In this document: positions 1 to 51,336 of the stretch, piece by piece
How the letters are laid out: every line of letters begins with the position of its first letter
Position numbering within the stretch: the stretch's first letter is position 1
NCBI GenBank assembly: GCA_947623995.1
Contig: CANQIN010000002.1
Span: 1 to 51,336 of the forward strand
Direction of reading: 5' to 3'
Origin: an uncultured Bacilli bacterium
GTDB taxonomy: Bacteria > Bacillota_I > Bacilli_A > RF39 > UBA660
Length of the DNA stretch: 51,336 bases
Notes under the pieces: generated by a model
The model's input: the letters and a program-made list of their open reading frames with translations, nothing else
What the model was told of the DNA's origin: nothing
Database searches by the model: none
Made by a program: the position numbers and the translations under genes

Positions 1-72
1 AAATTGCCTCTTAACCCTACAAGGGTTTTACGTGCTGAAGCACGTGGCCTGAACCGTCTTTTCGAAACGGTC
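1..72. other. GC-rich multi-hairpin segment at the window edge (possible end of a mobile element or a structured RNA; unassigned)
   Basis: Local G+C is far above the window background. Three adjacent stem-loops can be read directly: AACCC-TACAA-GGGTT (13-27), ACGTGC-TGAA-GCACGT (30-45) and ACCGT..TTCG loop..ACGGT (53-71). Minus-strand ATPase homology stops at this segment. Confidence 0.25.
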
Positions 73-511
73 AAAAAGTCTACTTTACCTACTGGAAAGG
101 AAAAATCTTTTTTATTGATATGAACGCCAAGTAAACTTCCTGCTCCAATAATATAATATTCTGGTGCTTCTTCACAAAAATATTTTAAAGAAGTTAATGC
201 TCTAGTATTTTTTGTATCTCATCAAAAAATATTAAAGTTGTATCTTTATCAATTTTTTTGTTAAAAATTATTTCTAAATTATTAATTATGTATTTTGGAG
301 ATATATTTTCATTAATTATTTTATCCACAATATTATTAGTTTCAAAATTAACATAAATAATATCTTTAAATTGTTCTTCAGCAAACTTTTTTACTAAATA
401 AGTTTTTCCTACTTGTCTTGCTCCATAGAGTAATAAAGGTTTTCTGTTTTTCTTATTTTTCCAAGATATTAAATCATTCATAGCCTTTCTTTGCATAATA
501 TCACCTAGCAA
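72..511 (-). pseudogene. AAA-family ATPase (AAA_14/DUF4143-type), frameshifted and 3'-truncated
   Basis: ORF 194-511 gives a Walker-A N-terminus (LLLYGARQVGKTYL, IFFDEIQ). After an A6 run on the coding strand (plus T6 at 208-213) the homologous sequence continues in another frame as NTRALTSLKYFCEEAPEYYIIGAGSLLGVHINKKDFSFPVGKVDFLT. Similarity then ends near position 72. Confidence 0.6.
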
Positions 512-598
512 TAATATACTCTATAACTCAAAAAGAATAAATATATTTATGATTTTTTCTTGGGTTATTTTGCTTTTGACATTAAAAATAGAACAAAA

Positions 599-1108
599 TT
601 ATTTAACTAATTCGCTTATTAGGACTGGTTTAAAATTTAAAACATCACAGCTAACATTTATATGTTTATTCTTATCGTATAAATTATTATCATATATATC
701 TTCAATTTTTCTTTCATGAATATGACCATGAATGTTAAGATAATTTTTTAGCATACTATCAGGTAAAGGGCGATGAGATAATATAACTTTATATTCATCT
801 AAAATAATAGGAGCATTTTTTAAAACTTTAATTTCACATTCTTCATATGATTTTGTAGTTAAATGATCATGATTACCTTTAATTAAATATATCTTACCAT
901 TTAACTTTGAAACAATATTAGCTAAATCTTTTTTTGAACCTAATAAAAAATCTCCTAAATGATACACAATATCATCTTTTCTAACTATCATATTCCAATT
1001 ATCAATAATTTTTTTATTCATTTCTATAACATCTTTAAAAGGTCTATTACAATATTTAATAATATTACTATGATTAAAATGCGTATCAGATATAATATAT
1101 GTTTTCAT
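599..1108 (-). CDS. Calcineurin-like metallophosphoesterase
   Basis: Motifs ISDTHF, GDF, GNHD and HGHIH are present. I moved the start to MKTYIISD (ATG at 1108), which follows a GAGG SD; the longer track ORF adds an unsupported hydrophobic extension. Confidence 0.8.
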   Translation of the reverse strand: MKTYIISDTHFNHSNIIKYCNRPFKDVIEMNKKIIDNWNMIVRKDDIVYHLGDFLLGSKKDLANIVSKLNGKIYLIKGNHDHLTTKSYEECEIKVLKNAPIILDEYKVILSHRPLPDSMLKNYLNIHGHIHERKIEDIYDNNLYDKNKHINVSCDVLNFKPVLISELVK

Positions 1109-1184
1109 TATAACTACCTCTAATATCATTTTAACAAACATTATAATAAACGTCAAATATTCTAATATCTGATCAAAAAAAATT

Positions 1185-1661
1185 TTATCTTCTAAAATGA
1201 TACTTATCTTTTAATTCTTCAAGTATTTCATATACAACTGGACATACTTTACTGTTATTAACAACGGTAATTAAACTATACAATCTTTCTTCTTTATTTG
1301 TATAAGGATATTCTTGACAAGATTTAGGTAAACAATTTTCAATCTTACAGGTTTTATCATCTAAAAAAGGACAAGGATTGGCAATATATTCACCATATTC
1401 TTCTTGTAAATATTTTTCTTTTAACTTTTCTTTATCATAATTATAAGTTTCACATATTTTATCTAATTCACTTTCATTCATTGAAATACCAATTTTCTTA
1501 CAGCAATTACGGCATTTACTACAATCATATATTTTAAAATATTTCTCATGTAATTTTTTAAAATCTTCATCTAATTGTTTTTCATCAGCATGACATTTTA
1601 AATAACTACGAAACTTATAATTTTCATCAAGTTTATTATCTAATTCTTTTAAATTAACCAT
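1185..1661 (-). CDS. Cysteine-cluster protein, YkgJ/CxxCxxCC zinc- or iron-chelating domain family
   Basis: CSKCRNCC motif plus further conserved Cys residues (CPF, CKIENC, CQEY). The start was chosen at MVNLKEL behind a GGTGAT SD. Confidence 0.5.
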   Translation of the reverse strand: MVNLKELDNKLDENYKFRSYLKCHADEKQLDEDFKKLHEKYFKIYDCSKCRNCCKKIGISMNESELDKICETYNYDKEKLKEKYLQEEYGEYIANPCPFLDDKTCKIENCLPKSCQEYPYTNKEERLYSLITVVNNSKVCPVVYEILEELKDKYHFRR

Positions 1662-1805
1662 TTTAATCACCACTTTTATATATTTTAACACATTAATAAA
1701 TAAAAAAATATAATTGCTTTTAAATTTTAAGAGTAATATAATTTTAATAAGATAAATTTATTTTAAATTTAATTATTCATAAAATATATAGGAGGCTATG
1801 ATATT

Positions 1806-2591
1806 ATGGAATTTATTAAAAAATATAAATTTATATTAATTTGTTTATTAGTGGTTATTCTAGGCTGTTTGATTTATTTCATTTTAATTAGAAAACCAGT
1901 TACAAATGAAACAAGTAATGGCTTAAATTTTAGAATCATCAACAATAATACAGATGAGGATAAAGGTAAATCTTATTTTCTATATTCTGATCAAAATTAT
2001 AGTTATTATTTAAAAGATAATAATCCTGATAAATTATTTATTTTGATAAGTAGTAATGGTATTCTTGAAGATGAAATGTATAAAATTTCTTTAGAAATGT
2101 TTAAAAATAATGAAAAAGAATTTAATATTAATGGTAGTGATTTAAGAATTAATAATGTTAAATATTGTCTTTATAAATGGGAAATTACTATTGATGAATT
2201 TAATGAAAAAATGGCAGTTGAAAAAGTTCCATTAAATAATATAGCTTTTAAAGTTACCGATTATAATGAAAAAGAAAATAGTAAAAGAACTTTATATTAT
2301 ACTGACGAGAATAATGTAAAAATATATAATGAAAATTTAGATAAAGTTGAAGTTAATAACATGGATTTAGCAAAATTCTTAAAAGATAATAATTTGCCAT
2401 CAGATTATGTTTATAATATTTTTAAAGAAGAAGAAAGTAATATCAATAATCCCGTTTATTTAATAGGAGATTCTACTAAACCAACAATGATTAAAGCTAC
2501 TCAATATAAAAATTTAAAAGTTTCATGTTACTATGAAAATAATGAAATATTCTATGTTCTTTCTTATGAAGAAGAAAGAGCATTAGAATAA
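1806..2591 (+). CDS. Hypothetical membrane-anchored protein
   Basis: AGGAGG SD lies 7 nt upstream of the ATG. An N-terminal TM helix (FILICLLVVILGCLIYFILI) is present. No recognisable domain. Confidence 0.6.
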   Translation: MEFIKKYKFILICLLVVILGCLIYFILIRKPVTNETSNGLNFRIINNNTDEDKGKSYFLYSDQNYSYYLKDNNPDKLFILISSNGILEDEMYKISLEMFKNNEKEFNINGSDLRINNVKYCLYKWEITIDEFNEKMAVEKVPLNNIAFKVTDYNEKENSKRTLYYTDENNVKIYNENLDKVEVNNMDLAKFLKDNNLPSDYVYNIFKEEESNINNPVYLIGDSTKPTMIKATQYKNLKVSCYYENNEIFYVLSYEEERALE

Positions 2592-2592
2592 A

Positions 2593-2619
2593 GAGGCCCA
2601 AAAAAGCCCCTTTTTATTT
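2593..2619 (+). terminator. Weak intrinsic terminator after 1806-2591
   Basis: GAGGC-ccaaaaaa-GCCCC (one mismatch) followed by TTTTTATTT. The T-run overlaps the convergent htpG stop codon. Confidence 0.35.
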
Positions 2620-4428
2620 AACTAAAATTTCACTTATTAAATCACTTATTTCAGTAGGATTTTCAATTGGTAATCCTTCAATTAATCTAGCCTCAGCATA
2701 TAATACTTTACTATATTTTTTTAATTCTTCTTGATCATTTTTATATAATTCTTCAAGTTTTTTAACAATTGGATGTTGATAATTAATCTCTAATACTTTT
2801 TCAGCATTAATGTTATTATTAGTAGGCATACTATTCATAACTTTTTCCATTTCAACCGAAATATTACCAACAGTTGATAAGCATACAGGATGATTAGTTA
2901 AGCGACTAGTAAATTTAACTTCTTTAACATCAATTGCTTCCTTCATTAAGTTTAAGACATCTTGATCTTTTTCATTTAAGGTTTTAAGTTCTTCTTTTTC
3001 TTCTTCAGTTTCATTTAGAATATTATCAGAACAAACATTTTTAAATTCTTTATCTTGATATTTATTAATAGCTTTTAAAGTAAATTCATCTAAATAAGTT
3101 GTACATAATAAGATATCTTTATCCTTAGCTATTAAATTTTCTACTTGCGGTAATGATTTAATTTGATCGACACTACTACCACAAGCATAATAAATATCTT
3201 TTTCGTCTTGATTATTTTGAAGATATTCATCTAAAGTAACCATTTTATCTTCTTTAGAAGAATAAAACATTAATAAATCTTGTAGTTTTTCTTTATCCAT
3301 TCCAAAATTATCATAAATACCGGCTTTAATTTGTAAACCAAAAGCTTCCCAAAATTTTAAATAATCTTCACGATTGTTTTTTTGCATACTTAATAATTCA
3401 CTTTTTATGTGTTTTTCAATATTACTAGCAATTGTTTTTAAAACTCGATTTTGTTGTAACATTTCTCGTGAAATATTAAGAGATAAATCAGAAGAATCAA
3501 CAACACCTTTAACAAAGCTAAAGTAATCTGGTAATAAATCACCACACTTTTCCATAATTAAGACCCCATTAGAATATAGTTGCAAACCTTTTTCATATTC
3601 TTTAGAATAATAATCATAACTAGCATGAGAAGGAATATATAACAATGATGCATATTCTAATAAACCTTCAGCTTTAATATGTAAATGACTTAACGGTTTT
3701 TCATAATCAAAAAATTTATCTGAATAGAAGGTATTATACTCTTCTTCACTAACTTCTTTTTTATTACGACGCCACAAAGGGATAAGAGAATTAATTGTTT
3801 CTAACTTTTTATCTTCTTCCATTTTAATTGGATATGTAATATAATCAGAATATTTTTTAATTAAACTTCTAATTTCAAAATCTTCTAAATAACGATTATA
3901 TTCTTCTTCATCTTTAATTGTTAAAATTATATCGGTTCCATAACTTTCTTTGTTAGCTTTTTTAATCTCATAGCCATCTATTCCACTAGATACCCAAGAG
4001 TATGCTTCATTGCTTCCATAAGCTTTAGAAATTACTGCTACTTTAGAGGCAACCATAAAGGCTGAGTAAAAACCAACCCCAAATTGTCCAATAATATCAA
4101 TATTTTCTTTTTTCTTATTTTCATTTTTAAAATCAAATGAACCACTTTTAGCAATCGTTCCTAAATTTTTTTCTAATTCTTCTTTAGTCATTCCAATACC
4201 ATTATCAGAAACAATTAATGTACGTTCTTCTTTATTTACTTTAACGATAATTGCAAAGTCTTTTTTATTAACTTTCATTTTCTTATTAGTTAAAGACTCA
4301 TAATGAAGTTTATCAATAGCATCAGATGCATTAGAAATAATTTCTCTTAAAAATATTTCTTTATTCGTATAAATAGAATTAATCATTAATTCCATCAATC
4401 TTTTAGATTCAGCTTTAAATTCTTTCAT
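2614..4428 (-). CDS. htpG: Molecular chaperone HtpG (Hsp90 family)
   Basis: N-terminus FKAESKRLMELMINSIYTNKEIFLREIISNASDAIDK, plus GQFGVGFYSAFMVA. Full length is 604 aa. Confidence 0.95.
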   Translation of the reverse strand: MKEFKAESKRLMELMINSIYTNKEIFLREIISNASDAIDKLHYESLTNKKMKVNKKDFAIIVKVNKEERTLIVSDNGIGMTKEELEKNLGTIAKSGSFDFKNENKKKENIDIIGQFGVGFYSAFMVASKVAVISKAYGSNEAYSWVSSGIDGYEIKKANKESYGTDIILTIKDEEEYNRYLEDFEIRSLIKKYSDYITYPIKMEEDKKLETINSLIPLWRRNKKEVSEEEYNTFYSDKFFDYEKPLSHLHIKAEGLLEYASLLYIPSHASYDYYSKEYEKGLQLYSNGVLIMEKCGDLLPDYFSFVKGVVDSSDLSLNISREMLQQNRVLKTIASNIEKHIKSELLSMQKNNREDYLKFWEAFGLQIKAGIYDNFGMDKEKLQDLLMFYSSKEDKMVTLDEYLQNNQDEKDIYYACGSSVDQIKSLPQVENLIAKDKDILLCTTYLDEFTLKAINKYQDKEFKNVCSDNILNETEEEKEELKTLNEKDQDVLNLMKEAIDVKEVKFTSRLTNHPVCLSTVGNISVEMEKVMNSMPTNNNINAEKVLEINYQHPIVKKLEELYKNDQEELKKYSKVLYAEARLIEGLPIENPTEISDLISEILVK

Positions 4429-4443
4429 ATCATCATTCTCCTT

Positions 4444-4470
4444 TTAGCACTCAATCTAATTAACTGCCAA
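4444..4470 (-). promoter_or_regulatory. CIRCE-like inverted repeat (HrcA operator) in the htpG leader
   Basis: Minus strand reads TTGGCAGTT-N9-GAGTGCTAA against the consensus TTAGCACTC-N9-GAGTGCTAA. The right half matches 9/9, the left half 6/9, and the spacing is exactly 9 nt. Confidence 0.55.
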
Positions 4471-4475
4471 TTAAA

Positions 4476-4504
4476 ATTATAGACTTCTAATCATCAAAAG
4501 TCAA
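4476..4504 (-). promoter_or_regulatory. Sigma-A type promoter of htpG
   Basis: TTGACT (4504-4499), 17-nt spacer, TATAAT (4481-4476), immediately upstream of the CIRCE-like element. Confidence 0.65.
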
Positions 4505-4505
4505 T

Positions 4506-4532
4506 AAAAAAAGCAGATAATTTTTTATCTAC
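4506..4532 (-). terminator. Intrinsic terminator of the 1534-aa surface protein gene
   Basis: Minus strand GTAGATAA-AAAA-TTATCTGC (7/8 bp) followed by T7. The stem includes the TAG stop codon. Confidence 0.6.
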
Positions 4533-7500
4533 TTATTTAATTTTTTTAAAGAATTTTTAATTCCAAAGACTAATACAATTAAACTTATAACAGCCATCAT
4601 AACATAAGTCATAATATTATCAACAGTTTGAGGATTTGAAACATTATTATCTACTTCTTCATTTTCAACAACTACATCACTTAATATTACTTCTAAATTA
4701 ATATCTTCATTTAATTTAGTATCTAATGTTATTTCTTCTTCATTTTTAATATTTTTAAAGCCTTTAAATTCTTTAGTTTCATCATGTTCCATTAATTTTT
4801 CTAATCTTTGTTTATCTTCATCATTTAAATCACTTAAAGATTGTCCTTCTTCTAATTTAAATTCTTCATCACCAATTGTTACAATAATATAATGTTTAAT
4901 ACTTAAATTTTTATTTTCATTAAGAACAGTATCTAAAAGAATTGTATTACCATCTTCATCAACAAATCTTACAAATCTTTCTTCTTTCATAATTTTTTCA
5001 ATTAATGAAAGTTCTTCACTACTTAAATCACTTAATTTAGAATTTTCATCTAAAACAAATTCATGTTCATTTAATTTAACAATAATTTTATAATTAGCTT
5101 TAACCACTATATCATCATTAACAATCATATCATAATCTAAATCTTCAACAACTTTATTATCTACTACAAATTCTTTAAATTGTTTATTGGTTGCTTCTTT
5201 TAATTTATTTAGAGCATTAACTATATCTTTATCATCACTTAATTTTTTACCTTCTTCTAATTTAAAACTTTCATCTCCAACAGTAACACTATTTTTATAT
5301 AATGCTTTAATTGTTAATGGTTCATTAATATTAGTATTTACTTCAACAGTATTACCATCTAAATCAACAAATCTTGAGAATTCTTTTCTATTTTTCTTTA
5401 AAGCTTCTAAAGCATTCTTAATACTTTCATTACTTTCTAAAGATTTACCCTCAATTAAATCATACACTTTATCATTTATTGTTACTTCTAAAGTAAAGAT
5501 ACTTTTTAAATCTACATTTTCATTTAAAACCGTAGTTTCTAAAACAGTATTACCATCTAAATCTTCAAATTTTAAGAATTTACGATCCTCTTTAATTTTA
5601 AAATTAGATAAATTAGCAAGATCACTTAAACTTTGTCCCTCATCAAGTAATTGTTCTATACCATCAATGCTAATTCTTATTGAATAATTAGCTTTAATGT
5701 TCATATCATCATTTACAACAGTTTCAAAATCAATTTCATTATTAATTACACCATCTACAACATATTCTTTAAATACTTTATTTGAAACATTTTTTAATTC
5801 ATTTAAAGCATCAACAATATCTTTTTCATCATTTAATTTCTTACCTTCTTCGATTTGATATTCTTCATCTTCTACCATAACAGTTTTAAAGTATAAAGCT
5901 TTAATGGTTATATTATCTGTTATAGGAGTAGCAGTTGTTATTGTATTACCATCTAAATCAACAAATCTTGAAAAATCACCATTATACATTAAATCATCTA
6001 AAGCTTGATATAATTCTAAATTTTGGGTAGCATCATTGCCTTCTGCTAAATCAAATTTATCACCAGTATTTTCAATTGTTACAGTAACTCCAAAGATAGC
6101 TTTAAGATTTATATGTTCTTTTAAAGGACTATCTTCACTAACAACATTACCATCTTCATCTTCAAATCTCAAAAATTTACGACCATCTTTAGTTTTAAAA
6201 TTAGATAAATCTTCAATATCACTTAAAAATTGTCCTTCATCTAAAGTTTTATTTTCACCATTAATAGTAACATTAATAGTATATTTAGGAGTTAATACAG
6301 CATTTTCACTAAACTCAGTATCGATATAATACTTATTACCACTAGCTTCAAAATAACTAAAATCTTTATTACCAGGATTTATAATACTATTTAATCTTAT
6401 TTTATCTTCATCAGTATCTTCTCTTAATAATATTTCATTTAATCTGTGATTTAAATCATCAAAGAAGAATACTTCTTCACCAATTTGAATACTCATTCCA
6501 TATTTAGGTGAAAGAGTCATATTTTCATGTAATTCCATATCAACTGGAATACCAATTCCATTCTCATCAATTAAATCAGCAAAATGTCTAGTTCCATCAT
6601 TTTTATATTCATCAATAATAGCCATAATATCTGCACTAGAACTTAAACTATTTCCTTCATCTAAAGTAAATTCTCCTTTATCAGTAATAGTAATGGTAAT
6701 TGTATAAGTAGCTACAATACTAATATCTTCACTAGCAACATAATCATCTAATGAATCATATTCAACACTATTTATTACATATTTTTTAAAATTCTTTTTA
6801 ACAACATCTTTTAAAGCATCTAAAGCACTTTTAAGTTCAGTATCTTCACTTAACATTTTTCCTTCTTCAATTTTATAAATATTCTCACCAATTTCAACAT
6901 TAATATTATAAAGGGCACTTATAGTTAAATTTTTAGTTATAACTTCATTAGTATTTACAGTATTTTTATCAACATCAACAAATCTAGAAAAATCTTTTTC
7001 ACTATCTTTTAAAGTTTCTAAAGCATTCATTATTTCTTCAGAATCTTCTAATTTTTTGCCCTCTTCTAAATCATAAATTTTACTATCAATTGTAATTTCA
7101 TAAGCAAATATAGCAGTTAATTGAATATTTTCATGTAAAGGATCTCTTTCATTTATAGTTTCTCCATTTGCATCTTCAAATCTCATAAATTTAAGACCAG
7201 CTTTAGTTTTATATGTTGATAATGTATCAATATTACTTAAAGATTGTCCTTCATCTAAAGTAATATCTTCAACATCATTAATTTTAACATTAATCGTAAA
7301 TTTAGGAGTTAATACAGCATTTTCATCAAAAACAGTTTCCATATCAACTGTATCTCCATTAGCATCTTCAAAATGCTTAAATGTTTTATTATCAGCTTTT
7401 TTATAATTTTCTAATTTGACTTTATCTTCATTAGTTAAATCACCTAATTTATGACCTTGTTCTTCAAAGAAGAAAACATCATCACCTATTTCGACACTTA

Positions 7501-9133
7501 TACCATATTTAGGTTTAAGAGTCATATTTTGATGTAATTCTTCAGTTAATGGAACACCAACTCCACCTTCATCAACTAAACCAGCATAATGTTTTGTTTT
7601 ATCATTATCGTATCCTTCAACAATTTCTAAAATTCGAGAATTAGAATTTAAAGTTTTTCCTTCATCAAAAGTAAATGTTTCTTCACCAATCTTAATTTCA
7701 ACTTGATATTTAGCAGTTATAGTTACATCTTTATTAAAGATATAATCATCATCAATTTCTTCATCATCTTGGTCTTTAAAACCTACAAATTTTTTAGTAT
7801 CAACACTTTCTAAAGCACTTATTTTATCTTTTACAGCTTCAGTTGCTTTAAAATCTTTAAATTTAGTATTTTCTTCTACTTCAAAATTTCCTTCTACGCC
7901 ATCTATTGTAACATTATAAAGTTTTACATAATTAGAATAAATATCCATATTCTTAGTTAATTCAGTTTCAACATTAAATTCTTTCTTTTCATTAGTATCA
8001 TCATCAATAAATTGATATCCTTTTAATCTATATCCTTCTTTTTCACTTGGTAATTCTTTTTGATTTATTTTAGCATTTTTATCATATGCTTTAACTGTTA
8101 AATTACCTTCATTATCATAAATTCCTACAACAACATAATCAGCATCTACATTATATTTATAAGGAACTGTTATTAATGATTCTTTATTATTTTTAGATAA
8201 AATAATATCTACGCCATTTTCAATATAAATAACATTACTATTATCAGCTGTATTACTTTTGCCAAAATTAAAGATTGCACTACCAGGAGCATTATTTTCA
8301 TCAACAATTTTAGAATTTCCTGTAATATTTAATTTAATATTTGAACAAGGGGTCTCGCCATCTAAAGAGAATATATATTCAGCATTAGGACTTTTCGAAT
8401 CATTACCTGTAACTATTGTATTATTAAGATTAATAGTTAAACCTTTTTCATTTTCAATAGATATTGCTTCTTCATTTTCATGAAGAGAAGAACGCGCACT
8501 AATGTTAGAATCATTAACATTGATAGTGTTATTTTCACCATTTAGAATATCAAAAGCTTTTTGTCCACTTATGTAACTATTATTATAAATATTAATTTCT
8601 ACATCAGAAGCAGCAAGTCTAATACCATCATATAATATTGAAAACATCGAATTATTAATGTCAATTTTAGAACCATTAGCACCATCAATATTTAAAACAG
8701 TTTGATAAACACCTTTATTTAAATTATCGCCGCGACCAATTGTCAGAAATGTAACTTTTTCTAAAGTAAGATTTACTTTTTTATTAACTTTAACATAATT
8801 CCAATTAAGATTCTTAGTTATTGGAACAGCTCTAATATTTTTAATTACAACATTATTTGGAGTATCATCTTCATCATCAATAATAATTTCACTATTAATT
8901 GTAGACCCTTCACCTTCAATAGTAAGATCTTTATTTATGATAATTTGAGTTCCTTCATTACCATAAGTTCCACCAGTTAATCTTAAAGTATCACCAACAT
9001 CAGCATTTTCGATTGCAGTTTTTAATGTTGTTGCCCCAGCATTAACTTTGGTAGTTTTAGCAAAAACACTAGGCATACCACACATCATACCTACACTAAC
9101 AACACTAATAAATTTAACAAGATTTTTTTTCAT
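4529..9133 (-). CDS. Giant repeat-rich surface protein with a candidate sortase-B type sorting signal
   Basis: Signal peptide MKKNLVKFISVVSVGMMCGMPSVFA. The N-terminal ~400 aa are N/G/I-rich and beta-helix-like. About 17 tandem modules of 62-72 aa follow. The C-terminus is NPQTVD, a hydrophobic helix, then KKLNK. Confidence 0.85.
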   Translation of the reverse strand: MKKNLVKFISVVSVGMMCGMPSVFAKTTKVNAGATTLKTAIENADVGDTLRLTGGTYGNEGTQIIINKDLTIEGEGSTINSEIIIDDEDDTPNNVVIKNIRAVPITKNLNWNYVKVNKKVNLTLEKVTFLTIGRGDNLNKGVYQTVLNIDGANGSKIDINNSMFSILYDGIRLAASDVEINIYNNSYISGQKAFDILNGENNTINVNDSNISARSSLHENEEAISIENEKGLTINLNNTIVTGNDSKSPNAEYIFSLDGETPCSNIKLNITGNSKIVDENNAPGSAIFNFGKSNTADNSNVIYIENGVDIILSKNNKESLITVPYKYNVDADYVVVGIYDNEGNLTVKAYDKNAKINQKELPSEKEGYRLKGYQFIDDDTNEKKEFNVETELTKNMDIYSNYVKLYNVTIDGVEGNFEVEENTKFKDFKATEAVKDKISALESVDTKKFVGFKDQDDEEIDDDYIFNKDVTITAKYQVEIKIGEETFTFDEGKTLNSNSRILEIVEGYDNDKTKHYAGLVDEGGVGVPLTEELHQNMTLKPKYGISVEIGDDVFFFEEQGHKLGDLTNEDKVKLENYKKADNKTFKHFEDANGDTVDMETVFDENAVLTPKFTINVKINDVEDITLDEGQSLSNIDTLSTYKTKAGLKFMRFEDANGETINERDPLHENIQLTAIFAYEITIDSKIYDLEEGKKLEDSEEIMNALETLKDSEKDFSRFVDVDKNTVNTNEVITKNLTISALYNINVEIGENIYKIEEGKMLSEDTELKSALDALKDVVKKNFKKYVINSVEYDSLDDYVASEDISIVATYTITITITDKGEFTLDEGNSLSSSADIMAIIDEYKNDGTRHFADLIDENGIGIPVDMELHENMTLSPKYGMSIQIGEEVFFFDDLNHRLNEILLREDTDEDKIRLNSIINPGNKDFSYFEASGNKYYIDTEFSENAVLTPKYTINVTINGENKTLDEGQFLSDIEDLSNFKTKDGRKFLRFEDEDGNVVSEDSPLKEHINLKAIFGVTVTIENTGDKFDLAEGNDATQNLELYQALDDLMYNGDFSRFVDLDGNTITTATPITDNITIKALYFKTVMVEDEEYQIEEGKKLNDEKDIVDALNELKNVSNKVFKEYVVDGVINNEIDFETVVNDDMNIKANYSIRISIDGIEQLLDEGQSLSDLANLSNFKIKEDRKFLKFEDLDGNTVLETTVLNENVDLKSIFTLEVTINDKVYDLIEGKSLESNESIKNALEALKKNRKEFSRFVDLDGNTVEVNTNINEPLTIKALYKNSVTVGDESFKLEEGKKLSDDKDIVNALNKLKEATNKQFKEFVVDNKVVEDLDYDMIVNDDIVVKANYKIIVKLNEHEFVLDENSKLSDLSSEELSLIEKIMKEERFVRFVDEDGNTILLDTVLNENKNLSIKHYIIVTIGDEEFKLEEGQSLSDLNDEDKQRLEKLMEHDETKEFKGFKNIKNEEEITLDTKLNEDINLEVILSDVVVENEEVDNNVSNPQTVDNIMTYVMMAVISLIVLVFGIKNSLKKLNK
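4680..7930 (-). repeat. In-frame tandem array of ~17 modules of 62-72 codons inside the giant protein, with a 5-module higher-order repeat
   Basis: Recurrent pattern (V/I)x(I/V)x...(L/F)xEGxxL.....F(S/K)(R/K)F(V/E)DxDGNT(V/I)....(I/L)xxNxx(L/I)xAxY, which is InlB-B-repeat/Flg_new-like. Modules 2-6 (EIKIGEETFTFDEGKTL...) are re-used as modules 7-11 (TITITDKGEFTLDEGNSL...). Confidence 0.8.
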
Positions 9134-9159
9134 TTTCCCAACTCACTTTCAGTACCATA

Positions 9160-9188
9160 ATTTTATCATTTAAAGAAAAGTTAGTCAA
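9160..9188 (-). promoter_or_regulatory. Candidate promoter of the giant surface protein gene
   Basis: TTGACT (9188-9183), 17 nt, TGa-TAAAAT (extended -10, 9165-9160). Confidence 0.45.
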
Positions 9189-9261
9189 ACAATATCATAA
9201 CAATTCCATGTCAAGTAAATTGGTAATTTATTACATAAAAATGATTAGGATTATTATAATT

Positions 9262-10629
9262 TTAATTTTGAATTAATATAAACGGATTATCAATACTTCC
9301 ATATTCTAGTTCTGGATTAGGATTCGAACTTATTTTTACAGATGATTTTAAATAAACAACTGGTCTAATTTCATAAGCATTAAAAGCATTATACTGTGAA
9401 AAAAGCCCATCTCTTGCAAAACCCATAACTAAACCACCAGAATTTGCAGCTACATTTGGAGTAATACTCCATTCATATTTATTCAATAATATCCATATAT
9501 TATCATTACATCCATTTTTATCATATAAATACATTTCACTATTCAAACAATTATTTCTAATATTTCCACCACTTGCATAACCATAATCTGATGGATACAT
9601 TAAGCCAATTTTTCCAACCCACTCTGTAGTTCTATTAGTTGTATCATTACACAAATTACTATTTCCAGATTTAACACAAAAATCTTTCCCATTATTTTTA
9701 CTTCTTTCATAATCATACAAATAATATGGAAAAGTTATACTAGAAGTCCACTCTAAAGGTATTGTACCAGTATTCCATTTAATATTTGCTATCATACCTC
9801 TTACACTATTATCAATACCAACATTATCCCAAACAGGACATTCTTTAACATTATTATTAATGCCACTATAACATATTCCCCCACGATTTTCTTTATATAA
9901 ATAATCATTATTCAACACTTTTTGAATATCAGATTCACTCCATTCATTAACACCTTTACCATTATTTATATCAGGTGCACTACTATCCCAACTATAATTA
10001 CCCAAACTATCATTTTTAACAATTTTTAAATAACTTCCCATATTTTCAACTTTACTATCATCTTCACTTACTTCAATAATATTATTCATAATACCTAAAA
10101 CTCTCCATAATTCATTATTAAATTTAATATAATTATTAGGACCTACACCTATATATCTTAAATTATTATCTTTAGTACCTAATTTTTCTCCTAACACTTC
10201 TTTACCATCATAAGCTAAATTTACCTTATCAGTTTCACTTAATTTAGATATATAACAAAGTATACTATCACTACCATATTTATCACATAATTCTATTGAT
10301 TCTTTTTTTCTGAAATATAAACTACATTTTGTTTTACTTTTACTTAAATTCTTTACTAATGGTGCCCATTCTTCTTCATGCCAAATGATAGTTGCTCCAT
10401 TGTCACATTCTCCCCTACTAAATATTAAATCTTCAGAATTATCTTTCAAGGGCATTGCATTTAATTTCTCTTTTCCATTATAAAAAGCAAAATATACATC
10501 ATTATTATTAAAATTAAAATTTGTCTTAAAAAGTAAAAAAGAAACTCCTAACAATATAATAATACTTGCACCTATTACTATTAATTTTCTACTATTTATA
10601 TTTTTACTTAAAAAATTTTTCAACTTCAT
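9262..10629 (-). CDS. Paralog family member, class-I N-module with type-c C-module
   Basis: N-terminal basic stretch plus TM helix. The N-module is YFAFYNGKEKLNAMP..GECDNGATIIWHEEEWAPLVKNLSKSKTKCSLYF. C-module motifs are NNLRYIG, NNELWRVLGIMNN, GLMYPSDYGYA, RPVVYLKS and a DNPFILIQN tail. Confidence 0.85.
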   Translation of the reverse strand: MKLKNFLSKNINSRKLIVIGASIIILLGVSFLLFKTNFNFNNNDVYFAFYNGKEKLNAMPLKDNSEDLIFSRGECDNGATIIWHEEEWAPLVKNLSKSKTKCSLYFRKKESIELCDKYGSDSILCYISKLSETDKVNLAYDGKEVLGEKLGTKDNNLRYIGVGPNNYIKFNNELWRVLGIMNNIIEVSEDDSKVENMGSYLKIVKNDSLGNYSWDSSAPDINNGKGVNEWSESDIQKVLNNDYLYKENRGGICYSGINNNVKECPVWDNVGIDNSVRGMIANIKWNTGTIPLEWTSSITFPYYLYDYERSKNNGKDFCVKSGNSNLCNDTTNRTTEWVGKIGLMYPSDYGYASGGNIRNNCLNSEMYLYDKNGCNDNIWILLNKYEWSITPNVAANSGGLVMGFARDGLFSQYNAFNAYEIRPVVYLKSSVKISSNPNPELEYGSIDNPFILIQN

Positions 10630-10652
10630 AAAATCACCTATTCTATGAAGTA

Positions 10653-10685
10653 ATTATAACTCTTAAACCCCCCCCCCTGTGTCAA
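10653..10685 (-). promoter_or_regulatory. Switch promoter P1: TTGACA-CA-G10-TTTAAGAGT-TATAAT (21-nt spacer)
   Basis: -35 at 10685-10680; plus-strand C10 at 10668-10677; -10 at 10658-10653. A conserved leader AGAATAGGTGATTTT precedes the ATG at 10629. Confidence 0.7.
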
Positions 10686-10693
10686 CTATTTTC

Positions 10694-10722
10694 TTGCATT
10701 TTTTTATTATTTTTGCTATGAT
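10694..10722 (+). promoter_or_regulatory. Divergent plus-strand promoter (candidate sRNA promoter)
   Basis: TTGCAT (10694-10699), 17 nt, TGc-TATGAT (10717-10722, extended -10). It lies 8 bp from the -35 of P1. Confidence 0.6.
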
Positions 10723-10728
10723 GTATAT

Positions 10729-10850
10729 AGATGAAGGAAACTTCATACAATAAAAAAGAGATATATCTTGAATCGTTCAGATGTAATCCCAAAGTTTTGG
10801 TTATGCATCCGAAATCAACATATGTTGAAATCAGATGCTTTTGTTTTTTA
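10729..10850 (+). ncRNA. Candidate ~120-nt antisense sRNA convergent with the 33-aa peptide ORF
   Basis: It sits between the promoter at 10694-10722 and an intrinsic terminator, GCATCCGAAATCAACATATGTTGAAATCAGATGC (10805-10838) plus TTTTGTTTTTT. A 5' hairpin ATGAAG-GAAA-CTTCAT occupies 10731-10746. The only ORF from its 5' end runs through the terminator, so it is probably non-coding. Confidence 0.4.
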
Positions 10851-10949
10851 TCTTGCGATTAGTAACTTGATTACTATAATCAACAAGATAATTATAATTA
10901 ACAAAAAGATTATTATGCTATTATATAAAGCAAATTCTCTTTTAGACAT
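10848..10949 (-). CDS. 33-aa hydrophobic peptide (type I toxin-like candidate)
   Basis: SD GGCGGTGAT lies upstream of the ATG at 10949. The peptide is MSKREFALYNSIIIFLLIIIILLIIVIKLLIAR. Its stop codon is overlapped by the T-tract of the convergent terminator. Confidence 0.4.
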   Translation of the reverse strand: MSKREFALYNSIIIFLLIIIILLIIVIKLLIAR

Positions 10950-11027
10950 GTAATCACCGCCTTGCATTTTTAATAGTTAAAAATAAAAGGGGAAAACATC
11001 TGATCAACTCTCAATGTATCCAATATA

Positions 11028-11056
11028 ATTGTAACAAACTTTATTTTATAAAACAA
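11028..11056 (-). promoter_or_regulatory. Promoter of the 33-aa peptide transcript
   Basis: TTGTTT (11056-11051), 17 nt, TGt-TACAAT (11033-11028). The homologous element is at 13039-13067. Confidence 0.5.
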
Positions 11057-11085
11057 TATTTATGACATTTTGCCACACTTATAAA

Positions 11086-11172
11086 TTTAATTTTTTAAAT
11101 AGAAATATCTGATAATAAATGTTGTTTCATTACCTTTAGAATCTACCATAATAGTTCCTTTACTTTTTAGGT
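11086..11172 (-). pseudogene. Orphan copy of the 3' end of the histidine kinase gene (duplication scar)
   Basis: Translates as KSKGTIMVDSKGNETTFIIRYFYLKN*, compared with the true HK C-terminus SNGTIMVDSKDNETTFIIRYFY* at 13104-13190. No upstream HK sequence is present. Confidence 0.65.
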
Positions 11173-11248
11173 TTATTAGATAAATTAAAAATCTAGTATG
11201 TTTTTTTATTTACACACCAGATCCAGATTATACACTATCAACTTAATA

Positions 11249-12619
11249 CTACCGTGCAATGAACGGTGTTCCTTTTTCACCATTTCCATCTATAATTTTT
11301 GTAGAAGATTTTAGATATACAACAGGCAAAATATCACCATAATCACCTTCTCCAGCTGAGCAGCTACCGATACCAAAATCCATACTCACACAAAACACAG
11401 TATTACCATAATCTGCTGCTGGAGTAATTGTAAATGCATCATAGCCTAGCATTAACCAATCATTTGTGTTACAACTATCACTAACATATGAAACCATACT
11501 TTTTCCTAAACATATTTCTCTTACTTCTCTTCCTACAGCATATCCGTAGTCACTAGGATAAATTAAGCCTATATATCCATCCCATGTTGTTGTTCTTTCT
11601 ACTTCATCATTACAATATCTATTATTACTCTCACATTGTTCCTTACCATTATGAGTACTTCTTTCTCCCTCATACATATATTTTGCTGATATTTTGCTAC
11701 TATAATATTTTTCACCTATCGTTCCCGTATTCCATCTTACTTTAGCTATCTTTTTCTTTGCTTCTTCACTTATTCCACTACTTGTAAAATCACATGGCTT
11801 ATAACTACTGTTATTTTTATAACAATATCCATTTTCCCTATTCCAATACAAACTTCTTCCTATTTCTGGGATTCCACTATATATATCTTGAGGATTTAAT
11901 AATTTCATTATATCTGCTTGACTCCATTCATTTACTCCCTGACCATAATTTATTTCTGATTCACTAATATCCCAACTAAAATAACCTATACTTCCTGTTC
12001 TTATTATTTTTAATAAGCTTTCTTGTTGTCCGCCATTATCTAAATTAGTTATATTATTCATGACTCCTATTATTCGCCATAATATTGGATTACCATCACC
12101 ATCACTATCTCCTATATCTATATAATTATTTACATCTGCATCTGCTCCTACATATCTTAGATTTGCATCATTTGTATCATCAACCCATAAATTTGTTGTA
12201 TCTGTTTTAGCTAAATCAATAATATAATCAGCAGCATTTGGCTCATATTCTTTAAAATATAAGCTACATTTGGTTTTACTTTTACTTAAGTTCTTTACTA
12301 TTGGTCCCCATGTTTCACTATCCCATATTATACTGGCTCCATTATCACATTCACCATGGTCAAATACTAAATTTTCTTCATTACCTTTCTGAGGCATTTC
12401 ATCTAATTCTTCATCACCTTTATAAAACGCAAAATAAATATCACTGTTACCAAAATAATCTACTTTTCCCTTCATCATTGGAAACTCTGCACTTTCTGTA
12501 AAAGATGCGAATGTTTTGTATAGAATTAATGATACACTTATTAAGACTATTACACTTATAGTTATTAGTATTGTTCTTCTTCTTTTTTCATTTTTATCAA
12601 CATACTTTTCTAGCTTCAT
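11249..12619 (-). CDS. Paralog family member, class-I N-module with type-a C-module
   Basis: N-terminus MKLEKYVDKNEKRRRTILITISVIVLISVSLILYKTFASFTESAEFPMMKGKVDYF. N-module ..GECDNGASIIWDSETWGPIVKNLSKSKTKCSLYF. C-module motifs NNYIDIGDSDGDGNPILWRIIGVMNN, NGKEQCE, YCNDEVERTTTWDGYIGLIYPSDYGYA and PVVYLKS. Confidence 0.85.
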   Translation of the reverse strand: MKLEKYVDKNEKRRRTILITISVIVLISVSLILYKTFASFTESAEFPMMKGKVDYFGNSDIYFAFYKGDEELDEMPQKGNEENLVFDHGECDNGASIIWDSETWGPIVKNLSKSKTKCSLYFKEYEPNAADYIIDLAKTDTTNLWVDDTNDANLRYVGADADVNNYIDIGDSDGDGNPILWRIIGVMNNITNLDNGGQQESLLKIIRTGSIGYFSWDISESEINYGQGVNEWSQADIMKLLNPQDIYSGIPEIGRSLYWNRENGYCYKNNSSYKPCDFTSSGISEEAKKKIAKVRWNTGTIGEKYYSSKISAKYMYEGERSTHNGKEQCESNNRYCNDEVERTTTWDGYIGLIYPSDYGYAVGREVREICLGKSMVSYVSDSCNTNDWLMLGYDAFTITPAADYGNTVFCVSMDFGIGSCSAGEGDYGDILPVVYLKSSTKIIDGNGEKGTPFIAR

Positions 12620-12642
12620 TTTATCACTCTATTCTTAGAGTA

Positions 12643-12674
12643 ATTATAACCCTTAACCCCCCCCCCTATGTCAA
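12643..12674 (-). promoter_or_regulatory. Switch promoter P2: TTGACA-TA-G10-TTAAGGGT-TATAAT (20-nt spacer)
   Basis: -35 at 12674-12669; plus-strand C10 at 12657-12666; -10 at 12648-12643. Leader AGAATAGAGTGATAAA precedes the ATG at 12619. Confidence 0.7.
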
Positions 12675-12682
12675 CTATTTTC

Positions 12683-12711
12683 TTGCATTTTTTTATTATT
12701 TTTGCTATGAT
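12683..12711 (+). promoter_or_regulatory. Divergent plus-strand promoter (second copy)
   Basis: TTGCAT (12683-12688), 17 nt, TGc-TATGAT (12706-12711). It lies 8 bp from the -35 of P2. Confidence 0.6.
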
Positions 12712-12717
12712 GTATAC

Positions 12718-12856
12718 AGATGAAGGAAACTTCATATAATAAAAAAGAGATATATCTAATTATTCGTGTAATTGGATACTCTCCAAAAAAGTTTTTGTTT
12801 TTTTTGAAAAAGCCCTTTTAACACAAATGAGTGAAAAGGTGCTTTTTCTTTTTATT
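12718..12856 (+). ncRNA. Candidate ~140-nt antisense sRNA, second copy
   Basis: The first ~45 nt match the 10729 copy (the ATGAAG-GAAA-CTTCAT hairpin), then the sequences diverge. The terminator AGCCCTTTTAACAC..GTGAAAAGGTGCT (12811-12843) plus TTTTTCTTTTT ends 5 nt before the convergent peptide stop codon. Confidence 0.4.
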
Positions 12857-12860
12857 CAGT

Positions 12861-12962
12861 TTATTTAAAAATTAATAAAAACATTAGCATAAATACTAAT
12901 AGAAATATTAATGTGAATAAAAATTTGATTATATGATAAAAGATGTGTTCTCTTTTATTCAT
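12861..12962 (-). CDS. 33-aa hydrophobic peptide (type I toxin-like candidate), second copy
   Basis: Strong SD AAGGAGG lies 6 nt before the ATG at 12962. The peptide is MNKREHIFYHIIKFLFTLIFLLVFMLMFLLIFK. Confidence 0.45.
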   Translation of the reverse strand: MNKREHIFYHIIKFLFTLIFLLVFMLMFLLIFK

Positions 12963-13038
12963 AAACATCCTCCTTTCCATAATAATTTAATTATATATGG
13001 TGGAGAGCACCTAACACTTAATTAGATATATCATTATA

Positions 13039-13067
13039 ATTATAGCAAACTTTATTTTATAAAACAA
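13039..13067 (-). promoter_or_regulatory. Promoter of the second 33-aa peptide transcript
   Basis: TTGTTT (13067-13062), 17 nt, TGc-TATAAT (13044-13039). Confidence 0.5.
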
Positions 13068-13103
13068 TATTTATGCATTTTACCACATTTATAAATTTAT
13101 TTT

Positions 13104-14306
13104 TTAATAAAAATATCTGATAATAAACGTTGTTTCATTATCTTTAGAATCTACCATAATAGTTCCATTGCTTTTTAATATAATAGCTTTTGCTAAAGAA
13201 AGCCCTATTCCTATACTTTCTTTTAAAGAAGAATCATAATGATAAAATCTTTCAAATAAATGTTTTTTATCTTCACTACTTAAAACTTTTCCATAATTAG
13301 TTATCTTAACTTCACTATAAAGATTATTTTCTTCTAAATTAATTAATACTTCACTTTTCTTTTTAGAATGTTCAATAGCATTTTTTAAAATATTAGTAAT
13401 TGCTTCTACATTCCAATCTTTATCACAATTAATAGTTGTTTTATTTTTTCCTTTTACAATAATTTTAATATCTTTTAAATCACATAAAGAAGAAACATTT
13501 AAAATTGCTTTATTAATAATGGTAATTAAATTATGAGGTTCACTTTTAAATTCAATCATATTAACTTCTAATTTTGATAATTTTAATAAATTAGTTATTA
13601 AAAATTTCATATTATTTATTTCTCTTTTAATACTTCTTAAAGCTTCTTCTTTTTTAATATCAAGATTTTCTTCATCAAGTATATTATCAACAGTAATTAA
13701 TATGGCTGTTAAAGGAGTTTTTAATTGATGAGTTATATTTTCTAATGATTCTTTTAATTCTAATTTATCTTTTTTAGAATTAATAGCTGTTTCTTTTAAC
13801 ATAACGGTTGTCTTATAAATTTCATCTCTTAATTTAGATAATTCATCTTCACTCATACTTTCTAATTTTAAAGAATAATTCTGATTATTAAGTTCTTTTA
13901 AATAATTAGTTATTTCATTTAATTCTTTATTTCTTTTTCTAAAATATAATCTAAATAAATATATAATAATTAATAAACTTAAAAAGATAAAAGCAAAATT
14001 TAAATAATTAAAATAATTTTTTAAAGAATTATTTTTTAAAATTACTGATTCTTCATTAATATCAATACTATACTTTTTTAAAAATTCTTCATTAAAATTA
14101 TTAGAATTTAAGATGTTAATAAGTTCATTATCTTCAATATGATATTTTTCTTTTACATTATTTATAATACTAACAATTGCTAAATTATAATTTTTAGTTA
14201 AGCTTTTATTTTCTAATGATATTAAAACAACTAAAGTAACACTTAGAGTAAGACTAACAATTAAACTTAAAAGATAATATTTTTTTAATTTAAGATTATT
14301 CTTCAT
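13104..14306 (-). CDS. Sensor histidine kinase (two TM helices, HisKA plus HATPase_c)
   Basis: H-box ITHQLKTPLTAI, N-box NILKNAIEHS and G-box-like GIGLSLAKAI. It overlaps the response regulator gene by 11 nt. Confidence 0.85.
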   Translation of the reverse strand: MKNNLKLKKYYLLSLIVSLTLSVTLVVLISLENKSLTKNYNLAIVSIINNVKEKYHIEDNELINILNSNNFNEEFLKKYSIDINEESVILKNNSLKNYFNYLNFAFIFLSLLIIIYLFRLYFRKRNKELNEITNYLKELNNQNYSLKLESMSEDELSKLRDEIYKTTVMLKETAINSKKDKLELKESLENITHQLKTPLTAILITVDNILDEENLDIKKEEALRSIKREINNMKFLITNLLKLSKLEVNMIEFKSEPHNLITIINKAILNVSSLCDLKDIKIIVKGKNKTTINCDKDWNVEAITNILKNAIEHSKKKSEVLINLEENNLYSEVKITNYGKVLSSEDKKHLFERFYHYDSSLKESIGIGLSLAKAIILKSNGTIMVDSKDNETTFIIRYFY

Positions 14307-14943
14307 CTATCCGATACCCTATTCCTTTCAATGTATTAACAATATCACTATCTAATTTTTTCTTTAAACGATTAAAATAAACCGTTACAGTATGATCATC
14401 AACATCATTGCCAGTTAAATTCCAGATTGTATCAAGTATCATACTCCTTGATACAACATGATTAAGATTTAAAAATAAAAGATTTAAGAGTTGAAGCTCT
14501 AAGGGTGTTAAAGAAAGGGGAATATTATTTTTATAAACAATCATTTTATCAAAATCATAAGTAATATCTTTTACTTTAATAATATTCTTATTTATTTTTA
14601 AAATTTTATTGATACGCGCAATTAATTCTTTGATACTAAAAGGTTTAGTAAGATAATCATCAGCTCCCATATTAAGACCATTTACAATATCTTCTTCAGA
14701 ATCAAAAGCTGTTAAAATAATAGTCGGAATATTAATCTTTTTAATAACATTTTTAAAGAAATCAAAACCATTACCATCAGGCAAAGAAATATCTAAAATT
14801 ATTAAATTAGGTTTAGTAGATTCTAGATATTTCCTTGCTAAAGATAAAGATGTTTTAACAATAAGTTCATAACCATTTTTTTCTAATGATTCTTTAAGAG
14901 ACTTTCCAATATTGATATTATCTTCAATTAATAATATTTTCAT
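14296..14943 (-). CDS. OmpR/PhoB-family response regulator
   Basis: Receiver domain MKILLIEDN..ILDISLPDGNG..LTA..KPF. The C-terminal winged-helix region is LTPLELQLLNLL..GIGYRI. Confidence 0.9.
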   Translation of the reverse strand: MKILLIEDNINIGKSLKESLEKNGYELIVKTSLSLARKYLESTKPNLIILDISLPDGNGFDFFKNVIKKINIPTIILTAFDSEEDIVNGLNMGADDYLTKPFSIKELIARINKILKINKNIIKVKDITYDFDKMIVYKNNIPLSLTPLELQLLNLLFLNLNHVVSRSMILDTIWNLTGNDVDDHTVTVYFNRLKKKLDSDIVNTLKGIGYRIDEE

Positions 14944-14974
14944 CACTCATCACTCCTTTAGTATACTAAAAAAG

Positions 14975-17554
14975 TTAAATATTTTCATTACGAATTGTTT
15001 CAATTATATTTTGTTTCTTTATTTTATTTAAAGAATAGTTCATAATTAAATTAATAATTAAGAAAACTACTACAAAACAGATAATTATACTTAAATAAGG
15101 AATAGGAAATTTAGCCCCTTCACTACTTAATAATTTATGAATTATAAATGATAAGATAAGACCAATAGGAACACCAAATAATAAGGCTTTTACCCCAATA
15201 AAAATACTTTCTAATCTAATCATTTTTTGAAATTCTTTACTAGTCATACCAATTGATTTTAAAATCGCAAATTCTGGTTTTCGTAAATTCATATTAGTAG
15301 TAATTGTATTAAAAATATTAGTTATTCCAATTAATGATATAACAATTATAAAGCCATATAAGAAAATAGCAATTAATGTATATAAGTTTTTCATCATTTG
15401 ATAATTTTCTTCTAAATTATTAAGATTATAATTAGTATCTTTTAACATTACATCAATATCATCTTGTAATTTATTTGGGTCACTTGATAATAAATAAATT
15501 GCTAAGTTTTCATCTTTATATAAACTACTTGCATATTCATTACTAATTACAAGCATTTCGGATAAATAATTTTGAAGTCCAAAAGGTTTTTGATTAGTAA
15601 CATACGCAATAGGAAGATTAAGGTTTTTATCAAAAACATTAAGATTAATTAATTCATTTTGCTGATAATCAAAACTTCGTAATACATATTTTTCCACTTT
15701 ATCATTAGCATCTTGTTTTCTAATTTGTAATTCATCAATTAAGATTCCTTCATCTTTTACTTCATCATAATTAAGATTTAGAGAGTCTAAATATTTACGA
15801 TACTGATAATCTCCTAAAGTAACAAGTAAGATTCGATCACTTTCATAAGATTTAAGATTAAGAAGTTTAATATAATCAGGATTATATTTAGGTTTAATAA
15901 TATCAACATCATTACTAGAAATTACACTATAGTCATTAATGGTATCTAAATTAGTAATATTTTTAATAGTTTCAAAATTATTAATATCAGTAGAAGTTAA
16001 TGATAAATTAAATTCAATACTATTTATTTCATCTTTAACTGCTACAAAAGCAACGTTAATAAATGTTGATAAAGCAATAAAGACAAAGATGGATACAATT
16101 AAAGATATAACCGTTGTCCGATATTTCTTTTTATTTCTTTTTATATTTTTATAAGATATCTCGCCACCAATACCAAAGAAGTGATTAATTAATTTTGGAC
16201 TTCTTAATTTATTACCTTTAATTTTAATTTCTCCACTATTACGTAAAGAAGAAATAGGCGAAATCTTACCTGCTTTACGGGCACTTTTAAAAGCTGAAAA
16301 ATAAACAGTTACAATTCCTAGGATAATCGCAATTAAACAAGCAAGATAAGAGAATTTAAAAACTAATTTTAAATCAGTAGCTAACATATCCTTTAAAAAA
16401 TAATTACTTACCTCTACTAAAATGAAAGATGCTAAAAGACCAAATAATAAACCAAAGATAATTCCAACAACTCCTAAAATACTAGCTTCAAAGAAAACAT
16501 TTTTTCTAATTTGTTTTTTAGTAGCTCCAATACTTTTTAACATACCATATTGTTTAATTTTTTCCGTTATCGAAATATCAAAGCTATTTTTAATACAAAA
16601 AACACTTGAAACAATAATAATTAAACAAACAATAATAATTACAAAACCTAAACCACCAATCCCACTATTATTAATAGGATCAGTTTGCAATGATATTAGA
16701 TAATCATTTATATTAATTTGATATTTAGCTTTCGATATTTCCTTTATAATATCTTTTTTATCATCTTCATGATAAGTTCCATTATAGTATATTTTATAAG
16801 TTTCTTCATCAATACCTAAAATATTAGCTGTGGTATTCAAATAATTTTTTAAGTCTTTTTTCTTATACAATGTATAGACATTAACATTACTATTTATTTC
16901 ATTTTCATTTACATGAGTTATAAATGTGTAACCAGGTGCTTCATAAGATTCAATATTACTAGCTGGTCTTGATATAATTCCAACTATTTTATAAGTAATC
17001 GGTTTAGTATCAATAATTTTTTCATTTCTTTGATAAGGATTATTTTGCTTTAAAATAACATTATCATCAAGATTAATTCTTTTACCAACATCTAAGGTTA
17101 TTTCATCCCCAATATTTAATTCTAAACGCCCATTAGTTTTTAAATGCATGGGAATCACAATTTCATGATCATTTAAAGGTAGTCTTCCATTAACTAAATT
17201 AATTGATAAATTTTCTAAAGAATCATTAGTAAATCCTTTAACAAAAGCATAAGGCTTATCTTCATTTTTTGTGTTTATCTTGGCATATCCAACATCACTA
17301 GTTAAAAAAATCTTTTCTACTTGCCGATTATTTTTAATGTTATCAACTTCTTTTATGGGCACATCATAAAAACTAACATGAAAGTTGCCTCTTTCTTTGG
17401 TTTCAAATAAAACTAAAGATGATAATAAACTTGCATACATTGTACATACAGCCGTTACTAACGCAACAGATAAAGTAATCCCAATAATAGTCACAATGGT
17501 TCTTTTCTTATTTAAGGATAGATTTTTAATTGTTAATTTTTTAAACAGATTCAT
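14975..17554 (-). CDS. ABC transporter permease with two FtsX-type domains (BceB/MacB-like)
   Basis: 859 aa with multiple TM segments. The motif (M/I)LKSIG(A/M)T(K/S)K(Q/E) occurs twice, each time after a large extracytoplasmic region. Confidence 0.8.
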   Translation of the reverse strand: MNLFKKLTIKNLSLNKKRTIVTIIGITLSVALVTAVCTMYASLLSSLVLFETKERGNFHVSFYDVPIKEVDNIKNNRQVEKIFLTSDVGYAKINTKNEDKPYAFVKGFTNDSLENLSINLVNGRLPLNDHEIVIPMHLKTNGRLELNIGDEITLDVGKRINLDDNVILKQNNPYQRNEKIIDTKPITYKIVGIISRPASNIESYEAPGYTFITHVNENEINSNVNVYTLYKKKDLKNYLNTTANILGIDEETYKIYYNGTYHEDDKKDIIKEISKAKYQININDYLISLQTDPINNSGIGGLGFVIIIVCLIIIVSSVFCIKNSFDISITEKIKQYGMLKSIGATKKQIRKNVFFEASILGVVGIIFGLLFGLLASFILVEVSNYFLKDMLATDLKLVFKFSYLACLIAIILGIVTVYFSAFKSARKAGKISPISSLRNSGEIKIKGNKLRSPKLINHFFGIGGEISYKNIKRNKKKYRTTVISLIVSIFVFIALSTFINVAFVAVKDEINSIEFNLSLTSTDINNFETIKNITNLDTINDYSVISSNDVDIIKPKYNPDYIKLLNLKSYESDRILLVTLGDYQYRKYLDSLNLNYDEVKDEGILIDELQIRKQDANDKVEKYVLRSFDYQQNELINLNVFDKNLNLPIAYVTNQKPFGLQNYLSEMLVISNEYASSLYKDENLAIYLLSSDPNKLQDDIDVMLKDTNYNLNNLEENYQMMKNLYTLIAIFLYGFIIVISLIGITNIFNTITTNMNLRKPEFAILKSIGMTSKEFQKMIRLESIFIGVKALLFGVPIGLILSFIIHKLLSSEGAKFPIPYLSIIICFVVVFLIINLIMNYSLNKIKKQNIIETIRNENI

Positions 17555-18224
17555 GACTATCCTCCACTATTTTACCATCAGCAATTTTAATAATTCGATC
17601 AGCACATTTAGCAATTTCCATATTATGAGTAATCATTAATATAGTTTGATTATATTCTTTATTTGATTTCATTAAAAGGGCAATAACTTCTTCACTAGCT
17701 TTTGAATCTAAATTACCAGTTGGTTCATCAGCAAGTATTAAAGCTGGACTCGTTATTAAGGCTCTTCCAATACTTGTTCTTTGTTGTTCTCCTCCCGATA
17801 ATTCATTAGGCAAATGAGCTTTTCTTTTTTCTAATCCAAGTAATTTTAACATTTCATTTATCTTTTCATCACTAACACTTCTTTTATCTAATGAAAGTGG
17901 TAAAGTTATATTTTCAACAACATTTAAAATTGGTAATAAATTATAAAATTGATAAATAAACCCTACTTGTCTTCTTCTAAAAATTGCTAATTTATCATCA
18001 TTTAATTTATATATATCATTACTATCAACAAAAACTTTTCCACTAGTAGGTTTATCTAACCCTCCAATTAAATGTAAAAGAGTCGACTTCCCACTTCCAC
18101 TAGCTCCAACAATAGCTACAAATTCTCCTTTATTAACTTTAAAACTAACATTGTCTAAAGCTGTAACTTTAGTTTCTCCTTTTCCATATACTTTACATAA
18201 ATTTTCAACTCTTAAAATTTCCAT
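17541..18224 (-). CDS. ABC transporter ATP-binding protein (MacB/BceA-like)
   Basis: Walker A GASGSGKST, signature LSGGEQQR and Walker B LILADEPT. It overlaps the permease start by 14 nt. Confidence 0.9.
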   Translation of the reverse strand: MEILRVENLCKVYGKGETKVTALDNVSFKVNKGEFVAIVGASGSGKSTLLHLIGGLDKPTSGKVFVDSNDIYKLNDDKLAIFRRRQVGFIYQFYNLLPILNVVENITLPLSLDKRSVSDEKINEMLKLLGLEKRKAHLPNELSGGEQQRTSIGRALITSPALILADEPTGNLDSKASEEVIALLMKSNKEYNQTILMITHNMEIAKCADRIIKIADGKIVEDSHESV

Positions 18225-18249
18225 AAATAAAATTCCTTTCTAAAATCTA

Positions 18250-18283
18250 ATTATATTTTTCTAAAGTTACAATTTAGTTACAA
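18250..18283 (-). promoter_or_regulatory. ABC operon promoter with an 11-bp-phased direct repeat (candidate response-regulator box)
   Basis: Minus strand reads TTGTAACtaaa TTGTAACttta gaaaaa TATAAT. The repeats are at 18283-18277 and 18272-18266, and the -10 is at 18255-18250. The repeats replace a canonical -35. Confidence 0.45.
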
Positions 18284-18294
18284 ATAAAAAAGAA

Positions 18295-18963
18295 TTATTT
18301 ATTTTTTCTAATTCTTTTAAAACTATTATTATTAATACATTTTCTAATAGTTAAATATTTTTTAGCATTAATATTAAACTCTTCATATTTAACTTTATCT
18401 TTAAAACAATTACATATATATTCTATAAAACTAATATTTTCATCATAATATTTATAATCTTCAATATTAATTTTTTCATTAAAATCAAACTCTATATCAT
18501 CAAAATTAACTTCTTTATAATAATTATATACTTTATCTATTAACATATCTAAATTACTTAATTCTATTATACTAACATCTGTACTATTACATATTTCTTG
18601 TATATCTAAAATTAAAGTATTATATAAATCCATACACTCATAATAAACTTCTTCTTCTAAAATACTTTTATTATTACCTTTAGTATACATAACTACTACT
18701 AAATCTTTTAATTTACTATTAATTACTTTAATTAATTCAATACTTTCTCTATTAGTACTTTTTAAAACTTTTTCTTTACAAATAAAATTTTGTAACTTTA
18801 AATTATATCTTGTTAAAAAACTAAATATTATATGTTTTTTTAAATATTTTAAATCATTATAATATTTTCCTAAATTATCATTAATTATATTTCCTTCTAT
18901 TTCTAATTTTTTTACTTTATCATTTAATTTATTTTGATCTTCATTAGATATAAAATAACTCAT
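18295..18963 (-). CDS. Hypothetical protein (222 aa), no recognisable domain
   Basis: GAGGTGG SD lies upstream of the ATG. The protein is K/N/E/I-rich and very AT-rich at the nucleotide level. Confidence 0.6.
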   Translation of the reverse strand: MSYFISNEDQNKLNDKVKKLEIEGNIINDNLGKYYNDLKYLKKHIIFSFLTRYNLKLQNFICKEKVLKSTNRESIELIKVINSKLKDLVVVMYTKGNNKSILEEEVYYECMDLYNTLILDIQEICNSTDVSIIELSNLDMLIDKVYNYYKEVNFDDIEFDFNEKINIEDYKYYDENISFIEYICNCFKDKVKYEEFNINAKKYLTIRKCINNNSFKRIRKNK

Positions 18964-18973
18964 ACTACCACCT

Positions 18974-19765
18974 CTATAAAAATTTATTTATATTTTTAAT
19001 TATTTCTAATTTTTGATTTTGTTTATCAATTTCTTCATTTAATGTTCTTGCTTCATTAAGAAGAGATATTTTAATTTGTAATAATTCTTTATGATTAAAT
19101 TCATAAATATTAGATAAATCCTCTTTTAATTCTTTTTTTTCTACTTCTAGATTACCTCTAAATGTATGAAAAATCAATACTGTATTTAAAAATTTTTCAT
19201 AAGACCAATCTTTTAATAGGGCAAGTTCACAGATACTGTATATATTAGGAAAAGAGGCAATTTTATCAATATCTTCTTCTTTAACATTTTTAGGCATTTC
19301 AATATTTCTTGGAATTCGAAAGGCAACTTGATTTAAAAAGCCACGCATTTCACTAGCTATATGAGCATAATCAATAATAGTTTCATAACTTAATGAAGGA
19401 TTACTTAATAGATTTGTTAAAATTCGATTATACATTTTATAACATTTTTTTAATGTTTCATATACAGTTCTTTTGATAACTGACATATTATCAGTACCAG
19501 TTTGAACTGATAAAGAATTAACACCATACAATAAATCAGATTTTAAGCCATAAAATATTTTACGATATTCTTTCTTTTTTAAATTTTGATTTAAAATATA
19601 ATCATAACCTAATTTAGCTTGCCAATGGCTTAATTTATAAAAAGGTTTTTGAAAATCTTCTTGTTTTTTTTCTAAAGCTGTTTTAGTTTCTTCTACTTCA
19701 TTTTCATATTCTTTTAACATATTTTCTAATTGTTCTTTAGCTTCTTCACTAATCCAAGTATACAC
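18974..19765 (-). CDS. Hypothetical coiled-coil-rich protein (~263 aa)
   Basis: AGGAGG SD lies 7 nt before a GTG at 19765 (VYTWISEEAKEQLE..). The longer track ORF start lacks an SD. Confidence 0.6.
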   Translation of the reverse strand: MYTWISEEAKEQLENMLKEYENEVEETKTALEKKQEDFQKPFYKLSHWQAKLGYDYILNQNLKKKEYRKIFYGLKSDLLYGVNSLSVQTGTDNMSVIKRTVYETLKKCYKMYNRILTNLLSNPSLSYETIIDYAHIASEMRGFLNQVAFRIPRNIEMPKNVKEEDIDKIASFPNIYSICELALLKDWSYEKFLNTVLIFHTFRGNLEVEKKELKEDLSNIYEFNHKELLQIKISLLNEARTLNEEIDKQNQKLEIIKNINKFL

Positions 19766-19875
19766 AATAATTCCTCCTTTACACAACTACTTTAGTTTAC
19801 CACAAATAAGAAAAAAGCCAAGCTTAAATTTTTAAAAAATTTTCTATACGATATTATATGTGAAAAATTATGTAG

Positions 19876-19898
19876 AAAAAAATCTAGTATAAACTAGA
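19876..19898 (-). terminator. Intrinsic terminator after paralog 19904-21622
   Basis: Minus strand TCTAGT-TTAT-ACTAGA followed by T7. Confidence 0.65.
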
Positions 19899-19903
19899 CT
19901 AAA

Positions 19904-21622
19904 TTAAAAAGCCAAAACAAGTCGAAAACTATCCCATTTTGCTAAACTGCCATATGCTTCATAAGAACGGAATATACCAGAACCAATGCCATCAGTGAAA
20001 TGGCCACCACGTCTAACCCATGGTCCAGCCGAATAGACAATCCAAGCCTCATCGTCATACCAACTGCCTACATATCTTGACTGTGTTAAATACTTCATAC
20101 TTTGGAACGGGCCCATTTCTTTTGTTGCATCTCCTAAAAAGCTTCGATTATATGATGTATTGCTTGTACTATAAGCGTATTTATCATAATATCTTTCATC
20201 GGTTGGTAAGGCAATTCCTTCTGTTACTTCTGAAATATTGTGATTTATTTCTACTCCACTATCATTACATTCTGGACATGTTAATTTTCCTATAAATCCT
20301 GAATTATATGCATTATGCCGTCCTGATGATAATTTTCCAGTATGACCATCTCCTGTTGAATTGTCATCCATTCCAGCCATCATAGTTTCCCAAGATCCTC
20401 CACTCATGTCATATATTCCACTGTAATTTCCAGTTGTACTTGCTACCACACTTGCTTTATTAAAATAATTGGTGTTATACTCACCATCAGCTCCAGGTGA
20501 TGATACACCTCCATATTCATTGCAAGCATCAGGTGTATTACTACATAACTCATTTGTTCCTGTATATCCTGTAGTTGGTTCACGTATTGCAGCATAACCT
20601 GTTAAATAATTGGAATTATTATTGATTCTTACACTTTCATGACTTCCATACACACTATGTTGTAAATAGGCTACGGCTCCCCATTCACTATTTTTCATCA
20701 TATGACTTTTTAAAGACTCTTCATAATGTAATCCCACTATGTATGCTTTTGCTACTTGAATACTTCTCCATGAATATACATTTGGTTTAATTATGACTTT
20801 ATTTGCTGCTTCTATAGAAGCTGCTTCATCACTAGGATTTATCTCTGCAACTTGTGTTCTTTCTGCTCCATCATATCCAGTTTCAAATTTTCCTACCCAT
20901 ATTCCATTGGTATTAAATGATGTGAAGGCTGGATGGGTTAACCATTCACCTTGTTTACTTCCATTTTGTACTTCTTCATCTTTTGTTTCAAATATCACAT
21001 TAATTATTTGTTCTTTATTTGTTTTCGTTGTTAATCCATTATAATTTCCTTCATCAAATATTTGATATCGATATCTGGGGATCCATACAAAATAACTTTC
21101 AATATCTCTTTCTTCTATTGGTTCATTTTCTCCTGGGTCTTCTACACCACTTCTTAATATGACTGCATTTGCCCACTTTTGAGCTCTATAATCATACCAC
21201 TTTTCTTTTTCACTTGCTCTTGTTACTAGTCCATTTTCTTCATTTATTACTATTGGTATTAATTTACTACTTAATTCTGGATCTGCTCCATTTAATTCTC
21301 TATCTATATATTTATTATTAAAATATAAAGTACACTTAGTTTTATTTTTTCTTAAATTCTTTATTAATGGAGCCCATTCTTCACTATTCCATTCAATACT
21401 TGCTCCATTATCACATTCTCCATCTATATAAACTAATCCTTCACTATTTTCTTTACTTGGCATTTCACTTATTTTTTCTTTTCCTTTATAAAAGGCTATA
21501 TCTATATTTTCATTACTATTTTCATTTATTAATAATTTTTCATAGTTTGTAAATGTTAATATATTTAATCCACTTATTAATATCACAATAATTATTAACA
21601 TTATATTTAATTTTTTCTTCAT
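19904..21622 (-). CDS. Paralog family member, class-I N-module fused to an unrelated FGE-sulfatase/SUMF1-like C-domain (type d)
   Basis: N-module IAFYKGKEKISEMP..GECDNGASIEWNSEEWAPLIKNLRKNKTKCTLYF. The C-terminal part has HPAF..GIWVGKFE, GIYDMSGGSWE, RRGGHF and a FRLVLAF end, and lacks the NLRYIG/PSDYGYA motifs. Confidence 0.8.
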   Translation of the reverse strand: MKKKLNIMLIIIVILISGLNILTFTNYEKLLINENSNENIDIAFYKGKEKISEMPSKENSEGLVYIDGECDNGASIEWNSEEWAPLIKNLRKNKTKCTLYFNNKYIDRELNGADPELSSKLIPIVINEENGLVTRASEKEKWYDYRAQKWANAVILRSGVEDPGENEPIEERDIESYFVWIPRYRYQIFDEGNYNGLTTKTNKEQIINVIFETKDEEVQNGSKQGEWLTHPAFTSFNTNGIWVGKFETGYDGAERTQVAEINPSDEAASIEAANKVIIKPNVYSWRSIQVAKAYIVGLHYEESLKSHMMKNSEWGAVAYLQHSVYGSHESVRINNNSNYLTGYAAIREPTTGYTGTNELCSNTPDACNEYGGVSSPGADGEYNTNYFNKASVVASTTGNYSGIYDMSGGSWETMMAGMDDNSTGDGHTGKLSSGRHNAYNSGFIGKLTCPECNDSGVEINHNISEVTEGIALPTDERYYDKYAYSTSNTSYNRSFLGDATKEMGPFQSMKYLTQSRYVGSWYDDEAWIVYSAGPWVRRGGHFTDGIGSGIFRSYEAYGSLAKWDSFRLVLAF

Positions 21623-21649
21623 CTTATAATCACTCTATTCTATAGAGTA

Positions 21650-21681
21650 ATTATAACCCATAACCCCCCCCCCTGTGTCAA
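21650..21681 (-). promoter_or_regulatory. Switch promoter P3: TTGACA-CA-G10-TTATGGGT-TATAAT (20-nt spacer)
   Basis: -35 at 21681-21676; plus-strand C10 at 21664-21673; -10 at 21655-21650. The ATG is at 21622. Confidence 0.7.
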
Positions 21682-21742
21682 TATTTAATTATTATTTTAA
21701 ACCACTTTTAACTATAATTTTTTTAAGAAAATTATTATTCAT

Positions 21743-21778
21743 AAAAAAATCTAAATTGTAATTTAACAAATTAGATTT
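21743..21778 (-). terminator. Intrinsic terminator after class-II paralog 21786-23363
   Basis: Minus strand AAATCTAATTT..loop..AATTTAGATTT (one mismatch) followed by TTTTTTAT. The homologous site at 34728/36329 is the one split by the IS. Confidence 0.5.
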
Positions 21779-21785
21779 AATAGTC

Positions 21786-23363
21786 TTATTCTATCATAAA
21801 TGGATTATCGATACTTCCATATTTCAAATCATTATTCGGATTTTCTAATATTTTAATATTTGATTTTAAATAGGCTACAGGTTTAATATTTCCAAAAGTA
21901 TCAACGCCTCCACTTGTAGCATATCCCTCAGCTGAAACAAAAAATGCAGTATGAGAATATTCTGTTAATGGAGCTGGATTAATAGTCCAAACATTAGTAT
22001 TAGAGCTAAGCCAATCATTTAAATTACAATTTTCTGTATTATAGGTATTTATACTTTTTATTAAACAATTTGTTCTTACATTTCCTCCTACCGCATAGCC
22101 ATAATCCGATGGATGTATTAAACCTATATATCCATCCCATGTTGTTTTTCTTTCTACTTCATCATTGCAATATATTCCACCTGTATTTTCACATTGTTCT
22201 TTACCATTATGATTACTTCGTTCACTTTCATACATGTATTGAGCTGTTATTTTATTTGAATAATCTATTTCACCAACTGTTCCAGTATACCATCTTACTT
22301 TTGCTATCTTACTCTTTACTTCTTCACTTAGCCCACTATTTGTAAATTCACATGGTATATTTAATTCGCTATATGCATTATAACAATATCCTTTTCCTCT
22401 TGTCCAATATAAACTTGCTCCGATTTCTGGTGTTCCACTATATACATCTTGAGGATTTAATAATTTCATTACATCAGCTTGACTCCATTCATTTACTCCC
22501 CAACCATTATTTATATTTGGTGCACTACTATCCCAGCTATAATCTCCTATATTATCTGCTCTTATTATTTTTACTAAACTTTCTTGCTTTTCAATATCAT
22601 CTAAACTTGTGATATTATTCATAACACCAATTACTCGCCATAATATTGGATTACCATCACCATCTCTATCTCCTATATCTATATAGTTATTTGGTTCTGC
22701 TCCAATATATCTTAAATTATTATCTTTGGTATTATCATATGATAAATTTGTTTCTTCGGTTTTGGCTATTTCTTCTATATAATCACTTGCTACTTGTTCA
22801 CCTATTTTTCCTTCAACCACTATTTTTGATTTTGCTATTTCATTTTCTATTCCACTTTCTTTTGTTACTTCTTCTTTTATCCATAATCTTAACTCATAGT
22901 TTACACTTTCTAATTTTCTTAATCTTCCTTCTGTTAATTGACGACTTTCTTTTGCTTCACTTATTTTTGGTATTTCATTTTCAGGATATTTACTTAATAT
23001 TTTAGGTTCTGTTTCTGTTTCTTCTTTATTTAATAATACTTTTATATTTTCACTATTTAATGTTGTTTCATTTAACATTTCTAAATTTATACTATAATCT
23101 ACATAATTTTCACATTCATTACGGATTGTAAATTTATATGGCTCTAGAATTTTTCCTTCTACATCTGTTTTTGGAAATGTATTTGTTAAACTTATGTTAT
23201 CTTCTTTATTTGTTAATTCTATATCTAAACAACTTGTACTTAAGATATTTTCATTTGTTTGTTCTTTTGTTATTACCCATAAAGCATAACTTACTCCTAT
23301 AGTTATTATTATTAACATTATTACCACTAATCCTATATATAATTTCTTTTTATTTTTGGCCAT
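21786..23363 (-). CDS. Paralog family member, class-II (TasA/camelysin-like) N-module with type-a C-module
   Basis: AAGGAGAA SD lies before the ATG at 23363 (MAKNKKKLYIGLVV..). The sequence continues SYALWVITKEQTNENILSTSCLDIELTN..FTIRNECENYVDYS. The C-module closely parallels 11249-12619 (KIAKVRWYTGT, NGKEQCE, YCNDEVERKTTWDGYIGLIHPSDYGYA). Confidence 0.85.
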   Translation of the reverse strand: MAKNKKKLYIGLVVIMLIIITIGVSYALWVITKEQTNENILSTSCLDIELTNKEDNISLTNTFPKTDVEGKILEPYKFTIRNECENYVDYSINLEMLNETTLNSENIKVLLNKEETETEPKILSKYPENEIPKISEAKESRQLTEGRLRKLESVNYELRLWIKEEVTKESGIENEIAKSKIVVEGKIGEQVASDYIEEIAKTEETNLSYDNTKDNNLRYIGAEPNNYIDIGDRDGDGNPILWRVIGVMNNITSLDDIEKQESLVKIIRADNIGDYSWDSSAPNINNGWGVNEWSQADVMKLLNPQDVYSGTPEIGASLYWTRGKGYCYNAYSELNIPCEFTNSGLSEEVKSKIAKVRWYTGTVGEIDYSNKITAQYMYESERSNHNGKEQCENTGGIYCNDEVERKTTWDGYIGLIHPSDYGYAVGGNVRTNCLIKSINTYNTENCNLNDWLSSNTNVWTINPAPLTEYSHTAFFVSAEGYATSGGVDTFGNIKPVAYLKSNIKILENPNNDLKYGSIDNPFMIE

Positions 23364-23403
23364 AACACATTCTCCTTGTATAACTATTATTTTTATTATC
23401 AAT

Positions 23404-23432
23404 ATTATATAACTATTTCTTTATATTCGCAA
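23404..23432 (-). promoter_or_regulatory. Tract-free promoter of class-II paralog 21786-23363
   Basis: TTGCGA (23432-23427), 17 nt, TATAAT (23409-23404). Confidence 0.55.
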
Positions 23433-23435
23433 AGA

Positions 23436-24107
23436 TTATATTGTTTTTTTCACTAATTCACAAATATATTCATGTCCTTTATAATTTAAATAATAATTAT
23501 TTGGTAACATATAAAAATCTTTATGTAATATAACACTAGTAATATCTACAAAATTTATATTATATTTATTTGCTATACCTTTTAATTCATTATTTATTTT
23601 TAAAATATTATCTTTACTTAATTTTAAACTTTCATATAAACTCGTAACAATAATATTACCATTCTTATTAATATTTCTAATCATTTTCATAACTTTATCC
23701 ATATTATCTATATATTCTAAAATATTTTTACTTTTTAATCCTTTAAGATTATTTAATTCATCCATTCCTAAACTAATAGTTATAATTTTAGCTTTACTTA
23801 TAGCTTGTTGAATAGTTAAATTACTATTTTTTAAAATTTCATTATTACTTAATTTATTTAATAGACTTTTACTTGTTTCGTCAACACTTGCAAAATCACT
23901 TATATATTCTCTTAAAATAGTATTATCTTCAAAATAATCTTTTAAATAATCATTGTAACTATAACCTTTAACATTATAAGCAGTAAGACCTAGCGAAATA
24001 CCATCTCCTAAAGCTAAAAAATTCATTTCTTCATGATAAGTTATTTTATAAATAAAAAAAGCCAAAATAGTTCCTGTTAAAATAGTTAAGATGATTTGTT
24101 TTTTCAA
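23436..24107 (-). CDS. Membrane-anchored SGNH/GDSL-like hydrolase (tentative)
   Basis: N-terminal TM helix followed by LALGDGISLG (a block-I-like motif). No other strong motif was recognised. Confidence 0.4.
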   Translation of the reverse strand: MKKQIILTILTGTILAFFIYKITYHEEMNFLALGDGISLGLTAYNVKGYSYNDYLKDYFEDNTILREYISDFASVDETSKSLLNKLSNNEILKNSNLTIQQAISKAKIITISLGMDELNNLKGLKSKNILEYIDNMDKVMKMIRNINKNGNIIVTSLYESLKLSKDNILKINNELKGIANKYNINFVDITSVILHKDFYMLPNNYYLNYKGHEYICELVKKTI

Positions 24108-24208
24108 AATTTCATCACCTATATAATTTTATGCTTCTTTTATTTTTAAAAAACTATTTAACATTATTTTGACTAATTTTTTTTAATAATAAATTTAAAA
24201 TATAATTA

Positions 24209-25465
24209 TTAATTTTCTTCAACTAATTCAATATCTGCCCCAACACTTTTTAATTTTAAAACTATATCAGAATATCCTCTTAATATGTATTCGGCATTTT
24301 TAATAGTTGTTTTACCACTAGCATAAAGCCCCGCTAAAATAAGGGATGCTCCTGCTCTTAAATCAGTAGCTTTAATATTAGCTCCATTAAGTTTAGTTTG
24401 ACCAGTAATAATGGTTGTACTACCATTTATTTTTATTTTAGCATTCATTTTATTTAATTCAGAAACATGACCCATTCTGCTAGAATAAATGGTTTCTTCA
24501 ATAAAACTTGTTCCCCAACATTGAGTTAATAAGGTTGTCATTGGTTGGGCAAGGTCAGTTGGAAATCCTGGATATGGTAATGTTTTAATGTTTATAGGTT
24601 TATAACTAGGTTTACAATTTACTTCTAAACCATTTTTCACTCTTAATATATTAACACCCATATCTTTTAATTTACTAAGTAAAGCTTTTAAATGTTCTTC
24701 AATCAAGTTATCCACAACAAAATTTTTACCTAACATAGCCCCAAGAATTAAATAGGTTCCAGCTTCAATACGATCTGGAATAACTTCAACAATAGCATGA
24801 TGAAGATGATTTACTCCTTCTATTTTAATACTACTAGTTCCAGCCCCAGTAATTTTAGCACCCATATTGTTTAAAAATGTTGCAACATTAACAATTTCCG
24901 GTTCTTTAGCAGCATTGTTAATAATCGTTACCCCTTCAGCTTTTACAGCAGCAAGCATAATATTAATGGTCGCTCCAACACTAGCAATATCTAAATATAT
25001 TTCAGCACCAGTTAATTTATCAGCTGTAATTAAAAAATAATTATCTTTAGTTTCAATTTTAGCTCCTAAACTTTCAAAGCCTTTAAAATGTAAATCAATC
25101 TTTCTTTCACCAAAGTCACATCCCCCAGGAAAGGCTATCTCTACTTTTCGATTCTTGCCAAGTAAAGCTCCCATGAAATAATAAGAGCCTCGTAGTTTAG
25201 AACATAATTCTTCCCCAATTAATTTATTTTCTAAATTACTAGCATCAACACTTATTTCATCTTCTTTATAGGTAGTTTTAACATTTAACAAATTTAAAAT
25301 ATCAATTAAAGCATACGTATCTGAAATATTAGGTACATTATAAATAGTTGCAATTTCATCACATAAAATAGCGGCCGGTAAAAGAGCCACAGCACTATTC
25401 TTAGCACCAGATACGTGAATTGTTCCAGATAAGGTTTTTCCTCCATTAATGATAATCTTTTTCAA
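24209..25465 (-). CDS. murA: UDP-N-acetylglucosamine 1-carboxyvinyltransferase
   Basis: KKIIINGGKTLSGTIHVSGAKNSAVALLPAAIL, with full-length similarity pattern to MurA. The start was set at the TTG at 25465 behind an AAGGTGGG SD; the track ORF's 32-aa extension is not MurA-like. Confidence 0.9.
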   Translation of the reverse strand: MKKIIINGGKTLSGTIHVSGAKNSAVALLPAAILCDEIATIYNVPNISDTYALIDILNLLNVKTTYKEDEISVDASNLENKLIGEELCSKLRGSYYFMGALLGKNRKVEIAFPGGCDFGERKIDLHFKGFESLGAKIETKDNYFLITADKLTGAEIYLDIASVGATINIMLAAVKAEGVTIINNAAKEPEIVNVATFLNNMGAKITGAGTSSIKIEGVNHLHHAIVEVIPDRIEAGTYLILGAMLGKNFVVDNLIEEHLKALLSKLKDMGVNILRVKNGLEVNCKPSYKPINIKTLPYPGFPTDLAQPMTTLLTQCWGTSFIEETIYSSRMGHVSELNKMNAKIKINGSTTIITGQTKLNGANIKATDLRAGASLILAGLYASGKTTIKNAEYILRGYSDIVLKLKSVGADIELVEEN

Positions 25466-25547
25466 ACAAAACACCCACCTTGCATATAATATACCAAATT
25501 TTACCCTATTTTTAAAGGCTTCTTTATTATTGTTGACATTAAATAGT

Positions 25548-25581
25548 AAAAGAAAAAGCATAATCTATAAATAGTTTATGC
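25548..25581 (-). terminator. Intrinsic terminator after paralog 25599-26945
   Basis: Minus strand GCATAA-12 nt-TTATGC followed by TTTTTCTTTT. Confidence 0.5.
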
Positions 25582-25598
25582 AAGATTTTTTTTAAAAT

Positions 25599-26945
25599 TC
25601 AAAATGTTAATCGAAAAGGATTATCTATTGAACCGTAATTATCACTTTCATCTGATTCAATATAGACTTTATTATTTAAATATACAGTTGGTAAAATATT
25701 TGCTTCCTGATTTACATCACCCCAATAAATACCACTCATAGTAGAACTTATAGCAGTTTTATTAGAATTATCAAAATGAGTAGTTAAAAACCAATGACTA
25801 TCAGTATACAACCAATTAATATTTTCAATTGTATAACATGTACTATCAAAATCTAGTAATTTTTTTTCTAAGCAAGTTTCTCTATCATTTGCAACTGCAT
25901 AGCCATAATCTGATGGATAAATTAACCCAACTCCATTATGATATTTTGAATCATTTTCTCTGGTCCATACACTTGGATAGCCACTTTCTTTTACTGAAAC
26001 ACTTCTTTCTTTTTCATACATCGTTGGTGCATTATATATATCATTTGGTTCACCCAAATTCCATATAACATCTTTATCAATCATCAGCCTTGCTTCTTCA
26101 TTTAATCCTTTTGAATTTATATTATCTTGAGTAAAATCACATTCTGTTGGAATAGGATTATTTACATCTTGATAGCAATCACCAATCTCACTATTATAAT
26201 ATATGCCATTTAACATATCTTTTAAAGTTGAAGTTGTCCAATCATTATTATATGTAGATTTATAATCCCAACTATAATATCCTAAATCATCCATAAAGTG
26301 AAAATCTTCATTTTCATCAGTCCAAAATACATTTGAAATTCTTGTTAATTTTACTCTTTGTTCTATTCCACTATCAGTTTGAACGTTTACGAGTCCAATA
26401 ATTCTCCATATTTCATCATTAAATGCTATATAATTATTAGGATCTTCTCCAGCATATCGATATTCTATTTTATTCCAGCCACTATCTATTTCAGTAACAC
26501 TATGATCTACTTTATACAATCCATCACCAGTCTCTACAATAGGAATATCTCTATTTAATTGAAAACCAGTTTGTTCTTTAAAATATAAGCTACACTTTGT
26601 CTTTACTTTTTTTAATCCTTTTACTAATGGGGCCCATTCATTGTTGTTCCATTCAATACTTGCTCCATTATCACATTCACCATGGTCAAATACTAAATTA
26701 TCTGGATTATCTTTTACTGGCATCGTATCTAACTGTTCATCACCTTTATAGAATGCAAAATAAATATCGCTATTACCAAAATAATCAACTTTTCCTTTCA
26801 TCATTGGAAATTCTGCACTTTCCGTAAAACTTGCAAAGGTTTTATATAGAAGTAATGAGACACTTATTAAGACTATTACACTTATACTTATCAATATTGT
26901 TTTTCTTCTTTTCTTACTTTTATCTTCATATTTTTTTAGCTTCAT
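25599..26945 (-). CDS. Paralog family member, class-I N-module with type-b C-module
   Basis: N-terminus ..YKTFASFTESAEFPMMKGKVDYFGNSDIYFAFYKGDEQLDTMP..GECDNGASIEWNNNEWAPLVKGLKKVKTKCSLYF. C-module motifs EYRYAGEDPNNYIAFNDEIWRIIGLVNV, LKDMLNGIYYNSEIGDCY, GLIYPSDYGYA, PTVYL and DNPFRLTF. Confidence 0.85.
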   Translation of the reverse strand: MKLKKYEDKSKKRRKTILISISVIVLISVSLLLYKTFASFTESAEFPMMKGKVDYFGNSDIYFAFYKGDEQLDTMPVKDNPDNLVFDHGECDNGASIEWNNNEWAPLVKGLKKVKTKCSLYFKEQTGFQLNRDIPIVETGDGLYKVDHSVTEIDSGWNKIEYRYAGEDPNNYIAFNDEIWRIIGLVNVQTDSGIEQRVKLTRISNVFWTDENEDFHFMDDLGYYSWDYKSTYNNDWTTSTLKDMLNGIYYNSEIGDCYQDVNNPIPTECDFTQDNINSKGLNEEARLMIDKDVIWNLGEPNDIYNAPTMYEKERSVSVKESGYPSVWTRENDSKYHNGVGLIYPSDYGYAVANDRETCLEKKLLDFDSTCYTIENINWLYTDSHWFLTTHFDNSNKTAISSTMSGIYWGDVNQEANILPTVYLNNKVYIESDESDNYGSIDNPFRLTF

Positions 26946-26967
26946 ATAATCACCTATTCTTAGGTAA

Positions 26968-26998
26968 ATTATAGCATTTACCCCCCCCCCTATGTCAA
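26968..26998 (-). promoter_or_regulatory. Switch promoter P4: TTGACA-TA-G10-TAAATGC-TATAAT (19-nt spacer)
   Basis: -35 at 26998-26993; plus-strand C10 at 26981-26990; -10 at 26973-26968. The ATG is at 26945. Confidence 0.7.
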
Positions 26999-27001
26999 GA
27001 G

Positions 27002-27191
27002 GAGGCTGCTGAAAAAGTGTACATTTTTTGTAAAATTAAAATTCTGAAAAAATCAAATCCCAATTTTTAATTAAATATGTATTAAAAATGGGGAACAACA
27101 TTTGAAATTTGTACATTTTTGCATATTAAGTGGGAGATAAAAAAATAGAAATTTTGATTTTTTGAAATTTTTGGACTTTTTCAGCAGCTTC
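27002..27191. mobile_element. 190-bp MITE-like element inserted at the -35 box of P4
   Basis: Terminal inverted repeats are GAGGCTGCTGAAAAAGT (27002-27018) and ACTTTTTCAGCAGCTTC (27175-27191), 16/17 complementary. The element is flanked by a 9-bp direct repeat TGTCAAGAG (26993-27001 and 27192-27200). It has no ORF. Confidence 0.6.
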
Positions 27192-27230
27192 TGTCAAGAG
27201 ATTTAAGCATGTTATCATTTTTTAGGCAAA

Positions 27231-27253
27231 GAAAAAAGCGATTTCTCGCTTTT
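27231..27253 (-). terminator. Intrinsic terminator of the str operon (after tuf)
   Basis: Minus strand AAAGCGA-GAAA-TCGCTTT followed by a T-run. Confidence 0.7.
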
Positions 27254-27254
27254 A

Positions 27255-28421
27255 TTAGGCATCAATTGATGATACTACACCAGCACCAACAGTACGTCCA
27301 CCTTCACGAATTGAGAATTTAGTACCATTTTCAAGTGCTACAGGCGCAATTAATTCAACAGTCATGTCAACATTATCACCAGGCATAACCATTTCAGTAC
27401 CTTCAGGTAACTCGATAACACCAGTTACGTCTGTAGTACGGAAATAAAATTGTGGACGATAATTTGAGAAGAATGGAGTATGACGTCCGCCTTCTTCTTT
27501 AGTTAAGACATAAACGCTAGCTTTAAATTTGTGATGAGGAACAATACTTCCTGGTTTAGCAAGAACTTGTCCACGTTCAACTTCATCACGAGCGATACCA
27601 CGAAGTAATACACCAGCATTATCACCAGCTTGAGCATAGTCTAGAGATTTTCTAAACATTTCAATACCAGTAACAACTGTCTTCTTAGTATCTTTTAAAC
27701 CAACGATTTCAACTTCGTCATTTAATTTTAATTGTCCACGTTCAACACGTCCAGTAACAACTGTACCACGTCCAGAAATTGTAAATACATCTTCAATACT
27801 CATTAAGAATGGTTTGTCAGTATCTCTTTCTGGTGAAGGAATATATTCGTCAACAGCTTTCATTAAATCTCTAATAGATTGTTCAGCTTCAGGATCTCCT
27901 TCAATAGCTTTAAGAGCAGATCCACGGATAATAGGACATTCAGTATCGAATTCATATTCTCCTAATAATTCACGAATTTCCATTTCTACTAAGTCAAGTA
28001 ATTCAGGATCATCAACTTGGTCACATTTATTCATGTAAACAACAATTTTAGGAACTCCAACTTGACGAGATAGTAAAATATGTTCTCTTGTTTGAGGCAT
28101 AGGACCATCTGCAGCAGACACTACTAAGATTGCTCCATCCATTTGAGCAGCTCCAGTAATCATGTTTTTAACATAGTCAGCATGTCCTGGGCAGTCAACG
28201 TGAGCATAATGACGTTTTTCAGTTTCATACTCAACGTGAGCAGTATTAATAGTAATACCTCTTTCTCTTTCTTCTGGTGCTTTGTCGATATCTGCATATT
28301 CAACATATTTACCAAATAATTTTGTAATAGCAGCTGTTAATGTTGTTTTACCATGGTCAACGTGTCCAATAGTACCAATATTAACATGTTCTTTTGAACG
28401 GTCAAATTTTTCTTTTGCCAT
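27255..28421 (-). CDS. tuf: Elongation factor Tu
   Basis: [18 protein letters not shown] and NKCD motifs; full-length EF-Tu similarity pattern. Confidence 0.97.
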
Positions 28422-28488
28422 TTTTTGTTTCTCTCCTTTCAGTATTTATTTTATCTAATGCTTGAATTAATTTCAAGTATTATTTAGA

Positions 28489-30564
28489 TTAGTTAACGCT
28501 GTTTTTCTTAATTATTTCTTCAGCGATAGATTTTGGAACTTCTTCATAATGGTCTAATTCCATTGTAAAGTTTCCACGACCTTGAGTATTAGAACGCAAA
28601 CTAGTTGCATAACCAAACATTTCAGCTAATGGAACCATTGCTGTAATAGCTAGGGCATTACCACGTGATTCTTGTCCTAGAGGACGACCACGACGACTTG
28701 TTAAGTCACCCATAACATTACCCATGTATTCATCTGGAACAATAACAGTTACTTTCATGATTGGTTCTAATATTACAGGTTTACATTTATTTTTAGTTTC
28801 TTTAACTGCAAGACTAGCAGCAATTTTGAAAGCCATTTCAGATGAGTCAACATCATGATATGAACCATCAAATAATGTTGCTTTAACATCAACCATTGGG
28901 TATCCAGCAAGTACACCACCGGCCATAGCCTCTTGTAAACCTTTATCTGTTACTGGGATATATTCACGAGGAACAACACCACCAACGATAGCATCAACAA
29001 ATTCATAACCTTTGTCTTTATTTGGTTCAAAACGAACCCATACATGACCATATTGTCCACGTCCACCTGATTGTTTAATATACTTACCTTCACATTCACC
29101 CATTTGAGTAATTGTTTCACGATAAGCAACTTGTGGACGACCAATATTAGCATCAACGTTAAATTCTCTTCTCATTCTTTCAACTTGAACCTCTAAATGA
29201 AGTTCTCCCATACCACTGATAATAGTTTGACCAGTTTCAGGATCAGTTTTATAACGGAAAGTAGGATCTTCTTCAGCTAATTTTTGTAAAGCTGTACCTA
29301 ACTTTTCTTGATCAGCTTTTGATTTTGGTTCAATAGCTTCATCAATAACTGGTAAAGGAAATTCCATACCTTTCATAATAACTGGATGTTTTTCATCACA
29401 TAAAGTATCAGCAGTTGTGGTATTTTTAAGTCCTACAGCAGCGGCAATTTCACCACAATAAACTTCAGATATTTCTTTACGATTATTAGCATGCATTTGT
29501 AGGATACGACCAATACGTTCTTTTTCACCTTTAGTACTATTCATAATGTATGAACCACTAGTTAAATGACCAGAATAAACTCTAAAGAAAGCTAGTCGTC
29601 CAACAAATGGATCAGCCATAATCTTAAATGCTAAAGCTGTAAATGGTTCTGAATCACTTGGATGACGCATAACATCTTCACCAGTTTTAGGATCATAACA
29701 TTCAATAGATGGAACATCAGTAGGAGCAGGTAAATAATCAATTACAGCATCTAATAATAATTTAATACCTTTATTTGATAAAGCATCACCACATAATACT
29801 GGATAAAATTGATTAGATAAAACACCTTTTCTAATTGCACTTTTAATTTCTTCAACACTTAATTCTTCACCATTTAAGTATTTTTCCATTAATTCGTCAT
29901 CAAATTCAACAACAGTTTCAATTAAATCAGCTCTTTTAGTTTCAACTAAATCTTTTAAATCAGCAGGTATTTCAATTTCAACAGCATTTTCTTCTTCTTT
30001 ACCATCATATTGATAAGCTTTTCTTGTAATTAAATCAACAATACCATTAAATTCATTTTCAGCTCCAATAGGCCATTCAATAGGTTTAGCATTTGCTCCT
30101 AATCTTTTAGAAATAGTTTCTAGACTATAAGCAAAATCAGCTCCTAATTTTCCCATTTTATTACACATAATCATTCTTGGAACTTTAAATTCATCTGCTT
30201 GACGCCAAACCGTTTCAGTTTGAGGTTCAACACCAGCTTGAGCATCTAAAAGGGCAACAGCACCATCTAATACTCTAAGACTTCTTGAAACTTCAACAGT
30301 AAAGTCGACATGGCCTGGAGTATCGATAATATTAAAACGATATCCTTTCCAATGCGCTGTAGTTGCAGCAGAGGTAATAGTAATACCACGTTCTTTTTCT
30401 TGATCCATCCAGTCCATTTGTGATTCACCATCGTGAGTTTCACCAATTTTATGAATACGACCAGTATGATATAAAATTCTTTCAGTTGTCGTAGTCTTAC
30501 CAGCATCAATATGAGCCATTATTCCAATATTTCTTACTTTATCAATAGCAACATCTCTAGCCAT
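28489..30564 (-). CDS. fusA: Elongation factor G
   Basis: [23 protein letters not shown] and NKMD motifs; 691 aa. Confidence 0.97.
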
Positions 30565-30575
30565 AATTTACCTCC

Positions 30576-31043
30576 TTACCATCTATAATGAGCAAACGCT
30601 TTATTTGCTTCAGCCATTTTGTGAGTATCTTCACGCTTTTTAACAGCACCACCAGTACCATTGGCAGCATCCATAATTTCATTTGCTAAATTAATAGCCA
30701 TACCTTTACCATTACGGTTTTTAGCATAATTAACAAGCCAACGTAAAGCAAGGGTTTGACTACGGTCTTCACTAACTTCAATTGGAACTTGATAATTAGA
30801 ACCACCAACACGACGAGATTTAACTTCTAGCATTGGTTTAATATTTTCTAAAGCACTTTGATATACTTCCATAGCTGGTTTTCCCGTTTTCTTTTCAACT
30901 ATATCAAATGCTTCATATAAAATCTTTTGAGCAGTTCCTTTTTTACCATCTTGCATAATTTGATTGATTAATTTAGTAACAACCTTGGAATTATATACAG
31001 AATCTGGTAATACATCTCTTTTAATTGCTCTTCTCTTACGCAT
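30576..31043 (-). CDS. rpsG: 30S ribosomal protein S7
   Basis: 155 aa, ending ..[10 protein letters not shown]. It occupies the canonical str-operon position. Confidence 0.95.
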
Positions 31044-31061
31044 ATTATTTTCCTCCTTCTA

Positions 31062-31475
31062 TTATTTTTTAGGTTTTTTAGCTCCGTATTTACTACGTCC
31101 TTGTTTTCGGTTTGCAACACCTTGAGTATCAAGAGTTCCTCTAACAACGTGATAACGAACACCGATTAGGTCTTTAACACGTCCACCACGAATTAAAACA
31201 ACACTATGTTCTTGAAGGTTATGTCCTTCACCTGGAATATAAGTATCTACTTCTTTACCATTAGAAAGTCTAACACGAGCATATTTACGTAATGCTGAGT
31301 TCGGTTTCTTAGGGGTTTTAGTACCAACACGAGTACATACGCCACGTTTTTGAGGACTTGGATTATTAGTTTGTTTTCTTTCTAAAGTATTCATTCCGAC
31401 ATTTAAAACGGGACTTTTACTCTTCTTAGTTTTCTTACTTCTTCCTTTTTTAACAAGTTGATTAATAGTAGTCAT
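31062..31475 (-). CDS. rpsL: 30S ribosomal protein S12
   Basis: [12 protein letters not shown].., [10 protein letters not shown] and RGGRVKDL motifs. Confidence 0.95.
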
Positions 31476-31571
31476 ATTTTCTCCTTTCCATTAACACACT
31501 TCCTGGTGTATCAATCATTACTTTAAATAAGGTTTTACCAAATGTAAAACCAAATTTAACAATGTGCATTA

Positions 31572-31601
31572 ACTATACCACTATAGTTTATGAGTTGTCA
31601 A
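31572..31601 (-). promoter_or_regulatory. str operon promoter
   Basis: TTGACA (31601-31596), 18 nt, TGg-TATAGT (31577-31572). A ~90-nt leader follows, containing the hairpin GGTTTTAC-ATTTG-GTAAAACC. Confidence 0.6.
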
Positions 31602-31689
31602 ACAAAAAATAGCAAAAAACCATAATAAATTCTTAAAGAATAAGGAAAATATTTAAAAAAACATCAAATTTTTAAATTAAATATAGTTA

Positions 31690-33015
31690 CTATTGAACTG
31701 ATAATACAAAAGGCGAATTTATATCTCCTGTTCCATCAACAATTTTTGTAGAAGTTGTTAAATATAAAGTTGGCCAAACCATAATTTCGGAATTGACACG
31801 ATAATCACTGCTAGTTACCCAACCTTCATATTCTACATAGAATGCATGATTGGAATCATTAGAATCTAGTGATAAAGTCCATAGACAATAATAGGGACTT
31901 GGAGTTAACCAATCATTTGTATAGCAATTACCTCCATCATAATCATATAAATTTTTGACTAAACAATTATTCCTTACTTCTCCTCCTACGGCATAACCGT
32001 AATCACTTGGATAAATTAAGCCTATTCCATTATGCTTTTCTCCTACATCTGTTTCAATACTCCATTCACTTGGATATGTATTACTACTTCCTGTACTTGT
32101 TCCCCTTTCTTTTTCATAAAATTGTTTTGCTGTTATTGTCTCTGTATCCCATCCACCTATATTCCAGCTTACTTCTTTATCTATCATATTTCTTGCTGTA
32201 TCATCTAATCCTTTTGGTAAAATTGCTCCTGTATTAAAATCACACTGGCTTACTATACCACTACTGCTATTATAGCAATCTCCTATTCCACTTTCATAGT
32301 ATATTCCATTCAGCATATCTTTTAATGACGAAGTATTCCAATTATTAGTATCTGTATCCCAATAATACTGGCCAAAATCCTTTTGGCCTTTTACACCATC
32401 TTGTCTTACTATTTTTAGTCTTTGCTCTATTCCACTTTCAGTTTTTACATTTACTAAACCTATAATTCGCCAGATTTCATTATTAAAGAATACATAATTA
32501 TCTGGATCAGCTCCAGCATATCGATATTCAGTTTGATTCCATTCTTGACCAAGTTCTTCTAAATCATCATGAGTTACGACATAAAGTCCATCTCCACTTT
32601 CTACTACTGGTATTTTCATTCCGCCTAATTCTACACCTACTTGTTCTTTAAAATATAAACTACATTTAGTCTTACTTTTACTTAAATTTTTAACCATTGG
32701 TCCCCATTTTTCACTATTCCATTCGATTGTTGCTCCATTATCACATATTCCATGGTCAAATACCAAATTTTCTTCATTACCATTCTGAGGCATTTCATCT
32801 AATTGTTCATCACCTTTATAGAACGCAAAATAAATATCACTATTACCAAAATAATCTACTTTACCTTTCATCATAGGAAATTCAGCACTTTCAGTAAAAC
32901 TTGCAAAGGTTTTATATAATAGAAAAGAAACACTTATTAACACTATTACACTAATGGTTATTAGTATTGTTTTTCTTGTTTTACTATTCTTATCAACATA
33001 CTTTTCTAGCTTCAT
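31690..33015 (-). CDS. Paralog family member, class-I N-module with type-b C-module
   Basis: Same N-terminus and N-module as 25599-26945 (..GICDNGATIEWNSEKWGPMVKNLSKSKTKCSLYF). C-module motifs EYRYAGADPDNYVFFNNEIWRIIGLVNV, LKDMLNGIYYESGIGDCY and GLIYPSDYGYAVGG. Confidence 0.85.
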   Translation of the reverse strand: MKLEKYVDKNSKTRKTILITISVIVLISVSFLLYKTFASFTESAEFPMMKGKVDYFGNSDIYFAFYKGDEQLDEMPQNGNEENLVFDHGICDNGATIEWNSEKWGPMVKNLSKSKTKCSLYFKEQVGVELGGMKIPVVESGDGLYVVTHDDLEELGQEWNQTEYRYAGADPDNYVFFNNEIWRIIGLVNVKTESGIEQRLKIVRQDGVKGQKDFGQYYWDTDTNNWNTSSLKDMLNGIYYESGIGDCYNSSSGIVSQCDFNTGAILPKGLDDTARNMIDKEVSWNIGGWDTETITAKQFYEKERGTSTGSSNTYPSEWSIETDVGEKHNGIGLIYPSDYGYAVGGEVRNNCLVKNLYDYDGGNCYTNDWLTPSPYYCLWTLSLDSNDSNHAFYVEYEGWVTSSDYRVNSEIMVWPTLYLTTSTKIVDGTGDINSPFVLSVQ

Positions 33016-33038
33016 TTTATCACTCTATTCTTAGAGTA

Positions 33039-33071
33039 ATTATAAACTTTAAAACCCCCCCCCCATGTCAA
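33039..33071 (-). promoter_or_regulatory. Switch promoter P5: TTGACA-T-G10-TTTTAAAGTT-TATAAT (21-nt spacer)
   Basis: -35 at 33071-33066; plus-strand C10 at 33055-33064; -10 at 33044-33039. The ATG is at 33015. Confidence 0.7.
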
Positions 33072-33262
33072 GTTTGAAAATATTACTTTATACCACTCTC
33101 AATAAATTTTCAAAATATTAAATTTTTAAAAAATATGTTGCAATGTACAACAATTAAAAAACGAACTAGCCCTTTAGTTACTTGGGCTTACTCATTTTTA
33201 CTGTCAAAGTCAAGTTAAGATCTAAATTTTTTCTATTTACAATATACTTTAATCTAAAATAT

Positions 33263-34597
33263 TTATGATTCTAAAATAAATGGATTATCAATTGTTCCAT
33301 ATTCTTTTTCAGGTTTAGAATTCGGAAGTATTTTAACATTATTTTTTAAATATAGTGTTGGCCAAACGCCTTTACTGTATAGACCAGAATTACGCACATA
33401 TCCATACAAACCAATATAAAATGCACCACGTGAGTATGAAGAATTAGGTGTTAAAGACCATGAATCGCCATCAATAGGTTTTAACCAGTCAGTTCCAGCA
33501 CATTCACTTTGATAATTTATAATATTATTTTCCCAGTTATATAATTCTTTTGTAAAGCATGCTTCCCTTCCTAAATTACCTCCATTAGTCGCATAACCAT
33601 AGTCACTTGGATAAATTAATCCTATTCCATTATGTTTTCCTAATGGATCATTTTTATTACTCCATTCAATTGGATAATCGCTATTTCCAGTTACACTTCC
33701 CCGTTCTTTCTCATAAAAAACATTTACTAAAACATCATTTTCTGGAAAAACTCCTCCAATATTCCAAATTACTTCTTTATCTATCATTTTTCTTGCAGTT
33801 TCATCTAAGCCTTTTGGCAAATTACTGTTTCCTGTGAAATCACATTCATTTTGAGTATCTTGATTTTCATTAATTACTGGAAAACATTCACCTATCGTAC
33901 TTTCATAATATATGCCATTTAACATATCTTTTAATGTTGAAGTATTCCAATTGTTTACATATCTATCCCAAACATAGTTTCCAAAATTTTTTTGAGCATC
34001 AATACCATCGGTTCTCACAATTTTAATTCTTTGTTCTATACCTCTTGCAGTTGCAACATTTACTAAGCCTATTATTCGCCATGTCTCATTATTAAATTTG
34101 ACATAATTATTTGGATTAGAACCTGCATATCGATATTCTATTTTATTCCATTCTTTATTTATTCCATTTACTTCATGACTTACTTTATACAGTCCATCTC
34201 CACTTTCAATTGTTGAAACATTTTTTATAAAATCTATTCCTGATGATTGCCTAAAATATAAAGCACACTTAGTTTTACTTTTACTTAAATTCTTTACTAA
34301 TGGGGCCCATTCTACTTCATCCCAAAGAACATATGCACCATTGTCACATTTTCCATAATCAAAAACTAAATCTTCATTATTATCTTTATCTGGCATTTCA
34401 TCTATTTGTTCTTCTCCTTTATAAAATGCAAAATAATCTACTTTTCCCTTCATCATTGGAAATTCTTCACTTTCGGTAAAAGATGCAAATGTGTTATATA
34501 ACAAAAAAGAAATACTTATTAAGACTATTATGCTTATAGTTATTAGTATTGTTTTTCTTCTTTTTTTATCTTTATTATTATTCTTTTCTAGCTTCAT
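33263..34597 (-). CDS. Paralog family member, class-I N-module (7-codon deletion variant) with type-b C-module
   Basis: ..FASFTESEEFPMMKGKVDYFAFYKGEEQ.. lacks GNSDIYF. The rest includes GKCDNGAYVLWDEVEWAPLVKNLSKSKTKCALYF, EYRYAGSNPNNYVKFNNETWRIIGLVNV and GLIYPSDYGYA. Confidence 0.85.
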   Translation of the reverse strand: MKLEKNNNKDKKRRKTILITISIIVLISISFLLYNTFASFTESEEFPMMKGKVDYFAFYKGEEQIDEMPDKDNNEDLVFDYGKCDNGAYVLWDEVEWAPLVKNLSKSKTKCALYFRQSSGIDFIKNVSTIESGDGLYKVSHEVNGINKEWNKIEYRYAGSNPNNYVKFNNETWRIIGLVNVATARGIEQRIKIVRTDGIDAQKNFGNYVWDRYVNNWNTSTLKDMLNGIYYESTIGECFPVINENQDTQNECDFTGNSNLPKGLDETARKMIDKEVIWNIGGVFPENDVLVNVFYEKERGSVTGNSDYPIEWSNKNDPLGKHNGIGLIYPSDYGYATNGGNLGREACFTKELYNWENNIINYQSECAGTDWLKPIDGDSWSLTPNSSYSRGAFYIGLYGYVRNSGLYSKGVWPTLYLKNNVKILPNSKPEKEYGTIDNPFILES

Positions 34598-34620
34598 TTT
34601 ATCACTCTATTCTTAGAGTA

Positions 34621-34652
34621 ATTATAAACCTATACCCCCCCCCCTATGTCAA
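34621..34652 (-). promoter_or_regulatory. Switch promoter P6: TTGACA-TA-G10-TATAGGTT-TATAAT (20-nt spacer)
   Basis: -35 at 34652-34647; plus-strand C10 at 34635-34644; -10 at 34626-34621. The ATG is at 34597. Confidence 0.7.
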
Positions 34653-34735
34653 CATTTAAATTATTATTTTAAACCACTTTTTATGTTTATACTATAAATT
34701 TTCTTTTTTTGAAAATTATTATTCATAAAAAAATC

Positions 34736-36328
34736 GGCTCTAAATAATTTAGTGGGGAGCAAAATTTCATTAAAGCATTATAAAATAAGGGTTTGTCCCT
34801 TATTTTTTGCATTCAAAAAAATTTTATGTTTTTTGAATGCTAATAACACTTATTTTTCTATTTTTTTGATTTCTTTCTTTTTTGGTAATTCCACTTATTT
34901 TTCCATTCATAATATACATAATTCTTAATCTAAAAAAATGAAAATTTTTATATCCAAATCCTATTCTTTTTATGACTTTTATTTTATTATTGATGCCTTC
35001 TGTATAACCATTTGAAAACCTTTTATCTATAAATGAATTAACTATATAGGGTAACCAATTTTCTATTGTTTTTGCTGCTTCTTTCATTTCTTCTATTCCA
35101 TAATTTTGTACTGTACTTATCCATTCTTTTAATTCACTTTCTGCATATTCATAAGTTGTTGTATGTAATACATCAAAAAATAATTCTTTTAATAAATATC
35201 CCTTTTGTAATTCTTCATTTATTGCTAGTATCTCTTCTCTTAAATCATACTTTAATATATCTACCATATGTCCATTTTTATATCTTTTGGTATATGTATA
35301 CCAGTCGACTTCATTGCTATATTTTCTGAGTAATGTTACATTTTTTTTATTTTTTAACATTCTGTATTCTTTTGTATTATATCCATAATTTTTTTGTAAT
35401 TTGATTCTTATTTTATCTAGCGCATCCATTACATATCGTGTATAATGAAATCTATCTACTACATATTTAGCTTTGGGAAACATTATTTGCTGTACGAGTA
35501 GATATGGTTCGTACATATCACTTATGACGAACTCCACTGAATGTCTATTTTCAGTATATGTAAAATACTGAATCAGATATTCTTTTTTTCTATTTGGTAA
35601 TATATCTAATACTTTTCTATGAATTGGATCATTGATAATAAATGCATATTTTCCTTCTTTCGTGTCTGCTTTAAATTCGTCAAATGATATAACTCTTGGT
35701 AAATTCTTTATATGCTCTGGATATTTACTCATTGCATTCTCTAATATATTTCTTATCGTTCCTGCTGATACATTATTACTTTCTGCTATATATTTTAAAG
35801 ATAAATTGTAATTCATTAAATCTTTTAATATTTTTTGTTCTAATTTAGTGGATATTGATTTTCCTTTTTCATTTAATGATAATTCTTCTGTAAATCTTTT
35901 ATTACATTTATGACATATAAACCTTTTCTTTACTATATTTATTGTAGTTTCTTGCTCCATTATTTTTAAATATTTAATTTCTATGGGTTTTAATTTATCA
36001 TGTATGCTTTTTGTATATTCTCCACATTTTGGGCATTTATCTTTTTTCTTTTTACTTTCTACATATATTATTTTTTTCACTTTTTTATTTTCCTCTCTTT
36101 CTTCTATTTTTATTATTTTGTATTCTTCTAACTTTAACAATTTTTCAATTTCATTCATTCTTTTTCACCTCCAATTCCTTATTAAAAAATTGCTCATTTA
36201 TTATACAATAAAAAAAGAAGATAACATTTCTATTATCTCCCCACTAGACTGTCTAGCTTTCTTGATAAAACTCCCCACTAGATTTTCTTAACTGGAATTT
36301 TTATCTCCCCACTAAATTATCTAGAACC
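34736..36328 (-). mobile_element. ISL3-family insertion sequence (1593 bp) with an 8-bp target duplication
   Basis: The inverted repeats are GGCTCTAAATAATTTAGTGGGGAG (34736-34759) and the complement of 36305-36328 (GGTTCTAGATAATTTAGTGGGGAG), matching 22/24. The target duplication AAAAAATC is at 34728-34735 and 36329-36336. An uninterrupted homologous site is present at 21737-21760. Three CTCCCCACTA subterminal repeats sit in 34-bp phase (36237, 36271, 36305). Confidence 0.9.
34824..36158 (-). CDS. ISL3-family transposase
   Basis: N-terminal zinc-finger pairs CPKCG..CHKC, a DDE region including the DRFH motif, 444 aa. Confidence 0.9.
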   Translation of the reverse strand: MNEIEKLLKLEEYKIIKIEEREENKKVKKIIYVESKKKKDKCPKCGEYTKSIHDKLKPIEIKYLKIMEQETTINIVKKRFICHKCNKRFTEELSLNEKGKSISTKLEQKILKDLMNYNLSLKYIAESNNVSAGTIRNILENAMSKYPEHIKNLPRVISFDEFKADTKEGKYAFIINDPIHRKVLDILPNRKKEYLIQYFTYTENRHSVEFVISDMYEPYLLVQQIMFPKAKYVVDRFHYTRYVMDALDKIRIKLQKNYGYNTKEYRMLKNKKNVTLLRKYSNEVDWYTYTKRYKNGHMVDILKYDLREEILAINEELQKGYLLKELFFDVLHTTTYEYAESELKEWISTVQNYGIEEMKEAAKTIENWLPYIVNSFIDKRFSNGYTEGINNKIKVIKRIGFGYKNFHFFRLRIMYIMNGKISGITKKERNQKNRKISVISIQKT

Positions 36329-36371
36329 AAAAAATCTAACTTGTAATTTAACAAATTAGATTTAATAGTTT

Positions 36372-37955
36372 TTATCCTAAAATAAAAGGATTATCTATAC
36401 TTCCATATTCTTTTTCAGGATTGGGATTTTCTAATATTTTAACAGTTGATTTTAAATAAGCTACTGGTTTAACATCATAACCATTTAAAGCTCCATGCGT
36501 AATTATCCGTGTTTCATATAGATGATATACATCTAGTGCCGAGTTGTTTAATGGTGTAAGGGTCCAATTATATTCAGAAGTTATTCGTAACCAATTATTG
36601 TTATTGCAATCCTCATCATATGCATCCAAATTTTTTTGAAGACAGTTATTTCTTGCTTCTCCTCCTACCGCATAACCAAAATCTGAGGGATACAGCAAAG
36701 CAATATATCCATCCCATGCTGTAGTTCTTTCTACTTCATCATTGCAAAACGTTCCATATTCACATTGCTTACTTTTATTTTTACTTCTCTCACCATTATA
36801 CATGTAATCAGCAGTCTTATTTCCATTAGGTGTACCAAGGTTCCATTTAACTTTTGATATAAGAGTTTTTGCCTTATCACTCAACCCACTATTAGTAAAA
36901 TCACATTTTTTATTTTCATTATTTATCCAAAAAAAACATTCTCCATCTTTTTGATTCCAAAATAAACTATTATTAGCTTTAATTTCTTCACCAACATTAT
37001 TTGTTTCCATATTATCGTCATATCCAGGATTTAATAATTTCATTAAGTCTGCTTGGCTCCATTCATTTATTCCATATCCATAGTTTATTGTTTGTATGCT
37101 ACTATCCCAGCTATAGATTCCAATACTATCTGCTCTTATTATTTTTACTAAACTTTCTTGCTTTTCAATATCATCTAAACTTGTGATGTTATTCATAACA
37201 CCGATTACTCGCCATAATATTGGTTGTCCTTCACCATCTCTATCTCCTATATCTATATAGTTATTTGGCTCTGCTCCAATATATCTTAAATTATTATCTT
37301 TGGTATTATCATATGCTAAATTTGTTTCTTCGGTTTTGGCTATTTCTTCTATATAATCACTTGCTACTTGTTCACCTATTTTTCCTTCAACCACTATTTT
37401 TGATTTTGCTATTTCATTTTCTATTCCACTTTCTTTTGTTACTTCTTCTTTTATCCATAATCTTAACTCATAGTTTACACTTTCTAATTTTCTTAATCTT
37501 CCTTCTGTTAATTGACGACTTTCTTTTGCTTCACTTATTTTTGGTATTTCATTTTCAGGATATTTACTTAATATTTTAGGTTCTGTTTCTGTTTCTTCTT
37601 TATTTAATAATACTTTTATATTTTCACTATTTAATGTTGTTTCATTTAACATTTCTAAATTTATACTATAATCTACATAATTTTCACATTCATTACGGAT
37701 TGTAAATTTATATGGCTCTAGAATTTTTCCTTCTACATCTGTTTTTGGAAATGTATTTGTTAAACTTATGTTATCTTCTTTATTTGTTAATTCTATATCT
37801 AAACAACTTGTACTTAAGATATTTTCATTTGTTTGTTCTTTTGTTATTACCCACAAAGCATAACTTACTCCTATGGTTATTAATAGTAATACTATTAATA
37901 CAATAGTTATTATTTTAATTTTATTTTTTGGTTTTTCATAACTTTCTAAATTCAC
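36372..37955 (-). CDS. Paralog family member, class-II N-module with type-a-derived C-module
   Basis: Residues ~30-300 are near-identical to 21786-23363 (SYALWVITKEQTNEN... through ..LVKIIRAD), after which the sequences diverge. A GTG start at 37955 or 37964 follows a class-I type GAGTGAT leader. Confidence 0.8.
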   Translation of the reverse strand: MNLESYEKPKNKIKIITIVLIVLLLITIGVSYALWVITKEQTNENILSTSCLDIELTNKEDNISLTNTFPKTDVEGKILEPYKFTIRNECENYVDYSINLEMLNETTLNSENIKVLLNKEETETEPKILSKYPENEIPKISEAKESRQLTEGRLRKLESVNYELRLWIKEEVTKESGIENEIAKSKIVVEGKIGEQVASDYIEEIAKTEETNLAYDNTKDNNLRYIGAEPNNYIDIGDRDGEGQPILWRVIGVMNNITSLDDIEKQESLVKIIRADSIGIYSWDSSIQTINYGYGINEWSQADLMKLLNPGYDDNMETNNVGEEIKANNSLFWNQKDGECFFWINNENKKCDFTNSGLSDKAKTLISKVKWNLGTPNGNKTADYMYNGERSKNKSKQCEYGTFCNDEVERTTAWDGYIALLYPSDFGYAVGGEARNNCLQKNLDAYDEDCNNNNWLRITSEYNWTLTPLNNSALDVYHLYETRIITHGALNGYDVKPVAYLKSTVKILENPNPEKEYGSIDNPFILG

Positions 37956-37981
37956 TATTATCACTCAATTCTATAATTTAT

Positions 37982-38001
37982 ATTATAGCTCATAACGTCA
38001 A
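37982..38001 (-). promoter_or_regulatory. Switch-promoter homolog lacking the G tract (TTGACG-8 nt-TATAAT)
   Basis: Minus strand TTGACG TTATGAGC TATAAT aligns with P3 (TTGACA CA-G10-TTATGGGT TATAAT) once CA+G10 is removed. The leader AGAATTGAGTGATAAT is retained. Confidence 0.35.
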
Positions 38002-38041
38002 GATATTCACATCATTTTAAACCACTTTTTTATTATAAATT

Positions 38042-38072
38042 AAAAAAACAGGTTTTCTTTTTTATAACCTGT
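38042..38072 (-). terminator. Bidirectional intrinsic terminator after htrA
   Basis: ACAGGTT-11 nt-AACCTGT, flanked by A7 on one side and TTTATTTTT on the other. Confidence 0.7.
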
Positions 38073-38079
38073 TTTATTT

Positions 38080-39186
38080 TTAAACACTTTCTGTTAGATT
38101 AATTGTTATTTCAAGAGTATCACTACCTCTTAATACTTTAACTTTAATGCTTTCTCCTACATTATGATTAAATAATAAATATCTTAAATAAGCTATACTA
38201 GTTACTTCTTTACCATCCATTTCCGTAATTATATCACCATCTTTTAATCCAGCTTTGTCAGCAGGACTATCGCTATTAACATCTTCAATAAATACGCCAT
38301 TAGCTATATCTAAATCATTTAATTTTGGATAATATAAATATTGAGCTTCTGCTAAATTACGCATGGTGATACCTAATAATGGCCTTTTTATTGTTTCTCC
38401 TTTTTCTAATTTTTCGGCAAAATTCATTGCTGTTTCAATAGGTATTGCAAAGCCCATTCCTTCAACTCCAGTACTTGCAAGTTTAAGTGAAGTAATACCA
38501 ATGACTTCACCATTAGCATTTACTAAAGGTCCACCTGAATTTCCTGAGTTAATAGCTGCATCAGTTTGTAATACACTCATCATCATATCATTAGTAGTAC
38601 TGTTTGATAATGATACACCTACTAAACGATTTTTACCTGATAAAATTCCTCTTGTAACTGTCCCAGAATATGAATCAGCATCAAGTGGAGCCCCTACAGA
38701 AAATACTGTATCTCCAATTTTAGCATCTTCACTACTTCCTATACTTGCTACTTTATCAGCTTCTTTTTTACTTACTGTTAAAACTGCAATATCAGAATAA
38801 GCATCTTTACCAGCAACCTTAGTTTCAACTAAATTACCATTAGTAAATTCGACAAATATTGAATCTCCTTTTTCAATAACATGATTATTAGTTAAAATAT
38901 AAGCATTATTATCATCAGTTTTATAAACAAATCCTGTACCTGTAGCATATAATTGTTTCTTTTGATATGTTCTTACAACAACAACAGCATCATAAATCTT
39001 ATCTACTGCTTCACTAATACCATTATCAACAATACTAACATTTTTAGTTTCAACTTGTTCACTTACCGTTTTAATAAATGGTTCTGGAAAAAAATACATT
39101 AATAAATATAAACCTCCAGCTCCTAAGAAAAACATTACTACGGCAATTAACCAATACTTTCCATCATTACTTTTTTTATTTTCCAT
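38080..39186 (-). CDS. htrA: HtrA/DegP-family serine protease with a PDZ domain
   Basis: N-terminal TM helix, H..D..GNSGGPL catalytic pattern (TNNHV, DIAVL, GNSGGPLVN) and a C-terminal PDZ-like region (GLKDGDIITEMDGKEV). Confidence 0.9.
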   Translation of the reverse strand: MENKKSNDGKYWLIAVVMFFLGAGGLYLLMYFFPEPFIKTVSEQVETKNVSIVDNGISEAVDKIYDAVVVVRTYQKKQLYATGTGFVYKTDDNNAYILTNNHVIEKGDSIFVEFTNGNLVETKVAGKDAYSDIAVLTVSKKEADKVASIGSSEDAKIGDTVFSVGAPLDADSYSGTVTRGILSGKNRLVGVSLSNSTTNDMMMSVLQTDAAINSGNSGGPLVNANGEVIGITSLKLASTGVEGMGFAIPIETAMNFAEKLEKGETIKRPLLGITMRNLAEAQYLYYPKLNDLDIANGVFIEDVNSDSPADKAGLKDGDIITEMDGKEVTSIAYLRYLLFNHNVGESIKVKVLRGSDTLEITINLTESV

Positions 39187-40112
39187 TATAAATCCACTAT
39201 CCTTTCATAATTAAGAGGAAATCCCATTTCATTTAATACTTTTTCAATAGAAATACTATGTAACTTTTCCTCTAAAATTTTTACTTCATATTTTAATTCA
39301 CTAATTAATAAAGAAAAATCATTCTTTCTTAACATTTGTTTTAATATTATTATAAGCGCGAATAAATCATTTTTACCATAAATATATTCATTATCAATTT
39401 CTGGTATTTTTAAACTTTGATGATATTTAGTATTTTCAATATCATGTTGAGCTTTATGACTATATAAAATATCTTCATGAGCACATAAATTTCTAAAGTT
39501 TGCTAAGATTGGTAAGTATACTAATAAATCATCTCTTGATATTTTAAAATCTTCAGCTATAGACTTTTGATCTTCAAATTTTAAGATTTGATAAAATTCC
39601 CCAACTATCCCAAACGATAAAATTTTAACCACAATCCATAAAGGAATATATCCATATTTATCCATATAATGCATTGTTGCTTGATGTTGTCCCCCATTTA
39701 TTCTTATTTGTCTTTTCATTTTTCTTAGTAAATCATCTACTTGTTTTTTTCTTTTACGATCATTAGTAAAATTCTTAGGATCTAAATATTGTCTTTCTTT
39801 ATATCCATAACGCATAGATAAGTTATAAGCAATAATACTTTTAATATTATTTTCAATAATAAGAAGGTTTTTAAAAATTATATTTCTGATATGGCGATCA
39901 AAATGAAACATCGCATATAGTTCATCAAAATCAGCACCAGGAATAAAACTTTTATCGCTTTCACTAACCATAAATAATAGTCGATAACCATTTAAGAAAA
40001 AATAATTTTCTCTTAGTAAGGTTTCCTTGGCTTCTAAAATATTATTTATGATAAGACCTTTACTTTGTAATATATTAATTTGCTCATCTAAAGTTTTAAA
40101 TGTCTTATTCAT
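39186..40112 (-). CDS. Abi_2 (AbiD/AbiF-like) abortive-infection family protein
   Basis: The N-terminus TLDEQINILQSKGLIINN..ETLLRENYFFLNGYR and the later ..NLCAHEDILY are typical of Abi-like proteins. Its TAA stop overlaps the htrA ATG by 1 nt (TAATG). Confidence 0.7.
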   Translation of the reverse strand: MNKTFKTLDEQINILQSKGLIINNILEAKETLLRENYFFLNGYRLLFMVSESDKSFIPGADFDELYAMFHFDRHIRNIIFKNLLIIENNIKSIIAYNLSMRYGYKERQYLDPKNFTNDRKRKKQVDDLLRKMKRQIRINGGQHQATMHYMDKYGYIPLWIVVKILSFGIVGEFYQILKFEDQKSIAEDFKISRDDLLVYLPILANFRNLCAHEDILYSHKAQHDIENTKYHQSLKIPEIDNEYIYGKNDLFALIIILKQMLRKNDFSLLISELKYEVKILEEKLHSISIEKVLNEMGFPLNYERIVDL

Positions 40113-40266
40113 TGCCCACCTCTTATCCTAAAAGACATTATATCACAAAGTATGTTTTAATTGTAGTTTTTATTAATGACCTTTTTGTTAACATTTTGTG
40201 AAAAATAAGTGAATTTATTATTTAAAAATAATATGATATAATGGATAAGCTTAAAGGAGTGAATTT

Positions 40267-41208
40267 ATGCCATCAATTGTAACTCATCATTTATTTGCTA
40301 AGGATTGTTTACTAAATTATGAAAAAAAAGTTAATAAAGATATTTATTATATCTTTGCTCAAAGTTTTGATAATTTAGCTTATTATCATTTTTTTACGAG
40401 CTTTAATAATGAAATTAAAAATATAGGAAAAATAGCTCAAAGTTCTAAAACAAATGAATATTTTTTAAATTTATTAAATTATATAAAAGATAATAATTTA
40501 AAAGAAGATAAAGACATTATTGGTTATTTATTTGGCAGTATTTGTCATTATGCTTTAGATTCAACTTGTCATCCTTTTGTTGTTTATGAAACAGGTGCAG
40601 TTAGTATTGATCAAAAATATCGTGGTGGTCATGAAAAAATGGAAGTCATGATAGATGCGATTATGTATGAAGAAAAAGAACATAAACCATTATATAAAGA
40701 AAGTTTAAGTGATACTTTACTTCCTAAAGTAAAATTTTCCAATAATTTAAAAAAAGCCTTAGACTTTACTTTTAATAAAACTTTTAAGATAAAAAAAATG
40801 GGTATTAAATATGAAAAGGCTTATAAAACTGGTAATTTCATTTTAAAATATTTTGTAACTGATAAAACTGGTATTAAAAAGAAAATTTATAAAATAAAAG
40901 ATCATTTTGGTAAAGGTAGAATGTACCAATATTTAAGTTTTAATATTAAAAAATTAGATAATAGTTTTCTTAATTTAGAACATAATGAATGGTGCTATCC
41001 TACTGATAATACAATTATTAAAAATAGTTCATTTTTTGATTTATATGATGAATCTATTATTTTTGCTAGAAGGCTTTTTAAAGTTAGTTTAGATTATTTG
41101 AATAATAAAATAGCTGAAAATAATTTAAATAAAGAATTTAAAGATTTAGCTTATTCATCAGGATTAGATTGGCGTTTAAAAAGTAAAACAAAGTATTTTA
41201 AATTTTGA
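40267..41208 (+). CDS. Zinc-dependent phospholipase C-like family protein (tentative)
   Basis: GGAG SD. N-terminus MPSIVTHHLFAKD and HYALDSTCHPFV His-rich motifs. The gene ends with a TGA stop. Confidence 0.45.
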   Translation: MPSIVTHHLFAKDCLLNYEKKVNKDIYYIFAQSFDNLAYYHFFTSFNNEIKNIGKIAQSSKTNEYFLNLLNYIKDNNLKEDKDIIGYLFGSICHYALDSTCHPFVVYETGAVSIDQKYRGGHEKMEVMIDAIMYEEKEHKPLYKESLSDTLLPKVKFSNNLKKALDFTFNKTFKIKKMGIKYEKAYKTGNFILKYFVTDKTGIKKKIYKIKDHFGKGRMYQYLSFNIKKLDNSFLNLEHNEWCYPTDNTIIKNSSFFDLYDESIIFARRLFKVSLDYLNNKIAENNLNKEFKDLAYSSGLDWRLKSKTKYFKF

Positions 41209-41213
41209 AAATA

Positions 41214-41879
41214 TCAATCTTTTTCATTTATAATGGAAATTTGACTATCTGTTAAAATTTGACTAAATTTATCAAGATATTCTTCACTAATTAATTTTTG
41301 TCTTTCATTATTATTGGATAAAAAACCACATTCAATTAGTACCCCAGGTATTTTTAATCTACTATACATATAAGTACTATTAGGAATCTTTTTTATTTCT
41401 CTATTACTTTGTAAATTTTCATTTAAATATTTTTGAATTTTTAGAGCAAGTTCTTTATTTAATTCATTTTCATCATTATAAAATACTTGAGGTCCATAAT
41501 AACTACTATCATTTAAATAATTAAGATGAATTGATAAATAATAATCAGCATTACTATTATTAATTATTTTAATGCGATGATCAAAGTCACTTTTTTTTCG
41601 GCGAGAAGCATTAGGAGTTCCTAAATCATAGTCACCATCACGAGTCAAAATAACTTTGGCTCCATAATTTTCTAATTTTTCTCTTAATTTTAGACTAATT
41701 TTTAAATTAATATCTTTTTCATAAATATTACCTACAACAGTTCCTGGATCAACACCGCCATGACCAACATCAATGACATAAGTTTTATTACTTAAAGGCC
41801 CACTTGCAAAAGAAGGATTAATATATAAAATAGAAGTTAAGATACAAAAACCTAAAAAACTAATTAAATATTTTTTCAT
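41214..41879 (-). CDS. N-acetylmuramoyl-L-alanine amidase (Amidase_3, CwlD-like)
   Basis: Signal or anchor sequence, then VIDVGHGGVDPGT, EKDINLKISLKL, ADYYLSIHLN and GVLIECGFLSN. Confidence 0.85.
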   Translation of the reverse strand: MKKYLISFLGFCILTSILYINPSFASGPLSNKTYVIDVGHGGVDPGTVVGNIYEKDINLKISLKLREKLENYGAKVILTRDGDYDLGTPNASRRKKSDFDHRIKIINNSNADYYLSIHLNYLNDSSYYGPQVFYNDENELNKELALKIQKYLNENLQSNREIKKIPNSTYMYSRLKIPGVLIECGFLSNNNERQKLISEEYLDKFSQILTDSQISIINEKD

Positions 41880-41912
41880 AAATATATTATATGAAAAAAG
41901 AAAAGCTTTTAT

Positions 41913-42809
41913 TTACTTTTCTTTAAGTTCTTTTAAAACTGCTAAAGAAGCAAGAGACCCATCGCTTACGGCTGTTGTTAATTGGCGAAGATTTTTTTTT
42001 CGAGCATCTCCCGCAACAAAGATACCATCAGTTTTAGTATATACTTCATCATGAGCAATAATGTATCCATTATCGTCTAATTGAACGACATTATTAAAAA
42101 TTTCATTTTCGGGTATTCTTCCAATAGCAATAAATAAACCATCTATCTTTAATTCTTTAATTTTTTCTTCTTTATTTTTAATTTTAATACTTTCTAAAGA
42201 TTCTTTGCCATTTAATGAAATAATATTAGAATTTAAAATAAATTCAACATTAGATTTATCTTTAAGTTCTTCAAGATATTTTTCTTCACCACGAAATTCA
42301 TCTCGCCTATGAATTAAATAAACCTTTTTAGCAAGATTAGATAAATAAAGAGCATCTTCTAAAGCAGTATTACCTCCACCTATAACCGCGACAAATTTAT
42401 TTTTAAAAAAATTACCATCACAAGTAGCACAATAAGAAAGTCCTTTACCAATAAATTGTTGTTCATTTAAAATATTTAAGCGACGATTTGAAGCTCCTGT
42501 TGCTATTATTATGGTTTGACTTTGATATTCATTTTTATCAGTTATTACTTTTTTGTCTTCACTAATTTTTAAGACGGTTTCATATTTTAATTCGCCACCT
42601 AATCTTTTTACTTGATTGTATAAATTATTAGCAAATTCAAAACCACTTATTGATATTATACCTGGATAATTTTCAACTTTACTAGCATTTAAAATTTGCC
42701 CACCATAACTTTTAGCTTCTAAAACTAAAACTTTTTTATTTGCTCTTAATAAATAAAGTGCACTTGTTAAACCAGCAGGTCCAGCACCAATAATAATTGT
42801 ATCATACAT
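41913..42809 (-). CDS. trxB: Thioredoxin-disulfide reductase
   Basis: IIGAGPAGLTSALY, redox-active CATCDG and GGGNTALEDALYLS motifs; 298 aa. Confidence 0.93.
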   Translation of the reverse strand: MYDTIIIGAGPAGLTSALYLLRANKKVLVLEAKSYGGQILNASKVENYPGIISISGFEFANNLYNQVKRLGGELKYETVLKISEDKKVITDKNEYQSQTIIIATGASNRRLNILNEQQFIGKGLSYCATCDGNFFKNKFVAVIGGGNTALEDALYLSNLAKKVYLIHRRDEFRGEEKYLEELKDKSNVEFILNSNIISLNGKESLESIKIKNKEEKIKELKIDGLFIAIGRIPENEIFNNVVQLDDNGYIIAHDEVYTKTDGIFVAGDARKKNLRQLTTAVSDGSLASLAVLKELKEK

Positions 42810-42866
42810 TTATATCACCAACTTTATATTATTATTTTGGAACATCTTTTTTTATTATATTCAAAA

Positions 42867-44426
42867 TTAAGATAAAGTAAAGGGATTATCTGTTGTTCCG
42901 TTACCATTAGTTATTTTAACATTTGATTTTAAATATAAAACTGGCTTCACTGATAACTGCGATATTGGGGGAGTAACATAACTTACACATCCATCATAAT
43001 TTACAAACATAGTCCCATCGGTCAATCTAGGATTAATTGTCCATTGTGTTATTCCCTTTTCGTATAACCAATCATTTTCAACACATTCCAAAGAAATTTC
43101 TTCAGACCAAGATCTTAAATTCCTATTTAAGCAAGTATCTCTTTTTACATTACTTCCTCCGCTAGTAGCAAAACCATAATCGCTAACATACATTAAACCT
43201 ATTTTTCCAATCCAATTCATGTTATTTTTATGTTCATTTTCATAAAAATAATTAGGAATAAATCCTCCACCACCAAGTGAACTATTTGTATATATAACAT
43301 TACTTATATATGCTTTAGCATCTAAATTTAAACCAGTATCTTTAAAATCGCAAACTATCGTTTCGCCATTTGTTGGACATTCGCCTTTAATTTTTTCCCA
43401 GTATGCTCCATTATTTAAAATTTGTTGTAAATCAGAAAAATTCCAATCATTTCTGGAATTATTATCCCAACTAAAATTACCTATTGAATCCTTTCTAATA
43501 ATTTTCATATGGCTTCCAACTGTTTGGGATTTACTTTCATCTTCACTTACTTCGGTTACATTATTCATAACTCCGATGATTTGCCATAATATTGGATTCC
43601 CTTCACTATCTCTATCACCTATATCTATATAATTATTTGGATTAGACCCAATATATCTTAAATTGTTATCATCGGTTCCTAATTCTTCTCCTAAACTTTC
43701 TTTTCCATCATATGCTAAGTTTATTGTATCTAAATTTGCATTTTCTTTCATACAGGTTACTGCATCTTTTCCTTCTGCTCCACACTTTGCTACTGCACTT
43801 CCATATACTTCTCCTATATCATTACTTTCTGTTGCTGCATTTATTACATTGATACTTGCTTCAAATGTTTGTCCTTCTACTTCATTTCCAGCAATGTCAT
43901 CTATCCATAAATATAAATTGTAGGTTACTTCTTCTCCATTATTTACTACTCCATCAACTTTTGTTCCTCCACTTAATACTCCTGTGTCTAATATATATGA
44001 TGTCCCTAAATTCTCTACCATTAAATTTTCTAAATCAGTATTTATTCTACTTAATTTACTTCCAACATTTGGTTTTTCTTCACTACTTTTATATAAAGCA
44101 TATTTTATTTTACTTGCATCTAAGGTATTTGTACTTAATGTATTTAATGTTAAGACATAATTATTATTAATAGTACAGGTATTTGTTATGGTAAATGTAT
44201 AAGGATTTGTACTTAATCCTATACTATCATTTACTGGATACGTATTATCTAATTTTATACTTTCACTTTGCTCACTAAATCCTATACTAAAACATCCTAC
44301 ATCCATCTCATTTTCATTTGTTTGTTCTTCGGTTATTATCCACAAAGCATATGATTGGGTTATATATAAACATCCCACTAACATTAATCCTATTATTAAT
44401 AATGATAATTTATATCTTACTTTCAT
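42867..44426 (-). CDS. Paralog family member, class-II (group 2) N-module with a hybrid type-a/c C-module
   Basis: MKVRYKLSLLIIGLMLVGCLYITQSYALWIITEEQTNENEMDVGCFSIGF... The first ~275 aa are near-identical to the 46740, 48574 and 50386 copies. C-module motifs NNYIDIGDRDSEGNPILWQIIGVMNN, GLMYVSDYGFA, PVLYLKS and DNPFTLS. Confidence 0.85.
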   Translation of the reverse strand: MKVRYKLSLLIIGLMLVGCLYITQSYALWIITEEQTNENEMDVGCFSIGFSEQSESIKLDNTYPVNDSIGLSTNPYTFTITNTCTINNNYVLTLNTLSTNTLDASKIKYALYKSSEEKPNVGSKLSRINTDLENLMVENLGTSYILDTGVLSGGTKVDGVVNNGEEVTYNLYLWIDDIAGNEVEGQTFEASINVINAATESNDIGEVYGSAVAKCGAEGKDAVTCMKENANLDTINLAYDGKESLGEELGTDDNNLRYIGSNPNNYIDIGDRDSEGNPILWQIIGVMNNVTEVSEDESKSQTVGSHMKIIRKDSIGNFSWDNNSRNDWNFSDLQQILNNGAYWEKIKGECPTNGETIVCDFKDTGLNLDAKAYISNVIYTNSSLGGGGFIPNYFYENEHKNNMNWIGKIGLMYVSDYGFATSGGSNVKRDTCLNRNLRSWSEEISLECVENDWLYEKGITQWTINPRLTDGTMFVNYDGCVSYVTPPISQLSVKPVLYLKSNVKITNGNGTTDNPFTLS

Positions 44427-44687
44427 TTTTACCAATCCCTATTCTTAAGTTATTTAAAGTATATCAAATTTCTAACGAAAAGTCTTTATATTTTATAAAG
44501 TTATTGGTAAAATCTTGTTATTATAATTTTTTTAAAATAGTAAAAAAGCATAAAAACTATAATATTTAGTTATTTCTTTAAAACTAAATTTATAAAAAGA
44601 AATTTAAAAAGATTGTACATAATATAAATAAGAAATAGATTAAACAATTGACATAATAAACTTTTTTTCGTTTTTTAAATATTTATA

Positions 44688-44879
44688 AAGACAAAATAAA
44701 TATCACTATTACTAAAATAATCTACTTTGCCATTCATCATTGGAAATGAAACATTCTCAGAAAAGGAAGCAAAGGTTTTATAAAGTAAAAAAGAAACTTA
44801 TTAACACAATTACACTTATGCTTATTAATATTATTTTTCTTCTTTTACTTTCTTTATCAACATACTTTTCTAGTTTCAT
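44688..44879 (-). pseudogene. 5' remnant of a class-I paralog (frameshifted, truncated after ~60 codons)
   Basis: It translates from 44879 as MKLEKYVDKESKRRKIILISISVIVLISFFFTL*. A shifted frame continues ..FPMMNGKVDYFSNSDIYFVF, then homology ends near 44688. Confidence 0.7.
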
Positions 44880-44901
44880 TATAATCATCCATTCTACTAT
44901 G

Positions 44902-44932
44902 ATTATAGCTCTTGACCTATCCTCCATGTCAA
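44902..44932 (-). promoter_or_regulatory. Switch-promoter homolog with a degenerated tract (TTGACA-TGGAGGATAGG..-TATAAT, 19-nt spacer)
   Basis: -35 at 44932-44927 and -10 at 44907-44902. The position of the G10 is occupied by GGAGGATAGG. The upstream flank matches P5. Confidence 0.5.
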
Positions 44933-45112
44933 GTTTGAAAATATTATTTTAAACCACTTGCTATATTTGTAATTTATGCAATATACTTTAAAATATCATG
45001 TAATCTAATTTTAATTTACTTACTGATACTTTTTAATAACACTTAATTTATATGTCTACTTTCAAAAAGGGCAAACTCAAAGTTAAGATAATAGTTTTGT
45101 ATTTATTTACCC

Positions 45113-45967
45113 TTAAGTATTTTTCTGTTTTTTTATTAATTTAGAATGAACAACAATTCTACCACCATAATTATTTTGGCATGTTGATAAAGTAAGAATT
45201 TTATCATTTTCATTTACTAAAGTATCTATGGGAGCCACATTACGTTTTTTCATTTCATTAAGCCAATTTTTCTTTTTTTCAATACTTGCAAAATTTGGCG
45301 TAATATAATAAGATTCTTTAGGAATTGTATAAATAGAAAAAATTTGAAAAAGCATATTTTCTTTTAAAGTTGATAAGTATATTACATAATTATCTTTATT
45401 ATTTTGCCATTCTGATGTTAATACAAGATTTAATGATCCAAAAAGTGTTGCATCTAATCTAGAATGACCATATATAACATTATTATCTACTAAATCTATT
45501 AAGTTACCTCGAAAATCTAAAAATATCCAACCAGCTTTATTTTCACTTTTATCAAATGAATGATTCAAATAAAACTCATTATCAGATCCTTGAACAACAG
45601 GATAATTAACAGCAGTATTATTAATTTTTATATAACCAACTGTATTATTATTTTTTAATAATAATTTTGAAAAATTAACTGTTAAAAATGGGAAATTAAT
45701 ATAATAGAAATAATTATCATTTAAATTATTTGGAGGATTAACTAATTGTTGATTTTCATTATTATTTTTAATATCTATAATTTCATTAATTTCATTATTT
45801 ATTTGTCGAATTTTGGAATTATTAATTTGCCAATTTAATATAGTATATATTGAGAAGATAAAAATAAGAAGACACAAAATAAAAATTATATTTTTTAATA
45901 ACTTCTTTTGAGCTTTAACATTATTTTGTTCTTTAAAATAATCTTCTATAGAAATATATTTTTTCAC
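45113..45967 (-). CDS. srtB: Class B sortase
   Basis: N-terminal TM anchor, VIYGHSR and the catalytic TLSTC motif, then a conserved Arg region (GGRIVVHSKL). The start is a GTG behind a GAAGGTGA SD. Confidence 0.8.
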   Translation of the reverse strand: MKKYISIEDYFKEQNNVKAQKKLLKNIIFILCLLIFIFSIYTILNWQINNSKIRQINNEINEIIDIKNNNENQQLVNPPNNLNDNYFYYINFPFLTVNFSKLLLKNNNTVGYIKINNTAVNYPVVQGSDNEFYLNHSFDKSENKAGWIFLDFRGNLIDLVDNNVIYGHSRLDATLFGSLNLVLTSEWQNNKDNYVIYLSTLKENMLFQIFSIYTIPKESYYITPNFASIEKKKNWLNEMKKRNVAPIDTLVNENDKILTLSTCQNNYGGRIVVHSKLIKKQKNT

Positions 45968-46023
45968 TTTTATTCACCTTCTAAAATTGACTAAATAATT
46001 TCTATGAGAAAAGGAGTAAATTT

Positions 46024-46674
46024 ATGAAAAAATTTTTTTTAATCTTTACATTCATAATACTTTTTAGCACCCAAACGGTATTTGCTGCAAGTAATTATGG
46101 AGAAGTAAAAGATATTACAAAACAGGCAGGTGATTCTCTTACTAAAGGAGAAGGAACAATTGAGACAAAGGGCGACACAACAACAATTAGATATGAAGCT
46201 TCAACATTTAAAATGTTGGAAAAAGATGAAAATGCTGCAGATGGAGAAAGACCTGGTCCAGCAGCTTGGATAGGTTTTAAAATTACTGAACCTACTGATG
46301 GAAGTAATTCAAAATTTAAAGTTACAACTCCAGATAATAAAACTATTGAAATAAGTTCTTCATCATATACCGATTATGTAGGTATTACTCCTACAAATTT
46401 AAAAAATGCTCTTTTAAAAGGAACAGTGCTTACTTATAAATATAGTTTTGACTGGGATGAAAATGGCGAGAATGATCAATTTGTTATAATTGAAATTGAT
46501 CCTGAAGAAATTACATTAATTGATACAAGTGGAGAGACGGTTTGGTCACCACAGATTGCTAAAGATTTATTAGAAGCTCAAAATCCAAAAACATCAGATA
46601 TTAACTTATTATTAGTTATTGGTCTTATAATAATTAGTGGATTAGGAATAACTTATTATTTTAAAAAAGCTTAA
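46024..46674 (+). CDS. Secreted protein with an NPKTSD sortase-B type sorting signal
   Basis: Signal peptide ..FSTQTVFA. The C-terminus is AQNPKTSD, then the hydrophobic stretch INLLLVIGLIIISGLGITYYF, then KKA. It is transcribed divergently from srtB. Confidence 0.8.
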   Translation: MKKFFLIFTFIILFSTQTVFAASNYGEVKDITKQAGDSLTKGEGTIETKGDTTTIRYEASTFKMLEKDENAADGERPGPAAWIGFKITEPTDGSNSKFKVTTPDNKTIEISSSSYTDYVGITPTNLKNALLKGTVLTYKYSFDWDENGENDQFVIIEIDPEEITLIDTSGETVWSPQIAKDLLEAQNPKTSDINLLLVIGLIIISGLGITYYFKKA

Positions 46675-46739
46675 AATAAACTTTTAAATAAATGAAAAAG
46701 GAAAACCAGGTGATTTTCCTTTTTTATTATATTTAAATT

Positions 46740-48365
46740 TTAAGATTCTAAGATAAATGGATTATCTATTGTTCCATTTCCATTTATTATTTTAACATTT
46801 GATTTTAAATATAAGGTAGGCCAAACTCCAAAAGCATAATCTATACTTCCTGTATGGCTTACATATCCAGAAGAAAAAATGTTGTATGATCTTCCAGAAT
46901 GAGAAGAATTTGAGGTCAAAAGCCACTGATAATCTTTATTTGGTTTTAGCCAATCATTTAAGGAACAACTTTCAGTATAATAGTCATATATATTCAAGTT
47001 TAAACAAGTTTTTCTGACATTACCACCAACGGCATAGCCGTAATCTGAAGGATATATTAGACCAATACCATTGTGATAATTAGAATCATTTTCTTTAGTC
47101 CATTCGTTTGGATATTCTTGATTATAAACAGCTGTTCCACGTTCATTAATGTATATATTTTTGGAATTTATCCCAACACTATTATAACCTCCCAAACTCC
47201 AGATTATTTCATTATCTATCATTTCTCTAAAGTTTAAATCTATGCCTTTTGGCAAATCTGTTTCAGATCCGCTAAAATTACATGTGTTTTTATTTCCAAT
47301 TTCATTTTGAGCAGTATAACAATCTCCAATTCCGCTTTCATAATATATACCATTTAACATATTTTTTAAACTCGATTTTACCCAATTATTTTCAATAACT
47401 TCTTTTCCATAATCCCAACTGTAATTTCCAAAATCTTTTTGACCAGCTATTCCATCTTGTCTTATTATTTTTAAATGACTACCAGTTATTTCACTTCCAT
47501 CTTCTTGTTCGCTTCTTAAATTGTTCATGACTCCAATAATCCGCCATTTTTCTCCATTAAATGATACATAATTATTTGGATTAGACCCAATATATCTTAA
47601 ATTATTATCATCGGTTCCTAATTCTTCTCCTAAACTTTCTTTTCCATCATAGGCTAAATTTATTGTATCTAAATTTGCATTTTCTTTCATACATGTTACA
47701 GCATCTTTTCCTTCTGCTCCACACTTTGCTACTGCACTTCCATATACTTCTCCTATATCATTACTTTCTGTTGCTGCATTTATTACATTGATACTTGCTT
47801 CAAATGTTTGTCCTTCTACTTCATTTCCAGCAATGTCATCTATCCATAAATATAAATTGTAGGTTACTTCTTCTCCATTATTTACTACTCCATCAACTTT
47901 TGTTCCTCCACTTAATACTCCTGTGTCTAATATATATGATGTCCCTAAATTCTCTACCATTAAATTTTCTAAATCAGTATTTATTCTACTTAATTTACTT
48001 CCAACATTTGGTTTTTCTTCACTACTTTTATATAAAGCATATTTTATTTTACTTGCATCTAAGGTATTTGTACTTAATGTATTTAATGTTAAGACATAAT
48101 TATTATTAATAGTACAGGTATTTGTTATGGTAAATGTATAAGGATTTGTACTTAATCCTATACTATCATTTACTGGATACGTATTATCTAATTTTATACT
48201 TTCACTTTGCTCACTAAATCCTATACTAAAACATCCTACATCCATCTCATTTTCATTTGTTTGTTCTTCGGTTATTATCCACAAAGCATATGATTGGGTT
48301 ATATATAAACATCCCACTAACATTAATCCAATTATTAATAATGATAATTTATATCTTACTTTCAT
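46740..48365 (-). CDS. Paralog family member, class-II (group 2) N-module with type-b C-module
   Basis: ATG at 48365 (MKVRYKL..). The N-terminal ~275 aa are shared with the other group-2 copies. C-module motifs NNYVSFNGEKWRIIGVMNN, LKNMLNGIYYESGIGDCY, GLIYPSDYGYAVGG, WPTLYLKS and DNPFILES. Confidence 0.85.
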   Translation of the reverse strand: MKVRYKLSLLIIGLMLVGCLYITQSYALWIITEEQTNENEMDVGCFSIGFSEQSESIKLDNTYPVNDSIGLSTNPYTFTITNTCTINNNYVLTLNTLSTNTLDASKIKYALYKSSEEKPNVGSKLSRINTDLENLMVENLGTSYILDTGVLSGGTKVDGVVNNGEEVTYNLYLWIDDIAGNEVEGQTFEASINVINAATESNDIGEVYGSAVAKCGAEGKDAVTCMKENANLDTINLAYDGKESLGEELGTDDNNLRYIGSNPNNYVSFNGEKWRIIGVMNNLRSEQEDGSEITGSHLKIIRQDGIAGQKDFGNYSWDYGKEVIENNWVKSSLKNMLNGIYYESGIGDCYTAQNEIGNKNTCNFSGSETDLPKGIDLNFREMIDNEIIWSLGGYNSVGINSKNIYINERGTAVYNQEYPNEWTKENDSNYHNGIGLIYPSDYGYAVGGNVRKTCLNLNIYDYYTESCSLNDWLKPNKDYQWLLTSNSSHSGRSYNIFSSGYVSHTGSIDYAFGVWPTLYLKSNVKIINGNGTIDNPFILES

Positions 48366-48395
48366 ATTACCAATCCCTATTCTTAAGTTATTTAA

Positions 48396-48424
48396 AGTAT
48401 ACAATAATTTAACATTTTTAGCAA
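48396..48424 (-). promoter_or_regulatory. Tract-free promoter of 46740-48365
   Basis: TTGCTA (48424-48419), 17 nt, TATACT (48401-48396). Confidence 0.55.
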
Positions 48425-48552
48425 ATATATTAGTAGTAATTTTAGTAACTCCCTATAAAAATTTTATGTTTAAATCAAAGTAGAAAAAACTAGAAAAACA
48501 AATACAGAAATTAGTAATTTAATTTAGCTATAATTAATTCTCTTTTAGCATG

Positions 48553-48578
48553 AAAAAAAACTTAACAATTAAGTTAAG
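48553..48578 (-). terminator. AT-rich intrinsic terminator overlapping the stop codon of 48574-50178
   Basis: Minus strand CTTAAC-TTAATT-GTTAAG followed by T8. Confidence 0.5.
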
Positions 48579-50178
48579 CTTCTAAGATAAATGGATTATC
48601 CTCTGTTCCATTTCCATTTATTATTTTTATATTATTAATAAGATAAACTACAGGTGCTACTGAACCAGAATCTATATGAGATGTAGCATAACCCATTACA
48701 CCATTATCTCCTGGAGCCAATATCCTATTTACTTTATTTTCATTTGGAATAGATGCTGTTATAGTCCAATACCAACTACTTGATGGTTTTAACCAATCAT
48801 CATAACCGCATTTTTCAGTATAGTACAAACTCATATAATTATTTATGCATAAATTTCTCATACTTTTACCAACGGCATAACCATAATCTGATGGATACAT
48901 TAAACCAATTCCATTGTAAAATTCATTGTCTATCTCTTTAGACCATTCACTTTTATTTTGATTATTATTTCCTGTTTGAATTCCTCGTTCCTTTTTATAA
49001 ATTTCAGCTGGTACAACATCAGTTGTGTCGACGCCTCCAACATTCCATACTAAATTTGTATCTATCATGCTTCTTGAATTACTGTTTATACCTTTTACTA
49101 GCCCACTTTCTTGTGTAAAATCGCAAGTTGTAGGTTCACTAATACTTGTGGTATAACATTCACCGCTTGTACTATTATAATATATTCCATTTAACATATC
49201 TTTTAATGCGGATATTGTCCAATCATTTGATGATTTATTATCCCAATAGTATTTTTCTAAATTTTCTTGGCCAGAAATTCCATTAGTTCTAATTATTTTC
49301 AAACGTTCTACTTTTTCTCCATTTTCATTTTTTACTTTCATGACTCCAATAATCCGCCATTTTTCTCCATTAAATAATACATAATTATTTGGATTTGCAC
49401 CAATATATCTTAAATTATTATCATCGGTTCCTAATTCTTCTCCTAAACTTTCTTTTCCATCATATGCTAGGTTTATTGTATCTAAATTTGCATTTTCTTT
49501 CATACAGGTTACGGCATCTTTTCCTTCTGCTCCACACTTTGCTACTGCATTTCCATATACTTCTCCTATATCATTACTTTCTGTTGCTGCATTTATTACA
49601 TTAATACTTGCTTCAAATGTTTGGCCTTCTACTTCATTTCCAGCAATGTCATCTATCCATAAATATAAATTGTAGGTTACTTCTTCTCCATTATTTACTA
49701 CTCCATCAACTTTTGTTCCTCCACTTAATACTCCTGTGTCTAATATATATGATGTCCCTAAATTCTCTACCATTAAATTTTCTAAATCAGTATTTATTCT
49801 ACTTAATTTACTTCCAACATTTGGTTTTTCTTCACTACTTTTATATAAAGCATATTTTATTTTACTTGCATCTAAGGTATTTGTACTTAATGTATTTAAT
49901 GTTAAGACATAATTATTATTAATAGTACAGGTATTTGTTATGGTAAATGTATAAGGATTTGTACTTAATCCTATACTATCATTTACTGGATACGTATTAT
50001 CTAATTTTATACTTTCACTTTGCTCACTAAATCCTATACTAAAACATCCTACATCCATCTCATTTTCATTTGTTTGTTCTTCGGTTATTATCCACAAAGC
50101 ATATGATTGGGTTATATATAAACATCCCACTAACATTAATCCAATTATTAATAATGATAATTTATATCTTACTTTCAT
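48574..50178 (-). CDS. Paralog family member, class-II (group 2) N-module with a type-b variant C-module
   Basis: Same N-terminal half. C-module motifs NNYVLFNGEKWRIIGVMKV, LKDMLNGIYYNSTSGECY, GLMYPSDYGYAVG, PVVYL and DNPFILEA. Confidence 0.85.
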   Translation of the reverse strand: MKVRYKLSLLIIGLMLVGCLYITQSYALWIITEEQTNENEMDVGCFSIGFSEQSESIKLDNTYPVNDSIGLSTNPYTFTITNTCTINNNYVLTLNTLSTNTLDASKIKYALYKSSEEKPNVGSKLSRINTDLENLMVENLGTSYILDTGVLSGGTKVDGVVNNGEEVTYNLYLWIDDIAGNEVEGQTFEASINVINAATESNDIGEVYGNAVAKCGAEGKDAVTCMKENANLDTINLAYDGKESLGEELGTDDNNLRYIGANPNNYVLFNGEKWRIIGVMKVKNENGEKVERLKIIRTNGISGQENLEKYYWDNKSSNDWTISALKDMLNGIYYNSTSGECYTTSISEPTTCDFTQESGLVKGINSNSRSMIDTNLVWNVGGVDTTDVVPAEIYKKERGIQTGNNNQNKSEWSKEIDNEFYNGIGLMYPSDYGYAVGKSMRNLCINNYMSLYYTEKCGYDDWLKPSSSWYWTITASIPNENKVNRILAPGDNGVMGYATSHIDSGSVAPVVYLINNIKIINGNGTEDNPFILEA

Positions 50179-50208
50179 ATTACCAATCCCTATTCTTAAG
50201 TTATTTAA

Positions 50209-50237
50209 AGTATACAATAATTTAACATTTTTAGCAA
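50209..50237 (-). promoter_or_regulatory. Tract-free promoter of 48574-50178
   Basis: TTGCTA (50237-50232), 17 nt, TATACT (50214-50209). It is identical to 48396-48424. Confidence 0.55.
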
Positions 50238-50365
50238 ATATATTAGTAGTAATTTTAGTAACTCCCTATAAAAATTTTATGTTTAAATCAAAGTAGAAAA
50301 AACTAGAAAAACAAATACAGAAATTAGTAATTTAATTTAGCTATAATTAATTCTCTTTTAGCATG

Positions 50366-50390
50366 AAAAAAACTTAACAATTAAGTTAAG
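50366..50390 (-). terminator. AT-rich intrinsic terminator overlapping the stop codon of the 50386 copy
   Basis: Minus strand CTTAAC-TTAATT-GTTAAG followed by T7. Confidence 0.5.
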
Positions 50391-51336
50391 CTTCTAAGAT
50401 AAATGGATTATCCTCTGTTCCATTTCCATTTATTATTTTAACATTTGATTTTAAATATAAAACTGGTTTAATTGAATATGCTGCAAGGTCTGAATCAATT
50501 GTTGAAACTGTTCCATCATTTTTTATTCGCCAAACTACATAATTATAATATGTTTGCGGTGTCATAGTAAATTGCTGATATTCTAGTGGTGCAAGATAAT
50601 TGCTATCTTTACAATCTGTATTATTCAATTTATCAGTATCTGTTTTTAAGCAAATACTTCTAGAATAATTATTAGTACCACTAGCAGCATAACCATAATC
50701 TGATGGATATATTAAGCCTATTTTACCAGTCCATTTTGATTCATAAGTATTGTCGTTACCAGTTAATCCTCCACGTTCATAATCATAGCATTGTTTAGTT
50801 GAAGTGGAATAATCTGAATAACCCCCAAGATTCCATGAAATATTAGCTATTAAATTTTTAGCTTCATCTTTTAAGGTATCGTTCCAGTATGTTCCACTAT
50901 TTAGTATATCTTTAAGAGTTGATTTTGAATAGTCATTAGTCTGATTTTCATCAAAAACATAATCACCTATTGTTTTAGCTGTTATTATTTTTAAATGGCT
51001 TCCTATGCTTTGTGTTTCACTTCCATCTTCACTTACTTCGGTTATATTATTCATAACCCCAATAATTCGCCATAGTTCATTATTAAATGATATATAATTA
51101 TTTGGATTAGACCCAATATATCTTAAATTATTATCATCGGTTCCTAATTCTTCTCCTAAGACTTCTTTTCCATCATATGCTAGGTTTATTGTATCTAAAT
51201 TTGCATTTTCTTTCATACATGTTACGGCATCTTTTCCTTCTGCTCCACATTTTGCTACAGCACTTCCATATACTTCTCCTATATCATTACTTTCTGTTGC
51301 TGCATTTATTACATTGATACTTGCTTCAAATGTTTG
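50386..51336 (-). CDS. Paralog family member, class-II (group 2), 5' end outside the window, type-c C-module
   Basis: The reading frame is open to the window edge (..QTFEASINVINAATESNDIGEVYGSAVAKCGAEGKDAVTCMKENANL..); the track's M at 51216 is internal. C-module motifs NNYISFNNELWRIIGVMNNITEVSEDGSE, GLIYPSDYGYA, PVLYLKS and DNPFILEA. Confidence 0.8.
   Translation of the reverse strand, partial: QTFEASINVINAATESNDIGEVYGSAVAKCGAEGKDAVTCMKENANLDTINLAYDGKEVLGEELGTDDNNLRYIGSNPNNYISFNNELWRIIGVMNNITEVSEDGSETQSIGSHLKIITAKTIGDYVFDENQTNDYSKSTLKDILNSGTYWNDTLKDEAKNLIANISWNLGGYSDYSTSTKQCYDYERGGLTGNDNTYESKWTGKIGLIYPSDYGYAASGTNNYSRSICLKTDTDKLNNTDCKDSNYLAPLEYQQFTMTPQTYYNYVVWRIKNDGTVSTIDSDLAAYSIKPVLYLKSNVKIINGNGTEDNPFILEA

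Follow-up and report, generated by a model that had tools for sequence, protein, structure and literature searches.

A modular gene family with poly-G promoter tracts and lectin-like heads, a probable contingency-locus family of uncultured gut Bacilli

A long homopolymer run in a promoter is a classic sign that a gene is turned on and off at random. The promoter spacer contains poly-A in the vlp family of Mycoplasma hyorhinis and poly-G or poly-C in porA and opc of Neisseria. The tpr genes of Treponema pallidum have been linked with poly-G tracts in their promoters (PMC7864442). All of these are surface genes with a promoter-region homopolymer whose length sets the transcription level. The contingency genes of Campylobacter jejuni and Helicobacter are a small gene class in which G tracts of ∼8–13 nt within the 5′ coding sequence put surface-related genes in or out of frame (PMC6321876, PMC2823697).

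We analysed a 51 336-nt stretch of DNA from an uncultured Bacilli bacterium of RF39 (contig CANQIN010000002.1; 'the window' below denotes this whole stretch), which likewise has promoter-region homopolymers at probable surface genes. It differs from tpr, vlp, porA and opc in that the protein family is unrelated, the hosts are uncultured gut Bacilli, switching is something that we infer from sequence, and the position of the tract, promoter spacer or 5′ coding region, varies from gene to gene. Whereas C. jejuni and Helicobacter are Gram-negative epsilonproteobacteria with tracts spread over many unrelated families, nearly all the tracts here belong to one modular family. The kind of system is already known, and it appears here with an unnamed protein family. 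We think it probable, with a good deal of room for doubt, that the genes form a contingency-locus family whose products are exported, bind ligands and probably sit at the cell surface, with switching by slipped-strand mispairing and diversification by recombination. It would unite three known routes of surface variation: binding heads with a lectin fold, recombination of modules and switching by homopolymers.

The family and its genomic setting

A check of the open reading frames bore out the twelve minus-strand genes of the first-pass annotation, which had put their summed length at ∼17.4 kb. The twelve genes and one frameshifted remnant, all on the minus strand, form one family and fill ∼17.5 kb, 34% of the window. 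We refer to each gene by its lowest coordinate. Six belong to class I and six to class II. The remnant, first placed at 44688, is indeed a frameshifted class-I 5′ end (44690..44950) that runs from an ATG at 44879 down to ∼44690. The first-pass annotation had left the C-module unassigned to a characterised family, and no Pfam or NCBIfam model names the proteins: scans of ten window members gave noise only, with 0/10 reaching the Pfam threshold. PDB sequence and profile searches with family proteins found no significant match, cluster look-ups returned no protein names, and we found no paper in the literature that describes this family.

The family comprises ∼7000 clusters at 50% identity, and among the loci seen its hosts are uncultured gut Bacilli only. 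The Mycoplasma-related gut orders RF39, RFN20 and ML615J-28 are uncultured. Reduced display of surface proteins has been deduced for RFN20 and ML615J-28 from the loss of sortase (PMC10868615). With thousands of members and many copies per genome, the family would provide a major surface repertoire that does not depend on sortase. We reject a prophage origin because the genes sit among tuf, fusA, rpsG/L, murA, htrA and trxB-like genes, with no phage genes nearby.

Poly-G tracts in the window and in relatives

In front of each of the six class-I genes an uninterrupted G10 tract separates a perfect TTGACA from a perfect TATAAT, and the 51-kb window contains no other G/C run of at least 6 nt. All twelve features that follow are on the minus strand. 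Gene 9262 (9262..10629) encodes a basic N-terminus, a TM helix, a two-Cys module and a DUF6273-like C-module, and is without the TFASFTE motif discussed below; its promoter (10653..10685) reads TTGACA-ca-G10-tttaagagt-TATAAT, with a 21-nt spacer and poly-G at 10668-10677. Gene 11249 (11249..12619), which has KTFASFTESAEF and a C-module nearest to those of class-II genes 21786 and 36372, is preceded by TTGACA-ta-G10-ttaagggt-TATAAT (12643..12674; spacer 20 nt, poly-G 12657-12666). Gene 19904 (19904..21622) joins a class-I N-module to a different, longer, FGE-sulfatase-like C-module behind TTGACA-ca-G10-ttatgggt-TATAAT (21650..21681; spacer 20 nt, poly-G 21664-21673). Gene 25599 (25599..26945) lies between murA and tuf, and an identical protein occurs in three other samples; its promoter, TTGACA-ta-G10-taaatgc-TATAAT (26968..26998), has a 19-nt spacer, a TG-extended −10 and poly-G at 26981-26990. 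The remaining two class-I genes are 31690 (31690..33015), with TTGACA-t-G10-ttttaaagtt-TATAAT (33039..33071; spacer 21 nt, poly-G 33055-33064), and 33263 (33263..34597), with TTGACA-ta-G10-tataggtt-TATAAT (34621..34652; spacer 20 nt, poly-G 34635-34644). A generic promoter scan gave 92 matches against 68 expected, which is uninformative in DNA this rich in AT.

It is this G10 tract in every class-I promoter spacer, passed over in the first-pass annotation, that changes the biological reading to one of a phase-variable contingency family. Single genes would be switched stochastically by slipped-strand mispairing of poly-G tracts, those in the window setting the −35/−10 spacing of the class-I promoters. 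Since G10 makes the spacers 19–21 nt long, the prediction for the majority genotype is that class-I genes are weakly expressed or OFF, and shorter tracts would restore a spacer of ∼17 nt; the sigma-70 consensus is the only basis for these ON and OFF lengths. In some promoters the −10 is TG-extended, and there the −35 spacing may matter less. The class-II genes of the window have no tracts and would probably be expressed from ordinary promoters.

Relatives extend the pattern. In 1.1 Mb of DNA (the window and 84 related loci) we counted 60 runs of at least G7 where composition predicts ∼4, and for runs of at least G9 it predicts 0.1. Every run that adjoins a family gene is G on the coding strand of that gene, and 46/60 lie just upstream of, or within, the 5′ end of a family gene. 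Tracts are carried by 68% of the evaluable class-I-type genes and 30% of the class-II-type genes. They are G7–G13 long and lie in the promoter or the first codons, with some inside the helix-coding region. Tracts in first codons would act on the reading frame rather than on the promoter. Of the coding tracts examined, just one or two are in frame; the majority of the others differ by a single base from a length that would be in frame, and restoring the frame takes −1 in most cases, +1 in two and −2 in one. Tract length varies from one homologous site to another, and both frame states exist among the coding tracts. Two promoters of paralogues in one MAG contain G8 and G11, which give spacers of 17 and 20 nt, and samples of the same study gave further tracts of G9 and G7.

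These data bear on another account, in which the tracts are promoter elements of fixed length with a regulatory or structural role, or else artefacts of sequencing or assembly, and the family is conventionally regulated. G10 is a strong mode of tract length and could mean a functional fixed length, not a neutral OFF state. All six window tracts share it even though their spacers differ, and at gene 25599 no length polymorphism was observed, the tract being G10 in 4/4 samples examined; a tract-free set of class-II orthologues was uninformative. We nevertheless consider this account distinctly unlikely. Tract lengths span 7 to 13. The positions differ in function (promoter spacer, first codons, helix-coding region); mutability is the only property they share. 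The coding tracts are off frame in different directions and therefore a systematic length error cannot explain them. Tracts also turn up in Illumina assemblies made independently in rabbit, human, chicken and other studies. Finally, they are not kept everywhere: in the promoter of the pseudogene remnant (TTGACA-tGGaGGataGGtcaagagc-TATAAT) the tract has decayed to GGaGGataGG, and in the chimeric gene 36372 it has been deleted, leaving TTGACG-8 nt-TATAAT.

Modules, their recombination and the lectin-like heads

Each protein consists of a basic N-terminus with one hydrophobic helix, a nearly invariant (S/T)(F/Y)A-x-(F/W/Y) motif, a stalk and a C-terminal head. The stalk is a small two-Cys beta module in class I and a beta-sandwich of ∼160 aa with a helical hairpin in class II; the head is predicted to have a C-type-lectin-like fold, DUF6273-like in 11 genes and FGE-sulfatase-like in 19904.

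The class-II genes, again all on the minus strand, show how N- and C-modules are exchanged. Gene 21786 (21786..23402; probable ATG 23363) has no G tract and has a candidate TTGCGA-17-TATAAT promoter upstream. Gene 36372 (36372..37964) has a chimeric 5′ end, with a class-I-type upstream element and first codons (VNLESYEK, cf. MKLEKYVDK). Gene 42867 (42867..44435; probable ATG 44426) is ∼100% identical in its N-module and upstream DNA to 46740 (46740..48404; probable ATG 48365; the protein P0001 that we modelled) and 48574 (48574..50217; probable ATG 50178). Gene 50386 (50386..51336) runs off the end of the window while still inside the class-II N-module. The N-parts of 42867, 46740, 48574 and 50386 are 97–100% identical, and their C-parts are only 39–51% identical. 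DNA identity falls from ∼100% to 50–60% right at the NNLRYIG motif and climbs again at the 3′ end.

The free combination of modules proposed in the first-pass annotation is thus upheld by identity matrices, by DNA breakpoints and by the four N × C architectures of relatives, all four combinations occurring among 139 family ORFs (window and related loci). Two of its cross-class pairings hold: the C-part of class-I gene 11249 is 64% identical to that of class-II gene 21786 (its type a), and the C-part of class-II gene 46740 is 53–56% identical to those of class-I genes 31690 and 33263 (type b). The pairing of 9262 with 50386 (type c) does not stand up well, at 45% overall. At least four C-module types had been proposed on a shared framework; the framework is real, but the types are not clean, the C-modules being mosaics. 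The repertoire would be diversified through recombination between paralogues at conserved motifs, with the main junctions at NNLRYIG on the N/C boundary and at the conserved 3′ end.

The framework itself (LRY.G..NNY, WR.IG, YPSDYGYA, P..YL, DNPF) had been taken as common to all C-modules. It is present in 11/12 genes and absent from 19904, whose longer C-module is unrelated to it. Structure comparison gave a C-type-lectin-like assignment for 46740 and no fold match for 19904. The AF2 model of 46740 (pLDDT 87) has a TM helix, a beta-sandwich, a helical hairpin and a DUF6273-like head. Its top PDB match in Foldseek is 9qa6, the IgA peptidase of Thomasclavelia ramosa (E 2.7e-5, probability 1.0, 336 columns), and many phage DUF6273 proteins match it in the structure search with probability 0.99–1.0. 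The N-terminal domain of the T. ramosa IgA protease is DUF6273 (PMC12402451), a domain described as C-type-lectin-like that in phages forms receptor-binding heads and is a target of DGRs (PMC10743442). At the sequence level DUF6273 (PF19789) reached the Pfam gathering threshold in none of 10 window proteins; it is a sub-threshold match in 17/90 relatives, with a best E of 5.4e-4 and, for example, 18.5 bits against a cutoff of 23.5 for P0056. Judged by the model, the common C-module of 11/12 genes folds like DUF6273 and so is C-type-lectin-like.

The predicted fold is thus that of the domain in the T. ramosa IgA protease, phage tentaclins and DGR targets, with weak sequence matches and, as there, the most variable stretch near the C-terminal end of the domain. 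Unlike those domains, the C-modules fall below the Pfam threshold, have the extra conserved motifs YPSDYGYA and DNPF, and are attached to an N-terminal helix and stalk, not to a protease or phage tail. DUF6273, a domain of unknown function best known from phage DGR targets, would then have a large divergent cellular branch. Diversification by a DGR was rejected because neither an RT nor a TR-VR pair was found: there is no RT among the window ORFs scanned and no TR-like repeat in the window, and one related locus has a single degraded RT fragment without a TR-VR pair. In contrast to the DGR-targeted DUF6273 domains, paralogy and recombination would do the diversifying here.

The C-module of 19904 looks, from its sequence, like a divergent FGE-sulfatase-like domain. 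FGE-sulfatase (PF03781) is a sub-threshold match in 24/61 relatives with this C-module (best E 4.2e-4) and gave no match in the 19904 window protein; PvdO matches the 19904-type module with E 0.56 on its GiYDMsGGaWE motif. The AF2 model of 19904 is poor (pLDDT 62.6) and Foldseek returned nothing with it, so the assignment comes from sub-threshold sequence matches only. An hhalign probability of 45% between the two kinds of C-module suggests common ancestry and does not show it.

The stretch between W.LTP and P..YLK varies most, and by analogy with other CLec-fold proteins it is a putative binding surface. The proteins would probably serve to vary adhesion to ligands of host, dietary or microbial origin, or to evade IgA or phage. 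The family offers candidates for a role in attachment to hosts or particles, in evasion of IgA or in resistance to phage, in organisms not yet grown. Alternatively the C-modules could be secreted enzymes acting on glycans, cell wall or proteins, and the family an expanded exoenzyme set, an idea to which we give very little credence. It draws on strictly conserved polar residues and motifs (R, N, K, E-R, S-D-Y-G-Y), among which YPSDYGYA and Y..ER could mark an active site rather than scaffold, on the enzymes among the members of the FGE-sulfatase family that the 19904-type domain resembles, and on a structural match of 46740 that falls within an IgA protease. But the match covers the N-terminal domain of that protease, which is non-catalytic, and not its M64 peptidase domain (PMC12402451), and the phage counterparts are receptor-binding (PMC10743442). 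No hydrolase family match was found in Pfam, NCBIfam or PDB, and hypervariable loops on a conserved frame fit binding better than catalysis.

Export and the relation to TasA-like proteins

The N-terminal features of the first-pass annotation are largely as described. Class-I proteins have the basic stretch and TM helix. In 4/6 genes TFASFTES(A/E)EF comes next; 9262 and 19904 lack it, and the remnant has it in degraded form. The two-Cys module occurs in 6/6 class-I genes. Class-II proteins have SYALW(V/I)IT(K/E)EQTNEN and an N-module of ∼160 aa, where ∼170 aa had been given. Among ∼100 relatives, nearly all proteins of either class have (S/T)(F/Y)A-x-(F/W/Y) immediately behind the helix. The proposed surface location is supported as far as an extracytoplasmic one is likely, each protein having a basic N-terminus and TM helix and each module Cys pairs that are invariant. 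The hydrophobic helix would be either signal or anchor. A sortase sorting signal (LPXTG/NPQTN and a hydrophobic tail) is absent from all members, which end in ...DNPF.L.. without a hydrophobic tail.

A likeness to SipW substrates and TasA had also been claimed. The post-helix motif does exist and is conserved, but neither HMM nor profile tests bear the likeness out. In its full form this reading makes the family SipW-processed, TasA/camelysin-like matrix or fibre proteins, cleaved after (S/T)(F/Y)A by an archaeal-type signal peptidase and polymerised by donor strands, with the C-modules displayed as heads; we regard it as unlikely, yet worth keeping in view. The motif of TasA/CalY is T-x-A-x-F-(S/T/N)-D, which the class-I T-F-A-S-F-T-E (KTFASFTES) resembles, and distant class-II members have STFAMFT...KSGTLTIEF, similar to ATFASGTLDLS of TasA. 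The 46740 model has weak fold matches to a TasA-like archaeal bundling pilin (7ueg, probability 0.90) and to CanA. The related locus L004 has two archaeal-type SPase I genes (TIGR02228, 85 and 75 bits, above cutoff) 2.6–4.4 kb from a family gene, and with no C-terminal anchor a cleaved protein would have to be kept on the cell by other means.

On the other side, the SipW-cognate signal model TIGR04088 gave no match even at E up to 10, TapA only E 0.13, and Peptidase_M73 matched 0/90 relatives. Alignment of the family profile with TasA in hhalign reached 6% probability, the TM-score to 7ueg is only 0.34, and the class-I N-module is a 60-aa unit that does not resemble TasA. There is no sipW in the window, and no conserved partner or neighbour gene was found across ∼90 family loci. 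Moreover, S-Y-A and T-F-A are also ordinary type-I signal peptidase sites. Compared with TasA, camelysin and other SipW-dependent proteins, then, the family shares a similar motif after the signal helix, but it has no significant sequence or profile match and its domain content is different; one related genome encodes an archaeal-type SPase.

A more specific version, in which the post-cleavage N-terminal strand enters the beta-sandwich stalk of the next subunit, giving TasA-like donor-strand-linked fibres, with poly-G phase variation and cassette-like recombination selecting the lectin-fold heads in combination, seems to us improbable. If true, it would mean a filament-coated cell and a retroelement-free diversification of C-type-lectin-fold receptors in a mycoplasma-related gut lineage. 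As to a possible lipoprotein nature, a lipobox-like LVGC occurs in this window only in the type of 42867, 46740 and 48574; 21786 and 36372 have no Cys at that position.

Module exchange within the family

Every one of the twelve open reading frames assigned to the family in the first-pass annotation was found, although that of gene 50386 runs past the window end, and its observation was confirmed; of its interpretation, the modular family was borne out, while profile comparisons did not support the likeness to SipW and TasA. The best explanation, which we consider fairly probable, is that the genes encode exported proteins carrying lectin-fold heads, and that the family is subject to phase variation and recombination. 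This would be a system of known kind, but a new protein family in a little-studied lineage.

The motifs quoted in that annotation are present, but TFASFTES.EF occurs in only four of the six class-I genes, and the C-module of gene 19904 is wholly different from the common type of the other eleven. The claimed remnant starts with an ATG at 44879 and proved to be the 5′ end of a class-I gene, disrupted by a frameshift. The N-parts of class-II genes 42867, 46740, 48574 and 50386 are 97–100% identical, against 39–51% for their C-parts, and C-parts pair across the classes: 11249 (I) with 21786 (II) at 64% identity, and 46740 (II) with 33263 (I) at 56%. In the DNA of the tandem class-II genes, ~1 kb of upstream sequence plus N-module is ~100% identical; identity falls to 50–60% from exactly the NNLRYIG motif on, then rises again over the final ~120 nt. 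The C-modules are themselves mosaic, with partners that switch along the sequence in sliding windows. HMMs for the four modules, applied to the window and related loci, found every N × C combination: class-II N with the common C-module in 78 cases, class-I N with the common C-module in 21, class-I N with the 19904 type in 7, and class-II N with the 19904 type in 3. Because the repeated N-modules are identical, an assembly mis-join among them would alter gene order, not protein sequences; two of the full-length class-II proteins with identical N-modules are each also listed on several contigs. Recombination at conserved motifs would yield new N–C and intra-C combinations.

Module folds and probable export

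The first-pass annotation found no characterised family for the C-module, and no curated model matches the family proteins, nor did any of the PDB sequences. The AlphaFold model of gene 46740, made with 90 homologues as input, is confident (pLDDT 87) and comprises an N-terminal helix (3–36), a beta-sandwich (40–198), a two-Cys helical hairpin (204–232) and a C-terminal domain (237–541). Its best PDB match by Foldseek is the T. ramosa IgA peptidase (E 2.7e-5, probability 1.0, 336 columns), in which the N-terminal domain is DUF6273 (PMC12402451). Among viral models it matches many DUF6273 proteins with probability 0.99–1.0, and 17 of 90 relatives show sub-threshold sequence matches to DUF6273. 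DUF6273 is reported to be C-type-lectin-like and a target of diversity-generating retroelements (DGRs) in phage receptor-binding proteins (PMC10743442). For the 19904-type C-module, FGE-sulfatase matches appear below threshold in 24 of 61 relatives, and there is a motif-level match to PvdO. The FGE-sulfatase domain has a fold related to C-type lectins; the 19904 model is too poor to confirm such a fold for this C-module, and the profiles of the two C-module kinds align weakly.

The basic N-terminus followed by one helix, and the Cys pairs invariant in each module, fit extracytoplasmic proteins; the helix may be cleaved or serve as an anchor. The first-pass annotation had gone further in likening them to SipW-processed, TasA-like proteins, a reading we regard as unlikely. 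The motif itself is real: in both classes nearly all members have (S/T)(F/Y)A-x-(F/W/Y) straight after the helix, the class-I form TFASFTE is close to the TasA/CalY motif, and some distant class-II members continue with ...KSGTLTIEF. In one related locus, L004, two genes for archaeal-type signal peptidases, both scoring over the TIGR02228 cutoff, lie a few kb away from a family gene, alongside genes for small secreted proteins. However, neither TIGR04088 nor the camelysin family gave a match, hhalign against TasA returned 6% probability, fold matches to TasA-like pilins are weak (TM 0.34), no conserved neighbour gene was found across about 90 loci, and ordinary signal peptidases also recognise S-Y-A and T-F-A. 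The L004 cluster (14251–17834), in which the two archaeal-type (SipW-class) peptidases are interleaved with four small secreted proteins bearing (K/S)(T/L)(Y/A) motifs after their signal helices, is parted from the family gene by two transposase-like genes, and may be a TasA-like fibre locus.

Poly-G tracts and proposed switching

The feature that alters the interpretation of this family is a G10 tract in the class-I promoters. At 35–40 nt before the ATG, each of the six class-I genes has TTGACA, 1–2 nt, G10, 7–10 nt and TATAAT. These tracts are the only runs of six or more G or C within the 51-kb window, and are pure in every copy, with diverged spacer sequence beside them; at the tract position the remnant (~44690–44950) reads GGaGGataGG. 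The window spacers with G10 are 19–21 nt; judged by the sigma-70 consensus only, the class-I genes would therefore be weakly expressed or OFF in the majority genotype, and a shorter tract would bring the spacer back to ~17 nt. The window class-II genes have no tracts and show ordinary-looking promoters (TTGCTA-17-TATACT, TTGCGA-17-TATAAT), of a kind commonly matched in AT-rich DNA. Gene 36372 (36372–38040) is a chimera, with a class-I-type upstream element (aaaagtggtttaaaat...), ribosome-binding region and first codons (VNLESYEK) on a class-II body; its G tract is deleted, leaving TTGACG-8 nt-TATAAT, and this copy may have been locked or silenced. A conserved element, AAGTGGTTTAAAA(T/C)AAT, lies ~10–15 nt upstream of the −35 in the promoters of 19904, 33263, 36372 and the remnant (~21690–21710, 34660–34680, 38010–38030 and 44930–44950) and in orthologues at loci L084 and L089, and might act as an UP element or bind a regulator.

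Across the window and 84 related loci (1.1 Mb), 60 runs of at least G7 were observed against ~4 expected from composition (0.1 for at least G9). Forty-six are inside the 5′ end of, or just upstream of, a recognised family gene, and most of the others lie at contig ends, before genes that have family-like N-termini or look like truncated family members. Runs adjoining a family gene are in every case G on its coding strand, and tracts are carried by 68% of evaluable class-I-type genes against 30% of class-II-type genes. They occupy one of two positions: the promoter spacer, or the first codons, in which case the tract codes for glycines preceding the helix or lying inside it. Almost all coding tracts examined are out of frame with the well-placed start codon; a G9 in locus L020 is in frame. 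The change needed is G10 to G9 in eleven, G9 to G8 in two, G9 to G10 in one, and G11 to G10 or G12 in two; this varying direction argues against a systematic length error. Promoter tracts span G7 to G13. A single MAG has one promoter with G8 (17-nt spacer) and a paralogous one with G11 (20-nt spacer), and same-study samples have G9 and G7 at other family genes; a comparison of one orthologous locus (25599) in four samples found G10 in all four, hence no length polymorphism within that locus.

This pattern matches simple-sequence contingency loci. The homopolymers would be hypermutable, length change altering promoter geometry or reading frame, and they are concentrated in one putative surface-protein family that would be mostly OFF in the consensus genotype, as expected if each cell expresses few members. 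The most variable C-module stretch runs from W.LTP to P..YLK, a C-terminal position that corresponds to that of the variable region in CLec-fold DGR targets. Retroelement involvement was rejected: no reverse transcriptase was found among the window ORFs scanned, and no TR-like repeat in the window. A degraded reverse-transcriptase fragment (YMDD, IGNYSSQ) lies at 2914–3546 (minus strand) of locus L069, ~0.8 kb downstream of a family gene; a search near it for a TR-VR repeat found none.

Genomic setting and spread

The window has ~25% G+C with nearly all genes on the minus strand. It holds tuf, fusA, rpsG/rpsL, murA, an HtrA-like protease, a thioredoxin-reductase-like gene and a cell-wall amidase, and so belongs to the chromosome of a low-GC Firmicute with a cell wall. 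It also carries a sortase, a BceAB-like ABC system with a two-component system, and an intact ISL3-family transposase (34824–36158; DDE_Tnp_ISL3, E 9e-58) between two family genes. The sortase gene (minus strand) is divergent from that of a 216-aa secreted protein ending in NPKTSD, a TM segment and KKA (45113–46674, inside the class-II array), a probable sortase-B/substrate pair. A repetitive protein of 1534 aa (4529–9133), with a signal peptide and many ~65–70 aa repeats, has no Pfam match and ends in NPQTV plus a hydrophobic tail, resembling a sortase-B-type sorting signal. An Abi_2 (abortive-infection-like) gene (39186–40112; E 3e-41) adjoins the HtrA-like protease gene, and two adjacent genes (18295–19786) just upstream of 19904 encode proteins (222 and 270 aa) that no Pfam model matches.

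The nearest relatives of the family genes all come from MAGs of rabbit, human (Hadza), chicken and other guts; these are labelled uncultured Bacilli, Tenericutes or Firmicutes, with 'Mycoplasma sp. CAG:956' and 'Candidatus Ventrenecus' among them. Word-indexed searches returned at least 3781 relatives of gene 46740 and at least 7093 of gene 19904. A profile of the eleven common C-modules matched 7051 clusters (50% identity), 2004 of them below 1e-30; cluster look-ups found no protein name, and some matched proteins hold several copies. Three large proteins (P0248, P0249 and P0269; 2274–5708 aa), with two to seven copies each, are either genuine proteins with several heads or tandem genes fused by read-through. 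A 541-aa BFVD entry, A0A8S5RFF4 ('virus sp. ctQmo6'), aligns with the entire class-II model (552 columns, E 5e-8); it represents either a homologue carried by a phage or a bacterial contig wrongly labelled as viral. Genes at L023 (16738) and L063 (362 and 4460, minus strand) have class-I-like N-termini (…KYQVEQSFPIMEG…) with G10 tracts within the helix-coding region; the downstream domain of the L023 gene is not recognised by the four module HMMs, so that the superfamily bearing the tracts extends beyond these four modules.

Follow-up and report, generated by a model that had tools for sequence, protein, structure and literature searches.

Poly-G tracts within the core promoters of a paralogous protein family of an uncultured Bacilli bacterium as probable slipped-strand switches

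The DNA analysed here, a stretch of 51,336 nt from an uncultured Bacilli bacterium (contig CANQIN010000002.1; referred to as the window), contains six paralogous genes whose class-I promoters each carry an uninterrupted run of ten G residues between the -35 and -10 boxes, and these tracts very likely serve as slipped-strand contingency switches, each for its own paralog. Such a switch per paralog had been predicted by a sequence-only reading of the same DNA, and it is supported by the comparison with related genomes rather than by the six window tracts themselves, through single-G polymorphism at homologous promoters and tracts located inside coding regions, and also by the loss of tract purity at a dead gene copy of the window.

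A listing of homopolymer runs confirms six C10 runs on the plus strand at the positions previously reported, as well as the earlier statement that no other G or C run in the window exceeds 5 nt; the only others of at least 5 nt are four C5 and one G5 run. At a G+C content of 26%, the window contains 18 C8 matches, compared to a mean of 0.07 in 100 dinucleotide-preserving shuffles, so the six tracts cannot be due to chance, as had been argued before, and they are tied to the promoter. On the coding (minus) strand, all six promoters consist of TTGACA, 1-2 nt, G10, 7-10 nt and TATAAT, with both hexamers perfect and the -10 box located 22-27 nt from the ATG. The module of copy 1 (10627..10685) contains the -35 box at 10680-10685, the tract at 10668-10677, the -10 box at 10653-10658 and the ATG at 10627-10629, with a spacer of 21 nt between the hexamers. 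The corresponding positions of the -35 box, tract and -10 box, all on the minus strand, are 12669-12674, 12657-12666 and 12643-12648 for copy 2 (12617..12674; spacer 20 nt), 21676-21681, 21664-21673 and 21650-21655 for copy 3 (21620..21681; 20 nt), 26993-26998, 26981-26990 and 26968-26973 for copy 4 (26943..26998; 19 nt), 33066-33071, 33055-33064 and 33039-33044 for copy 5 (33013..33071; 21 nt), and 34647-34652, 34635-34644 and 34621-34626 for copy 6 (34595..34652; 20 nt), the spacer lengths being identical to those given before. All TTGACA-N(10-30)-TATAAT pairs of the whole window belong either to these promoters or to a seventh related module. Ordinary promoters of the window have spacers of 17-18 nt, as seen for rpsL (TTGACA-N18-TATAGT) and the class-II genes d and e (TTGCTA-N17-TATACT), so the 19-21 nt of the tract-bearing promoters lie outside the optimum. 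The -10 box of copy 4 is directly preceded by TGC and thus of the extended type, and a TGn extended -10 box is also present in the P0017 promoter of the relatives, which could render these two promoters partially independent of the -35 box. Part of the promoters additionally show an upstream box, AGTGGTTTAAAATAAT, about 10 nt 5' of the -35 box, e.g. at 21691-21706 for copy 3 and at 34663-34678 for copy 6.

The window paralogs and their relatives share the entire module, some 60 nt in length, and the six tracts therefore do not represent six independent events. This would also be expected if they were passive passengers, derived from an ancestral promoter G run which was spread by duplication or gene conversion and has no regulatory role. 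We regard this explanation as improbable, since the G10 itself is pure although the 7-10 nt of spacer sequence beside it have diverged among the copies, while a neutral G10 in a genome of such low G+C content should decay quickly. Moreover, purity is lost precisely at a pseudogene, and sister genomes carry the tract at a second, non-homologous site within the coding region.

The pseudogene belongs to the seventh module, which was missed in the earlier count of six and is located in a decayed state on the minus strand at 44932-44902 (44690..44932 including the gene fragment), with TTGACA at 44927-44932, TATAAT at 44902-44907 and a spacer of 19 nt. Its tract, GGAGGATAGG at 44916-44925, is impure, and the module is followed by a truncated and frameshifted, dead 5' fragment of a class-I gene with its ATG at 44877-44879. 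The same module is also recognized in the promoter (37962..38026, minus strand) of class-II gene b (36372-37964), where an 11-nt deletion took out the tract, leaving TTGACG-TTATGAGC-TATAAT with a spacer of 8 nt, while the upstream box is kept at 38011-38026. Tract purity appears to track gene integrity, the tract being impure at the pseudogene and missing from the rearranged class-II promoter, which supports a role as a switch. An interrupted tract, GGGAGGGGGG, is found in front of two intact genes of one relative. The earlier view that class-II genes are tract-free holds for the window, but not for the relatives, in which class-II-type genes carry promoter or coding-region tracts (L025, L036, L043, L047, L072).

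A comparison of tract lengths across strains or metagenome bins had been proposed as a check of the switch, and its outcome differs between the window and its relatives. In two other assemblies of the same strain (ERZ27249377 and ERZ27249363), copies 1, 2, 4, 5 and 6 all retain G10, with copy 3 lying outside the comparison, and the same length is found for copy 2 in L001 and L002, for copy 4 in L087, L097 and L099, and for copies 5 and 6 in L003, L004 and L087. No length variation was seen at these five comparable copies, so variation is shown for the family, not for the window loci; that the six window tracts also vary within populations is presumed from their relatives. There, all three loci covered by several samples are polymorphic in tract length. 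At the P0053 promoter, L106 (G10) and L108 (G9) differ by one G only over 2421 aligned nt, with G9 also in L105 and G10 in four other samples; at the P0051 promoter, one G is the sole difference over 1682 nt between L112 (G9) and L114 and L115 (G10); and at the P0017 promoter, the same applies over 1639-1934 nt to L117 (G9) and L116, L118 and L119 (G10). These lengths were read from consensus contigs, with coverages of 6-8x for L105, L108 and L117 and of about 21x for L112. A census of 80 family loci from species representatives yielded 50 tracts of at least seven G, all of them on the sense strand of the gene (G7, 1; G8, 3; G9, 10; G10, 31; G11, 4; G13, 1), and such a tract is present in 37 of the 61 family genes for which the 5' end could be seen.

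Homopolymers are error-prone, and the tracts or their length differences might be regarded as artefacts of sequencing, assembly or polishing. This would fit with the uniform length of exactly 10 nt in the window, with several MAG contigs that break off at a tract or within it (L014, L028, L034, L038, L059, L072, L077) and with possible miscalls in the three G9 contigs of low coverage. We nevertheless consider an artefact highly unlikely, as the tracts recur in the same sequence context across several projects (rabbit 'Lapin' MAGs, human UMGS and Hadza MAGs, and ENA ERZ2724xxxx contigs) and, as judged from the contig names, across more than one assembler, while L112 with its G9 is covered about 21x and a G9 tract in a coding region (L037) yields a sensible in-frame protein.

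The excess of G10 (31/50 tracts of the relatives and 6/6 in the window) could also mean that the length is constrained. The tract would then be a cis element of fixed length, such as a regulator binding site or a structural spacer for activation, rather than a switch. Consistent with this, G10 is kept in the same-strain assemblies, the decayed and interrupted tracts still have a total length of 10 nt, the assembled spacers are steadily 19-22 nt long without scatter around 17 nt, and the upstream box of some promoters hints at an additional factor. Such an element appears unlikely, however, because homologous promoters contain 8-13 G and a single G is the only change within 1.6-2.4 kb at three loci. 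Furthermore, pure G10 is intrinsically unstable, and a fixed site should therefore acquire interruptions, which are present at two loci.

A binding role at the promoter would also make no sense for the tracts of several MAGs (isolate Lapin-022__bin17 and others), which are located 81 nt after the ATG in the region coding for the signal peptide and set the reading frame. G9 or G12 are in frame at this site and G10 or G11 out of frame; 2 of the 24 tracts are in frame and 22 out of frame, corresponding to a binomial P of 0.005 for at most two in frame at an expectation of 1/3, a generous value because the paralogs of a single MAG do not count as independent samples. The occurrence of the tract at two control points in one family points to switchability as the shared property.

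The tract may further be viewed mainly as a target for mobile-element insertion or a hotspot of promoter-rewiring recombination, since an element with TGTATACA palindromes is located exactly at the tract in some relatives, following G8 in L041 and preceding GG and a normal -10 region in L006 and L111. This was seen at three loci only, the window lacks the element, and neither the coding-region tracts nor the single-G polymorphisms would be explained, which makes this a very improbable main function; the presence of the element is more probably secondary to the tract.

In the favoured interpretation as a slippage switch, each class-I module consists of consensus -35 and -10 boxes, presumably those actually used, flanking a pure G10 and followed by a short leader, which contains a GGTGAT-type ribosome-binding site, and by the ATG. 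The tract would act as a hypermutable simple-sequence repeat, in which single G residues are gained or lost by strand slippage at replication, and every change in length would alter both the spacing of the boxes and their helical phase. The changed geometry is predicted to affect transcription of that one gene in a heritable and reversible manner, with tract length as the controlling parameter. At G10, the majority length in the assemblies, with spacers of 19-21 nt, a weak or OFF state of the promoters is probable, and expression may increase stepwise from G9 down to G7, which would represent the ON direction. The spacers of promoter-type loci in the relatives are nearly all 19-22 nt long, and no clearly ON assembled state was seen. 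A 17-nt spacer requires the loss of 2-4 G, whereas the ON and OFF states of textbook switches are 1-2 nt apart.

The genes concerned are all encoded on the minus strand and code for proteins of 455 aa (paralog 1, 9262..10629), 456 aa (paralog 2, 11249..12619), 572 aa (paralog 3, 19904..21622), 448 aa (paralog 4, 25599..26945), 441 aa (paralog 5, 31690..33015) and 444 aa (paralog 6, 33263..34597). Paralog 1 shows an N-terminal membrane or signal segment, a beta domain and a Cys-rich C-terminal domain, while paralog 3 combines a class-I N-terminal domain with a longer and different C-terminal part. Paralog 4 is located between tuf and murA, a slot occupied by an AAA_21/RloB gene pair in other strains. 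Searches of Pfam and NCBIfam gave no named match for the family. The AlphaFold2 model of paralog 5 (mean pLDDT 84) has the IgA peptidase (IgAse) of Thomasclavelia ramosa, likewise a gut member of the Bacilli, as its sole significant fold match in the PDB (9qa6; Foldseek E = 4.6e-7, probability 1.0, 312 aligned columns), at 15% identity and with low TM-scores (0.32 and 0.18); no real match emerged when PDB sequences were searched with a profile. Among the domains of the IgAse chain is an N-terminal one of about 290 residues, C-type-lectin-like and dispensable for catalysis (PMC12237041), and this is probably the part aligned, although the Foldseek output does not name the domain. Unlike the IgAse, none of the 11 window paralogs contains an HExxH metallopeptidase motif or an LPxTG sorting signal. 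We propose that the proteins are secreted or membrane-anchored and adopt a predicted C-type-lectin-like fold.

As mycoplasmas are placed within the class Bacilli in GTDB, the vlp genes of Mycoplasma hyorhinis would be the phylogenetically nearest precedent. They also form a multigene surface-protein family with one homopolymer promoter per gene, but the homopolymer is poly-A instead of poly-G, switching is established experimentally there and only by comparison here, and Vlps are lipoproteins of a wall-less host, whereas no lipobox was found in the class-I proteins and the window genome encodes MurA. No sequence relationship between Vlp and class-I proteins was found, with Pfam and NCBIfam giving no family match. 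Every vlp promoter contains a homopolymeric A tract in which insertions and deletions switch each gene ON and OFF independently (PMC10502178, citing Citti and Wise 1995). In Treponema pallidum, several paralogous surface-protein genes have promoter poly-G tracts of about 7-12 nt, whose length varies within isolates around one dominant length; in tp0126 the tract separates the -35 box from the -10 box, with best expression at 17-nt spacing, up to 8 G are permissive and longer tracts OFF for tprE, tprG and tprJ, and the tprL promoter gives a clearly higher reporter signal with G8 than with G10 (PMC7864442). This 'longer = OFF' pattern parallels the window G10, but T. pallidum, a spirochaete, has a GC-rich genome and the proteins are unrelated outer-membrane proteins, and the tprL tract overlaps the -10 region instead of the spacer, whereas the window tracts stand out from an AT-rich background with perfect hexamers on either side. 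Neisseria meningitidis likewise uses a G or C homopolymer in the core promoter, as a spacer poly-G in porA and a poly-C at the -35 box in opc, by which the -35/-10 spacing is set and expression is graded between high and none, porA losing its expression when the spacing falls below the optimal 17 nt (PMC7864442). These are single genes of a Gram-negative pathogen without a switch per paralog, and the assembled window spacers all exceed 17 nt.

One switch per paralog is thus not new in its logic, being preceded by M. hyorhinis vlp and T. pallidum tpr. No prior description of the host lineage (uncultured gut Bacilli) or of the protein family in such switching was found in the literature. The tracts are very probably a switch of a known kind, occurring in a bacterial group and a protein family without an earlier description, and as every paralog has its own tract, the cells of one population would express different subsets of the family.

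The genomic window (26% G+C) contains six pure G10 tracts, which appear as C10 on the plus strand and are long enough to slip, and no other run of G or C above 5 nt across its 51 kb. The sequence-only reading had claimed both points, and the positions it gave for the six runs match exactly. C8 matches occur 18 times in the window, compared to a mean of 0.07 after shuffling. Each tract belongs to one of the six class-I paralogs (copies 1-6, all on the minus strand) and is embedded in the common layout TTGACA-(T, TA or CA)-G10-(7-10 nt)-TATAAT, in which perfect -35 and -10 hexamers on either side predict the use of the module as a promoter. The ATG follows 22-27 nt past the -10 box and is preceded by a ribosome-binding site (GGTGAT or GAGTGAT). 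All six tracts are located outside of the reading frames, 41-46 nt upstream of the ATG, and a placement inside a coding region, where slippage would cause frameshifts, is absent among them. The spacers of copies 1-6 measure 21, 20, 20, 19, 21, and 20 nt, as counted before, versus 17-18 nt in the normal promoters of the same window, represented by rpsL (TTGACA-N18-TATAGT, with a TG) and the class-II paralogs d and e (TTGCTA-N17-TATACT). Scanning for consensus promoters has no discriminating power in such AT-rich DNA (165 sites vs 156 expected), and the perfect TTGACA...TATAAT pairs of the window all come from this module set. The possibility of another -35 box, placed 17 nt before TATAAT, was rejected, as the respective hexamer of copy 2 (ACATAG) shows 0/6 matches. 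The complete window was also scanned against Rfam without a match, indicating that the leaders do not belong to a known RNA family.

The best-supported reading of this arrangement, which we regard as a well-founded prediction, is a contingency switch, in which slipped-strand changes in the G tract would alter the spacing between the -35 and -10 boxes. Directly observed are the tracts themselves, their location and purity, their polymorphism, and their spread through the family; the step from tract length to transcription is made by analogy, from the 17-18 nt spacers of normal promoters in this window and from systems studied experimentally. As the two hexamers conform perfectly to the consensus, some activity may plausibly persist at spacings of 18-19 nt (G8-G9), with expression probably being graded rather than binary. 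In Treponema pallidum, the tpr genes and tp0126 carry poly-G tracts with a 17-nt optimum, longer versions being OFF (PMC7864442), and the same source describes a similar logic for porA and opc of Neisseria meningitidis. The vlp genes of Mycoplasma hyorhinis share the principle of one promoter switch per paralog, each family member having a homopolymer in its promoter (PMC10502178). The likeness to vlp and to opc/porA that had been drawn from the sequence holds, while the proteins are unrelated in all of these cases. We also considered that a G tract in A-form geometry might allow a spacer of 20 nt to act as one of 17 nt; this was rejected because porA and tp0126 retain a plain 17-nt optimum despite their G tracts (PMC7864442). 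In the literature searched, homopolymer phase variation is reported from pathogens (Neisseria, Campylobacter, Helicobacter, Treponema, and mycoplasmas) and phase variation of gut commensals from invertible promoters in Bacteroidales, and no earlier description was found for RF39, gut Firmicutes, or MAGs from rabbits, or for the protein family. The mechanism itself is already known; the novelty lies in the lineage that hosts it, in the protein family, and in how large this family is.

The count of six modules, as given previously, is correct for those with a pure G10 tract, but a seventh, decayed module is present at 44932-44902 (minus strand), reading TTGACA-T-GGAGGATAGG-TCAAGAGC-TATAAT with a spacer of 19 nt. 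It precedes a dead class-I 5' fragment, which is frameshifted and stops at about 190 nt. The tracts might in principle have been inherited passively through gene duplication, yet this explanation is disfavored, since the tract has stayed pure in the intact copies while the spacer flanks have diverged, and has decayed at the pseudogene. The same module is also recognizable in front of class-II gene b (36372-37964), where an 11-nt deletion has removed the tract and left TTGACG-N8-TATAAT together with the upstream box AGTGGTTTAAAATGAT. Copies 3, 5, and 6, the pseudogene module, and gene b share a conserved box AGTGGTTTAAAATAAT (21691-21706, 33082-33097, 34663-34678, 44943-44958, and 38011-38026, respectively, all on the minus strand), the end of which lies some 10 nt before the -35 hexamer. 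This box, a possible UP element or binding site of an activator, is missing in copies 1, 2, and 4 and recurs in relatives (loci L005, L109, and L112-L119). An ISL3-family transposase (34824-36158, minus strand; NCBIfam E = 9e-87) is located between gene b and the copy-6 promoter, and its end (...TTTAGAGCC) abuts sequence also found upstream of copy 3, which indicates an insertion just upstream of an intact module. Just upstream of the seventh module, a 284-aa ORF (45113-45967, minus strand) contains a sortase-like ...LTLSTCQ... motif.

In total, the window holds 11 intact paralogs and one remnant, six of them with their own poly-G promoter. The six class-I proteins (441-572 aa) have in common a basic, hydrophobic N-terminal segment with a KTFASFTES-type motif after it and a beta-rich domain, and five of the six carry a Cys-rich C-terminal domain; conserved Cys residues fall within the confidently modeled domain, and a surface or secreted localization is putative. 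The five class-II proteins combine the same C-terminal domain with a different N-terminal part. Class-II proteins c, d, and e (42867-44435, 46740-48404, and 48574-50217, all on the minus strand) have a lipobox-like LVGC motif near their N-termini, which is not seen in class I or in class-II a and b, and the nearly identical upstream regions of d and e (over more than 200 nt) suggest a recent tandem duplication. No lipobox, the feature of M. hyorhinis Vlp proteins, was detected within the first 45 residues of the six class-I proteins. Pfam and NCBIfam scans did not assign the paralogs to any family, and a PDB sequence profile search returned only 14-3-3 matches, which were judged spurious. An AlphaFold2 model of copy 5 (mean pLDDT 84, pTM 0.75, from an alignment of 28 sequences) yielded a single significant fold match in the PDB, the IgA peptidase of Thomasclavelia ramosa (E = 4.6e-7, probability 1.0). 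This surface-anchored enzyme carries a non-catalytic, C-type-lectin-like domain at its N-terminus (PMC12237041), which we infer to be the part matched by the model, the aligned residues not being reported by the tool. The HExxH motif (HExxHxxxGxxD in M64/igalysin IgA peptidases) and an LPxTG signal are both absent from all 11 paralogs of the window.

The neighboring genes (rpsL, rpsG, fusA, tuf, murA, a two-component system, an ABC transporter, and the ISL3 transposase) identify the window as chromosomal DNA of a walled bacterium; the presence of murA and the low G+C content agree with the walled, AT-rich host assumed before. In two contigs from other strains with identical EF-Tu (L098 and L100), the tuf-murA slot occupied here by copy 4 (25599-26998) contains a defense-like AAA_21/RloB gene pair, which makes the paralog a variable insert at this site.

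When the paralog alignment was searched against a single genome of each species, more than 566 family members were found, of which the best 80 loci were analyzed. These come from MAGs of "uncultured Bacilli" or "uncultured Tenericutes" from rabbit and human gut, with 17-22 of the 80 loci in single MAGs. A protein search retrieved 484 relatives at E < 1e-30, none of them named and the nearest 77% identical. Tracts of at least seven G occur 50 times in the best 80 loci, always in sense orientation to the family gene (50/50), with lengths of G7 (1), G8 (3), G9 (10), G10 (31), G11 (4), and G13 (1). As the 5' region is missing in 19 of the 80 loci, 61 genes can be compared, 37 of which have a tract, and two more an interrupted version, GGGAGGGGGG. 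The latter belong to intact genes of Lapin-012__bin22 (L054 at about 2348 and L075 at about 2447) reading TTGATA-C-GGGAGGGGGG-TATTATTATAAA, with a 17-nt spacer if TATAAA is taken as the -10 box, and may represent a naturally locked switch. Tracts are placed in the promoter spacer at L005, L025, L033, L034, L048, L052, L053, L055, L058, L060, L062, L065, and L075, where the assembled spacers are nearly always 19-22 nt. In Lapin-022__bin17, Lapin-022__bin59, UMGS1217, and others, they are found in the coding region instead (L015-L029, L037, L039, L043, L046, L047, L071, L073, and L074), for example 81 nt past the ATG within MRIDKFKEKNNKKKLMTFAVALGVMCA-GGG-YLINRSYA..., a layout which keeps the frame only at G9 or G12 and runs into a stop within about five codons at G10 or G11. 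Only two of 24 coding tracts are in frame (L037 with G9 and L047 at 5200 with G11), the other 22 being out of frame, mostly with G10; the probability of two or fewer in-frame cases is 0.005 under random frames, ignoring the relatedness of the paralogs. It is hard to see why a single family should have the repeat at two control points that are not homologous, unless switchability itself is what has been selected.

Several MAG contigs start in or within a few nt of a G tract (L028, L038, L072, and L077), two end there (L059 and L014), and in L034 the tract lies at position 10. These ends fit a breakdown of assembly at promoters that are repeated and possibly heterogeneous in length, but are only suggestive of such heterogeneity within a population. 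An apparently mobile element with TGTATACA palindromes, absent from the window, is inserted exactly at the poly-G of family promoters of relatives, in L041 (4170-4286), L006 (1-110), and L111 (1-75). L041 reads TTGACACA-G8 before the element, and L006 and L111 continue after it with GG and a normal -10 region, the two parts adding up to ten G with no obvious target duplication. A role of the tract as target of a mobile element is real at these three loci, but probably secondary.

Tract lengths at the same locus were compared for three family proteins of relatives, whose sequences each recur unchanged in contigs of 4-8 different samples from a single ENA study. The tract is polymorphic at all three loci, and G9 versus G10 is the sole difference in 1.6-2.4 kb. 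The gene for P0053 has G9 in L105 and L108 and G10 in L104, L106, L107, L109, and L110, with a single G accounting for the whole difference between L106 and L108 over 2421 nt. P0051 is preceded by G9 in L112 and G10 in L113, L114, and L115, and L112 differs from L114 and L115 by one G only over 1682 nt; for P0017, one G is likewise the only change between L117 (G9) and L116, L118, and L119 (G10). Sample ERZ27249337 has G9 at two loci and G10 at a third, which fits a locus-by-locus switching as read from the assembled contigs. The comparison across strains and bins proposed along with the slippage switch reveals single-G polymorphism in relatives, but the window's own copies 1, 2, 4, 5, and 6 show no such variation, with G10 in both ERZ27249377 and ERZ27249363. 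Copy 3 was excluded here, because an exact look-up returned no record, probably due to another start codon being called. Exact look-ups of RpsL and EF-Tu for orthologous loci returned mostly short contigs without paralogs, and a leader pattern independent of tract length gave two matches in JGI metagenome contigs, both unrelated and due to chance.

A regulatory element of fixed length, as the uniform G10 of the window might indicate, is disfavored in view of the range of lengths, the single-G polymorphisms, and the placement in coding regions. An artifact is disfavored as well, because the tracts recur across projects and, as judged from contig names, more than one assembler, and because G9 gives a sensible in-frame product. 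The excess of G10 might arise if long tracts are prone to contraction and selection acts against cells that express a copy, leading to a pile-up at the shortest silent length. This account is speculation, with a purely mutational equilibrium length as alternative; contraction combined with selection fits the coding copies, which are ON at G9 and have their OFF copies at G10 rather than G8.

Taken together, a broader picture may be offered, tentatively and with more doubt than confidence: uncultured, small-genome gut Bacilli of rabbits and humans might carry a very large and hitherto undescribed phase-variable repertoire, with tens of lectin-like surface paralogs per genome, each switched by poly-G in the promoter spacer or in signal-peptide codons, depending on the lineage. 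Most copies would be OFF, with G10 as resting state one or few steps above ON because of contraction and counterselection of expressers, and the fold link to the non-catalytic N-terminal domain of a gut IgA peptidase would point to a family that engages host IgA or glycans, in which case the switch would serve the commensal for immune evasion or niche sampling. If the switches work, a large part of their surface diversity would be concealed in the consensus genomes of these organisms, "frameshifted" gene calls within the family would often be by design, and the tracts would account in part for fragmented assemblies, in which contigs end at or inside them. About one third of 51 kb is given over to a single paralog family in this uncultured, walled, AT-rich lineage of the gut, which provides concrete and testable candidates for determinants of interaction with the host in a group without a cultured model.

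Follow-up and report, generated by a model that had tools for sequence, protein, structure and literature searches.

Two perfect promoter hexamers separated by a run of ten G residues raise the question of whether such a promoter can switch. Phase variation by simple-sequence repeats is textbook knowledge for a few pathogens (Neisseria, Haemophilus, Campylobacter, Treponema and mycoplasmas), and variation in gut commensals has mostly been attributed to invertible promoters. We examined the promoter, here termed P1, within its window (the whole stretch of 51,336 nt of DNA from an uncultured Bacilli bacterium) and compared it with related loci in other assemblies. The coordinates of the features are collected in Table 1.

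The P1 module and its copies

On the minus strand, P1 reads TTGACA, CA, GGGGGGGGGG, TTTAAGAGT and TATAAT, and the ATG of the first paralog lies at 10629-10627. Both hexamers agree perfectly with the sigma-70 consensus. The transcription start near A10646 was inferred from the position of the −10 box. The sequence and coordinates of P1, the ATG at 10629, the spacer of 21 nt, a TTGCAT hexamer at 10694-10699 and a gap of 8 bp between the −35 boxes had all been given in the preliminary description, and all of them matched. The tract is a mononucleotide run of a length at which slippage is expected (~7-8 nt or more). Its placement between −35 and −10 is read from the sequence of a predicted promoter.

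The window has a GC content of 26 %. Six C10 runs were found on its plus strand (at 10668, 12657, 21664, 26981, 33055 and 34635), and every other run of C or G was at most 5 nt long. In 100 dinucleotide-preserving shuffles, the full P1 pattern was expected 0.00 times. P1 is not unique, however. The window holds six copies of this module, and the divergent partner of P1 is duplicated at P2. All six modules follow a common layout on the minus strand: TTGACA, 1-2 nt, G10, 7-10 nt, TATAAT, a conserved leader with AGAATAG(A)GTGAT, and ATG.

All six leaders carry an inverted repeat directly 3′ of the −10 box (ACTCTA-AGAA-TAGAGT or ACCTA-AGAA-TAGGT). The arms of this repeat co-vary, and none of 2000 permutations was as good. 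The repeat occurs family-wide and spans the predicted transcription start (its P1 part lies within 10630-10652), so that the start site of P1, and hence the assignment of its −10 box, is not secure. The repeat could function as an operator or form a 5′ hairpin, or it could indicate that the start has been mis-assigned.

Another box, GTGGTyyAAAATAAT, starts 24-25 nt upstream of the −35 in 32 of 49 family modules (loci L001-L070). In the window, it was detected near P3 (about 21706-21720), P5 and P6, and it is absent at P1, P2 and P4. It may act as an UP-like element or bind a regulator specific to the family. Directly upstream of P6 lies a gene for an ISL3-family transposase (34824-36158, minus strand).

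Table 1. Features of the window and of related loci. Positions without a locus name refer to the window.
Feature	Position	Strand	Remarks
Promoter P1	10653-10685	−	−35 TTGACA, CA, G10, TTTAAGAGT, −10 TATAAT; spacer 21 nt
P1 −35 TTGACA	10685-10680	−	
P1 CA	10679-10678	−	
P1 G10 homopolymer	10668-10677	−	C10 on plus strand; presumed slippage-prone element
P1 TTTAAGAGT	10667-10659	−	
P1 −10 TATAAT	10658-10653	−	
P1 discriminator and leader	10630-10652	−	Shine-Dalgarno GGTGAT 10638-10633; predicted start near A10646
Paralog 1, 455 aa	9262-10629	−	N-terminal hydrophobic helix, ~65-aa conserved beta module, ~300-aa C-type-lectin-like region (predicted)
Promoter P2	12643-12674	−	G10 12657-12666, spacer 20 nt; predicted to drive paralog 11249-12619
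Promoter P3	21650-21681	−	G10, spacer 20 nt; predicted to drive paralog 19904-21622
Promoter P4	26968-26998	−	G10, spacer 19 nt, TG 5′ of −10 (TGCTATAAT); predicted to drive paralog 25599-26945
Promoter P5	33039-33071	−	G10, spacer 21 nt; predicted to drive paralog 31690-33015
Promoter P6	34621-34652	−	G10, spacer 20 nt; predicted to drive paralog 33263-34597
Divergent promoter at P1	10694-10722	+	TTGCAT 10694-10699, 17 nt, TATGAT 10717-10722
Candidate small RNA at P1, ~120 nt	10729-10850	+	Three hairpins; terminator hairpin 10806-10839, T-run 10840-10849
Divergent unit at P2	12683-12711 (promoter), 12718-12853 (RNA candidate)	+	
Divergent units in relatives	L019:682-505, L008:1946-1783, L014:1826-1697		
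Small ORF, 33-aa hydrophobic peptide	10848-10949	−	MSKREFALYNSIIIFLLIIIILLIIVIKLLIAR; upstream of P1 module
Counterpart small ORF	12861-12962	−	Upstream of P2 module; strong Shine-Dalgarno
Coding-sequence tracts, Lapin-018 bin51	L010:40 and 2315; L011:30 and 2390; L042:2572		

The genes downstream of the tracts

The six genes downstream of the tracts are paralogs with 25-47 % identity. Common to them are the N-terminal hydrophobic helix and a module of ~65 residues rich in invariant positions; the C-terminal parts vary more. The genes are scattered among htpG, rpsL-rpsG-fusA-tuf, a murA-like gene, trxB, htrA and genes for an amidase and a sortase. Searches of the paralogs against Pfam (even at E ≤1), NCBIfam and PDB sequence profiles returned no family; sequence profiles thus did not place them in DUF6273, DUF1566 or the C-type-lectin-like Pfam families. 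One distant homolog, P0105, carries PF19789.

AlphaFold2 gave a confident model of paralog 1 (33 homologs; pLDDT 87.7, pTM 0.82). With Foldseek, the sole significant neighbour in the PDB was the IgA peptidase of Thomasclavelia ramosa (9qa6; E 6.5e-7, 341 columns), the N-terminal domain of which is C-type-lectin-like (PMC12237041). Among viral models, paralog 1 matched DUF6273-type proteins of gut phages (E about 5e-7). The TM-scores of the matches by which the fold was judged similar were modest, about 0.3. The fold comparison gave the only lead, and from it we read the products as secreted or surface ligand-binding proteins with a C-type-lectin-like fold.

Comparison of paralog 1 with a 76 % identical ortholog gave a dN/dS of 0.275 at a dS of 0.49, and purifying selection acts on this gene. 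A protein search returned >4,000 homologs of the family. Among GTDB representative genomes, the family was found only in rabbit-gut ('Lapin') MAGs (43 loci); one of these carries the label Clostridia and all others the label uncultured Bacilli.

Several other genes of the window were recorded. Six large ORFs (522-1534 aa; 4529-9133, 21786-23402, 36372-37964, 42867-44435, 46740-48404 and 48574-50217, all on the minus strand) had no Pfam match and no G-tract promoter, and they may encode further surface proteins. Those at 46740 and 48574 are apparently tandem paralogs, since their start regions gave identical results in the duplex calculations described below. An Abi_2 (abortive-infection-like) gene (39186-40112, minus strand) adjoins htrA. 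Paralog 2 is directly preceded upstream by a Bce-like module (13104-18224, minus strand), which comprises an OmpR-type response regulator and a histidine kinase together with an ABC ATPase and a MacB/FtsX permease; we found no link between this module and the tract-bearing genes.

Tract lengths in related modules

We compared 49 distinct modules of the family, including those of the window. The tract was G10 in 35 modules (71 %), G9 in nine (18 %), G11 and G12 in one each and G6 in two, and one module had the interrupted tract G6AGG. Tract length is thus polymorphic among related loci, as in phase-variable promoters, with a range of 6-12. Among copies with identical flanks, both G9 and G10 occurred, and the non-G part of the spacer did not compensate for the difference. 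The uninterrupted tract of P1 has been kept across a dS of about 0.49, with spacers of 21 and 20 nt in the two orthologs.

Within the strain, the tracts of P1 to P6 were G10 in every assembly that covers them (three other samples: ERZ27249377, -363 and -368). Two further loci, compared over 3-4 samples, were G10 throughout, and so was the 76 % ortholog from another sample. No consensus difference in tract length was found at the same locus across samples, for the six window loci and the two others. Assemblies report the consensus only, and minority alleles of the tract are hidden in them. The preliminary description had named a fixed tract length as an observation that would speak against a switch. 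At the level of the assembly consensus the length is indeed fixed. A fixed consensus is compatible with switching, because in tprL of T. pallidum one length dominates (about 81 % of a near-clonal strain) and is accompanied by minority variants; G8 is active in that promoter and G10 is at about background (PMC7864442).

In one rabbit-gut genome (Lapin-018 bin51), members of the paralog family contain poly-G tracts inside the coding sequence, just before the conserved motif HGICDNGA. One of the five tracts, a G10, leaves its gene in frame. The other four (G8, G9, G11 and G11) are frameshifted, and each of these genes could be restored by a change of 1-2 nt. Such mixed frames are the classic signature of translational contingency loci. 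They are evidence that the gene family as a whole rather than a single site is under repeat-mediated control.

At three loci (L064:2394, L034:4105 and L020:4468; cf. L066 and L067), the DNA after a −35 box and a short G-run is foreign and homologous among the loci (...Gn, then AGA...GCCTTATAATAC). The right flank at one locus differs between samples, and an ORF similar to a C5 DNA methyltransferase follows one copy. In addition, two contigs (L005 and L065) end inside tracts. An element may integrate at the tract.

Spacing between the hexamers

We scanned JGI metagenomes with a pattern anchored on the −35 box, at least five G, the −10 box and the leader, allowing spacers of 14-26 nt. Four real low-GC matches were obtained. 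Their tracts were G10, G7/8, G7 and G11, and the total spacer was exactly 17 nt in all four. Such compensation strongly supports a role of the hexamers as −35 and −10 boxes, and selection on their spacing.

Tract-less promoters of paralogs in the rabbit-gut lineage read TTGATA-18-TATATT and TTGCAT-18-TATAAT, the divergent promoter next to P1 has a spacer of 17 nt, and the family promoter at L070 has one of 18 nt. Because the tract-less promoters of the lineage use 17-18 nt, the spacers of the window (19-21 nt) are predicted to be suboptimal and P1 to be weak or off at G10; with 21 nt, P1 exceeds the spacing of the lineage by 3-4 nt. Almost no member of the family combines a spacer of 17-18 nt with TATAAT as −10, so that the 'on' allele is essentially unseen. 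The conserved quantity is the tract length, G10, and not the total spacer. A constant G10 could fit a mutational equilibrium near G9/G10, as reported for Campylobacter, and could also fit a G10-specific function.

We also considered TATATA (within TATATAAT) as the −10 box of many relatives, which would give spacers of 17 or 18 nt. This is a weak alternative, since it lacks the −7 T that is critical in sigma-70 promoters, and it is inapplicable to the six promoters of the window.

The divergent promoter and a candidate small RNA

The preliminary description had placed a plus-strand promoter back to back with P1. On the plus strand, the −35 box of P1 (TGTCAA, 10680-10685) is followed after the 8-bp gap by TTGCAT, which matches the −35 consensus at three of six positions. 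A generic promoter scan was uninformative in the AT-rich DNA of the window, where 40 promoter-like sites were observed and 35±5.7 expected, i.e. chance level. The divergent promoter is unconvincing on sequence alone, and we accepted it because of its conservation. Four species have kept the hexamers, their spacing of 17 nt and a unit of ~120 nt that ends in a terminator, and all five copies of the unit abut a G-tract promoter back to back, which bears out the arrangement.

The ~100 bp upstream of P1 and of P2 are about 97 % identical, as against only about 65 % for the 5′ ends of the coding sequences. In MAGs of other species (L019, L008 and L014), the divergent block is 94-99 % identical, and the neighbouring paralog proteins are about 40 % identical. 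In L014, the sequence of the spacer has diverged, but TTGCAT, the spacing of 17 nt and a −10 box (TACTAT) are kept. No further copies of the unit were found in the JGI metagenome scan or among relatives of paralog 2.

The predicted transcript begins with an invariant segment of ~45 nt, and its 5′ hairpin, ATGAAG-GAAA-CTTCAT, is invariant. In the second hairpin, the 5′ half is conserved, and the 3′ half with which it pairs differs between two sequence types. The plus-strand terminator, a hairpin with a T-run, differs in sequence and keeps its position. Covariation in the hairpins is suggestive, coming from five copies of 2-3 types. The RNA candidate at P1 folds with a dG of −30.7 kcal/mol (z = −3.7). 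Rfam 15 was searched with the whole window at gathering thresholds and with 10600-11260 at E ≤1, and nothing matched; a tRNA search of the window found none.

Two other explanations of the unit were rejected. As a peptide gene it is not conserved, because the ORF from the ATG at 10731 has 43 aa and its counterparts at P2, in L008 and in L014 (with an indel of 1 nt) have 33, 12 and 24 aa, respectively. Pairing of the divergent RNA with leaders or start codons of the paralogs was dropped, as the duplex energies were unremarkable among 35 genes. We regard the predicted divergent transcript as a candidate small RNA of about 120-135 nt.

The divergent unit stands in the place of the GTGGT box that is found upstream of most other family promoters. 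The G tract precedes the divergent −35 by 16-25 bp and the divergent start by about 50-60 bp. It thus lies outside the divergent core, and therefore its length alters neither the geometry of the divergent promoter nor the 8-bp gap between the −35 boxes. Competition of the two promoters for RNA polymerase, as proposed in the preliminary description, is a conjecture. The small ORFs upstream of the P1 and P2 modules (MSKREF... and MNKREH...) are conserved as ORFs in both copies. Still further upstream, 11040-11140 forms another conserved block, which shares about 91 % identity with 13051-13148.

Comparison with known systems

In tp0126 of T. pallidum, the spacer between the −35 and −10 boxes contains a poly-G tract, and a total spacer length of 17 nt gives the best expression (PMC7864442). 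As in the T. pallidum loci (tp0126; tprE/G/J, tprF/I and tprL), poly-G tracts of ~7-12 nt are found here in the promoters of a paralogous family of presumed surface proteins. T. pallidum is a spirochaete pathogen and its genes encode outer-membrane porins, whereas the present genes belong to an uncultured low-GC gut Firmicute and encode putative lectin-like secreted proteins. Moreover, at every locus the modal allele here exceeds the optimum by 2-4 nt, and the present family, known from sequence alone, is much larger.

In the vlp genes of M. hyorhinis, insertions and deletions in a homopolymer within the −35/−10 spacer switch transcription on or off (PMC2268961). Like vlp (and also M. arthritidis maa2 and M. 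mycoides vmm), the present genes form a multigene family with a separate, highly conserved promoter for each gene and a homopolymer in the spacer. As in vlp, a conserved N-terminal leader is combined with a divergent region, which in vlp is the exposed one. The vlp tract is reportedly poly-A. The Vlp proteins are lipoproteins of a wall-less organism encoded at one clustered locus; here the tract is poly-G, and the genes lie dispersed between housekeeping genes and encode no lipoproteins.

In N. meningitidis, the length of a promoter homopolymer (poly-G in the spacer of porA, poly-C at opc) sets the level of transcription as a volume control, as summarized in PMC7864442. A similar volume control by homopolymer length is proposed here. 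porA and opc are single genes of a Gram-negative pathogen, and common porA alleles are at or below the 17-nt optimum, whereas the alleles here are above it.

The divergent fimbrial promoters of hifA and hifB in H. influenzae are tied to one simple-sequence repeat (van Ham et al. 1993, as cited in PMC11868660). P1 and its partner likewise are two divergent promoters associated with one such repeat. In hif, a TA repeat is said to lie in the overlapping spacers of both promoters, so that one repeat controls both. Here, the tract lies only in the P1 spacer and outside any overlapping core of the two promoters, and the partner is a non-coding unit of ~120 nt rather than a gene. The arrangement is not of the hifA/hifB type, because the repeat is not common to both promoters.

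The translational poly-G contingency genes of Campylobacter and Neisseria have their counterpart in the bin51 relatives, with G8-G11 in the coding sequence and mixed frames. The tract of P1, unlike these, sits in a promoter. By analogy, the mechanism proposed below is already known, from T. pallidum tp0126 and tpr, M. hyorhinis vlp and N. meningitidis porA. New are the lineage, the gene family and its size, the placement of tracts in promoters as well as in coding sequences, the long modal spacers and the divergent RNA-like unit.

Interpretation and alternatives

We consider it probable, on comparative sequence evidence, that P1 is a slipped-strand simple-sequence-repeat contingency promoter, either phase-variable or acting as a 'volume knob'. 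The element would be a sigma-70-type promoter in which a slippage-prone G10 inside the spacer separates a perfect −35 from a perfect −10. The majority allele, G10, would misalign the hexamers, so that the gene is expressed weakly or not at all. In a minority of cells, the tract would contract by slipped-strand mispairing, which would realign the hexamers and raise expression. Each copy of the promoter would individually control one lectin-like secreted or surface paralog. With six such genes in the window and dozens per genome in relatives, a population would then contain a mixture of surface-protein repertoires. We infer the hypermutability of the tract in this organism, the 'on' length, the reversibility and the biological role.

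The preliminary interpretation as a whole is partly upheld. Its term 'switch promoter' has indirect but good comparative support, from tracts of 6-12 at homologous promoters, from G9 and G10 on identical flanks, from the frameshifts in bin51, from the compensation to 17 nt and from the retention of the tract; switching itself was not seen. Several observations speak against a contingency promoter. P1 would need a contraction of 3-4 nt, which is far for an efficient switch, and the length did not vary at the six loci, at the two further loci or in the 76 % ortholog. To these come the conservation of tract length instead of total spacer, the near absence of an 'on' allele and the insecure −10 assignment noted above.

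The same constancy is what a fixed, selected promoter element would show. G10 would then be active as it stands, through the geometry of the spacer or a factor that recognizes it, and the gene would be regulated conventionally, for example via the GTGGT box or the divergent RNA. We regard this as unlikely, and it is the alternative that we take most seriously. It fits the unchanged G10 in all strain assemblies and in the ortholog, its share of 71 % among distinct modules, and its constancy while the non-G part of the spacer varies between 9 and 11 nt. Purifying selection on the genes implies that they must be expressed, and the upstream box, which keeps its distance of 24-25 nt in 32 of the 49 modules, suggests a dedicated regulator. 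A fixed element does not account, however, for G9, G11 and G12 on identical flanks or for the mixed frames of the coding-sequence tracts. Canonical spacing rules apply, because the distant examples have 17 nt and the tract-less promoters 17-18 nt. Finally, G runs of 9 or more are, to our knowledge, hypermutable in every bacterium examined, which also speaks against this alternative.

Rather improbable in our view, but related, is the idea that the length of the tract itself is read and not the spacing of −35 and −10. A long G:C spacer would be used through a tract-specific factor or through DNA geometry. The P1/P2 subtype, coupled to the promoter of the small RNA, would form a two-output device in which the state of the switch sets the output of regulatory RNA.

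Alternatively, the tract might be transcribed and act in the 5′ untranslated region, through RNA structure or polymerase slippage, with transcription starting near the GTGGT box or reading through from the small ORF. The co-varying inverted repeat begins 2 nt after TATAAT, and if it is an RNA hairpin, the start must be further upstream. In the P1 copy, the hairpin after the small ORF lacks a T-run on the minus strand, so read-through towards P1 is possible. This explanation is nevertheless very unlikely, as it leaves unexplained why TTGAC(A/T) and TATAAT are conserved in about 50 copies and why the distant spacers are compensated to exactly 17 nt.

We give even less credence to the view that the −35 box and G-run are a hotspot of recombination or integration, or a mobile promoter cassette, and that tract length is incidental. 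The homologous foreign DNA after the −35 and G-run at three loci, the flank that differs between samples and the two contigs ending within a tract would be expected under this view. They concern, however, 3-4 of about 55 copies, and the copies in the window have an intact −10, leader and gene; the 17-nt compensation would again be unexplained. That the tract is an artefact of sequencing or assembly can practically be dismissed: errors are frequent in homopolymers and the data come throughout from short-read metagenome assemblies, but the tract is found at the same position between conserved flanks at about 55 loci in independent samples and assemblies, and the strain assemblies are identical.

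Whichever way P1 works, an uncultured low-GC lineage of gut Firmicutes carries dozens of poly-G-associated genes for lectin-like, presumably secreted proteins. The placement of the tract differs by lineage, being in the promoter in some and in the coding sequence in others. The proteins resemble receptor-binding domains of phages and the substrate-side domain of a gut IgA protease. The divergent small-RNA-like unit, which matches no described family, is an additional lead. If P1 and its relatives are indeed contingency promoters that switch, they would constitute a large, previously undescribed system of contingency genes in the mammalian gut microbiota. The states of the switches would be readable directly from metagenomic reads, and the system would be a candidate determinant of interactions with host, mucus, phages or antibodies.

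Follow-up and report, generated by a model that had tools for sequence, protein, structure and literature searches.

Repeat-driven phase variation is textbook knowledge for the mycoplasmas, Neisseria, Haemophilus, Helicobacter and Campylobacter and, to our knowledge, is hardly documented in uncultured Gram-positive-type gut commensals. In Neisseria meningitidis, the porA (poly-G) and opc (poly-C) genes carry the repeat in the spacer between the -35 and -10 boxes, and the number of repeat units sets the strength of the promoter. The divergent hifA and hifB promoters of Haemophilus influenzae are phase-variable through TA repeats in both of their overlapping spacers. Similarly, a simple repeat lies in the -35/-10 spacer of Mycoplasma mycoides Vmm and sets promoter strength by its number, and in Mycoplasma hyorhinis the promoter of each vlp gene has a poly-A tract in which indels switch transcription ON or OFF independently for each gene (PMC10502178). 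In the low-GC genome of Campylobacter jejuni, tracts of G8-G11 occur with a mode of G9 that is set by mutational bias, and the contingency loci include many surface-related genes, most loci being in one consensus state (PMC3401435).

The locus described here lies in a 51,336-nt stretch of DNA from an uncultured Bacilli bacterium of the rabbit gut, analysed over its whole length and referred to below as the window. On the minus strand, from 12674 to 12643, the P2 promoter reads TTGACA-TA-G10-TTAAGGGT-TATAAT, with the tract letters GGGGGGGGGG between TA and TTAAGGGT; the position, the G10 run, the 20-nt spacer and the downstream ORF 11249-12619 entered for P2 in the initial annotation proved exact when the minus strand was re-read. 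As in promoter-spacer repeat loci, a slippable repeat (about 8 units or more) is located between the -35 and the -10 and varies in length in sister cassettes, and the product is predicted to be surface-exposed, with a TM helix at residues 9-39 and a lectin-like ectodomain. The cassette is real and non-random, and it adds a new host and a new gene family to the promoter-spacer repeat switches, a class already known; no published description of this G-tract cassette system was found in the literature searched. Judged from its sequence and that of its relatives, P2 is probably a slipped-strand, phase-variable promoter of the sigma-A type, assembled in a weak or OFF length.

Like the vlp system of M. 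hyorhinis, the system considered here consists of a multigene variable surface family with a highly similar, homopolymer-bearing promoter for each gene, and its proteins combine a conserved N-terminal region for membrane targeting with an external part that diverges. Unlike in vlp, the tract is poly-G in a genome of 26% GC rather than poly-A, the products are non-homologous and have no lipobox that would make them lipoproteins, the host belongs to a spore-former-like lineage of gut Bacilli, and the assembled state is 2-4 bp over the optimum, not 1. Vmm and porA/opc are single genes whose common lengths straddle the optimum, whereas the cassette here is family-wide. With C. jejuni, the system shares poly-G tracts with a modal length, a low-GC genome and many surface-related genes; unlike the mostly intragenic frame switches of C. 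jejuni, P2 represents the promoter-spacer form, and the intragenic form is found here only in the sister species bin51 (discussed below).

According to the proposed mechanism, P2 would be read as a housekeeping (sigma-A/sigma-70 type) promoter in which the G10 run between the two consensus boxes is prone to slippage. Replication slippage would add or remove G residues, the distance and the rotation between the -35 and the -10 would change, and with them the transcription of the surface-protein gene. Since G10 gives 20 bp, which is 3 bp over the 17 bp of tract-free promoters, the assembled P2 is predicted to be OFF or very weak; its activity is predicted to climb via G9 and G8, to be full near G7-G8 and to have its maximum near G7, at which P2 would, by arithmetic, have 17-bp spacing. 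Because each paralogue has its own tract, the outcome would be combinatorial, and each cell lineage would express a different heritable and reversible subset, as in contingency loci. We infer slippage at P2 itself, its ON lengths and its TSS from the sequence, and the distance to the -10 would place the TSS near 12636.

The -10 of P2 is preceded by a G at -14 without a T at -15, which makes an incomplete extended -10, and lies about 23-24 nt from the ATG of ORF 11249-12619. An alternative -35 at 17 or 18 bp from this -10 was sought and rejected, as the hexamers at those positions, ACATAG and GACATA, have 0/6 and 2/6 matches, respectively; TTGACA, 20 bp away, would thus be the only -35 available to RNA polymerase. 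The 20-bp spacer is within the 19-20 bp overlong-spacer criterion of MerR-type promoters, but no inverted repeat was found in TA-G10-TTAAGGGT, and MerR-type activation at P2 was rejected because the spacer lacks a dyad. A sigma-B-like -10, GGGTTA, is present at P2 and P3, is not conserved in other cassettes and was likewise rejected. A leader fold-back hairpin, with its 5' arm upstream of the TSS and its 3' arm over the SD, by which read-through transcripts would be silenced, was also dropped: RNAalifold gave 0 kcal/mol and essentially no covariation.

P2 is one of a set. At the G+C content of the window (26%), 0.08 G8 matches are expected by chance; 18 overlapping matches were observed, which collapse to six G10 runs, and no further G or C run of at least 7 is present in the window beyond these. 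All six runs belong to the minus strand and are flanked by TTGACA and TATAAT hexamers without a mismatch, each in a promoter directly upstream of a paralogous gene (6/6). This pattern is far beyond chance. A TGn extended -10 is seen in a subset of cassettes, namely P4 (TGC-TATAAT), L004, L028, L030, L038 and L046, and on sequence grounds these should be less dependent on -35 spacing, and leakier, than P2.

Two further cassettes in the window are without an intact tract. The first, a decayed seventh copy at 44902-44932, retains an upstream GTGGTTTAAAATAAT box and is followed by a broken N-terminal coding fragment (44687-44879), apparently what is left of a pseudogene, ahead of ORF 42867-44435. 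The second (37982-38025, minus strand), with the sequence GTGGTTTAAAATGAT..TTGACG-TTATGAGC-TATAAT, lies upstream of ORF 36372-37964; it lacks TA-G10 altogether, its boxes are just 8 nt apart, and it has a weak alternative in GTGAAT-17-TATAAT. An ISL3-family transposase gene (34824-36158, minus strand) is located directly upstream of P6.

Table 1. Positions of the promoters, predicted transcripts and genes discussed in the text (window coordinates unless a related locus is named).
Feature	Position	Strand	Remarks
P1, G10, 21-nt spacer	10653..10685	-	divergent module 10694-10722 and palindrome 10731-10746, as at P2
P2, G10, 20-nt spacer	12643..12674	-	gene ORF 11249-12619
P2 -35 TTGACA	12669..12674	-	direct reading; TTGAC(A/C/T) in 42/42 cassette promoters
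P2 spacer TA-G10-TTAAGGGT, 20 nt	12649..12668	-	direct reading
P2 G10 homopolymer (plus strand: C10), proposed slippage tract	12657..12666	-	direct reading
P2 -10 TATAAT	12643..12648	-	direct reading
P2 short leader	12617..12642	-	conserved in 29 distinct cassettes
P2 SD GAGTGAT	12629-12623	-	
P2 ATG	12619-12617	-	
P2 family gene, 456 aa	11249..12619	-	N-terminal TM helix, beta domain 61-124, lectin-like alpha/beta ectodomain 129-456
P3, G10, 20-nt spacer	21650..21681	-	gene ORF 19904-21622
P4, G10, 19-nt spacer, TGn extended -10	26968..26998	-	gene ORF 25599-26945
P5, G10, 21-nt spacer	33039..33071	-	gene ORF 31690-33015
P6, G10, 20-nt spacer	34621..34652	-	gene ORF 33263-34597
Decayed seventh cassette TTGACA-T-GGAGGATAGG-TCAAGAGC-TATAAT, 19 nt	44902..44932	-	G tract decayed to GGAGGATAGG
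GTGGTTTAAAATAAT box	21691-21705, 33082-33096, 34663-34677, 38011-38025, 44943-44957	-	
Divergent promoter TTGCAT-17-TATGAT, TGn (TGC) at 12703-12705	12683..12711	+	-35 TTGCAT at 12683-12688
Perfect 16-bp palindrome ATGAAGGAAACTTCAT	12720..12735	.	start of predicted plus-strand transcript; identical in five loci
Predicted sRNA, ~130 nt	12718..12852	+	5' hairpin, middle hairpin, terminator
Bidirectional terminator hairpin	12806..12853	.	common to peptide mRNA (-) and predicted sRNA (+)
33-aa hydrophobic peptide ORF MNKREHIFYHIIKFLFTLIFLLVFMLMFLLIFK, AGGAGG SD	12861..12962	-	from sequence
Peptide gene promoter, extended -10 TGCTATAAT (TGn)	13039..13047	-	from sequence
P1-side 33-aa hydrophobic peptide ORF	10848-10949	-	strong SD, own TGn promoter, terminator
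bin51 family genes with in-CDS tract	L010 (30, 2390), L019 (40, 2315), L043 (2993)		

A genome scan returned 43 related loci, every one of them in rabbit-gut MAGs; 42 are labelled 'uncultured Bacilli bacterium' and one (L038) 'uncultured Clostridia bacterium', and the presence of spoIVA on the contig of a relative suggests a spore-former. Pattern scans gave 0 matches for the cassette in viral contigs and 0 matches in JGI metagenomes, both for the P1/P2 upstream block and for the general cassette pattern. The window and the related loci together contain 42 promoters of the form TTGACN-TA-G(n)-N8-TATAAT-leader-ATG, with tracts of G9 (n=8), G10 (n=31), G11 (n=1), G12 (n=1) and an interrupted G6AGG (n=1). 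Their total spacers measure 19 nt (n=11), 20 nt (n=27) or 21 nt (n=4), and none of the 42 has a spacer of 17-18 nt. In cassettes whose non-G spacer portion measures 9 or 11 nt, the tract is still G10, and the run length looks, from these sequences, more constrained than the total spacing. In the 350,691 bases examined, 74 of the 80 G/C runs of at least 8 stand immediately after a TTGAC/TTGAT hexamer, and 5 others lie inside family coding sequences. At L016, which comes from another species and has the same upstream module as P2, the tract is G9, versus G10 at P2. Four heads of the form TTGAC(T)/TTGATC-TA-G(n), at L025:4968, L035:4105, L057:695 and L058:1547, with tracts of G6, G8, G9 and G11, continue into unrelated sequence without N8-TATAAT and may be cassettes that were disrupted or rearranged at the tract.

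The spacing of these promoters can be set against that of tract-free promoters in the same genomes. Among 20 such promoters with perfect TTGAC-N-TATAAT, 12 have a 17-bp spacer, and all examples of 19-21 bp are decayed G-tract cassettes of family genes. Family genes without a tract have either TTGACA-17-TATACT (L051) or an 18-bp spacer (L048-L050), and in bin51 (L010, L019, L043) the family promoter is TTGACA-17-TATAAT. The 17-bp controls imply that the G10 promoters are 2-4 bp past the native optimum. On the other hand, an intact ORF follows in 4/6 of the interrupted-tract cassettes of 19-21 bp; four of these six 'locked' cassettes are at 19 bp, and three of the four precede an intact ORF. Intact ORFs in these positions would be odd if such lengths were fully silent; they would agree with a graded model, in which a promoter at 19 bp has some use already, or with a helper factor that makes the long geometry functional.

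In the graded model, G9 (19 bp) would give useful low expression via the perfect hexamers, the step between G9 and G10 would be the working switch, and G7-G8 would be seldom visited. Such control is rather unlikely in our judgement, although it has several observations on its side: G9 and G10 make up 39 of the 42 tracts, most locked cassettes have the 19-bp spacing, and the polymorphisms between samples (described below) are of the G10/G9 type. The numbers are small, however, 19 bp is still 2 bases over the 17 bp of the tract-free promoters, and the window's own locked 19-bp cassette (44902-44932) precedes a broken gene.

No variation in length is seen at P2 at the consensus level, as G10 is present in 3/3 assemblies (the window, L044 and L045); the other two assemblies are of the same strain, are 99.7-99.9% identical over 6.4 kb and have G10 at both P1 and P2. 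The consensus is also invariant at P1, P4, P5 and P6, all being G10, as P2 is, in two to three assemblies each; for P3, a look-up of the protein returned no record. Given that homopolymers are error-prone and that the P2 consensus does not vary, the G10 run could be regarded as an assembly or sequencing artefact, or P2 as the relic promoter of a dead gene. This is scarcely credible, since the same G10 is recovered in independent Illumina/SPAdes assemblies from several samples, ORF 11249-12619 is intact, with 456 aa and thousands of homologues, and the cassette is conserved between species.

Variation is found at a related locus, L057-L060, which was recovered from four samples with 99.5-100% identity. 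Here, one promoter has G10 versus G9, another has G10/G10/G10/G9, and the lengths in a third tract are G9 and G11, in contigs of low coverage (4-6x); all of the indel events (4/4) are in G tracts, and none occurs elsewhere over 3-4 kb. At another locus, G10 is present in all four samples, and in total the length is polymorphic in 3 of the 12 loci compared. The allele at L060:1692 has G11 by a T-to-G substitution after the run, with the total spacer unchanged; a point mutation can thus lengthen a tract as well. In C. jejuni, poly-G tracts of G8 tend to gain and those of G11 to lose, and this mutational bias sets the mode (PMC3401435). By analogy, a G10 mode that holds regardless of the non-G length would fit a mutational equilibrium of that kind, and it fits less well with selection on spacing.

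A 15-nt box, GTGGTTTAAAATAAT, with the consensus GTGGT(T/A)TAAA(A/G)T(A/G)AT, is conserved 10 nt upstream of the cassette -35. The window has five copies, all of them at family promoters (0.3 expected), and about two thirds of the cassettes in other MAGs also have the box; P1, P2 and P4 are without it. From its sequence and position, the box could bind an activator or act like an UP element. Its conservation in most cassettes is one reason to consider that the G10 run may be a fixed functional part of a regulated promoter rather than a switch operated by mutation, with 19-21 bp as the working state; a factor would then bind the GTGGTTTAAAATAAT box or the G run, or the promoter would be sensitive to twist or supercoiling and be aided by divergent transcription. 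The invariance of G10 at five loci of the window, its status as the mode at every total spacer length, the absence of 17-18 bp promoters among the 42 and the intact ORFs after interrupted tracts of equal length also point in this direction. A fixed element is nevertheless improbable: the box is missing at three of the promoters, P2 among them, the P2 spacer has no dyad symmetry, unlike MerR-type operators, the tract length differs among paralogues, orthologues and samples, with the sole inter-assembly indels located in tracts, and bin51 has a like tract as an in-gene frame switch.

It would be a long shot to see in the 19-21 bp G10 geometry a novel class of promoter that is built to work at this spacing and is read through DNA twist or by a factor of its own. 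Such a class may operate via the GTGGTTTAAAATAAT box or, at P1 and P2, via supercoiling from the back-to-back sRNA promoter, and the G run may then be a tunable torsional element for which slippage is only fine-tuning. In a milder form, the tract may act as a multi-step 'counter', three slips from ON, such that dozens of adhesin-like genes are near-always silent and are activated singly.

The reading of the tract as a slipped-strand switch gains from the comparison with bin51, in which the G tract is located inside the coding sequence, near codon 55. The five in-CDS tracts of this species are G11, G11, G10, G9 and G8, and 1/5 is in frame. Taken with the promoter tracts elsewhere, they place the family under poly-G control by two routes, and because they are mostly out of frame, having most copies OFF at the consensus appears normal for the family. 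As a separate observation, the promoter spacer of bin51 consists of a perfect palindrome of 18 bp, TATAACCATATGGTTATA, a possible operator. P2 had been called a switch promoter in the initial annotation. As a description of the cassette this holds up well, given more than 40 conserved promoters, lengths of G9-G12 among paralogues and orthologues, the native 17 bp, inter-assembly indels confined to G tracts, and the in-CDS tracts of the sister species; at P2 itself it does not find the same footing, the consensus being G10 in all three assemblies.

In the AlphaFold model of the P2 protein (mean pLDDT 87), the TM helix is followed by a disordered linker. Foldseek against the PDB gave one significant match, the Thomasclavelia ramosa IgA peptidase 9qa6 (E = 1.2e-8, 331 columns), with a TM-score of merely 0.37 over the query. 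The N-terminal domain of this peptidase is an enlarged, non-catalytic C-type-lectin-like domain (PMC12237041). The P2 protein shares only this N-terminal non-catalytic fold with the peptidase and is without its catalytic, wrapping and sortase modules, and HExxH (M64 igalysin HExxHxxxGxxD) is absent from the 456 residues. Since HExxH is lacking and the fold match is only to a non-catalytic domain, the P2 protein is best described, on the basis of the model, as a membrane-anchored, possibly secreted, lectin-like surface protein and not as a protease. Its N-terminus, MKLEKYVDKNEKRRRTILITISVIVLISVSLILYKTFASF, has no lipobox Cys.

The products of the six G10 promoters in the window are paralogues, 30-53% identical to the P2 product, with a common N-terminal hydrophobic helix, a small conserved domain (AFYKG..GECDNGA..KTKCSLYF) and a variable C-terminal part. 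More than 5,900 related proteins are present in the database, none of them named, and searches of the family protein against Pfam, NCBIfam, PHROGs and a PDB sequence profile yielded no usable match. A second subfamily is encoded on the minus strand at 42867-44435, 46740-48404, 48574-50217, 50386-51216+, 21786-23402 and 36372-37964. Its lectin-like C-terminal domain has 31-61% identity to P2 residues 114-454, its N-terminal domain of ~190 aa is different, and the N-terminal halves are near-identical in three tandem copies; the genes of this subfamily are without a G tract. In addition, a 1534-aa ORF (4529-9133, minus strand), for which no Pfam, NCBIfam or PHROG match was found, follows the P1-driven gene at a distance of 128 bp, and the two may be co-transcribed.

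The back-to-back arrangement described earlier for P2 is also present as described, with 8 bp between the two -35 boxes and a promoter on the plus strand. The -35 of this divergent promoter, TTGCAT, is weak (3/6 consensus matches), and a simple promoter scan did not list the promoter; its hexamers, TGn and 17-bp spacing are conserved in P1, P2, L011, L012 and L016, i.e., five loci in four MAG species, with TACTAT as the -10 in L011. Like hifA/hifB, P2 is a candidate phase-variable promoter within a back-to-back divergent pair; unlike in hifA/hifB, only P2 of the pair carries a tract, the spacer of its partner being fixed at 17 bp. The predicted sRNA that starts downstream of the divergent promoter folds with -37.2 kcal/mol (z = -5.2). 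A hydrophobic peptide of 25-33 aa is encoded at all five loci, and in L016 and L011 the position of the peptide promoter is occupied by TTGAC-17-TATAAT.

The type I toxin-antitoxin loci of Firmicutes include par/fst of pAD1, txpA/RatA and bsrG/SR4. Like these, the present locus has a gene for a hydrophobic peptide of 25-33 aa with its own promoter and leader, a convergent predicted sRNA promoter and a shared bidirectional terminator. Rfam gave no match for the whole window at the gathering threshold, nor for 10600-13150 at E up to 1, and the small hydrophobic peptides had no match in Pfam; this sets the locus apart from the named type I families, and both the sRNA and the toxicity are putative. 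It is possible, though a shade short of an even chance, that the divergent promoter drives an sRNA of ~130 nt that converges on the 33-aa peptide gene in a type I toxin-antitoxin-like layout. The 33-aa peptides are, by their sequences, candidates for type I toxins.

The P1 and P2 units, each comprising a peptide gene, a divergent promoter, a G10 promoter and a family gene, are colinear, and this colinearity extends across about 1.85 kb. Their identity is a mosaic: 12674-12733 reaches 98%, the surroundings of the G10 promoter and of the peptide promoter about 82%, and the remainder 33-73%; the two proteins are 47% identical. The P2-type peptide is found also in L016, and the P1-type in L011 and L012. 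Of the local tandem duplication proposed in the initial annotation, the relationship stands, as the units are colinear paralogues, but the data do not fit a recent event: the mosaic of 33-98%, with proteins at 47%, and the presence of both unit types in other species imply that the duplication is old. The near-identical regulatory block would then have been kept by selection or gene conversion.

In general, one cassette, consisting of a -35, a G tract, a -10, a short leader and an N-terminal anchor, is reused across a very large unannotated family, with at least six potentially switchable copies in 51 kb, and the family offers a natural comparison of promoter-spacer and in-frame tract designs on homologous genes. 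If the tracts switch, the expressed state would be hidden by metagenome consensus sequences, and the organism would have combinatorial surface variation, with consequences for gut colonisation, IgA coating and phage adsorption.

Follow-up and report, generated by a model that had tools for sequence, protein, structure and literature searches.

A conserved G10 tract in the promoters of a membrane-anchored protein family of an uncultured rabbit-gut Bacilli bacterium: a candidate slipped-strand promoter switch

The DNA analyzed here, referred to as the window, is a stretch of 51 kb (51,336 nucleotides) from an uncultured Bacilli bacterium with a GC content of 26.2%. Its features of interest, all located around gene C or related to the promoter of this gene, are compiled in Table 1. 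According to the first-pass annotation, gene C (19904-21622) is preceded by a promoter in which the -35 and -10 hexamers are separated by a 20-nt spacer containing ten consecutive Gs. Re-reading of the sequence reproduced this layout exactly: the minus strand from 21681 to 21650 reads TTGACA-CA-GGGGGGGGGG (G10)-TTATGGGT-TATAAT. The spacer length was confirmed from the coordinates of the two hexamers (21681-21676 and 21655-21650), the motif AAGTGGTTTAAAAT is indeed located 12 nt 5′ of the -35 hexamer (minus strand, 21707-21694), and the ATG of gene C starts 27 nt after the -10 hexamer.

Table 1. Features of the gene C locus and related features elsewhere in the window.
Feature	Position	Strand	Description or basis
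-35 hexamer TTGACA	21676..21681	-	Direct reading
CA between -35 hexamer and tract	21675-21674	-	Direct reading
G10 homopolymer in the spacer (C10 on the plus strand)	21664..21673	-	Candidate slippage tract; direct reading, homopolymer table
TTATGGGT between tract and -10 hexamer	21663-21656	-	Direct reading
-10 hexamer TATAAT, 20 nt from the -35 hexamer	21650..21655	-	Direct reading, hexamer-pair search
Upstream motif AAGTGGTTTAAAAT (family form GTGGTYYAAART)	21694..21707	-	About -64 to -51 from the predicted start
Inverted repeat TTATAATTACTCTAT-AGA-ATAGAGTGATTATAA	21623..21657	-	15 bp, one G-U position
Gene C, start codon ATG	19904..21622	-	572 aa; N-terminal membrane anchor, small beta module, C-terminal FGE-type C-type-lectin-fold domain
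AT-rich terminator-like hairpin with T7, 3′ of gene 21786-23402	21747..21778	-	-9.1 kcal/mol, z -3.2
Sister promoter before 9262-10629	10653..10685	-	TTGACA-CA-G10-TTTAAGAGT-TATAAT, 21-nt spacer
Sister promoter before 11249-12619	12643..12674	-	G10, 20-nt spacer
Sister promoter before 25599-26945	26968..26998	-	G10, 19-nt spacer
Sister promoter before 31690-33015	33039..33071	-	G10, 21-nt spacer
Sister promoter before 33263-34597	34621..34652	-	G10, 20-nt spacer, with AAGTGGTTTAAAAT
Decayed sister promoter	44902..44932	-	TTGACA-T-GGAGGATAGG-TCAAGAGC-TATAAT, 19-nt spacer
Genes of the second subfamily	21786-23402, 36372-37964, 42867-44435, 46740-48404, 48574-50217

In the stretch that separates the terminator of the preceding gene from the start codon of gene C, no consensus promoter other than this one is present. 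Since the terminator-like hairpin separates gene C from upstream read-through, the gene needs a promoter of its own, and the TTGACA and TATAAT boxes suggest that it is used by sigma-A. As in repeat-containing promoters, the homopolymer is uninterrupted and at least about eight residues long (G10), and it is placed between the -35 and the -10 region, as defined by consensus, so that tract length sets their spacing. A standard promoter scan with spacers of 16-18 nt does not call the gene C promoter, because the 19-21-nt spacers of the G10 promoters fall outside this range; in the gap 21623-21785 it found nothing better, the best candidate being ATTACA-17-AATAAT with 9 of 12 matching positions. 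The hexamers ACACAG and GACACA, located 17-18 nt from TATAAT, were considered as alternative -35 regions and rejected, as at most three of their six positions match. An extended -10 motif (TGn) is absent from the gene C promoter and was found only in the promoter at 26968-26998. The upstream motif AAGTGGTTTAAAAT is possibly a factor-binding or UP-like element, and a search of the whole window against Rfam gave no match.

The tract of gene C is one of six. The C runs of the window have lengths of 1 to 5, followed by six runs of exactly 10, with none of 6 to 9; the G runs on the plus strand do not exceed 5, and the longest A and T runs comprise 8 and 9 residues, respectively. The C10 runs start at positions 10668, 12657, 21664, 26981, 33055, and 34635. 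All six share on the minus strand the context TTGACA-N1-2-G10-N7-10-TATAAT, followed by a conserved leader ending in GTGAT and the ATG, with spacers of 21, 20, 20, 19, 21, and 20 nt in this order, and the gene behind each of them encodes a modular protein with a membrane anchor that is a paralog of the others. The base composition predicts about 0.0009 runs of at least 10 Gs or Cs per window. Homopolymer lengths are error-prone, and the G9 variant of the gene C tract described below could be a miscall, but the tracts are not restricted to the window: four independent assemblies of ENA and five metagenome-assembled genomes (MAGs) of NCBI contain them as well. An origin by chance or by sequencing or assembly artefacts is therefore extremely unlikely.

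Seven TTGACA/TATAAT pairs with 12 of 12 matching positions are present in the window; all have spacers of 19-21 nt and all belong to the G10 promoter family. The boxes of near-perfect housekeeping promoters in the window are 17-18 nt apart, namely TTGACT-17-TATAAT before htpG (4504) and TTGACA-18-TATAGT before the rpsL-fusA-tuf operon (31601), so the organism otherwise keeps to standard spacing, from which the G10 promoters deviate. The motif AAGTGGTTTAAAAT occurs four times exactly in the window; with up to two mismatches there are seven matches compared to 3.6 expected, a mild enrichment only. Of 30 distinct family promoters, 19 have its looser form GTGGTYYAAART at a constant distance of 12-13 nt from the -35 hexamer. 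The promoter of 36372-37964 (37965-38027, minus strand) corresponds to the gene C promoter without CA-G10 (TTGACG-TTATGAGC-TATAAT); it has a gap of 8 nt between the boxes and retains AAGTGGTTTAAAAT at 12 nt, and its gene is intact. In the region 34700-36330, between the terminator of 36372-37964 and the promoter region of 33263-34597, a gene for an ISL3-family transposase (34824-36158) is located, with three copies of TAGTGGGGAG upstream of it and an inverse copy, CTCCCCACTAA, on its far side.

The six driven proteins have a common N-terminal membrane anchor and a small beta module. The products of genes A, B, D, E, and F share their C-terminal domain with the second subfamily of the window, and gene C resembles them only within about the first 100 residues (about 36-104), after which the sequences diverge. 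In relatives, the C-terminal domain of the gene C protein is joined to three different N-terminal modules. The gene C protein has more than 7000 homologues, all unnamed, and at least 10 C-type paralogs are encoded in one MAG. Searches of the six driven proteins against Pfam and NCBIfam assigned no family. A TFASFTE motif, which we took as a hint of a SipW-type signal peptide, was not confirmed as such by these searches.

The C-terminal domain of the gene C protein was identified by a fold search, as sequence profiles were insufficient. An AlphaFold model based on 84 sequences had a mean pLDDT of 87.7, and the top match in a Foldseek search of the PDB was TaqVP (5vf4), the variable protein of a diversity-generating retroelement (DGR) of Thermus aquaticus (E 8e-8, probability 1.0). 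Formylglycine-generating enzyme (FGE) structures followed with E 0.17-1 and TM scores of about 0.41-0.45 on the target. Pfam FGE-sulfatase (PF03781) did not match the gene C protein even at E 10 and gave weak matches in 6 of 17 relatives (best E 5.6e-4), and a profile search of PDB sequences gave only matches with E 0.5-1, PvdO at E 1 being the only FGE-like one. The last 100 residues of the gene C ORF contain no cysteine, hence the catalytic cysteine pair of FGE is absent. According to the structural model, the domain is thus an FGE-type C-type-lectin fold of the binding kind and not an enzyme. The first-pass annotation had named the protein a domain-swapped FGE-like paralog. The domain swap stands, since one C-terminal domain pairs with three N-terminal modules, and so does the FGE-type fold; an identity as FGE enzyme was not borne out, given the missing Pfam match and cysteines. 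An N-terminal helix combined with a C-type-lectin fold like that of DGR variable proteins fits an exposed ligand-binding protein.

Although a DGR variable protein is the best structural match, neither a reverse transcriptase nor a template repeat was detected in about 20 of the 46 window ORFs that were scanned with Pfam or in the ORF list of the window, and diversity in the present family would come from paralogs and, putatively, from promoter switching. In a metagenomic contig with 32% GC (locus L020, 11585-15458; JGI 3300010163), a DGR consisting of bAvd and a reverse transcriptase adjoins a homologue of gene C with 46% identity, the 3′ end of which is repeated four to five times nearby. Within the window, the tandem paralogs 46740-48404 and 48574-50217 (minus strand) have identical N-terminal halves, near-identical upstream regions of 230 nt and different C-terminal domains, which looks like a recent duplication with domain exchange. 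Directly downstream of the first G10-driven gene lies an ORF of 1534 aa (4529-9133, minus strand) without a match in Pfam or NCBIfam.

The leader of gene C can fold back on its own promoter sequence. The 5′ arm of the inverted repeat listed in Table 1 consists of the -10 hexamer and the discriminator, and its 3′ arm consists of the Shine-Dalgarno (SD) sequence GAGTGAT (21635-21629) and the bases reaching to 1 nt before the ATG. RNA covering the region from the -35 hexamer to the ATG has a predicted folding energy of -14.7 kcal/mol (z -4.4), compared to 0 kcal/mol for RNA beginning at the predicted start (about position 21643, about 7 nt past TATAAT). The sister promoters share this complementarity between -10 region and SD sequence over 9-15 bp. 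Among 23 distinct family leaders, 21 have a fully paired SD sequence, and the mean energy of the set is -9.9 kcal/mol, versus about -2.2 for shuffled sequences and 0 for RNA from their own start. Three leaders have GGTGAT instead of GAGTGAT in the right arm; in two of them, ACCTA takes the place of ACTCTA in the left arm.

Because RNA starting at the gene's own promoter lacks the 5′ arm, the hairpin is possible only in read-through RNA. Judged from the folding, RNA entering from upstream would fold and hide the ribosome-binding site, which would prevent translation, and RNA begun at the gene's own promoter could be translated. The gene would thus be expressed strictly according to the state of this promoter, and we infer from the predicted structures that the hairpin serves as insulation against read-through. 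Alternatively, the palindrome formed by the -10 region and the SD sequence could be the DNA operator of a dimeric repressor.

The same hairpin would be expected if the tract itself were transcribed, i.e., if the real start were located upstream, for example near the TAAAAT of the conserved motif, and G10, hexamers, and hairpin were parts of a leader controlling translation. The strong structure hiding the SD sequence exists only in RNA starting upstream of the -10 hexamer, and TAAAAT could serve as -10 region. However, a conserved -35 region upstream of the motif is missing, the motif itself is absent from three of the six promoters of the window, no Rfam match was obtained, and a transcribed leader gives no reason why every copy should have a perfect TTGACA and a perfect TATAAT. 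We therefore regard a transcribed tract as very unlikely.

The distribution of the tracts was analyzed in about 275 kb of clade DNA, the overlapping loci of which come from related assemblies of the rabbit gut and from MAGs with the title "uncultured Bacilli bacterium". All 50 G runs of at least 6 residues in this DNA have TTGAC or TTAAC within 9 nt upstream. Among 47 promoter instances, 38 carried G10, 4 carried G9, and 5 had interrupted tracts; the spacer was 20 nt in 27, 21 nt in 10, 19 nt in 9, and 18 nt in a single instance, a G9 promoter at locus L006. Neither a 17-nt spacer nor a G7 or G8 tract, the predicted ON length, on an intact promoter was found among the 47 instances. A promoter pattern anchored on the -35 region, the -10 region, and the leader, and not on the Gs, detected 11 sites among the GTDB species representatives, all of which belong to five MAGs from rabbit ("Lapin") that bear this same title. 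In JGI metagenomes the promoter/leader pattern gave one chance match without a tract. The DNA of distant homologues (proteins 46-64% identical, 29-32% GC) had no G run of at least 6 residues, indicating that the tract is confined to the rabbit-gut clade.

For gene C itself, orthologous loci were reached via the neighboring gene, as the exact gene C protein was not on record. Four ENA assemblies (ERZ27249363, ERZ27249368, ERZ27249370, and ERZ27249377) contain DNA that is 99.7-100% identical to the window. The gene C tract is G10 in the window, ERZ27249377, and ERZ27249363, and G9 in NODE_307 of ERZ27249370. This difference is the only gap in blastn alignments of twelve orthologous stretches with the window, which otherwise show 0-36 substitutions per stretch; at a coverage of about 28x it could be an Illumina or assembly homopolymer error. 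The observed spacers at this locus are thus 19 or 20 nt, and a functional spacer of 16-18 nt was not found there. The other five tracts of the window are G10 in every covering assembly (3-4 assemblies), and G9 also occurs in three paralogous promoters.

The positions at which the ENA assemblies differ from the window by substitution are bunched in short patches (20385-20588, 13674-13821, 14622-14851, and 28912-28960); the patch within gene C, 20385-20588, contains 13 substitutions in 204 nt. Such bunching points to recombination or gene conversion and less to point mutation. In two other assemblies (L002, 3332-5532; L004, 1852-4052), a gene pair encoding an AAA_21 ATPase and a RloB-domain protein, which looks like a defence system, replaces the G10-driven gene that corresponds to window positions 25599-26998 between tuf and a gene of the EPSP-synthase family, and no G tract is present there.

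A further reading is that the tract is mainly a hotspot of recombination or insertion, used for promoter and cassette exchange or as a landing site of mobile DNA. At three loci (L013 at about 109, minus strand; L014 at about 77, minus strand; L015 at about 4105, plus strand), TTGAC-N-G6-8 abuts unrelated DNA, which is either a perfect palindrome of 28 nt containing ATGTATACAT repeats or sequence that runs up to an ORF similar to C5-cytosine methyltransferases. These junctions may represent landing sites of mobile DNA or assembly joins. The modular family with its variously combined N- and C-terminal parts and the patchy substitutions in gene C would also agree with a hotspot. Nevertheless, there are only three junctions, all on fragmentary MAG contigs, for which no second junction was found; the boundaries of the domain swaps lie inside the genes and not at the tract, and the perfect hexamers are left unexplained. 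A hotspot function is consequently considered very unlikely.

Pseudogene copies offer a further view on the tract. The decayed promoter at 44932 has two perfect hexamers and AAGTGGTTTAAAAT 13 nt upstream, and downstream of it only a 36-codon stub and a frameshifted, truncated N-terminal module remain (44675-44932, minus strand). A second decayed tract, TAATGGTGGAGG, precedes a stub of 65 aa at locus L013. In these dead copies, A or T has replaced some of the Gs and interrupts the run, which an AT-rich genome would lead one to expect. Since the G run decays in pseudogene copies, with both hexamers still perfect in the copy at 44932, the uninterrupted run appears, as far as the sequences tell, to be maintained by selection in most live genes, for whichever purpose. 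Two kinds of exceptions were observed: one G10 tract precedes a stub of 50 aa (L006-14675), and three interrupted tracts precede apparently intact ORFs, namely GGGAGGGGAGG at L017, GGGGAGGGG at L014 (2097), and G6AGG at L015 (96). These three keep spacers of 19-21 nt, and if the tract is a switch, the genes behind them would be permanently OFF. A gene for a class B sortase lies among paralogs of the second subfamily and immediately upstream of the decayed promoter (45113-45967, minus strand; TIGR03064, E 1.5e-43); many paralogs end with ...IDNPF(I/V)L..., and these C-terminal ends might be related to the sortase.

We favor the reading that the G10 promoter is a slipped-strand promoter switch of a large family of membrane-anchored or secreted proteins that is mostly OFF in the bulk population, and assign it a probability of roughly 60%. 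With the modal G10, the spacing would be 2-4 nt too long and the promoter weak or OFF in most cells. Slippage during replication would alter the tract by one G at a time, making it shorter or longer, and with G8 or G7 (spacers of 18 or 17 nt) a strong promoter with perfect consensus would be ON. The few expressing cells would consequently differ from one another in the family members they produce, a bet-hedging strategy against antibodies, phages, or niche changes. The length of 10 would be the mutational equilibrium that is visible in population consensus sequences, and as such an equilibrium, the near-uniformity of the tracts is compatible with a switch. A metagenome consensus is the mode of a population and not the state of a single cell. 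In favor of the switch count the restriction of G runs to the TTGAC/TTAAC context, the G9/G10 polymorphism, and the maintenance of the tract in most live genes. Against it counts that an ON state is reached from G10 only by two or three successive one-base deletions, and that the number of Gs stays the same although spacer length ranges from 19 to 21 nt, a pattern that would not arise from selection on spacing alone.

A competing view regards G10 as a structural or protein-binding element of fixed length within an over-spaced promoter, kept at 10 by purifying selection. The promoter would be turned on by a specific activator in the way of MerR-type proteins, with GTGGTYYAAART or the palindrome of -10 region and SD sequence as possible binding sites. 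Promoters of the MerR type have spacers of 19-20 bp, similar to the 20 nt of gene C and the 19-21 nt of the family. Of the 42 uninterrupted tracts, 38 are exactly G10, and whatever the flanking bases, the spacer keeps to 19-21 nt in all but one case (18 nt), including interrupted tracts of the same length before intact genes. The constant distance of the upstream motif in 19 of 30 promoters and the palindrome over the -10/+1 region would fit binding sites, and the tract decay in pseudogenes reveals selection and not its target. On the other hand, MerR operators are dyad-symmetric, which the spacer CAGGGGGGGGGGTTATGGGT is not, and G9 variants exist, including that of the gene C tract in otherwise identical DNA. 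We know of no bacterial factor that requires a poly-G spacer, and a run of 10 Gs in a genome with 26% GC is a classic signature of a slippage tract. A shortening of poly-G in A-form, which might allow 20 bp to act as 17, was considered in a rough calculation with helix parameters and discarded, as the gap in length and twist was not closed. The fixed-element explanation is serious, because no tract of ON length was seen, the G count is constant, and interrupted tracts retain 19-21 nt; all in all, we judge it rather improbable.

If the tracts do switch, dozens of lectin-fold surface proteins are under contingency-gene control in an uncultured lineage of the rabbit gut, with a bearing on how commensals evade antibodies and phages, and metagenome consensus sequences conceal expression states. 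The switch together with the hairpin between -10 region and ribosome-binding site would tie a gene compactly to its own promoter, a design that is easily tested and reused, and the lectin fold of gene C is one that other bacteria diversify with retroelements. A literature search found no description of this poly-G promoter system. Tentatively, we see a modest chance that the arrangement is of a sort not described before, either a two-layer, deep-OFF switch that runs a very large lectin-fold family of a gut commensal by a poly-G mode 2-4 bases beyond the working spacing and by the fold-back of -10 region and SD sequence, or a fixed G10 element read by a factor that allows a 20-bp spacer. In a deep-OFF switch each gene would need several slippage steps to fire, since the mode is 2-4 bases too long.

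Phase variation by repeat tracts is textbook knowledge for pathogens, among them Neisseria, Haemophilus, Campylobacter, and mycoplasmas. To our knowledge, it is barely documented in walled, spore-forming gut Firmicutes, for which invertible promoters dominate the literature. A close parallel is the vlp system of Mycoplasma hyorhinis, in which each promoter of the family contains a poly-A tract whose insertions and deletions go along with the ON and OFF states of transcription (Citti and Wise, 1995, as cited in PMC10502178). Both are multigene families of surface proteins in which every gene has its own homopolymer promoter, and the hosts belong to the same broad lineage (class Bacilli in GTDB). 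The differences concern the tract, which is poly-G in a genome of 26% GC here and poly-A there, the host, which has genes for a cell wall and spore germination here, and the products, which are not lipoproteins here. Furthermore, the mode lies 2-4 nt over the usual spacing here. As far as we know, a fold-back of -10 region and SD sequence is not part of the vlp system.

In porA and opc of Neisseria meningitidis, the length of a repeat tract between the -35 and -10 regions sets promoter strength. The vmm promoter of Mycoplasma mycoides also has repeats in the spacer (PMC10502178). The location of the repeat is thus the same as in the G10 promoters, but the lengths in porA, opc, and vmm straddle the optimum and vary widely among isolates, whereas nearly all lengths here are 10 and all are above the optimum. 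Poly-G tracts of Campylobacter jejuni have a modal length of G9, which was attributed to the mutational pattern, with insertions at G8 and deletions at G11, and in this AT-rich genome G/C runs of at least 8 residues are confined to contingency loci (PMC3401435). A sharp modal length is common to both organisms, G9 there and G10 here; however, most C. jejuni tracts are coding and act by frameshift, in contrast to the six tracts of the window, all of which are located in promoters. The fold-back resembles that of IS10 (Tn10), for which inhibition of externally initiated transcripts was reportedly described by Davis, Simons and Kleckner in 1985. In both cases, sequence upstream of the gene's own start pairs with the ribosome-binding site, so that only read-through RNA is or would be blocked; here, the 5′ arm is the -10 hexamer itself, the driven genes are not transposases, and the function is deduced from folding only. 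Compared to the known repeat switches, two features of the G10 promoters are unusual: a modal tract length well above the working spacing and the fold-back between the -10 region and the SD sequence.

Follow-up and report, generated by a model that had tools for sequence, protein, structure and literature searches.

A G10 tract in the promoter spacer of a predicted surface-protein gene from an uncultured Bacilli bacterium: a probable member of a family of slippage-tuned promoters

Does a run of ten G residues, lodged between the two boxes of an otherwise consensus promoter, act as a length-dependent switch, and how near does the promoter that carries it stand to an ON configuration? This question is raised by P4, a promoter located in a stretch of 51,336 nucleotides from an uncultured Bacilli bacterium, which is referred to here, at its whole length, as the window. 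Homopolymer switches in promoter spacers are textbook knowledge for a few pathogens, belonging to Neisseria, Haemophilus, Mycoplasma and Bordetella. On the minus strand, positions 26998 to 26968 read TTGACA-TA-G10-TAAATGC-TATAAT, with a spacer of 19 nt, upstream of the gene at 25599-26945, and the layout given by the initial annotation was exact in this respect (Table 1). The promoter, of the sigma-70 type, belongs to a paralogous gene family and has the G tract in its spacer, and the leader that follows it runs to the ATG at 26945 of an open reading frame of 448 aa. A homopolymer between recognisable -35 and -10 boxes, upstream of a gene, is the layout of simple-sequence-repeat phase-variable promoters. 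In effect, P4 would be a new copy, in its organism and gene family, of a well-known type of slippage-prone promoter switch. Moreover, a TG dinucleotide at 26976-26975 (-15/-14) provides P4 with an extended -10 element, TGcTATAAT, and no other copy in the window has it. Both this element and the position of the promoter directly downstream of the tuf terminator had been missed in the initial annotation.

Table 1. Features of the P4 region, its sister promoters and a recurrent upstream motif (window coordinates)
Feature	Position	Strand	Remarks
P4-driven gene, 448 aa	25599..26945	-	one of 12 paralogs in the window
Leader TTACCTAAGAATAGGTGATTAT, 22 nt	26946..26967	-	contains inverted repeat TTACCTA/TAGGTGA
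Shine-Dalgarno AGGTGA	26955-26950	-	overlapped by the 3' arm of the leader inverted repeat
-10 hexamer TATAAT	26968..26973	-	perfect consensus
Fixed distal spacer part TAAATGC	26974..26980	-	7 nt, versus 8 nt in 38 of 47 family promoters
G10 homopolymeric tract	26981..26990	-	C10 on the plus strand; putative slippage-prone element in the spacer
TA between -35 and tract	26992-26991	-	
-35 hexamer TTGACA	26993..26998	-	perfect consensus; equals the 3' six bases of the proximal target-site duplication
Proximal 9-bp direct repeat CTCTTGACA	26993..27001	-	target-site duplication
MITE-like insertion, 190 bp	27002..27191	.	terminal inverted repeats and target duplication
Distal 9-bp direct repeat CTCTTGACA	27192..27200	-	orphan duplicate of the -35 box
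Displaced native upstream module AAAAATGATAACATGC	27207..27222	-	now 200 bp away
Terminator-like hairpin of tuf	27234..27253	-	sole barrier upstream of P4; possible read-through source
Sister promoter P1	10653..10685	-	G10, 21-nt spacer
Sister promoter P2	12643..12674	-	G10, 20-nt spacer
Sister promoter P3	21650..21681	-	G10, 20-nt spacer
Sister promoter P5	33039..33071	-	G10, 21-nt spacer
Sister promoter P6	34621..34652	-	G10, 20-nt spacer
AAGTGGTTTAAAATAAT motif	21691-21707; 34663-34679; 38011-38027; 44943-44959		

Long G/C runs are found in the window in a single context, and far more often there than chance would give. At a GC content of 26%, the 51-kb sequence contains no G/C runs longer than 5 nt apart from six C10 runs on the plus strand, each located in the same minus-strand promoter context, and the pattern TTGACA-NN-G7 occurs six times against 0.16 expected by shuffling. 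The spacers of P1 to P6 measure 21, 20, 20, 19, 21 and 20 nt, respectively. P4 has the shortest of the six, as the initial annotation implied in calling it the copy closest to a putative ON configuration; the accompanying description of the others as 21-nt-spacer copies is correct for two sisters and incorrect for three, which have 20 nt.

The same design is conserved among relatives. A scan of genome collections revealed 424 stretches encoding relatives, of which 80 loci were kept. Almost all of these loci come from rabbit-gut ('Lapin') MAGs labelled 'uncultured Bacilli', the exceptions being two Bacilli MAGs (BRZ series), one 'uncultured Tenericutes' MAG and Candidatus Ventrenecus avicola. 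From these 80 loci, representing about 20 MAG species, and from the window, 49 promoters were scored, and the 47 with a good -10 box constitute the counted set. Their common layout begins with TTGAC[A/T/C/G] and, in most cases, 2 nt; the G tract comes next, and a TATAAT-like hexamer, usually 8 nt behind the tract, precedes the ATG of a family gene by about 22 nt. In 32 promoters the tract is G10, in 12 it is G9, in one G11 and in two G12, while the non-G part of the spacer measures 10 nt in 38 of the 47. Total spacers are 20 nt (29 promoters), 19 nt (10), 21 nt (6) or 14 nt (2) long, and a TG extended -10 is present in 22. P4 alone among the 47 combines G10 with 9 non-G nucleotides, and its 19-nt spacer equals the G9 state of the canonical copies.

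Further conserved elements surround these promoters. The motif AAGTGGTTTAAAATAAT is located 9-10 nt upstream of the -35 box in many family promoters, in the window (Table 1) as well as in relatives (L008, L023, L025, L052, L057, L067, L076, L077, L155-L165), and could serve as an UP element or a regulator site; it is missing from P4, P1 and P2, where different modules take its place. An inverted repeat between the -10 box and the start codon, with its 3' arm over the Shine-Dalgarno sequence, is present in P4 (26950-26967), P2, P3 and P6, and at the same position in many of the examined promoters of L004-L094. Its arms co-vary between copies, as in TACCTA/TAGGTG, TACTCTA/TAGAGTG, CATTCTAT/ATAGAGTG and CACTATA/TATGGTG. 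An RNA hairpin in the 5'-UTR was disfavoured as an explanation of this repeat, since a start about 7 nt past the -10 box would leave most of the 5' arm untranscribed; candidates for what the repeat may be are an RNA hairpin, a DNA structure or an operator.

The P4-driven gene belongs to a family whose members are difficult to recognize by sequence. Twelve of the open reading frames in the window are paralogs at 27-72% identity. Six of them, of about 445 aa, have G10 promoters (one of the six is a 572-aa chimera), and others, of about 520-555 aa, have ordinary promoters, for instance TTGCTA-17 nt-TATACT. Scans of the P4 product and its paralogs against Pfam and NCBIfam gave nothing significant; Pfam DUF6273 remained below threshold, with weak matches (E 0.05 or weaker) in 3 of 92 family members and none for the P4 product, and a PDB sequence search with the P4 product returned only spurious 14-3-3 matches (E above 0.03). 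A large protein database contains 645 unnamed homologs, and the closest full-length relatives are at most 57% identical, which indicates that the family evolves fast. In the family alignment, the N-terminus is strongly conserved, the cysteines are conserved and the middle is variable.

Structural comparison was more informative. The AlphaFold2 model, built with 92 sequences (pLDDT 86), comprises a transmembrane helix at the N-terminus (residues 9-39), followed by a disordered linker (40-57) and a cysteine-rich globular domain. In Foldseek searches, the sole significant structural neighbour in the PDB is the IgA protease of Thomasclavelia ramosa (9qa6, E 1e-4), and matches in BFVD are ten proteins (E 6e-6 to 4e-4), five of which are named DUF6273 proteins; among viral proteins, the nearest in structure are DUF6273 proteins, tail fibres and receptor-binding proteins. 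The N-terminal domain of the T. ramosa protease was described as an expanded C-type-lectin-like domain (PMC12237041) and as DUF6273 (PMC12402451). Proteins of this DUF6273/C-type-lectin-like type, to which the T. ramosa enzyme and the phage 'tentaclins' belong, are the best fold match of the P4 product, with the difference that the enzyme has a protease domain and the P4 product does not. As modelled, the ectodomain of the P4 product adopts a DUF6273/expanded C-type-lectin-like fold, the similarity being structural only, and the protein is predicted to be a surface-exposed, ligand-binding one.

Within the same family, the tandem paralogs at 46740-48404 and 48574-50217 (about 550 aa, 72% identical) have near-identical upstream regions of about 250 bp, with the canonical TTGCTA-17 nt-TATACT promoter and without a G tract, so that part of the family is apparently not switch-controlled. 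Another observation concerns P1 and P2, whose cassettes, together with about 490 bp upstream, are 92-97% identical in the best-matching blocks (one block 80%), including 10666-10768 versus 12655-12757 and 11021-11142 versus 13032-13150. The proteins of P1 and P2 are only 41% identical, the non-coding 5' region being far better conserved than the coding one. This contrast points to gene conversion in the cassette, or else to strong diversifying selection acting on the protein.

The window also carries rpsL, rpsG, fusA, tuf and murA, and the host is a small-genome, low-GC, Mollicutes-like member of Bacilli. The P4 gene is located between tuf and murA (24209-27255), all on the same strand, 310 nt downstream of tuf, and no terminator was predicted between its stop (25599) and murA. 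A gene for a variable surface protein may in this way sit within a housekeeping transcription context. The extended -10 element and read-through from tuf could render P4 expression independent of the tract, and the loss of the adjacent upstream module could lower it.

That loss is due to an insertion. The initial annotation had placed a MITE-like element next to the -35 box and held it responsible for the displacement of native upstream DNA; its coordinates proved exact, and both the terminal inverted repeats and the 9-bp duplication are present. The terminal repeats, GA[A/G]GCTGCTGAAAAAGT at 27002-27018 and 27175-27191, are 17 nt long with one mismatch, and the arms can be extended to 42 nt at 76% complementarity; the ends of the element read GAAGCTGCTGAAAAAGT and, on the opposite side, ACTTTTTCAGCAGCCTC. 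The element has the structure of a MITE, as it is short and non-coding and has terminal inverted repeats and a target-site duplication, and it is a single copy in the searched loci. The target duplication CTCTTGACA contains the -35 hexamer, and so the core promoter was left intact. In the G10 promoters of L081 and L047, the AAAAATGATAACATGC module lies directly upstream of the -35 box, which supports a simple insertion into a pre-existing promoter. An empty-site ortholog of P4 was not found, as the module-bearing loci L081 and L047 do not lie behind tuf (non-syntenic).

No second copy of the 190-bp element was detected by blastn in the window and L001-L154, where partial matches comprised a 47-nt end in L021 and 31 nt in L062. 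In L021, which represents another species, a related terminal repeat abuts the -35 box of a G10 promoter, beside transposase remnants; judging from this arrangement, a target preference for the promoter site is hinted at. As in other IS and MITE insertions at promoters, the target duplication preserves the -35 sequence (TTGACA), with the difference that the P4 element duplicates the resident -35 box and brings none of its own. A separate mobile element in the window is a complete ISL3-family insertion sequence at 34736-36328 (transposase ORF 34824-36158, Pfam DDE_Tnp_ISL3, E 9e-58), with 29-nt inverted repeats beginning GGCTCT, located about 85 bp upstream of P6, just past its upstream module.

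The length of the tract was compared between consensus assemblies from different samples that encode exactly the same protein. At P4, it is G10 in all four assemblies of the strain, namely the window and three further ENA assemblies with an identical P4 protein. Two of these three share 14-21 kb with the window and are about 99.86% identical to it there, differing by 21-24 substitutions and by no tract change; both have G10 at P1-P3 as well, and one also has it at P5 and P6. All six window tracts are G10 at the consensus level (2-4 assemblies each), as are all seven promoters known from this genome when L094 is included. A fixed tract length had been named in advance as the observation that would speak against a switch at P4, and this is what consensus sequences display there, in four assemblies of four.

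Related tracts do vary between samples, and at three loci G9 versus G10 is the sole difference. The P0068 locus has G10 in five samples and G9 in two, and L086 (G10) differs from L090 (G9) by 0 mismatches and 1 gap over 2421 bp. Similarly, the P0025 locus is G9 in L155 and G10 in L156-158, and the P0035 locus is G9 in L160 and G10 in L159, L161 and L162, with 0 mismatches and one gap over 1.6-1.9 kb in the G9/G10 pairs. The P0071 locus, which has two promoters, is G10 throughout. A single-G indel is the fastest-changing site at three of the eleven loci compared, and the sole change seen between assemblies is that between G10 and G9 (20 and 19 nt). Additionally, near-identical paralogous promoters carry G9, G10 and G11 (L078, L072). 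At 6-20x Illumina coverage, homopolymer error could in principle contribute to a G9 versus G10 consensus; the G9 calls are locus-specific rather than sample-wide (in the sample ERZ27249337, two loci are G9 and another two are G10), which argues against a library artefact. A number of contigs of relatives start or stop at or in the G tract (L047:5, L068:1, L078:10, L083:1 and 2823, L046:8873, L062:7846, L093), which fits read-level length heterogeneity or repeat-induced assembly breaks at the conserved cassette.

In some lineages, the tract occupies the coding region. In Lapin-022__bin17, the promoter is without a tract and a G run lies inside the region coding for the membrane anchor (signal anchor), in the context MRIDKFKEKNNKKKL...VMCA-Gn-YLINRSY, whose two halves are in frame only at n = 9 or 12. 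Nine of its ten genes have G10 (out of frame) and one has G9 (in frame). In L020 and L081, tracts near residue 80 leave one gene in frame (G10) and three out of frame (G9, G11, G11). The loci with a tract inside the open reading frame, mainly from Lapin-022__bin17, are L056, L058, L061, L062, L065, L071, L073, L074, L079 and L046. Judged by these comparisons, the switch appears to have moved from transcriptional to translational control within one gene family among lineages. A tract shifted between promoter and open reading frame, with mostly OFF states, is the signature of contingency loci, and the tracts also follow the general pattern of such loci in being over-represented, confined to one gene class and located, when homologs are included, at both transcriptional and translational positions.

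Two copies in the window illustrate what happens to the tract otherwise. In a decayed copy at 44700-44960 (minus strand), a 5' pseudogene fragment (about 44700-44880) has kept its promoter with a tract decayed to GGAGGATAGG: the AAGTGGTTTAAAATAAT module is followed by TTGACA-T-GGAGGATAGG-TCAAGAGC-TATAAT, with four substitutions in the 10-nt tract and a 19-nt spacer, and behind it lies a frameshifted 5' fragment of a family gene (MKLEKYVDKESKRRK...). Upstream of the intact open reading frame at 36372-37964 (530 aa), the region 37965-38030 (minus strand) contains a collapsed tract, TTGACG-TTATGAGC-TATAAT, with 8 nt between the boxes; the upstream module AAGTGGTTTAAAATAAT and the -35 and -10 boxes are still present. 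Decay in the pseudogene and collapse at 36372-37964 suggest that intact tracts are maintained only where the gene is in use, and, as far as these sequences indicate, a dead gene seems to lose its tract by erosion.

For the family as a whole, the sequences give good support to a slippage-based phase-variation system, and P4 is probably one copy of a conserved sigma-A-type contingency promoter with a slippage-tuned spacer. In such a system, slipped-strand mispairing during replication would add or remove one G in the tract, which would alter the distance and rotation between the -35 and -10 boxes and, consequently, the firing of RNA polymerase. Each paralog of the membrane-anchored surface-protein family would be switched independently and reversibly, and the G10 state of all six copies would most likely be low or OFF. 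P4 would stand apart by a fixed spacer part that is 1 nt shorter (G10 giving 19 nt), by its extended -10 element and by the 190-bp insertion at the -35 box, and it would be the copy likeliest to be active in transcription, be it already or after a single slippage step. We infer that transcription depends on tract length and that, in the population, P4's own tract is variable.

Some features of P4 could be read differently, namely as those of a promoter that is no longer a switch and has been hard-wired into quasi-constitutive expression by its shorter spacer, the extended -10 element and read-through from the upstream, highly expressed rpsL-rpsG-fusA-tuf operon. P4 is the sole promoter of the 47 with G10 plus 9 non-G nucleotides, it has TG at -15/-14, and extended -10 promoters need little from the -35 box, as established for Firmicutes. 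Only one short hairpin terminator separates the gene from tuf, which lies 310 nt upstream in the same orientation, murA follows closely on the 3' side on the same strand with no predicted terminator, and the tract is invariant in four assemblies. This reading is nevertheless rather unlikely, as 22 of the 47 promoters have TG yet keep the tract and the G9/G10 polymorphism (for instance L159 and L160, with TGcTATAAT), and the G10 of P4 is perfectly kept as opposed to the decayed tract in the pseudogene copy. Lower still is the probability that the G10 block is a fixed cis-element or regulator site which offsets an over-long spacer of 19-21 nt in a MerR-like manner, with G9 and G11 as neutral noise. 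Spacers of 19-21 nt are typical of activator-dependent promoters (MerR family); G10 is modal everywhere (32 of 47) and present in all seven promoters of this genome, including L094; and the conserved module AAGTGGTTTAAAATAAT stands at a fixed distance from many such promoters. Against this, tract indels are the sole differences between otherwise identical assemblies at three loci, and tracts also occur inside coding regions, where only a frameshift role is sensible. Moreover, G10 is non-palindromic, unlike MerR operators, and G/C runs of at least 9 are intrinsically unstable, as established in Campylobacter, Neisseria and Haemophilus.

It is extremely improbable that the G10 runs are sequencing or assembly artefacts, such as poly-G calls of two-colour Illumina chemistry. 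Contigs of relatives do begin or end at the tract (L047, L068, L078, L083, L046, L062), a place where assemblers struggle, but the tracts sit mid-contig between unique flanks, recur at one position of a conserved promoter across several projects and dozens of independent assemblies, and are always on the sense strand of the gene, and those in coding regions keep a reading-frame logic. On these grounds, an artefact was rejected.

With the slippage-tuned promoter as the preferred reading, the length that corresponds to ON deserves separate attention. The initial annotation assumed an ON spacing of 17-18 nt, within reach of P4 by the loss of one or two G; in the present comparison, this spacing was equated with G8 or G7 for P4. 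None of the 47 family promoters has a 17- or 18-nt spacer, and all but two have 19-21 nt, so the assumption finds no counterpart within the family. It is reasonable by the sigma-70 rule, and canonical 17-nt promoters exist in this genome; every copy would then be OFF in most cells, which is plausible for a family of dozens of genes expressed few at a time. Another possibility is that ON is the G9 or 19-nt state, the only alternative observed, in parallel with G9 being in frame in the lineage with coding tracts. P4 ranks first among the window copies under either assumption, provided that shorter is better between 19 and 21 nt. If ON is 19 nt, P4 may already have the ON-equivalent spacing instead of being one or two steps away from it. 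A specific version, of low probability, is a two-state toggle between G10 and G9 at 20 versus 19 nt, with P4 hard-wired in a 'G9-equivalent' ON spacing by a 1-nt deletion in its fixed spacer. If this were true, the poly(dG)-poly(dC) spacer would alter promoter geometry (for instance as an A-like, shorter, under-wound helix) or an unknown factor would read the tract, and the P4 gene, alone among the paralogs, would be expressed in most cells of the strain. In one respect only does the family depart from the standard model: a 17-18-nt state is missing.

Comparison with established systems helps to place the P4 family. In Mycoplasma hyorhinis, each gene of the vlp family of variable surface proteins has a poly-A tract in the spacer between the -35 and -10 boxes. 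The P4 family is likewise multigene, located in a low-GC, host-associated, small genome of Bacilli/Mollicutes type, with its own homopolymer-spacer promoter for each gene; in both, the promoter and the N-terminus are highly conserved and the ectodomains divergent, and combinatorial switching is expected. The vlp genes have poly-A and encode lipoproteins with tandem repeats, whereas the P4 family has poly-G and encodes proteins that are transmembrane-anchored and DUF6273/C-type-lectin-like; in addition, the spacers observed in the P4 family, read from sequence only, are 19-21 nt and never 17 nt. In Neisseria meningitidis, the promoters of porA (poly-G), opc and fetA (both poly-C) are phase-variable. 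There, too, a G/C homopolymer lies between the -35 and -10 boxes, and a 1-nt change tunes the transcription of a surface protein. The meningococcal loci are single genes with tract lengths centred on the 17-nt optimum and with graded expression, whereas the P4 family comprises dozens of genes, and its modal state lies 3 nt beyond the optimum.

The general picture of poly-G contingency loci in Campylobacter (PMC8355987) provides another parallel. Campylobacter jejuni is also low in GC, with G/C runs of 8-12 that are essentially its only long G/C homopolymers and mark surface-structure genes; intragenic and intergenic tracts both occur, and G9 and G10 are the commonest. Most of its tracts are intragenic, whereas the window copies all lie in promoter spacers, and it is sister lineages that have the coding version; the two systems also differ in phylum and in gene family. 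In comparison with known systems, what is unusual in the P4 family is the 19-21-nt spacer and the relocation of the tract, which lies in the promoter in some lineages and in the coding region in others.

In uncultured Bacilli with small genomes from the rabbit gut, the device would control a large and undescribed family of surface proteins of lectin-like type, providing a natural system for studying surface variation in gut bacteria, with IgA, phages and host glycans as possible pressures and with tract states that can be traced directly in metagenomic reads. The added value of P4 itself is modest: it indicates that a 1-nt change in the fixed spacer, together with a mobile element at the -35 box, can re-tune one member of the family. 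A literature search on RF39-type, Mollicutes-like gut bacteria brought up no earlier account of poly-G promoter switches in them.

A scan of metagenome contigs with TTGACWTAGGGGGGN{1,16}TATAAT found no family member and returned mostly unrelated chance matches in high-GC sequence; it also revealed analogous promoters in other low-GC gut contigs. These poly-G spacer promoters, TTGACATA-Gn-...-TATAAT, are located in low-GC contigs of other metagenomes, several of them from the human gut. They include L104 and L149 with G16 (spacer 18 nt in L104), L136, L143 and L148 with G9, G11 and G9 (spacers 16, 18 and 16 nt), L122 and L128 with G10 (20 nt), and L107 with G9 (20 nt). Where open reading frames behind them could be called, they encode unrelated proteins with an N-terminal signal or anchor. 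The poly-G spacer device may be widespread in small-genome gut Bacilli.
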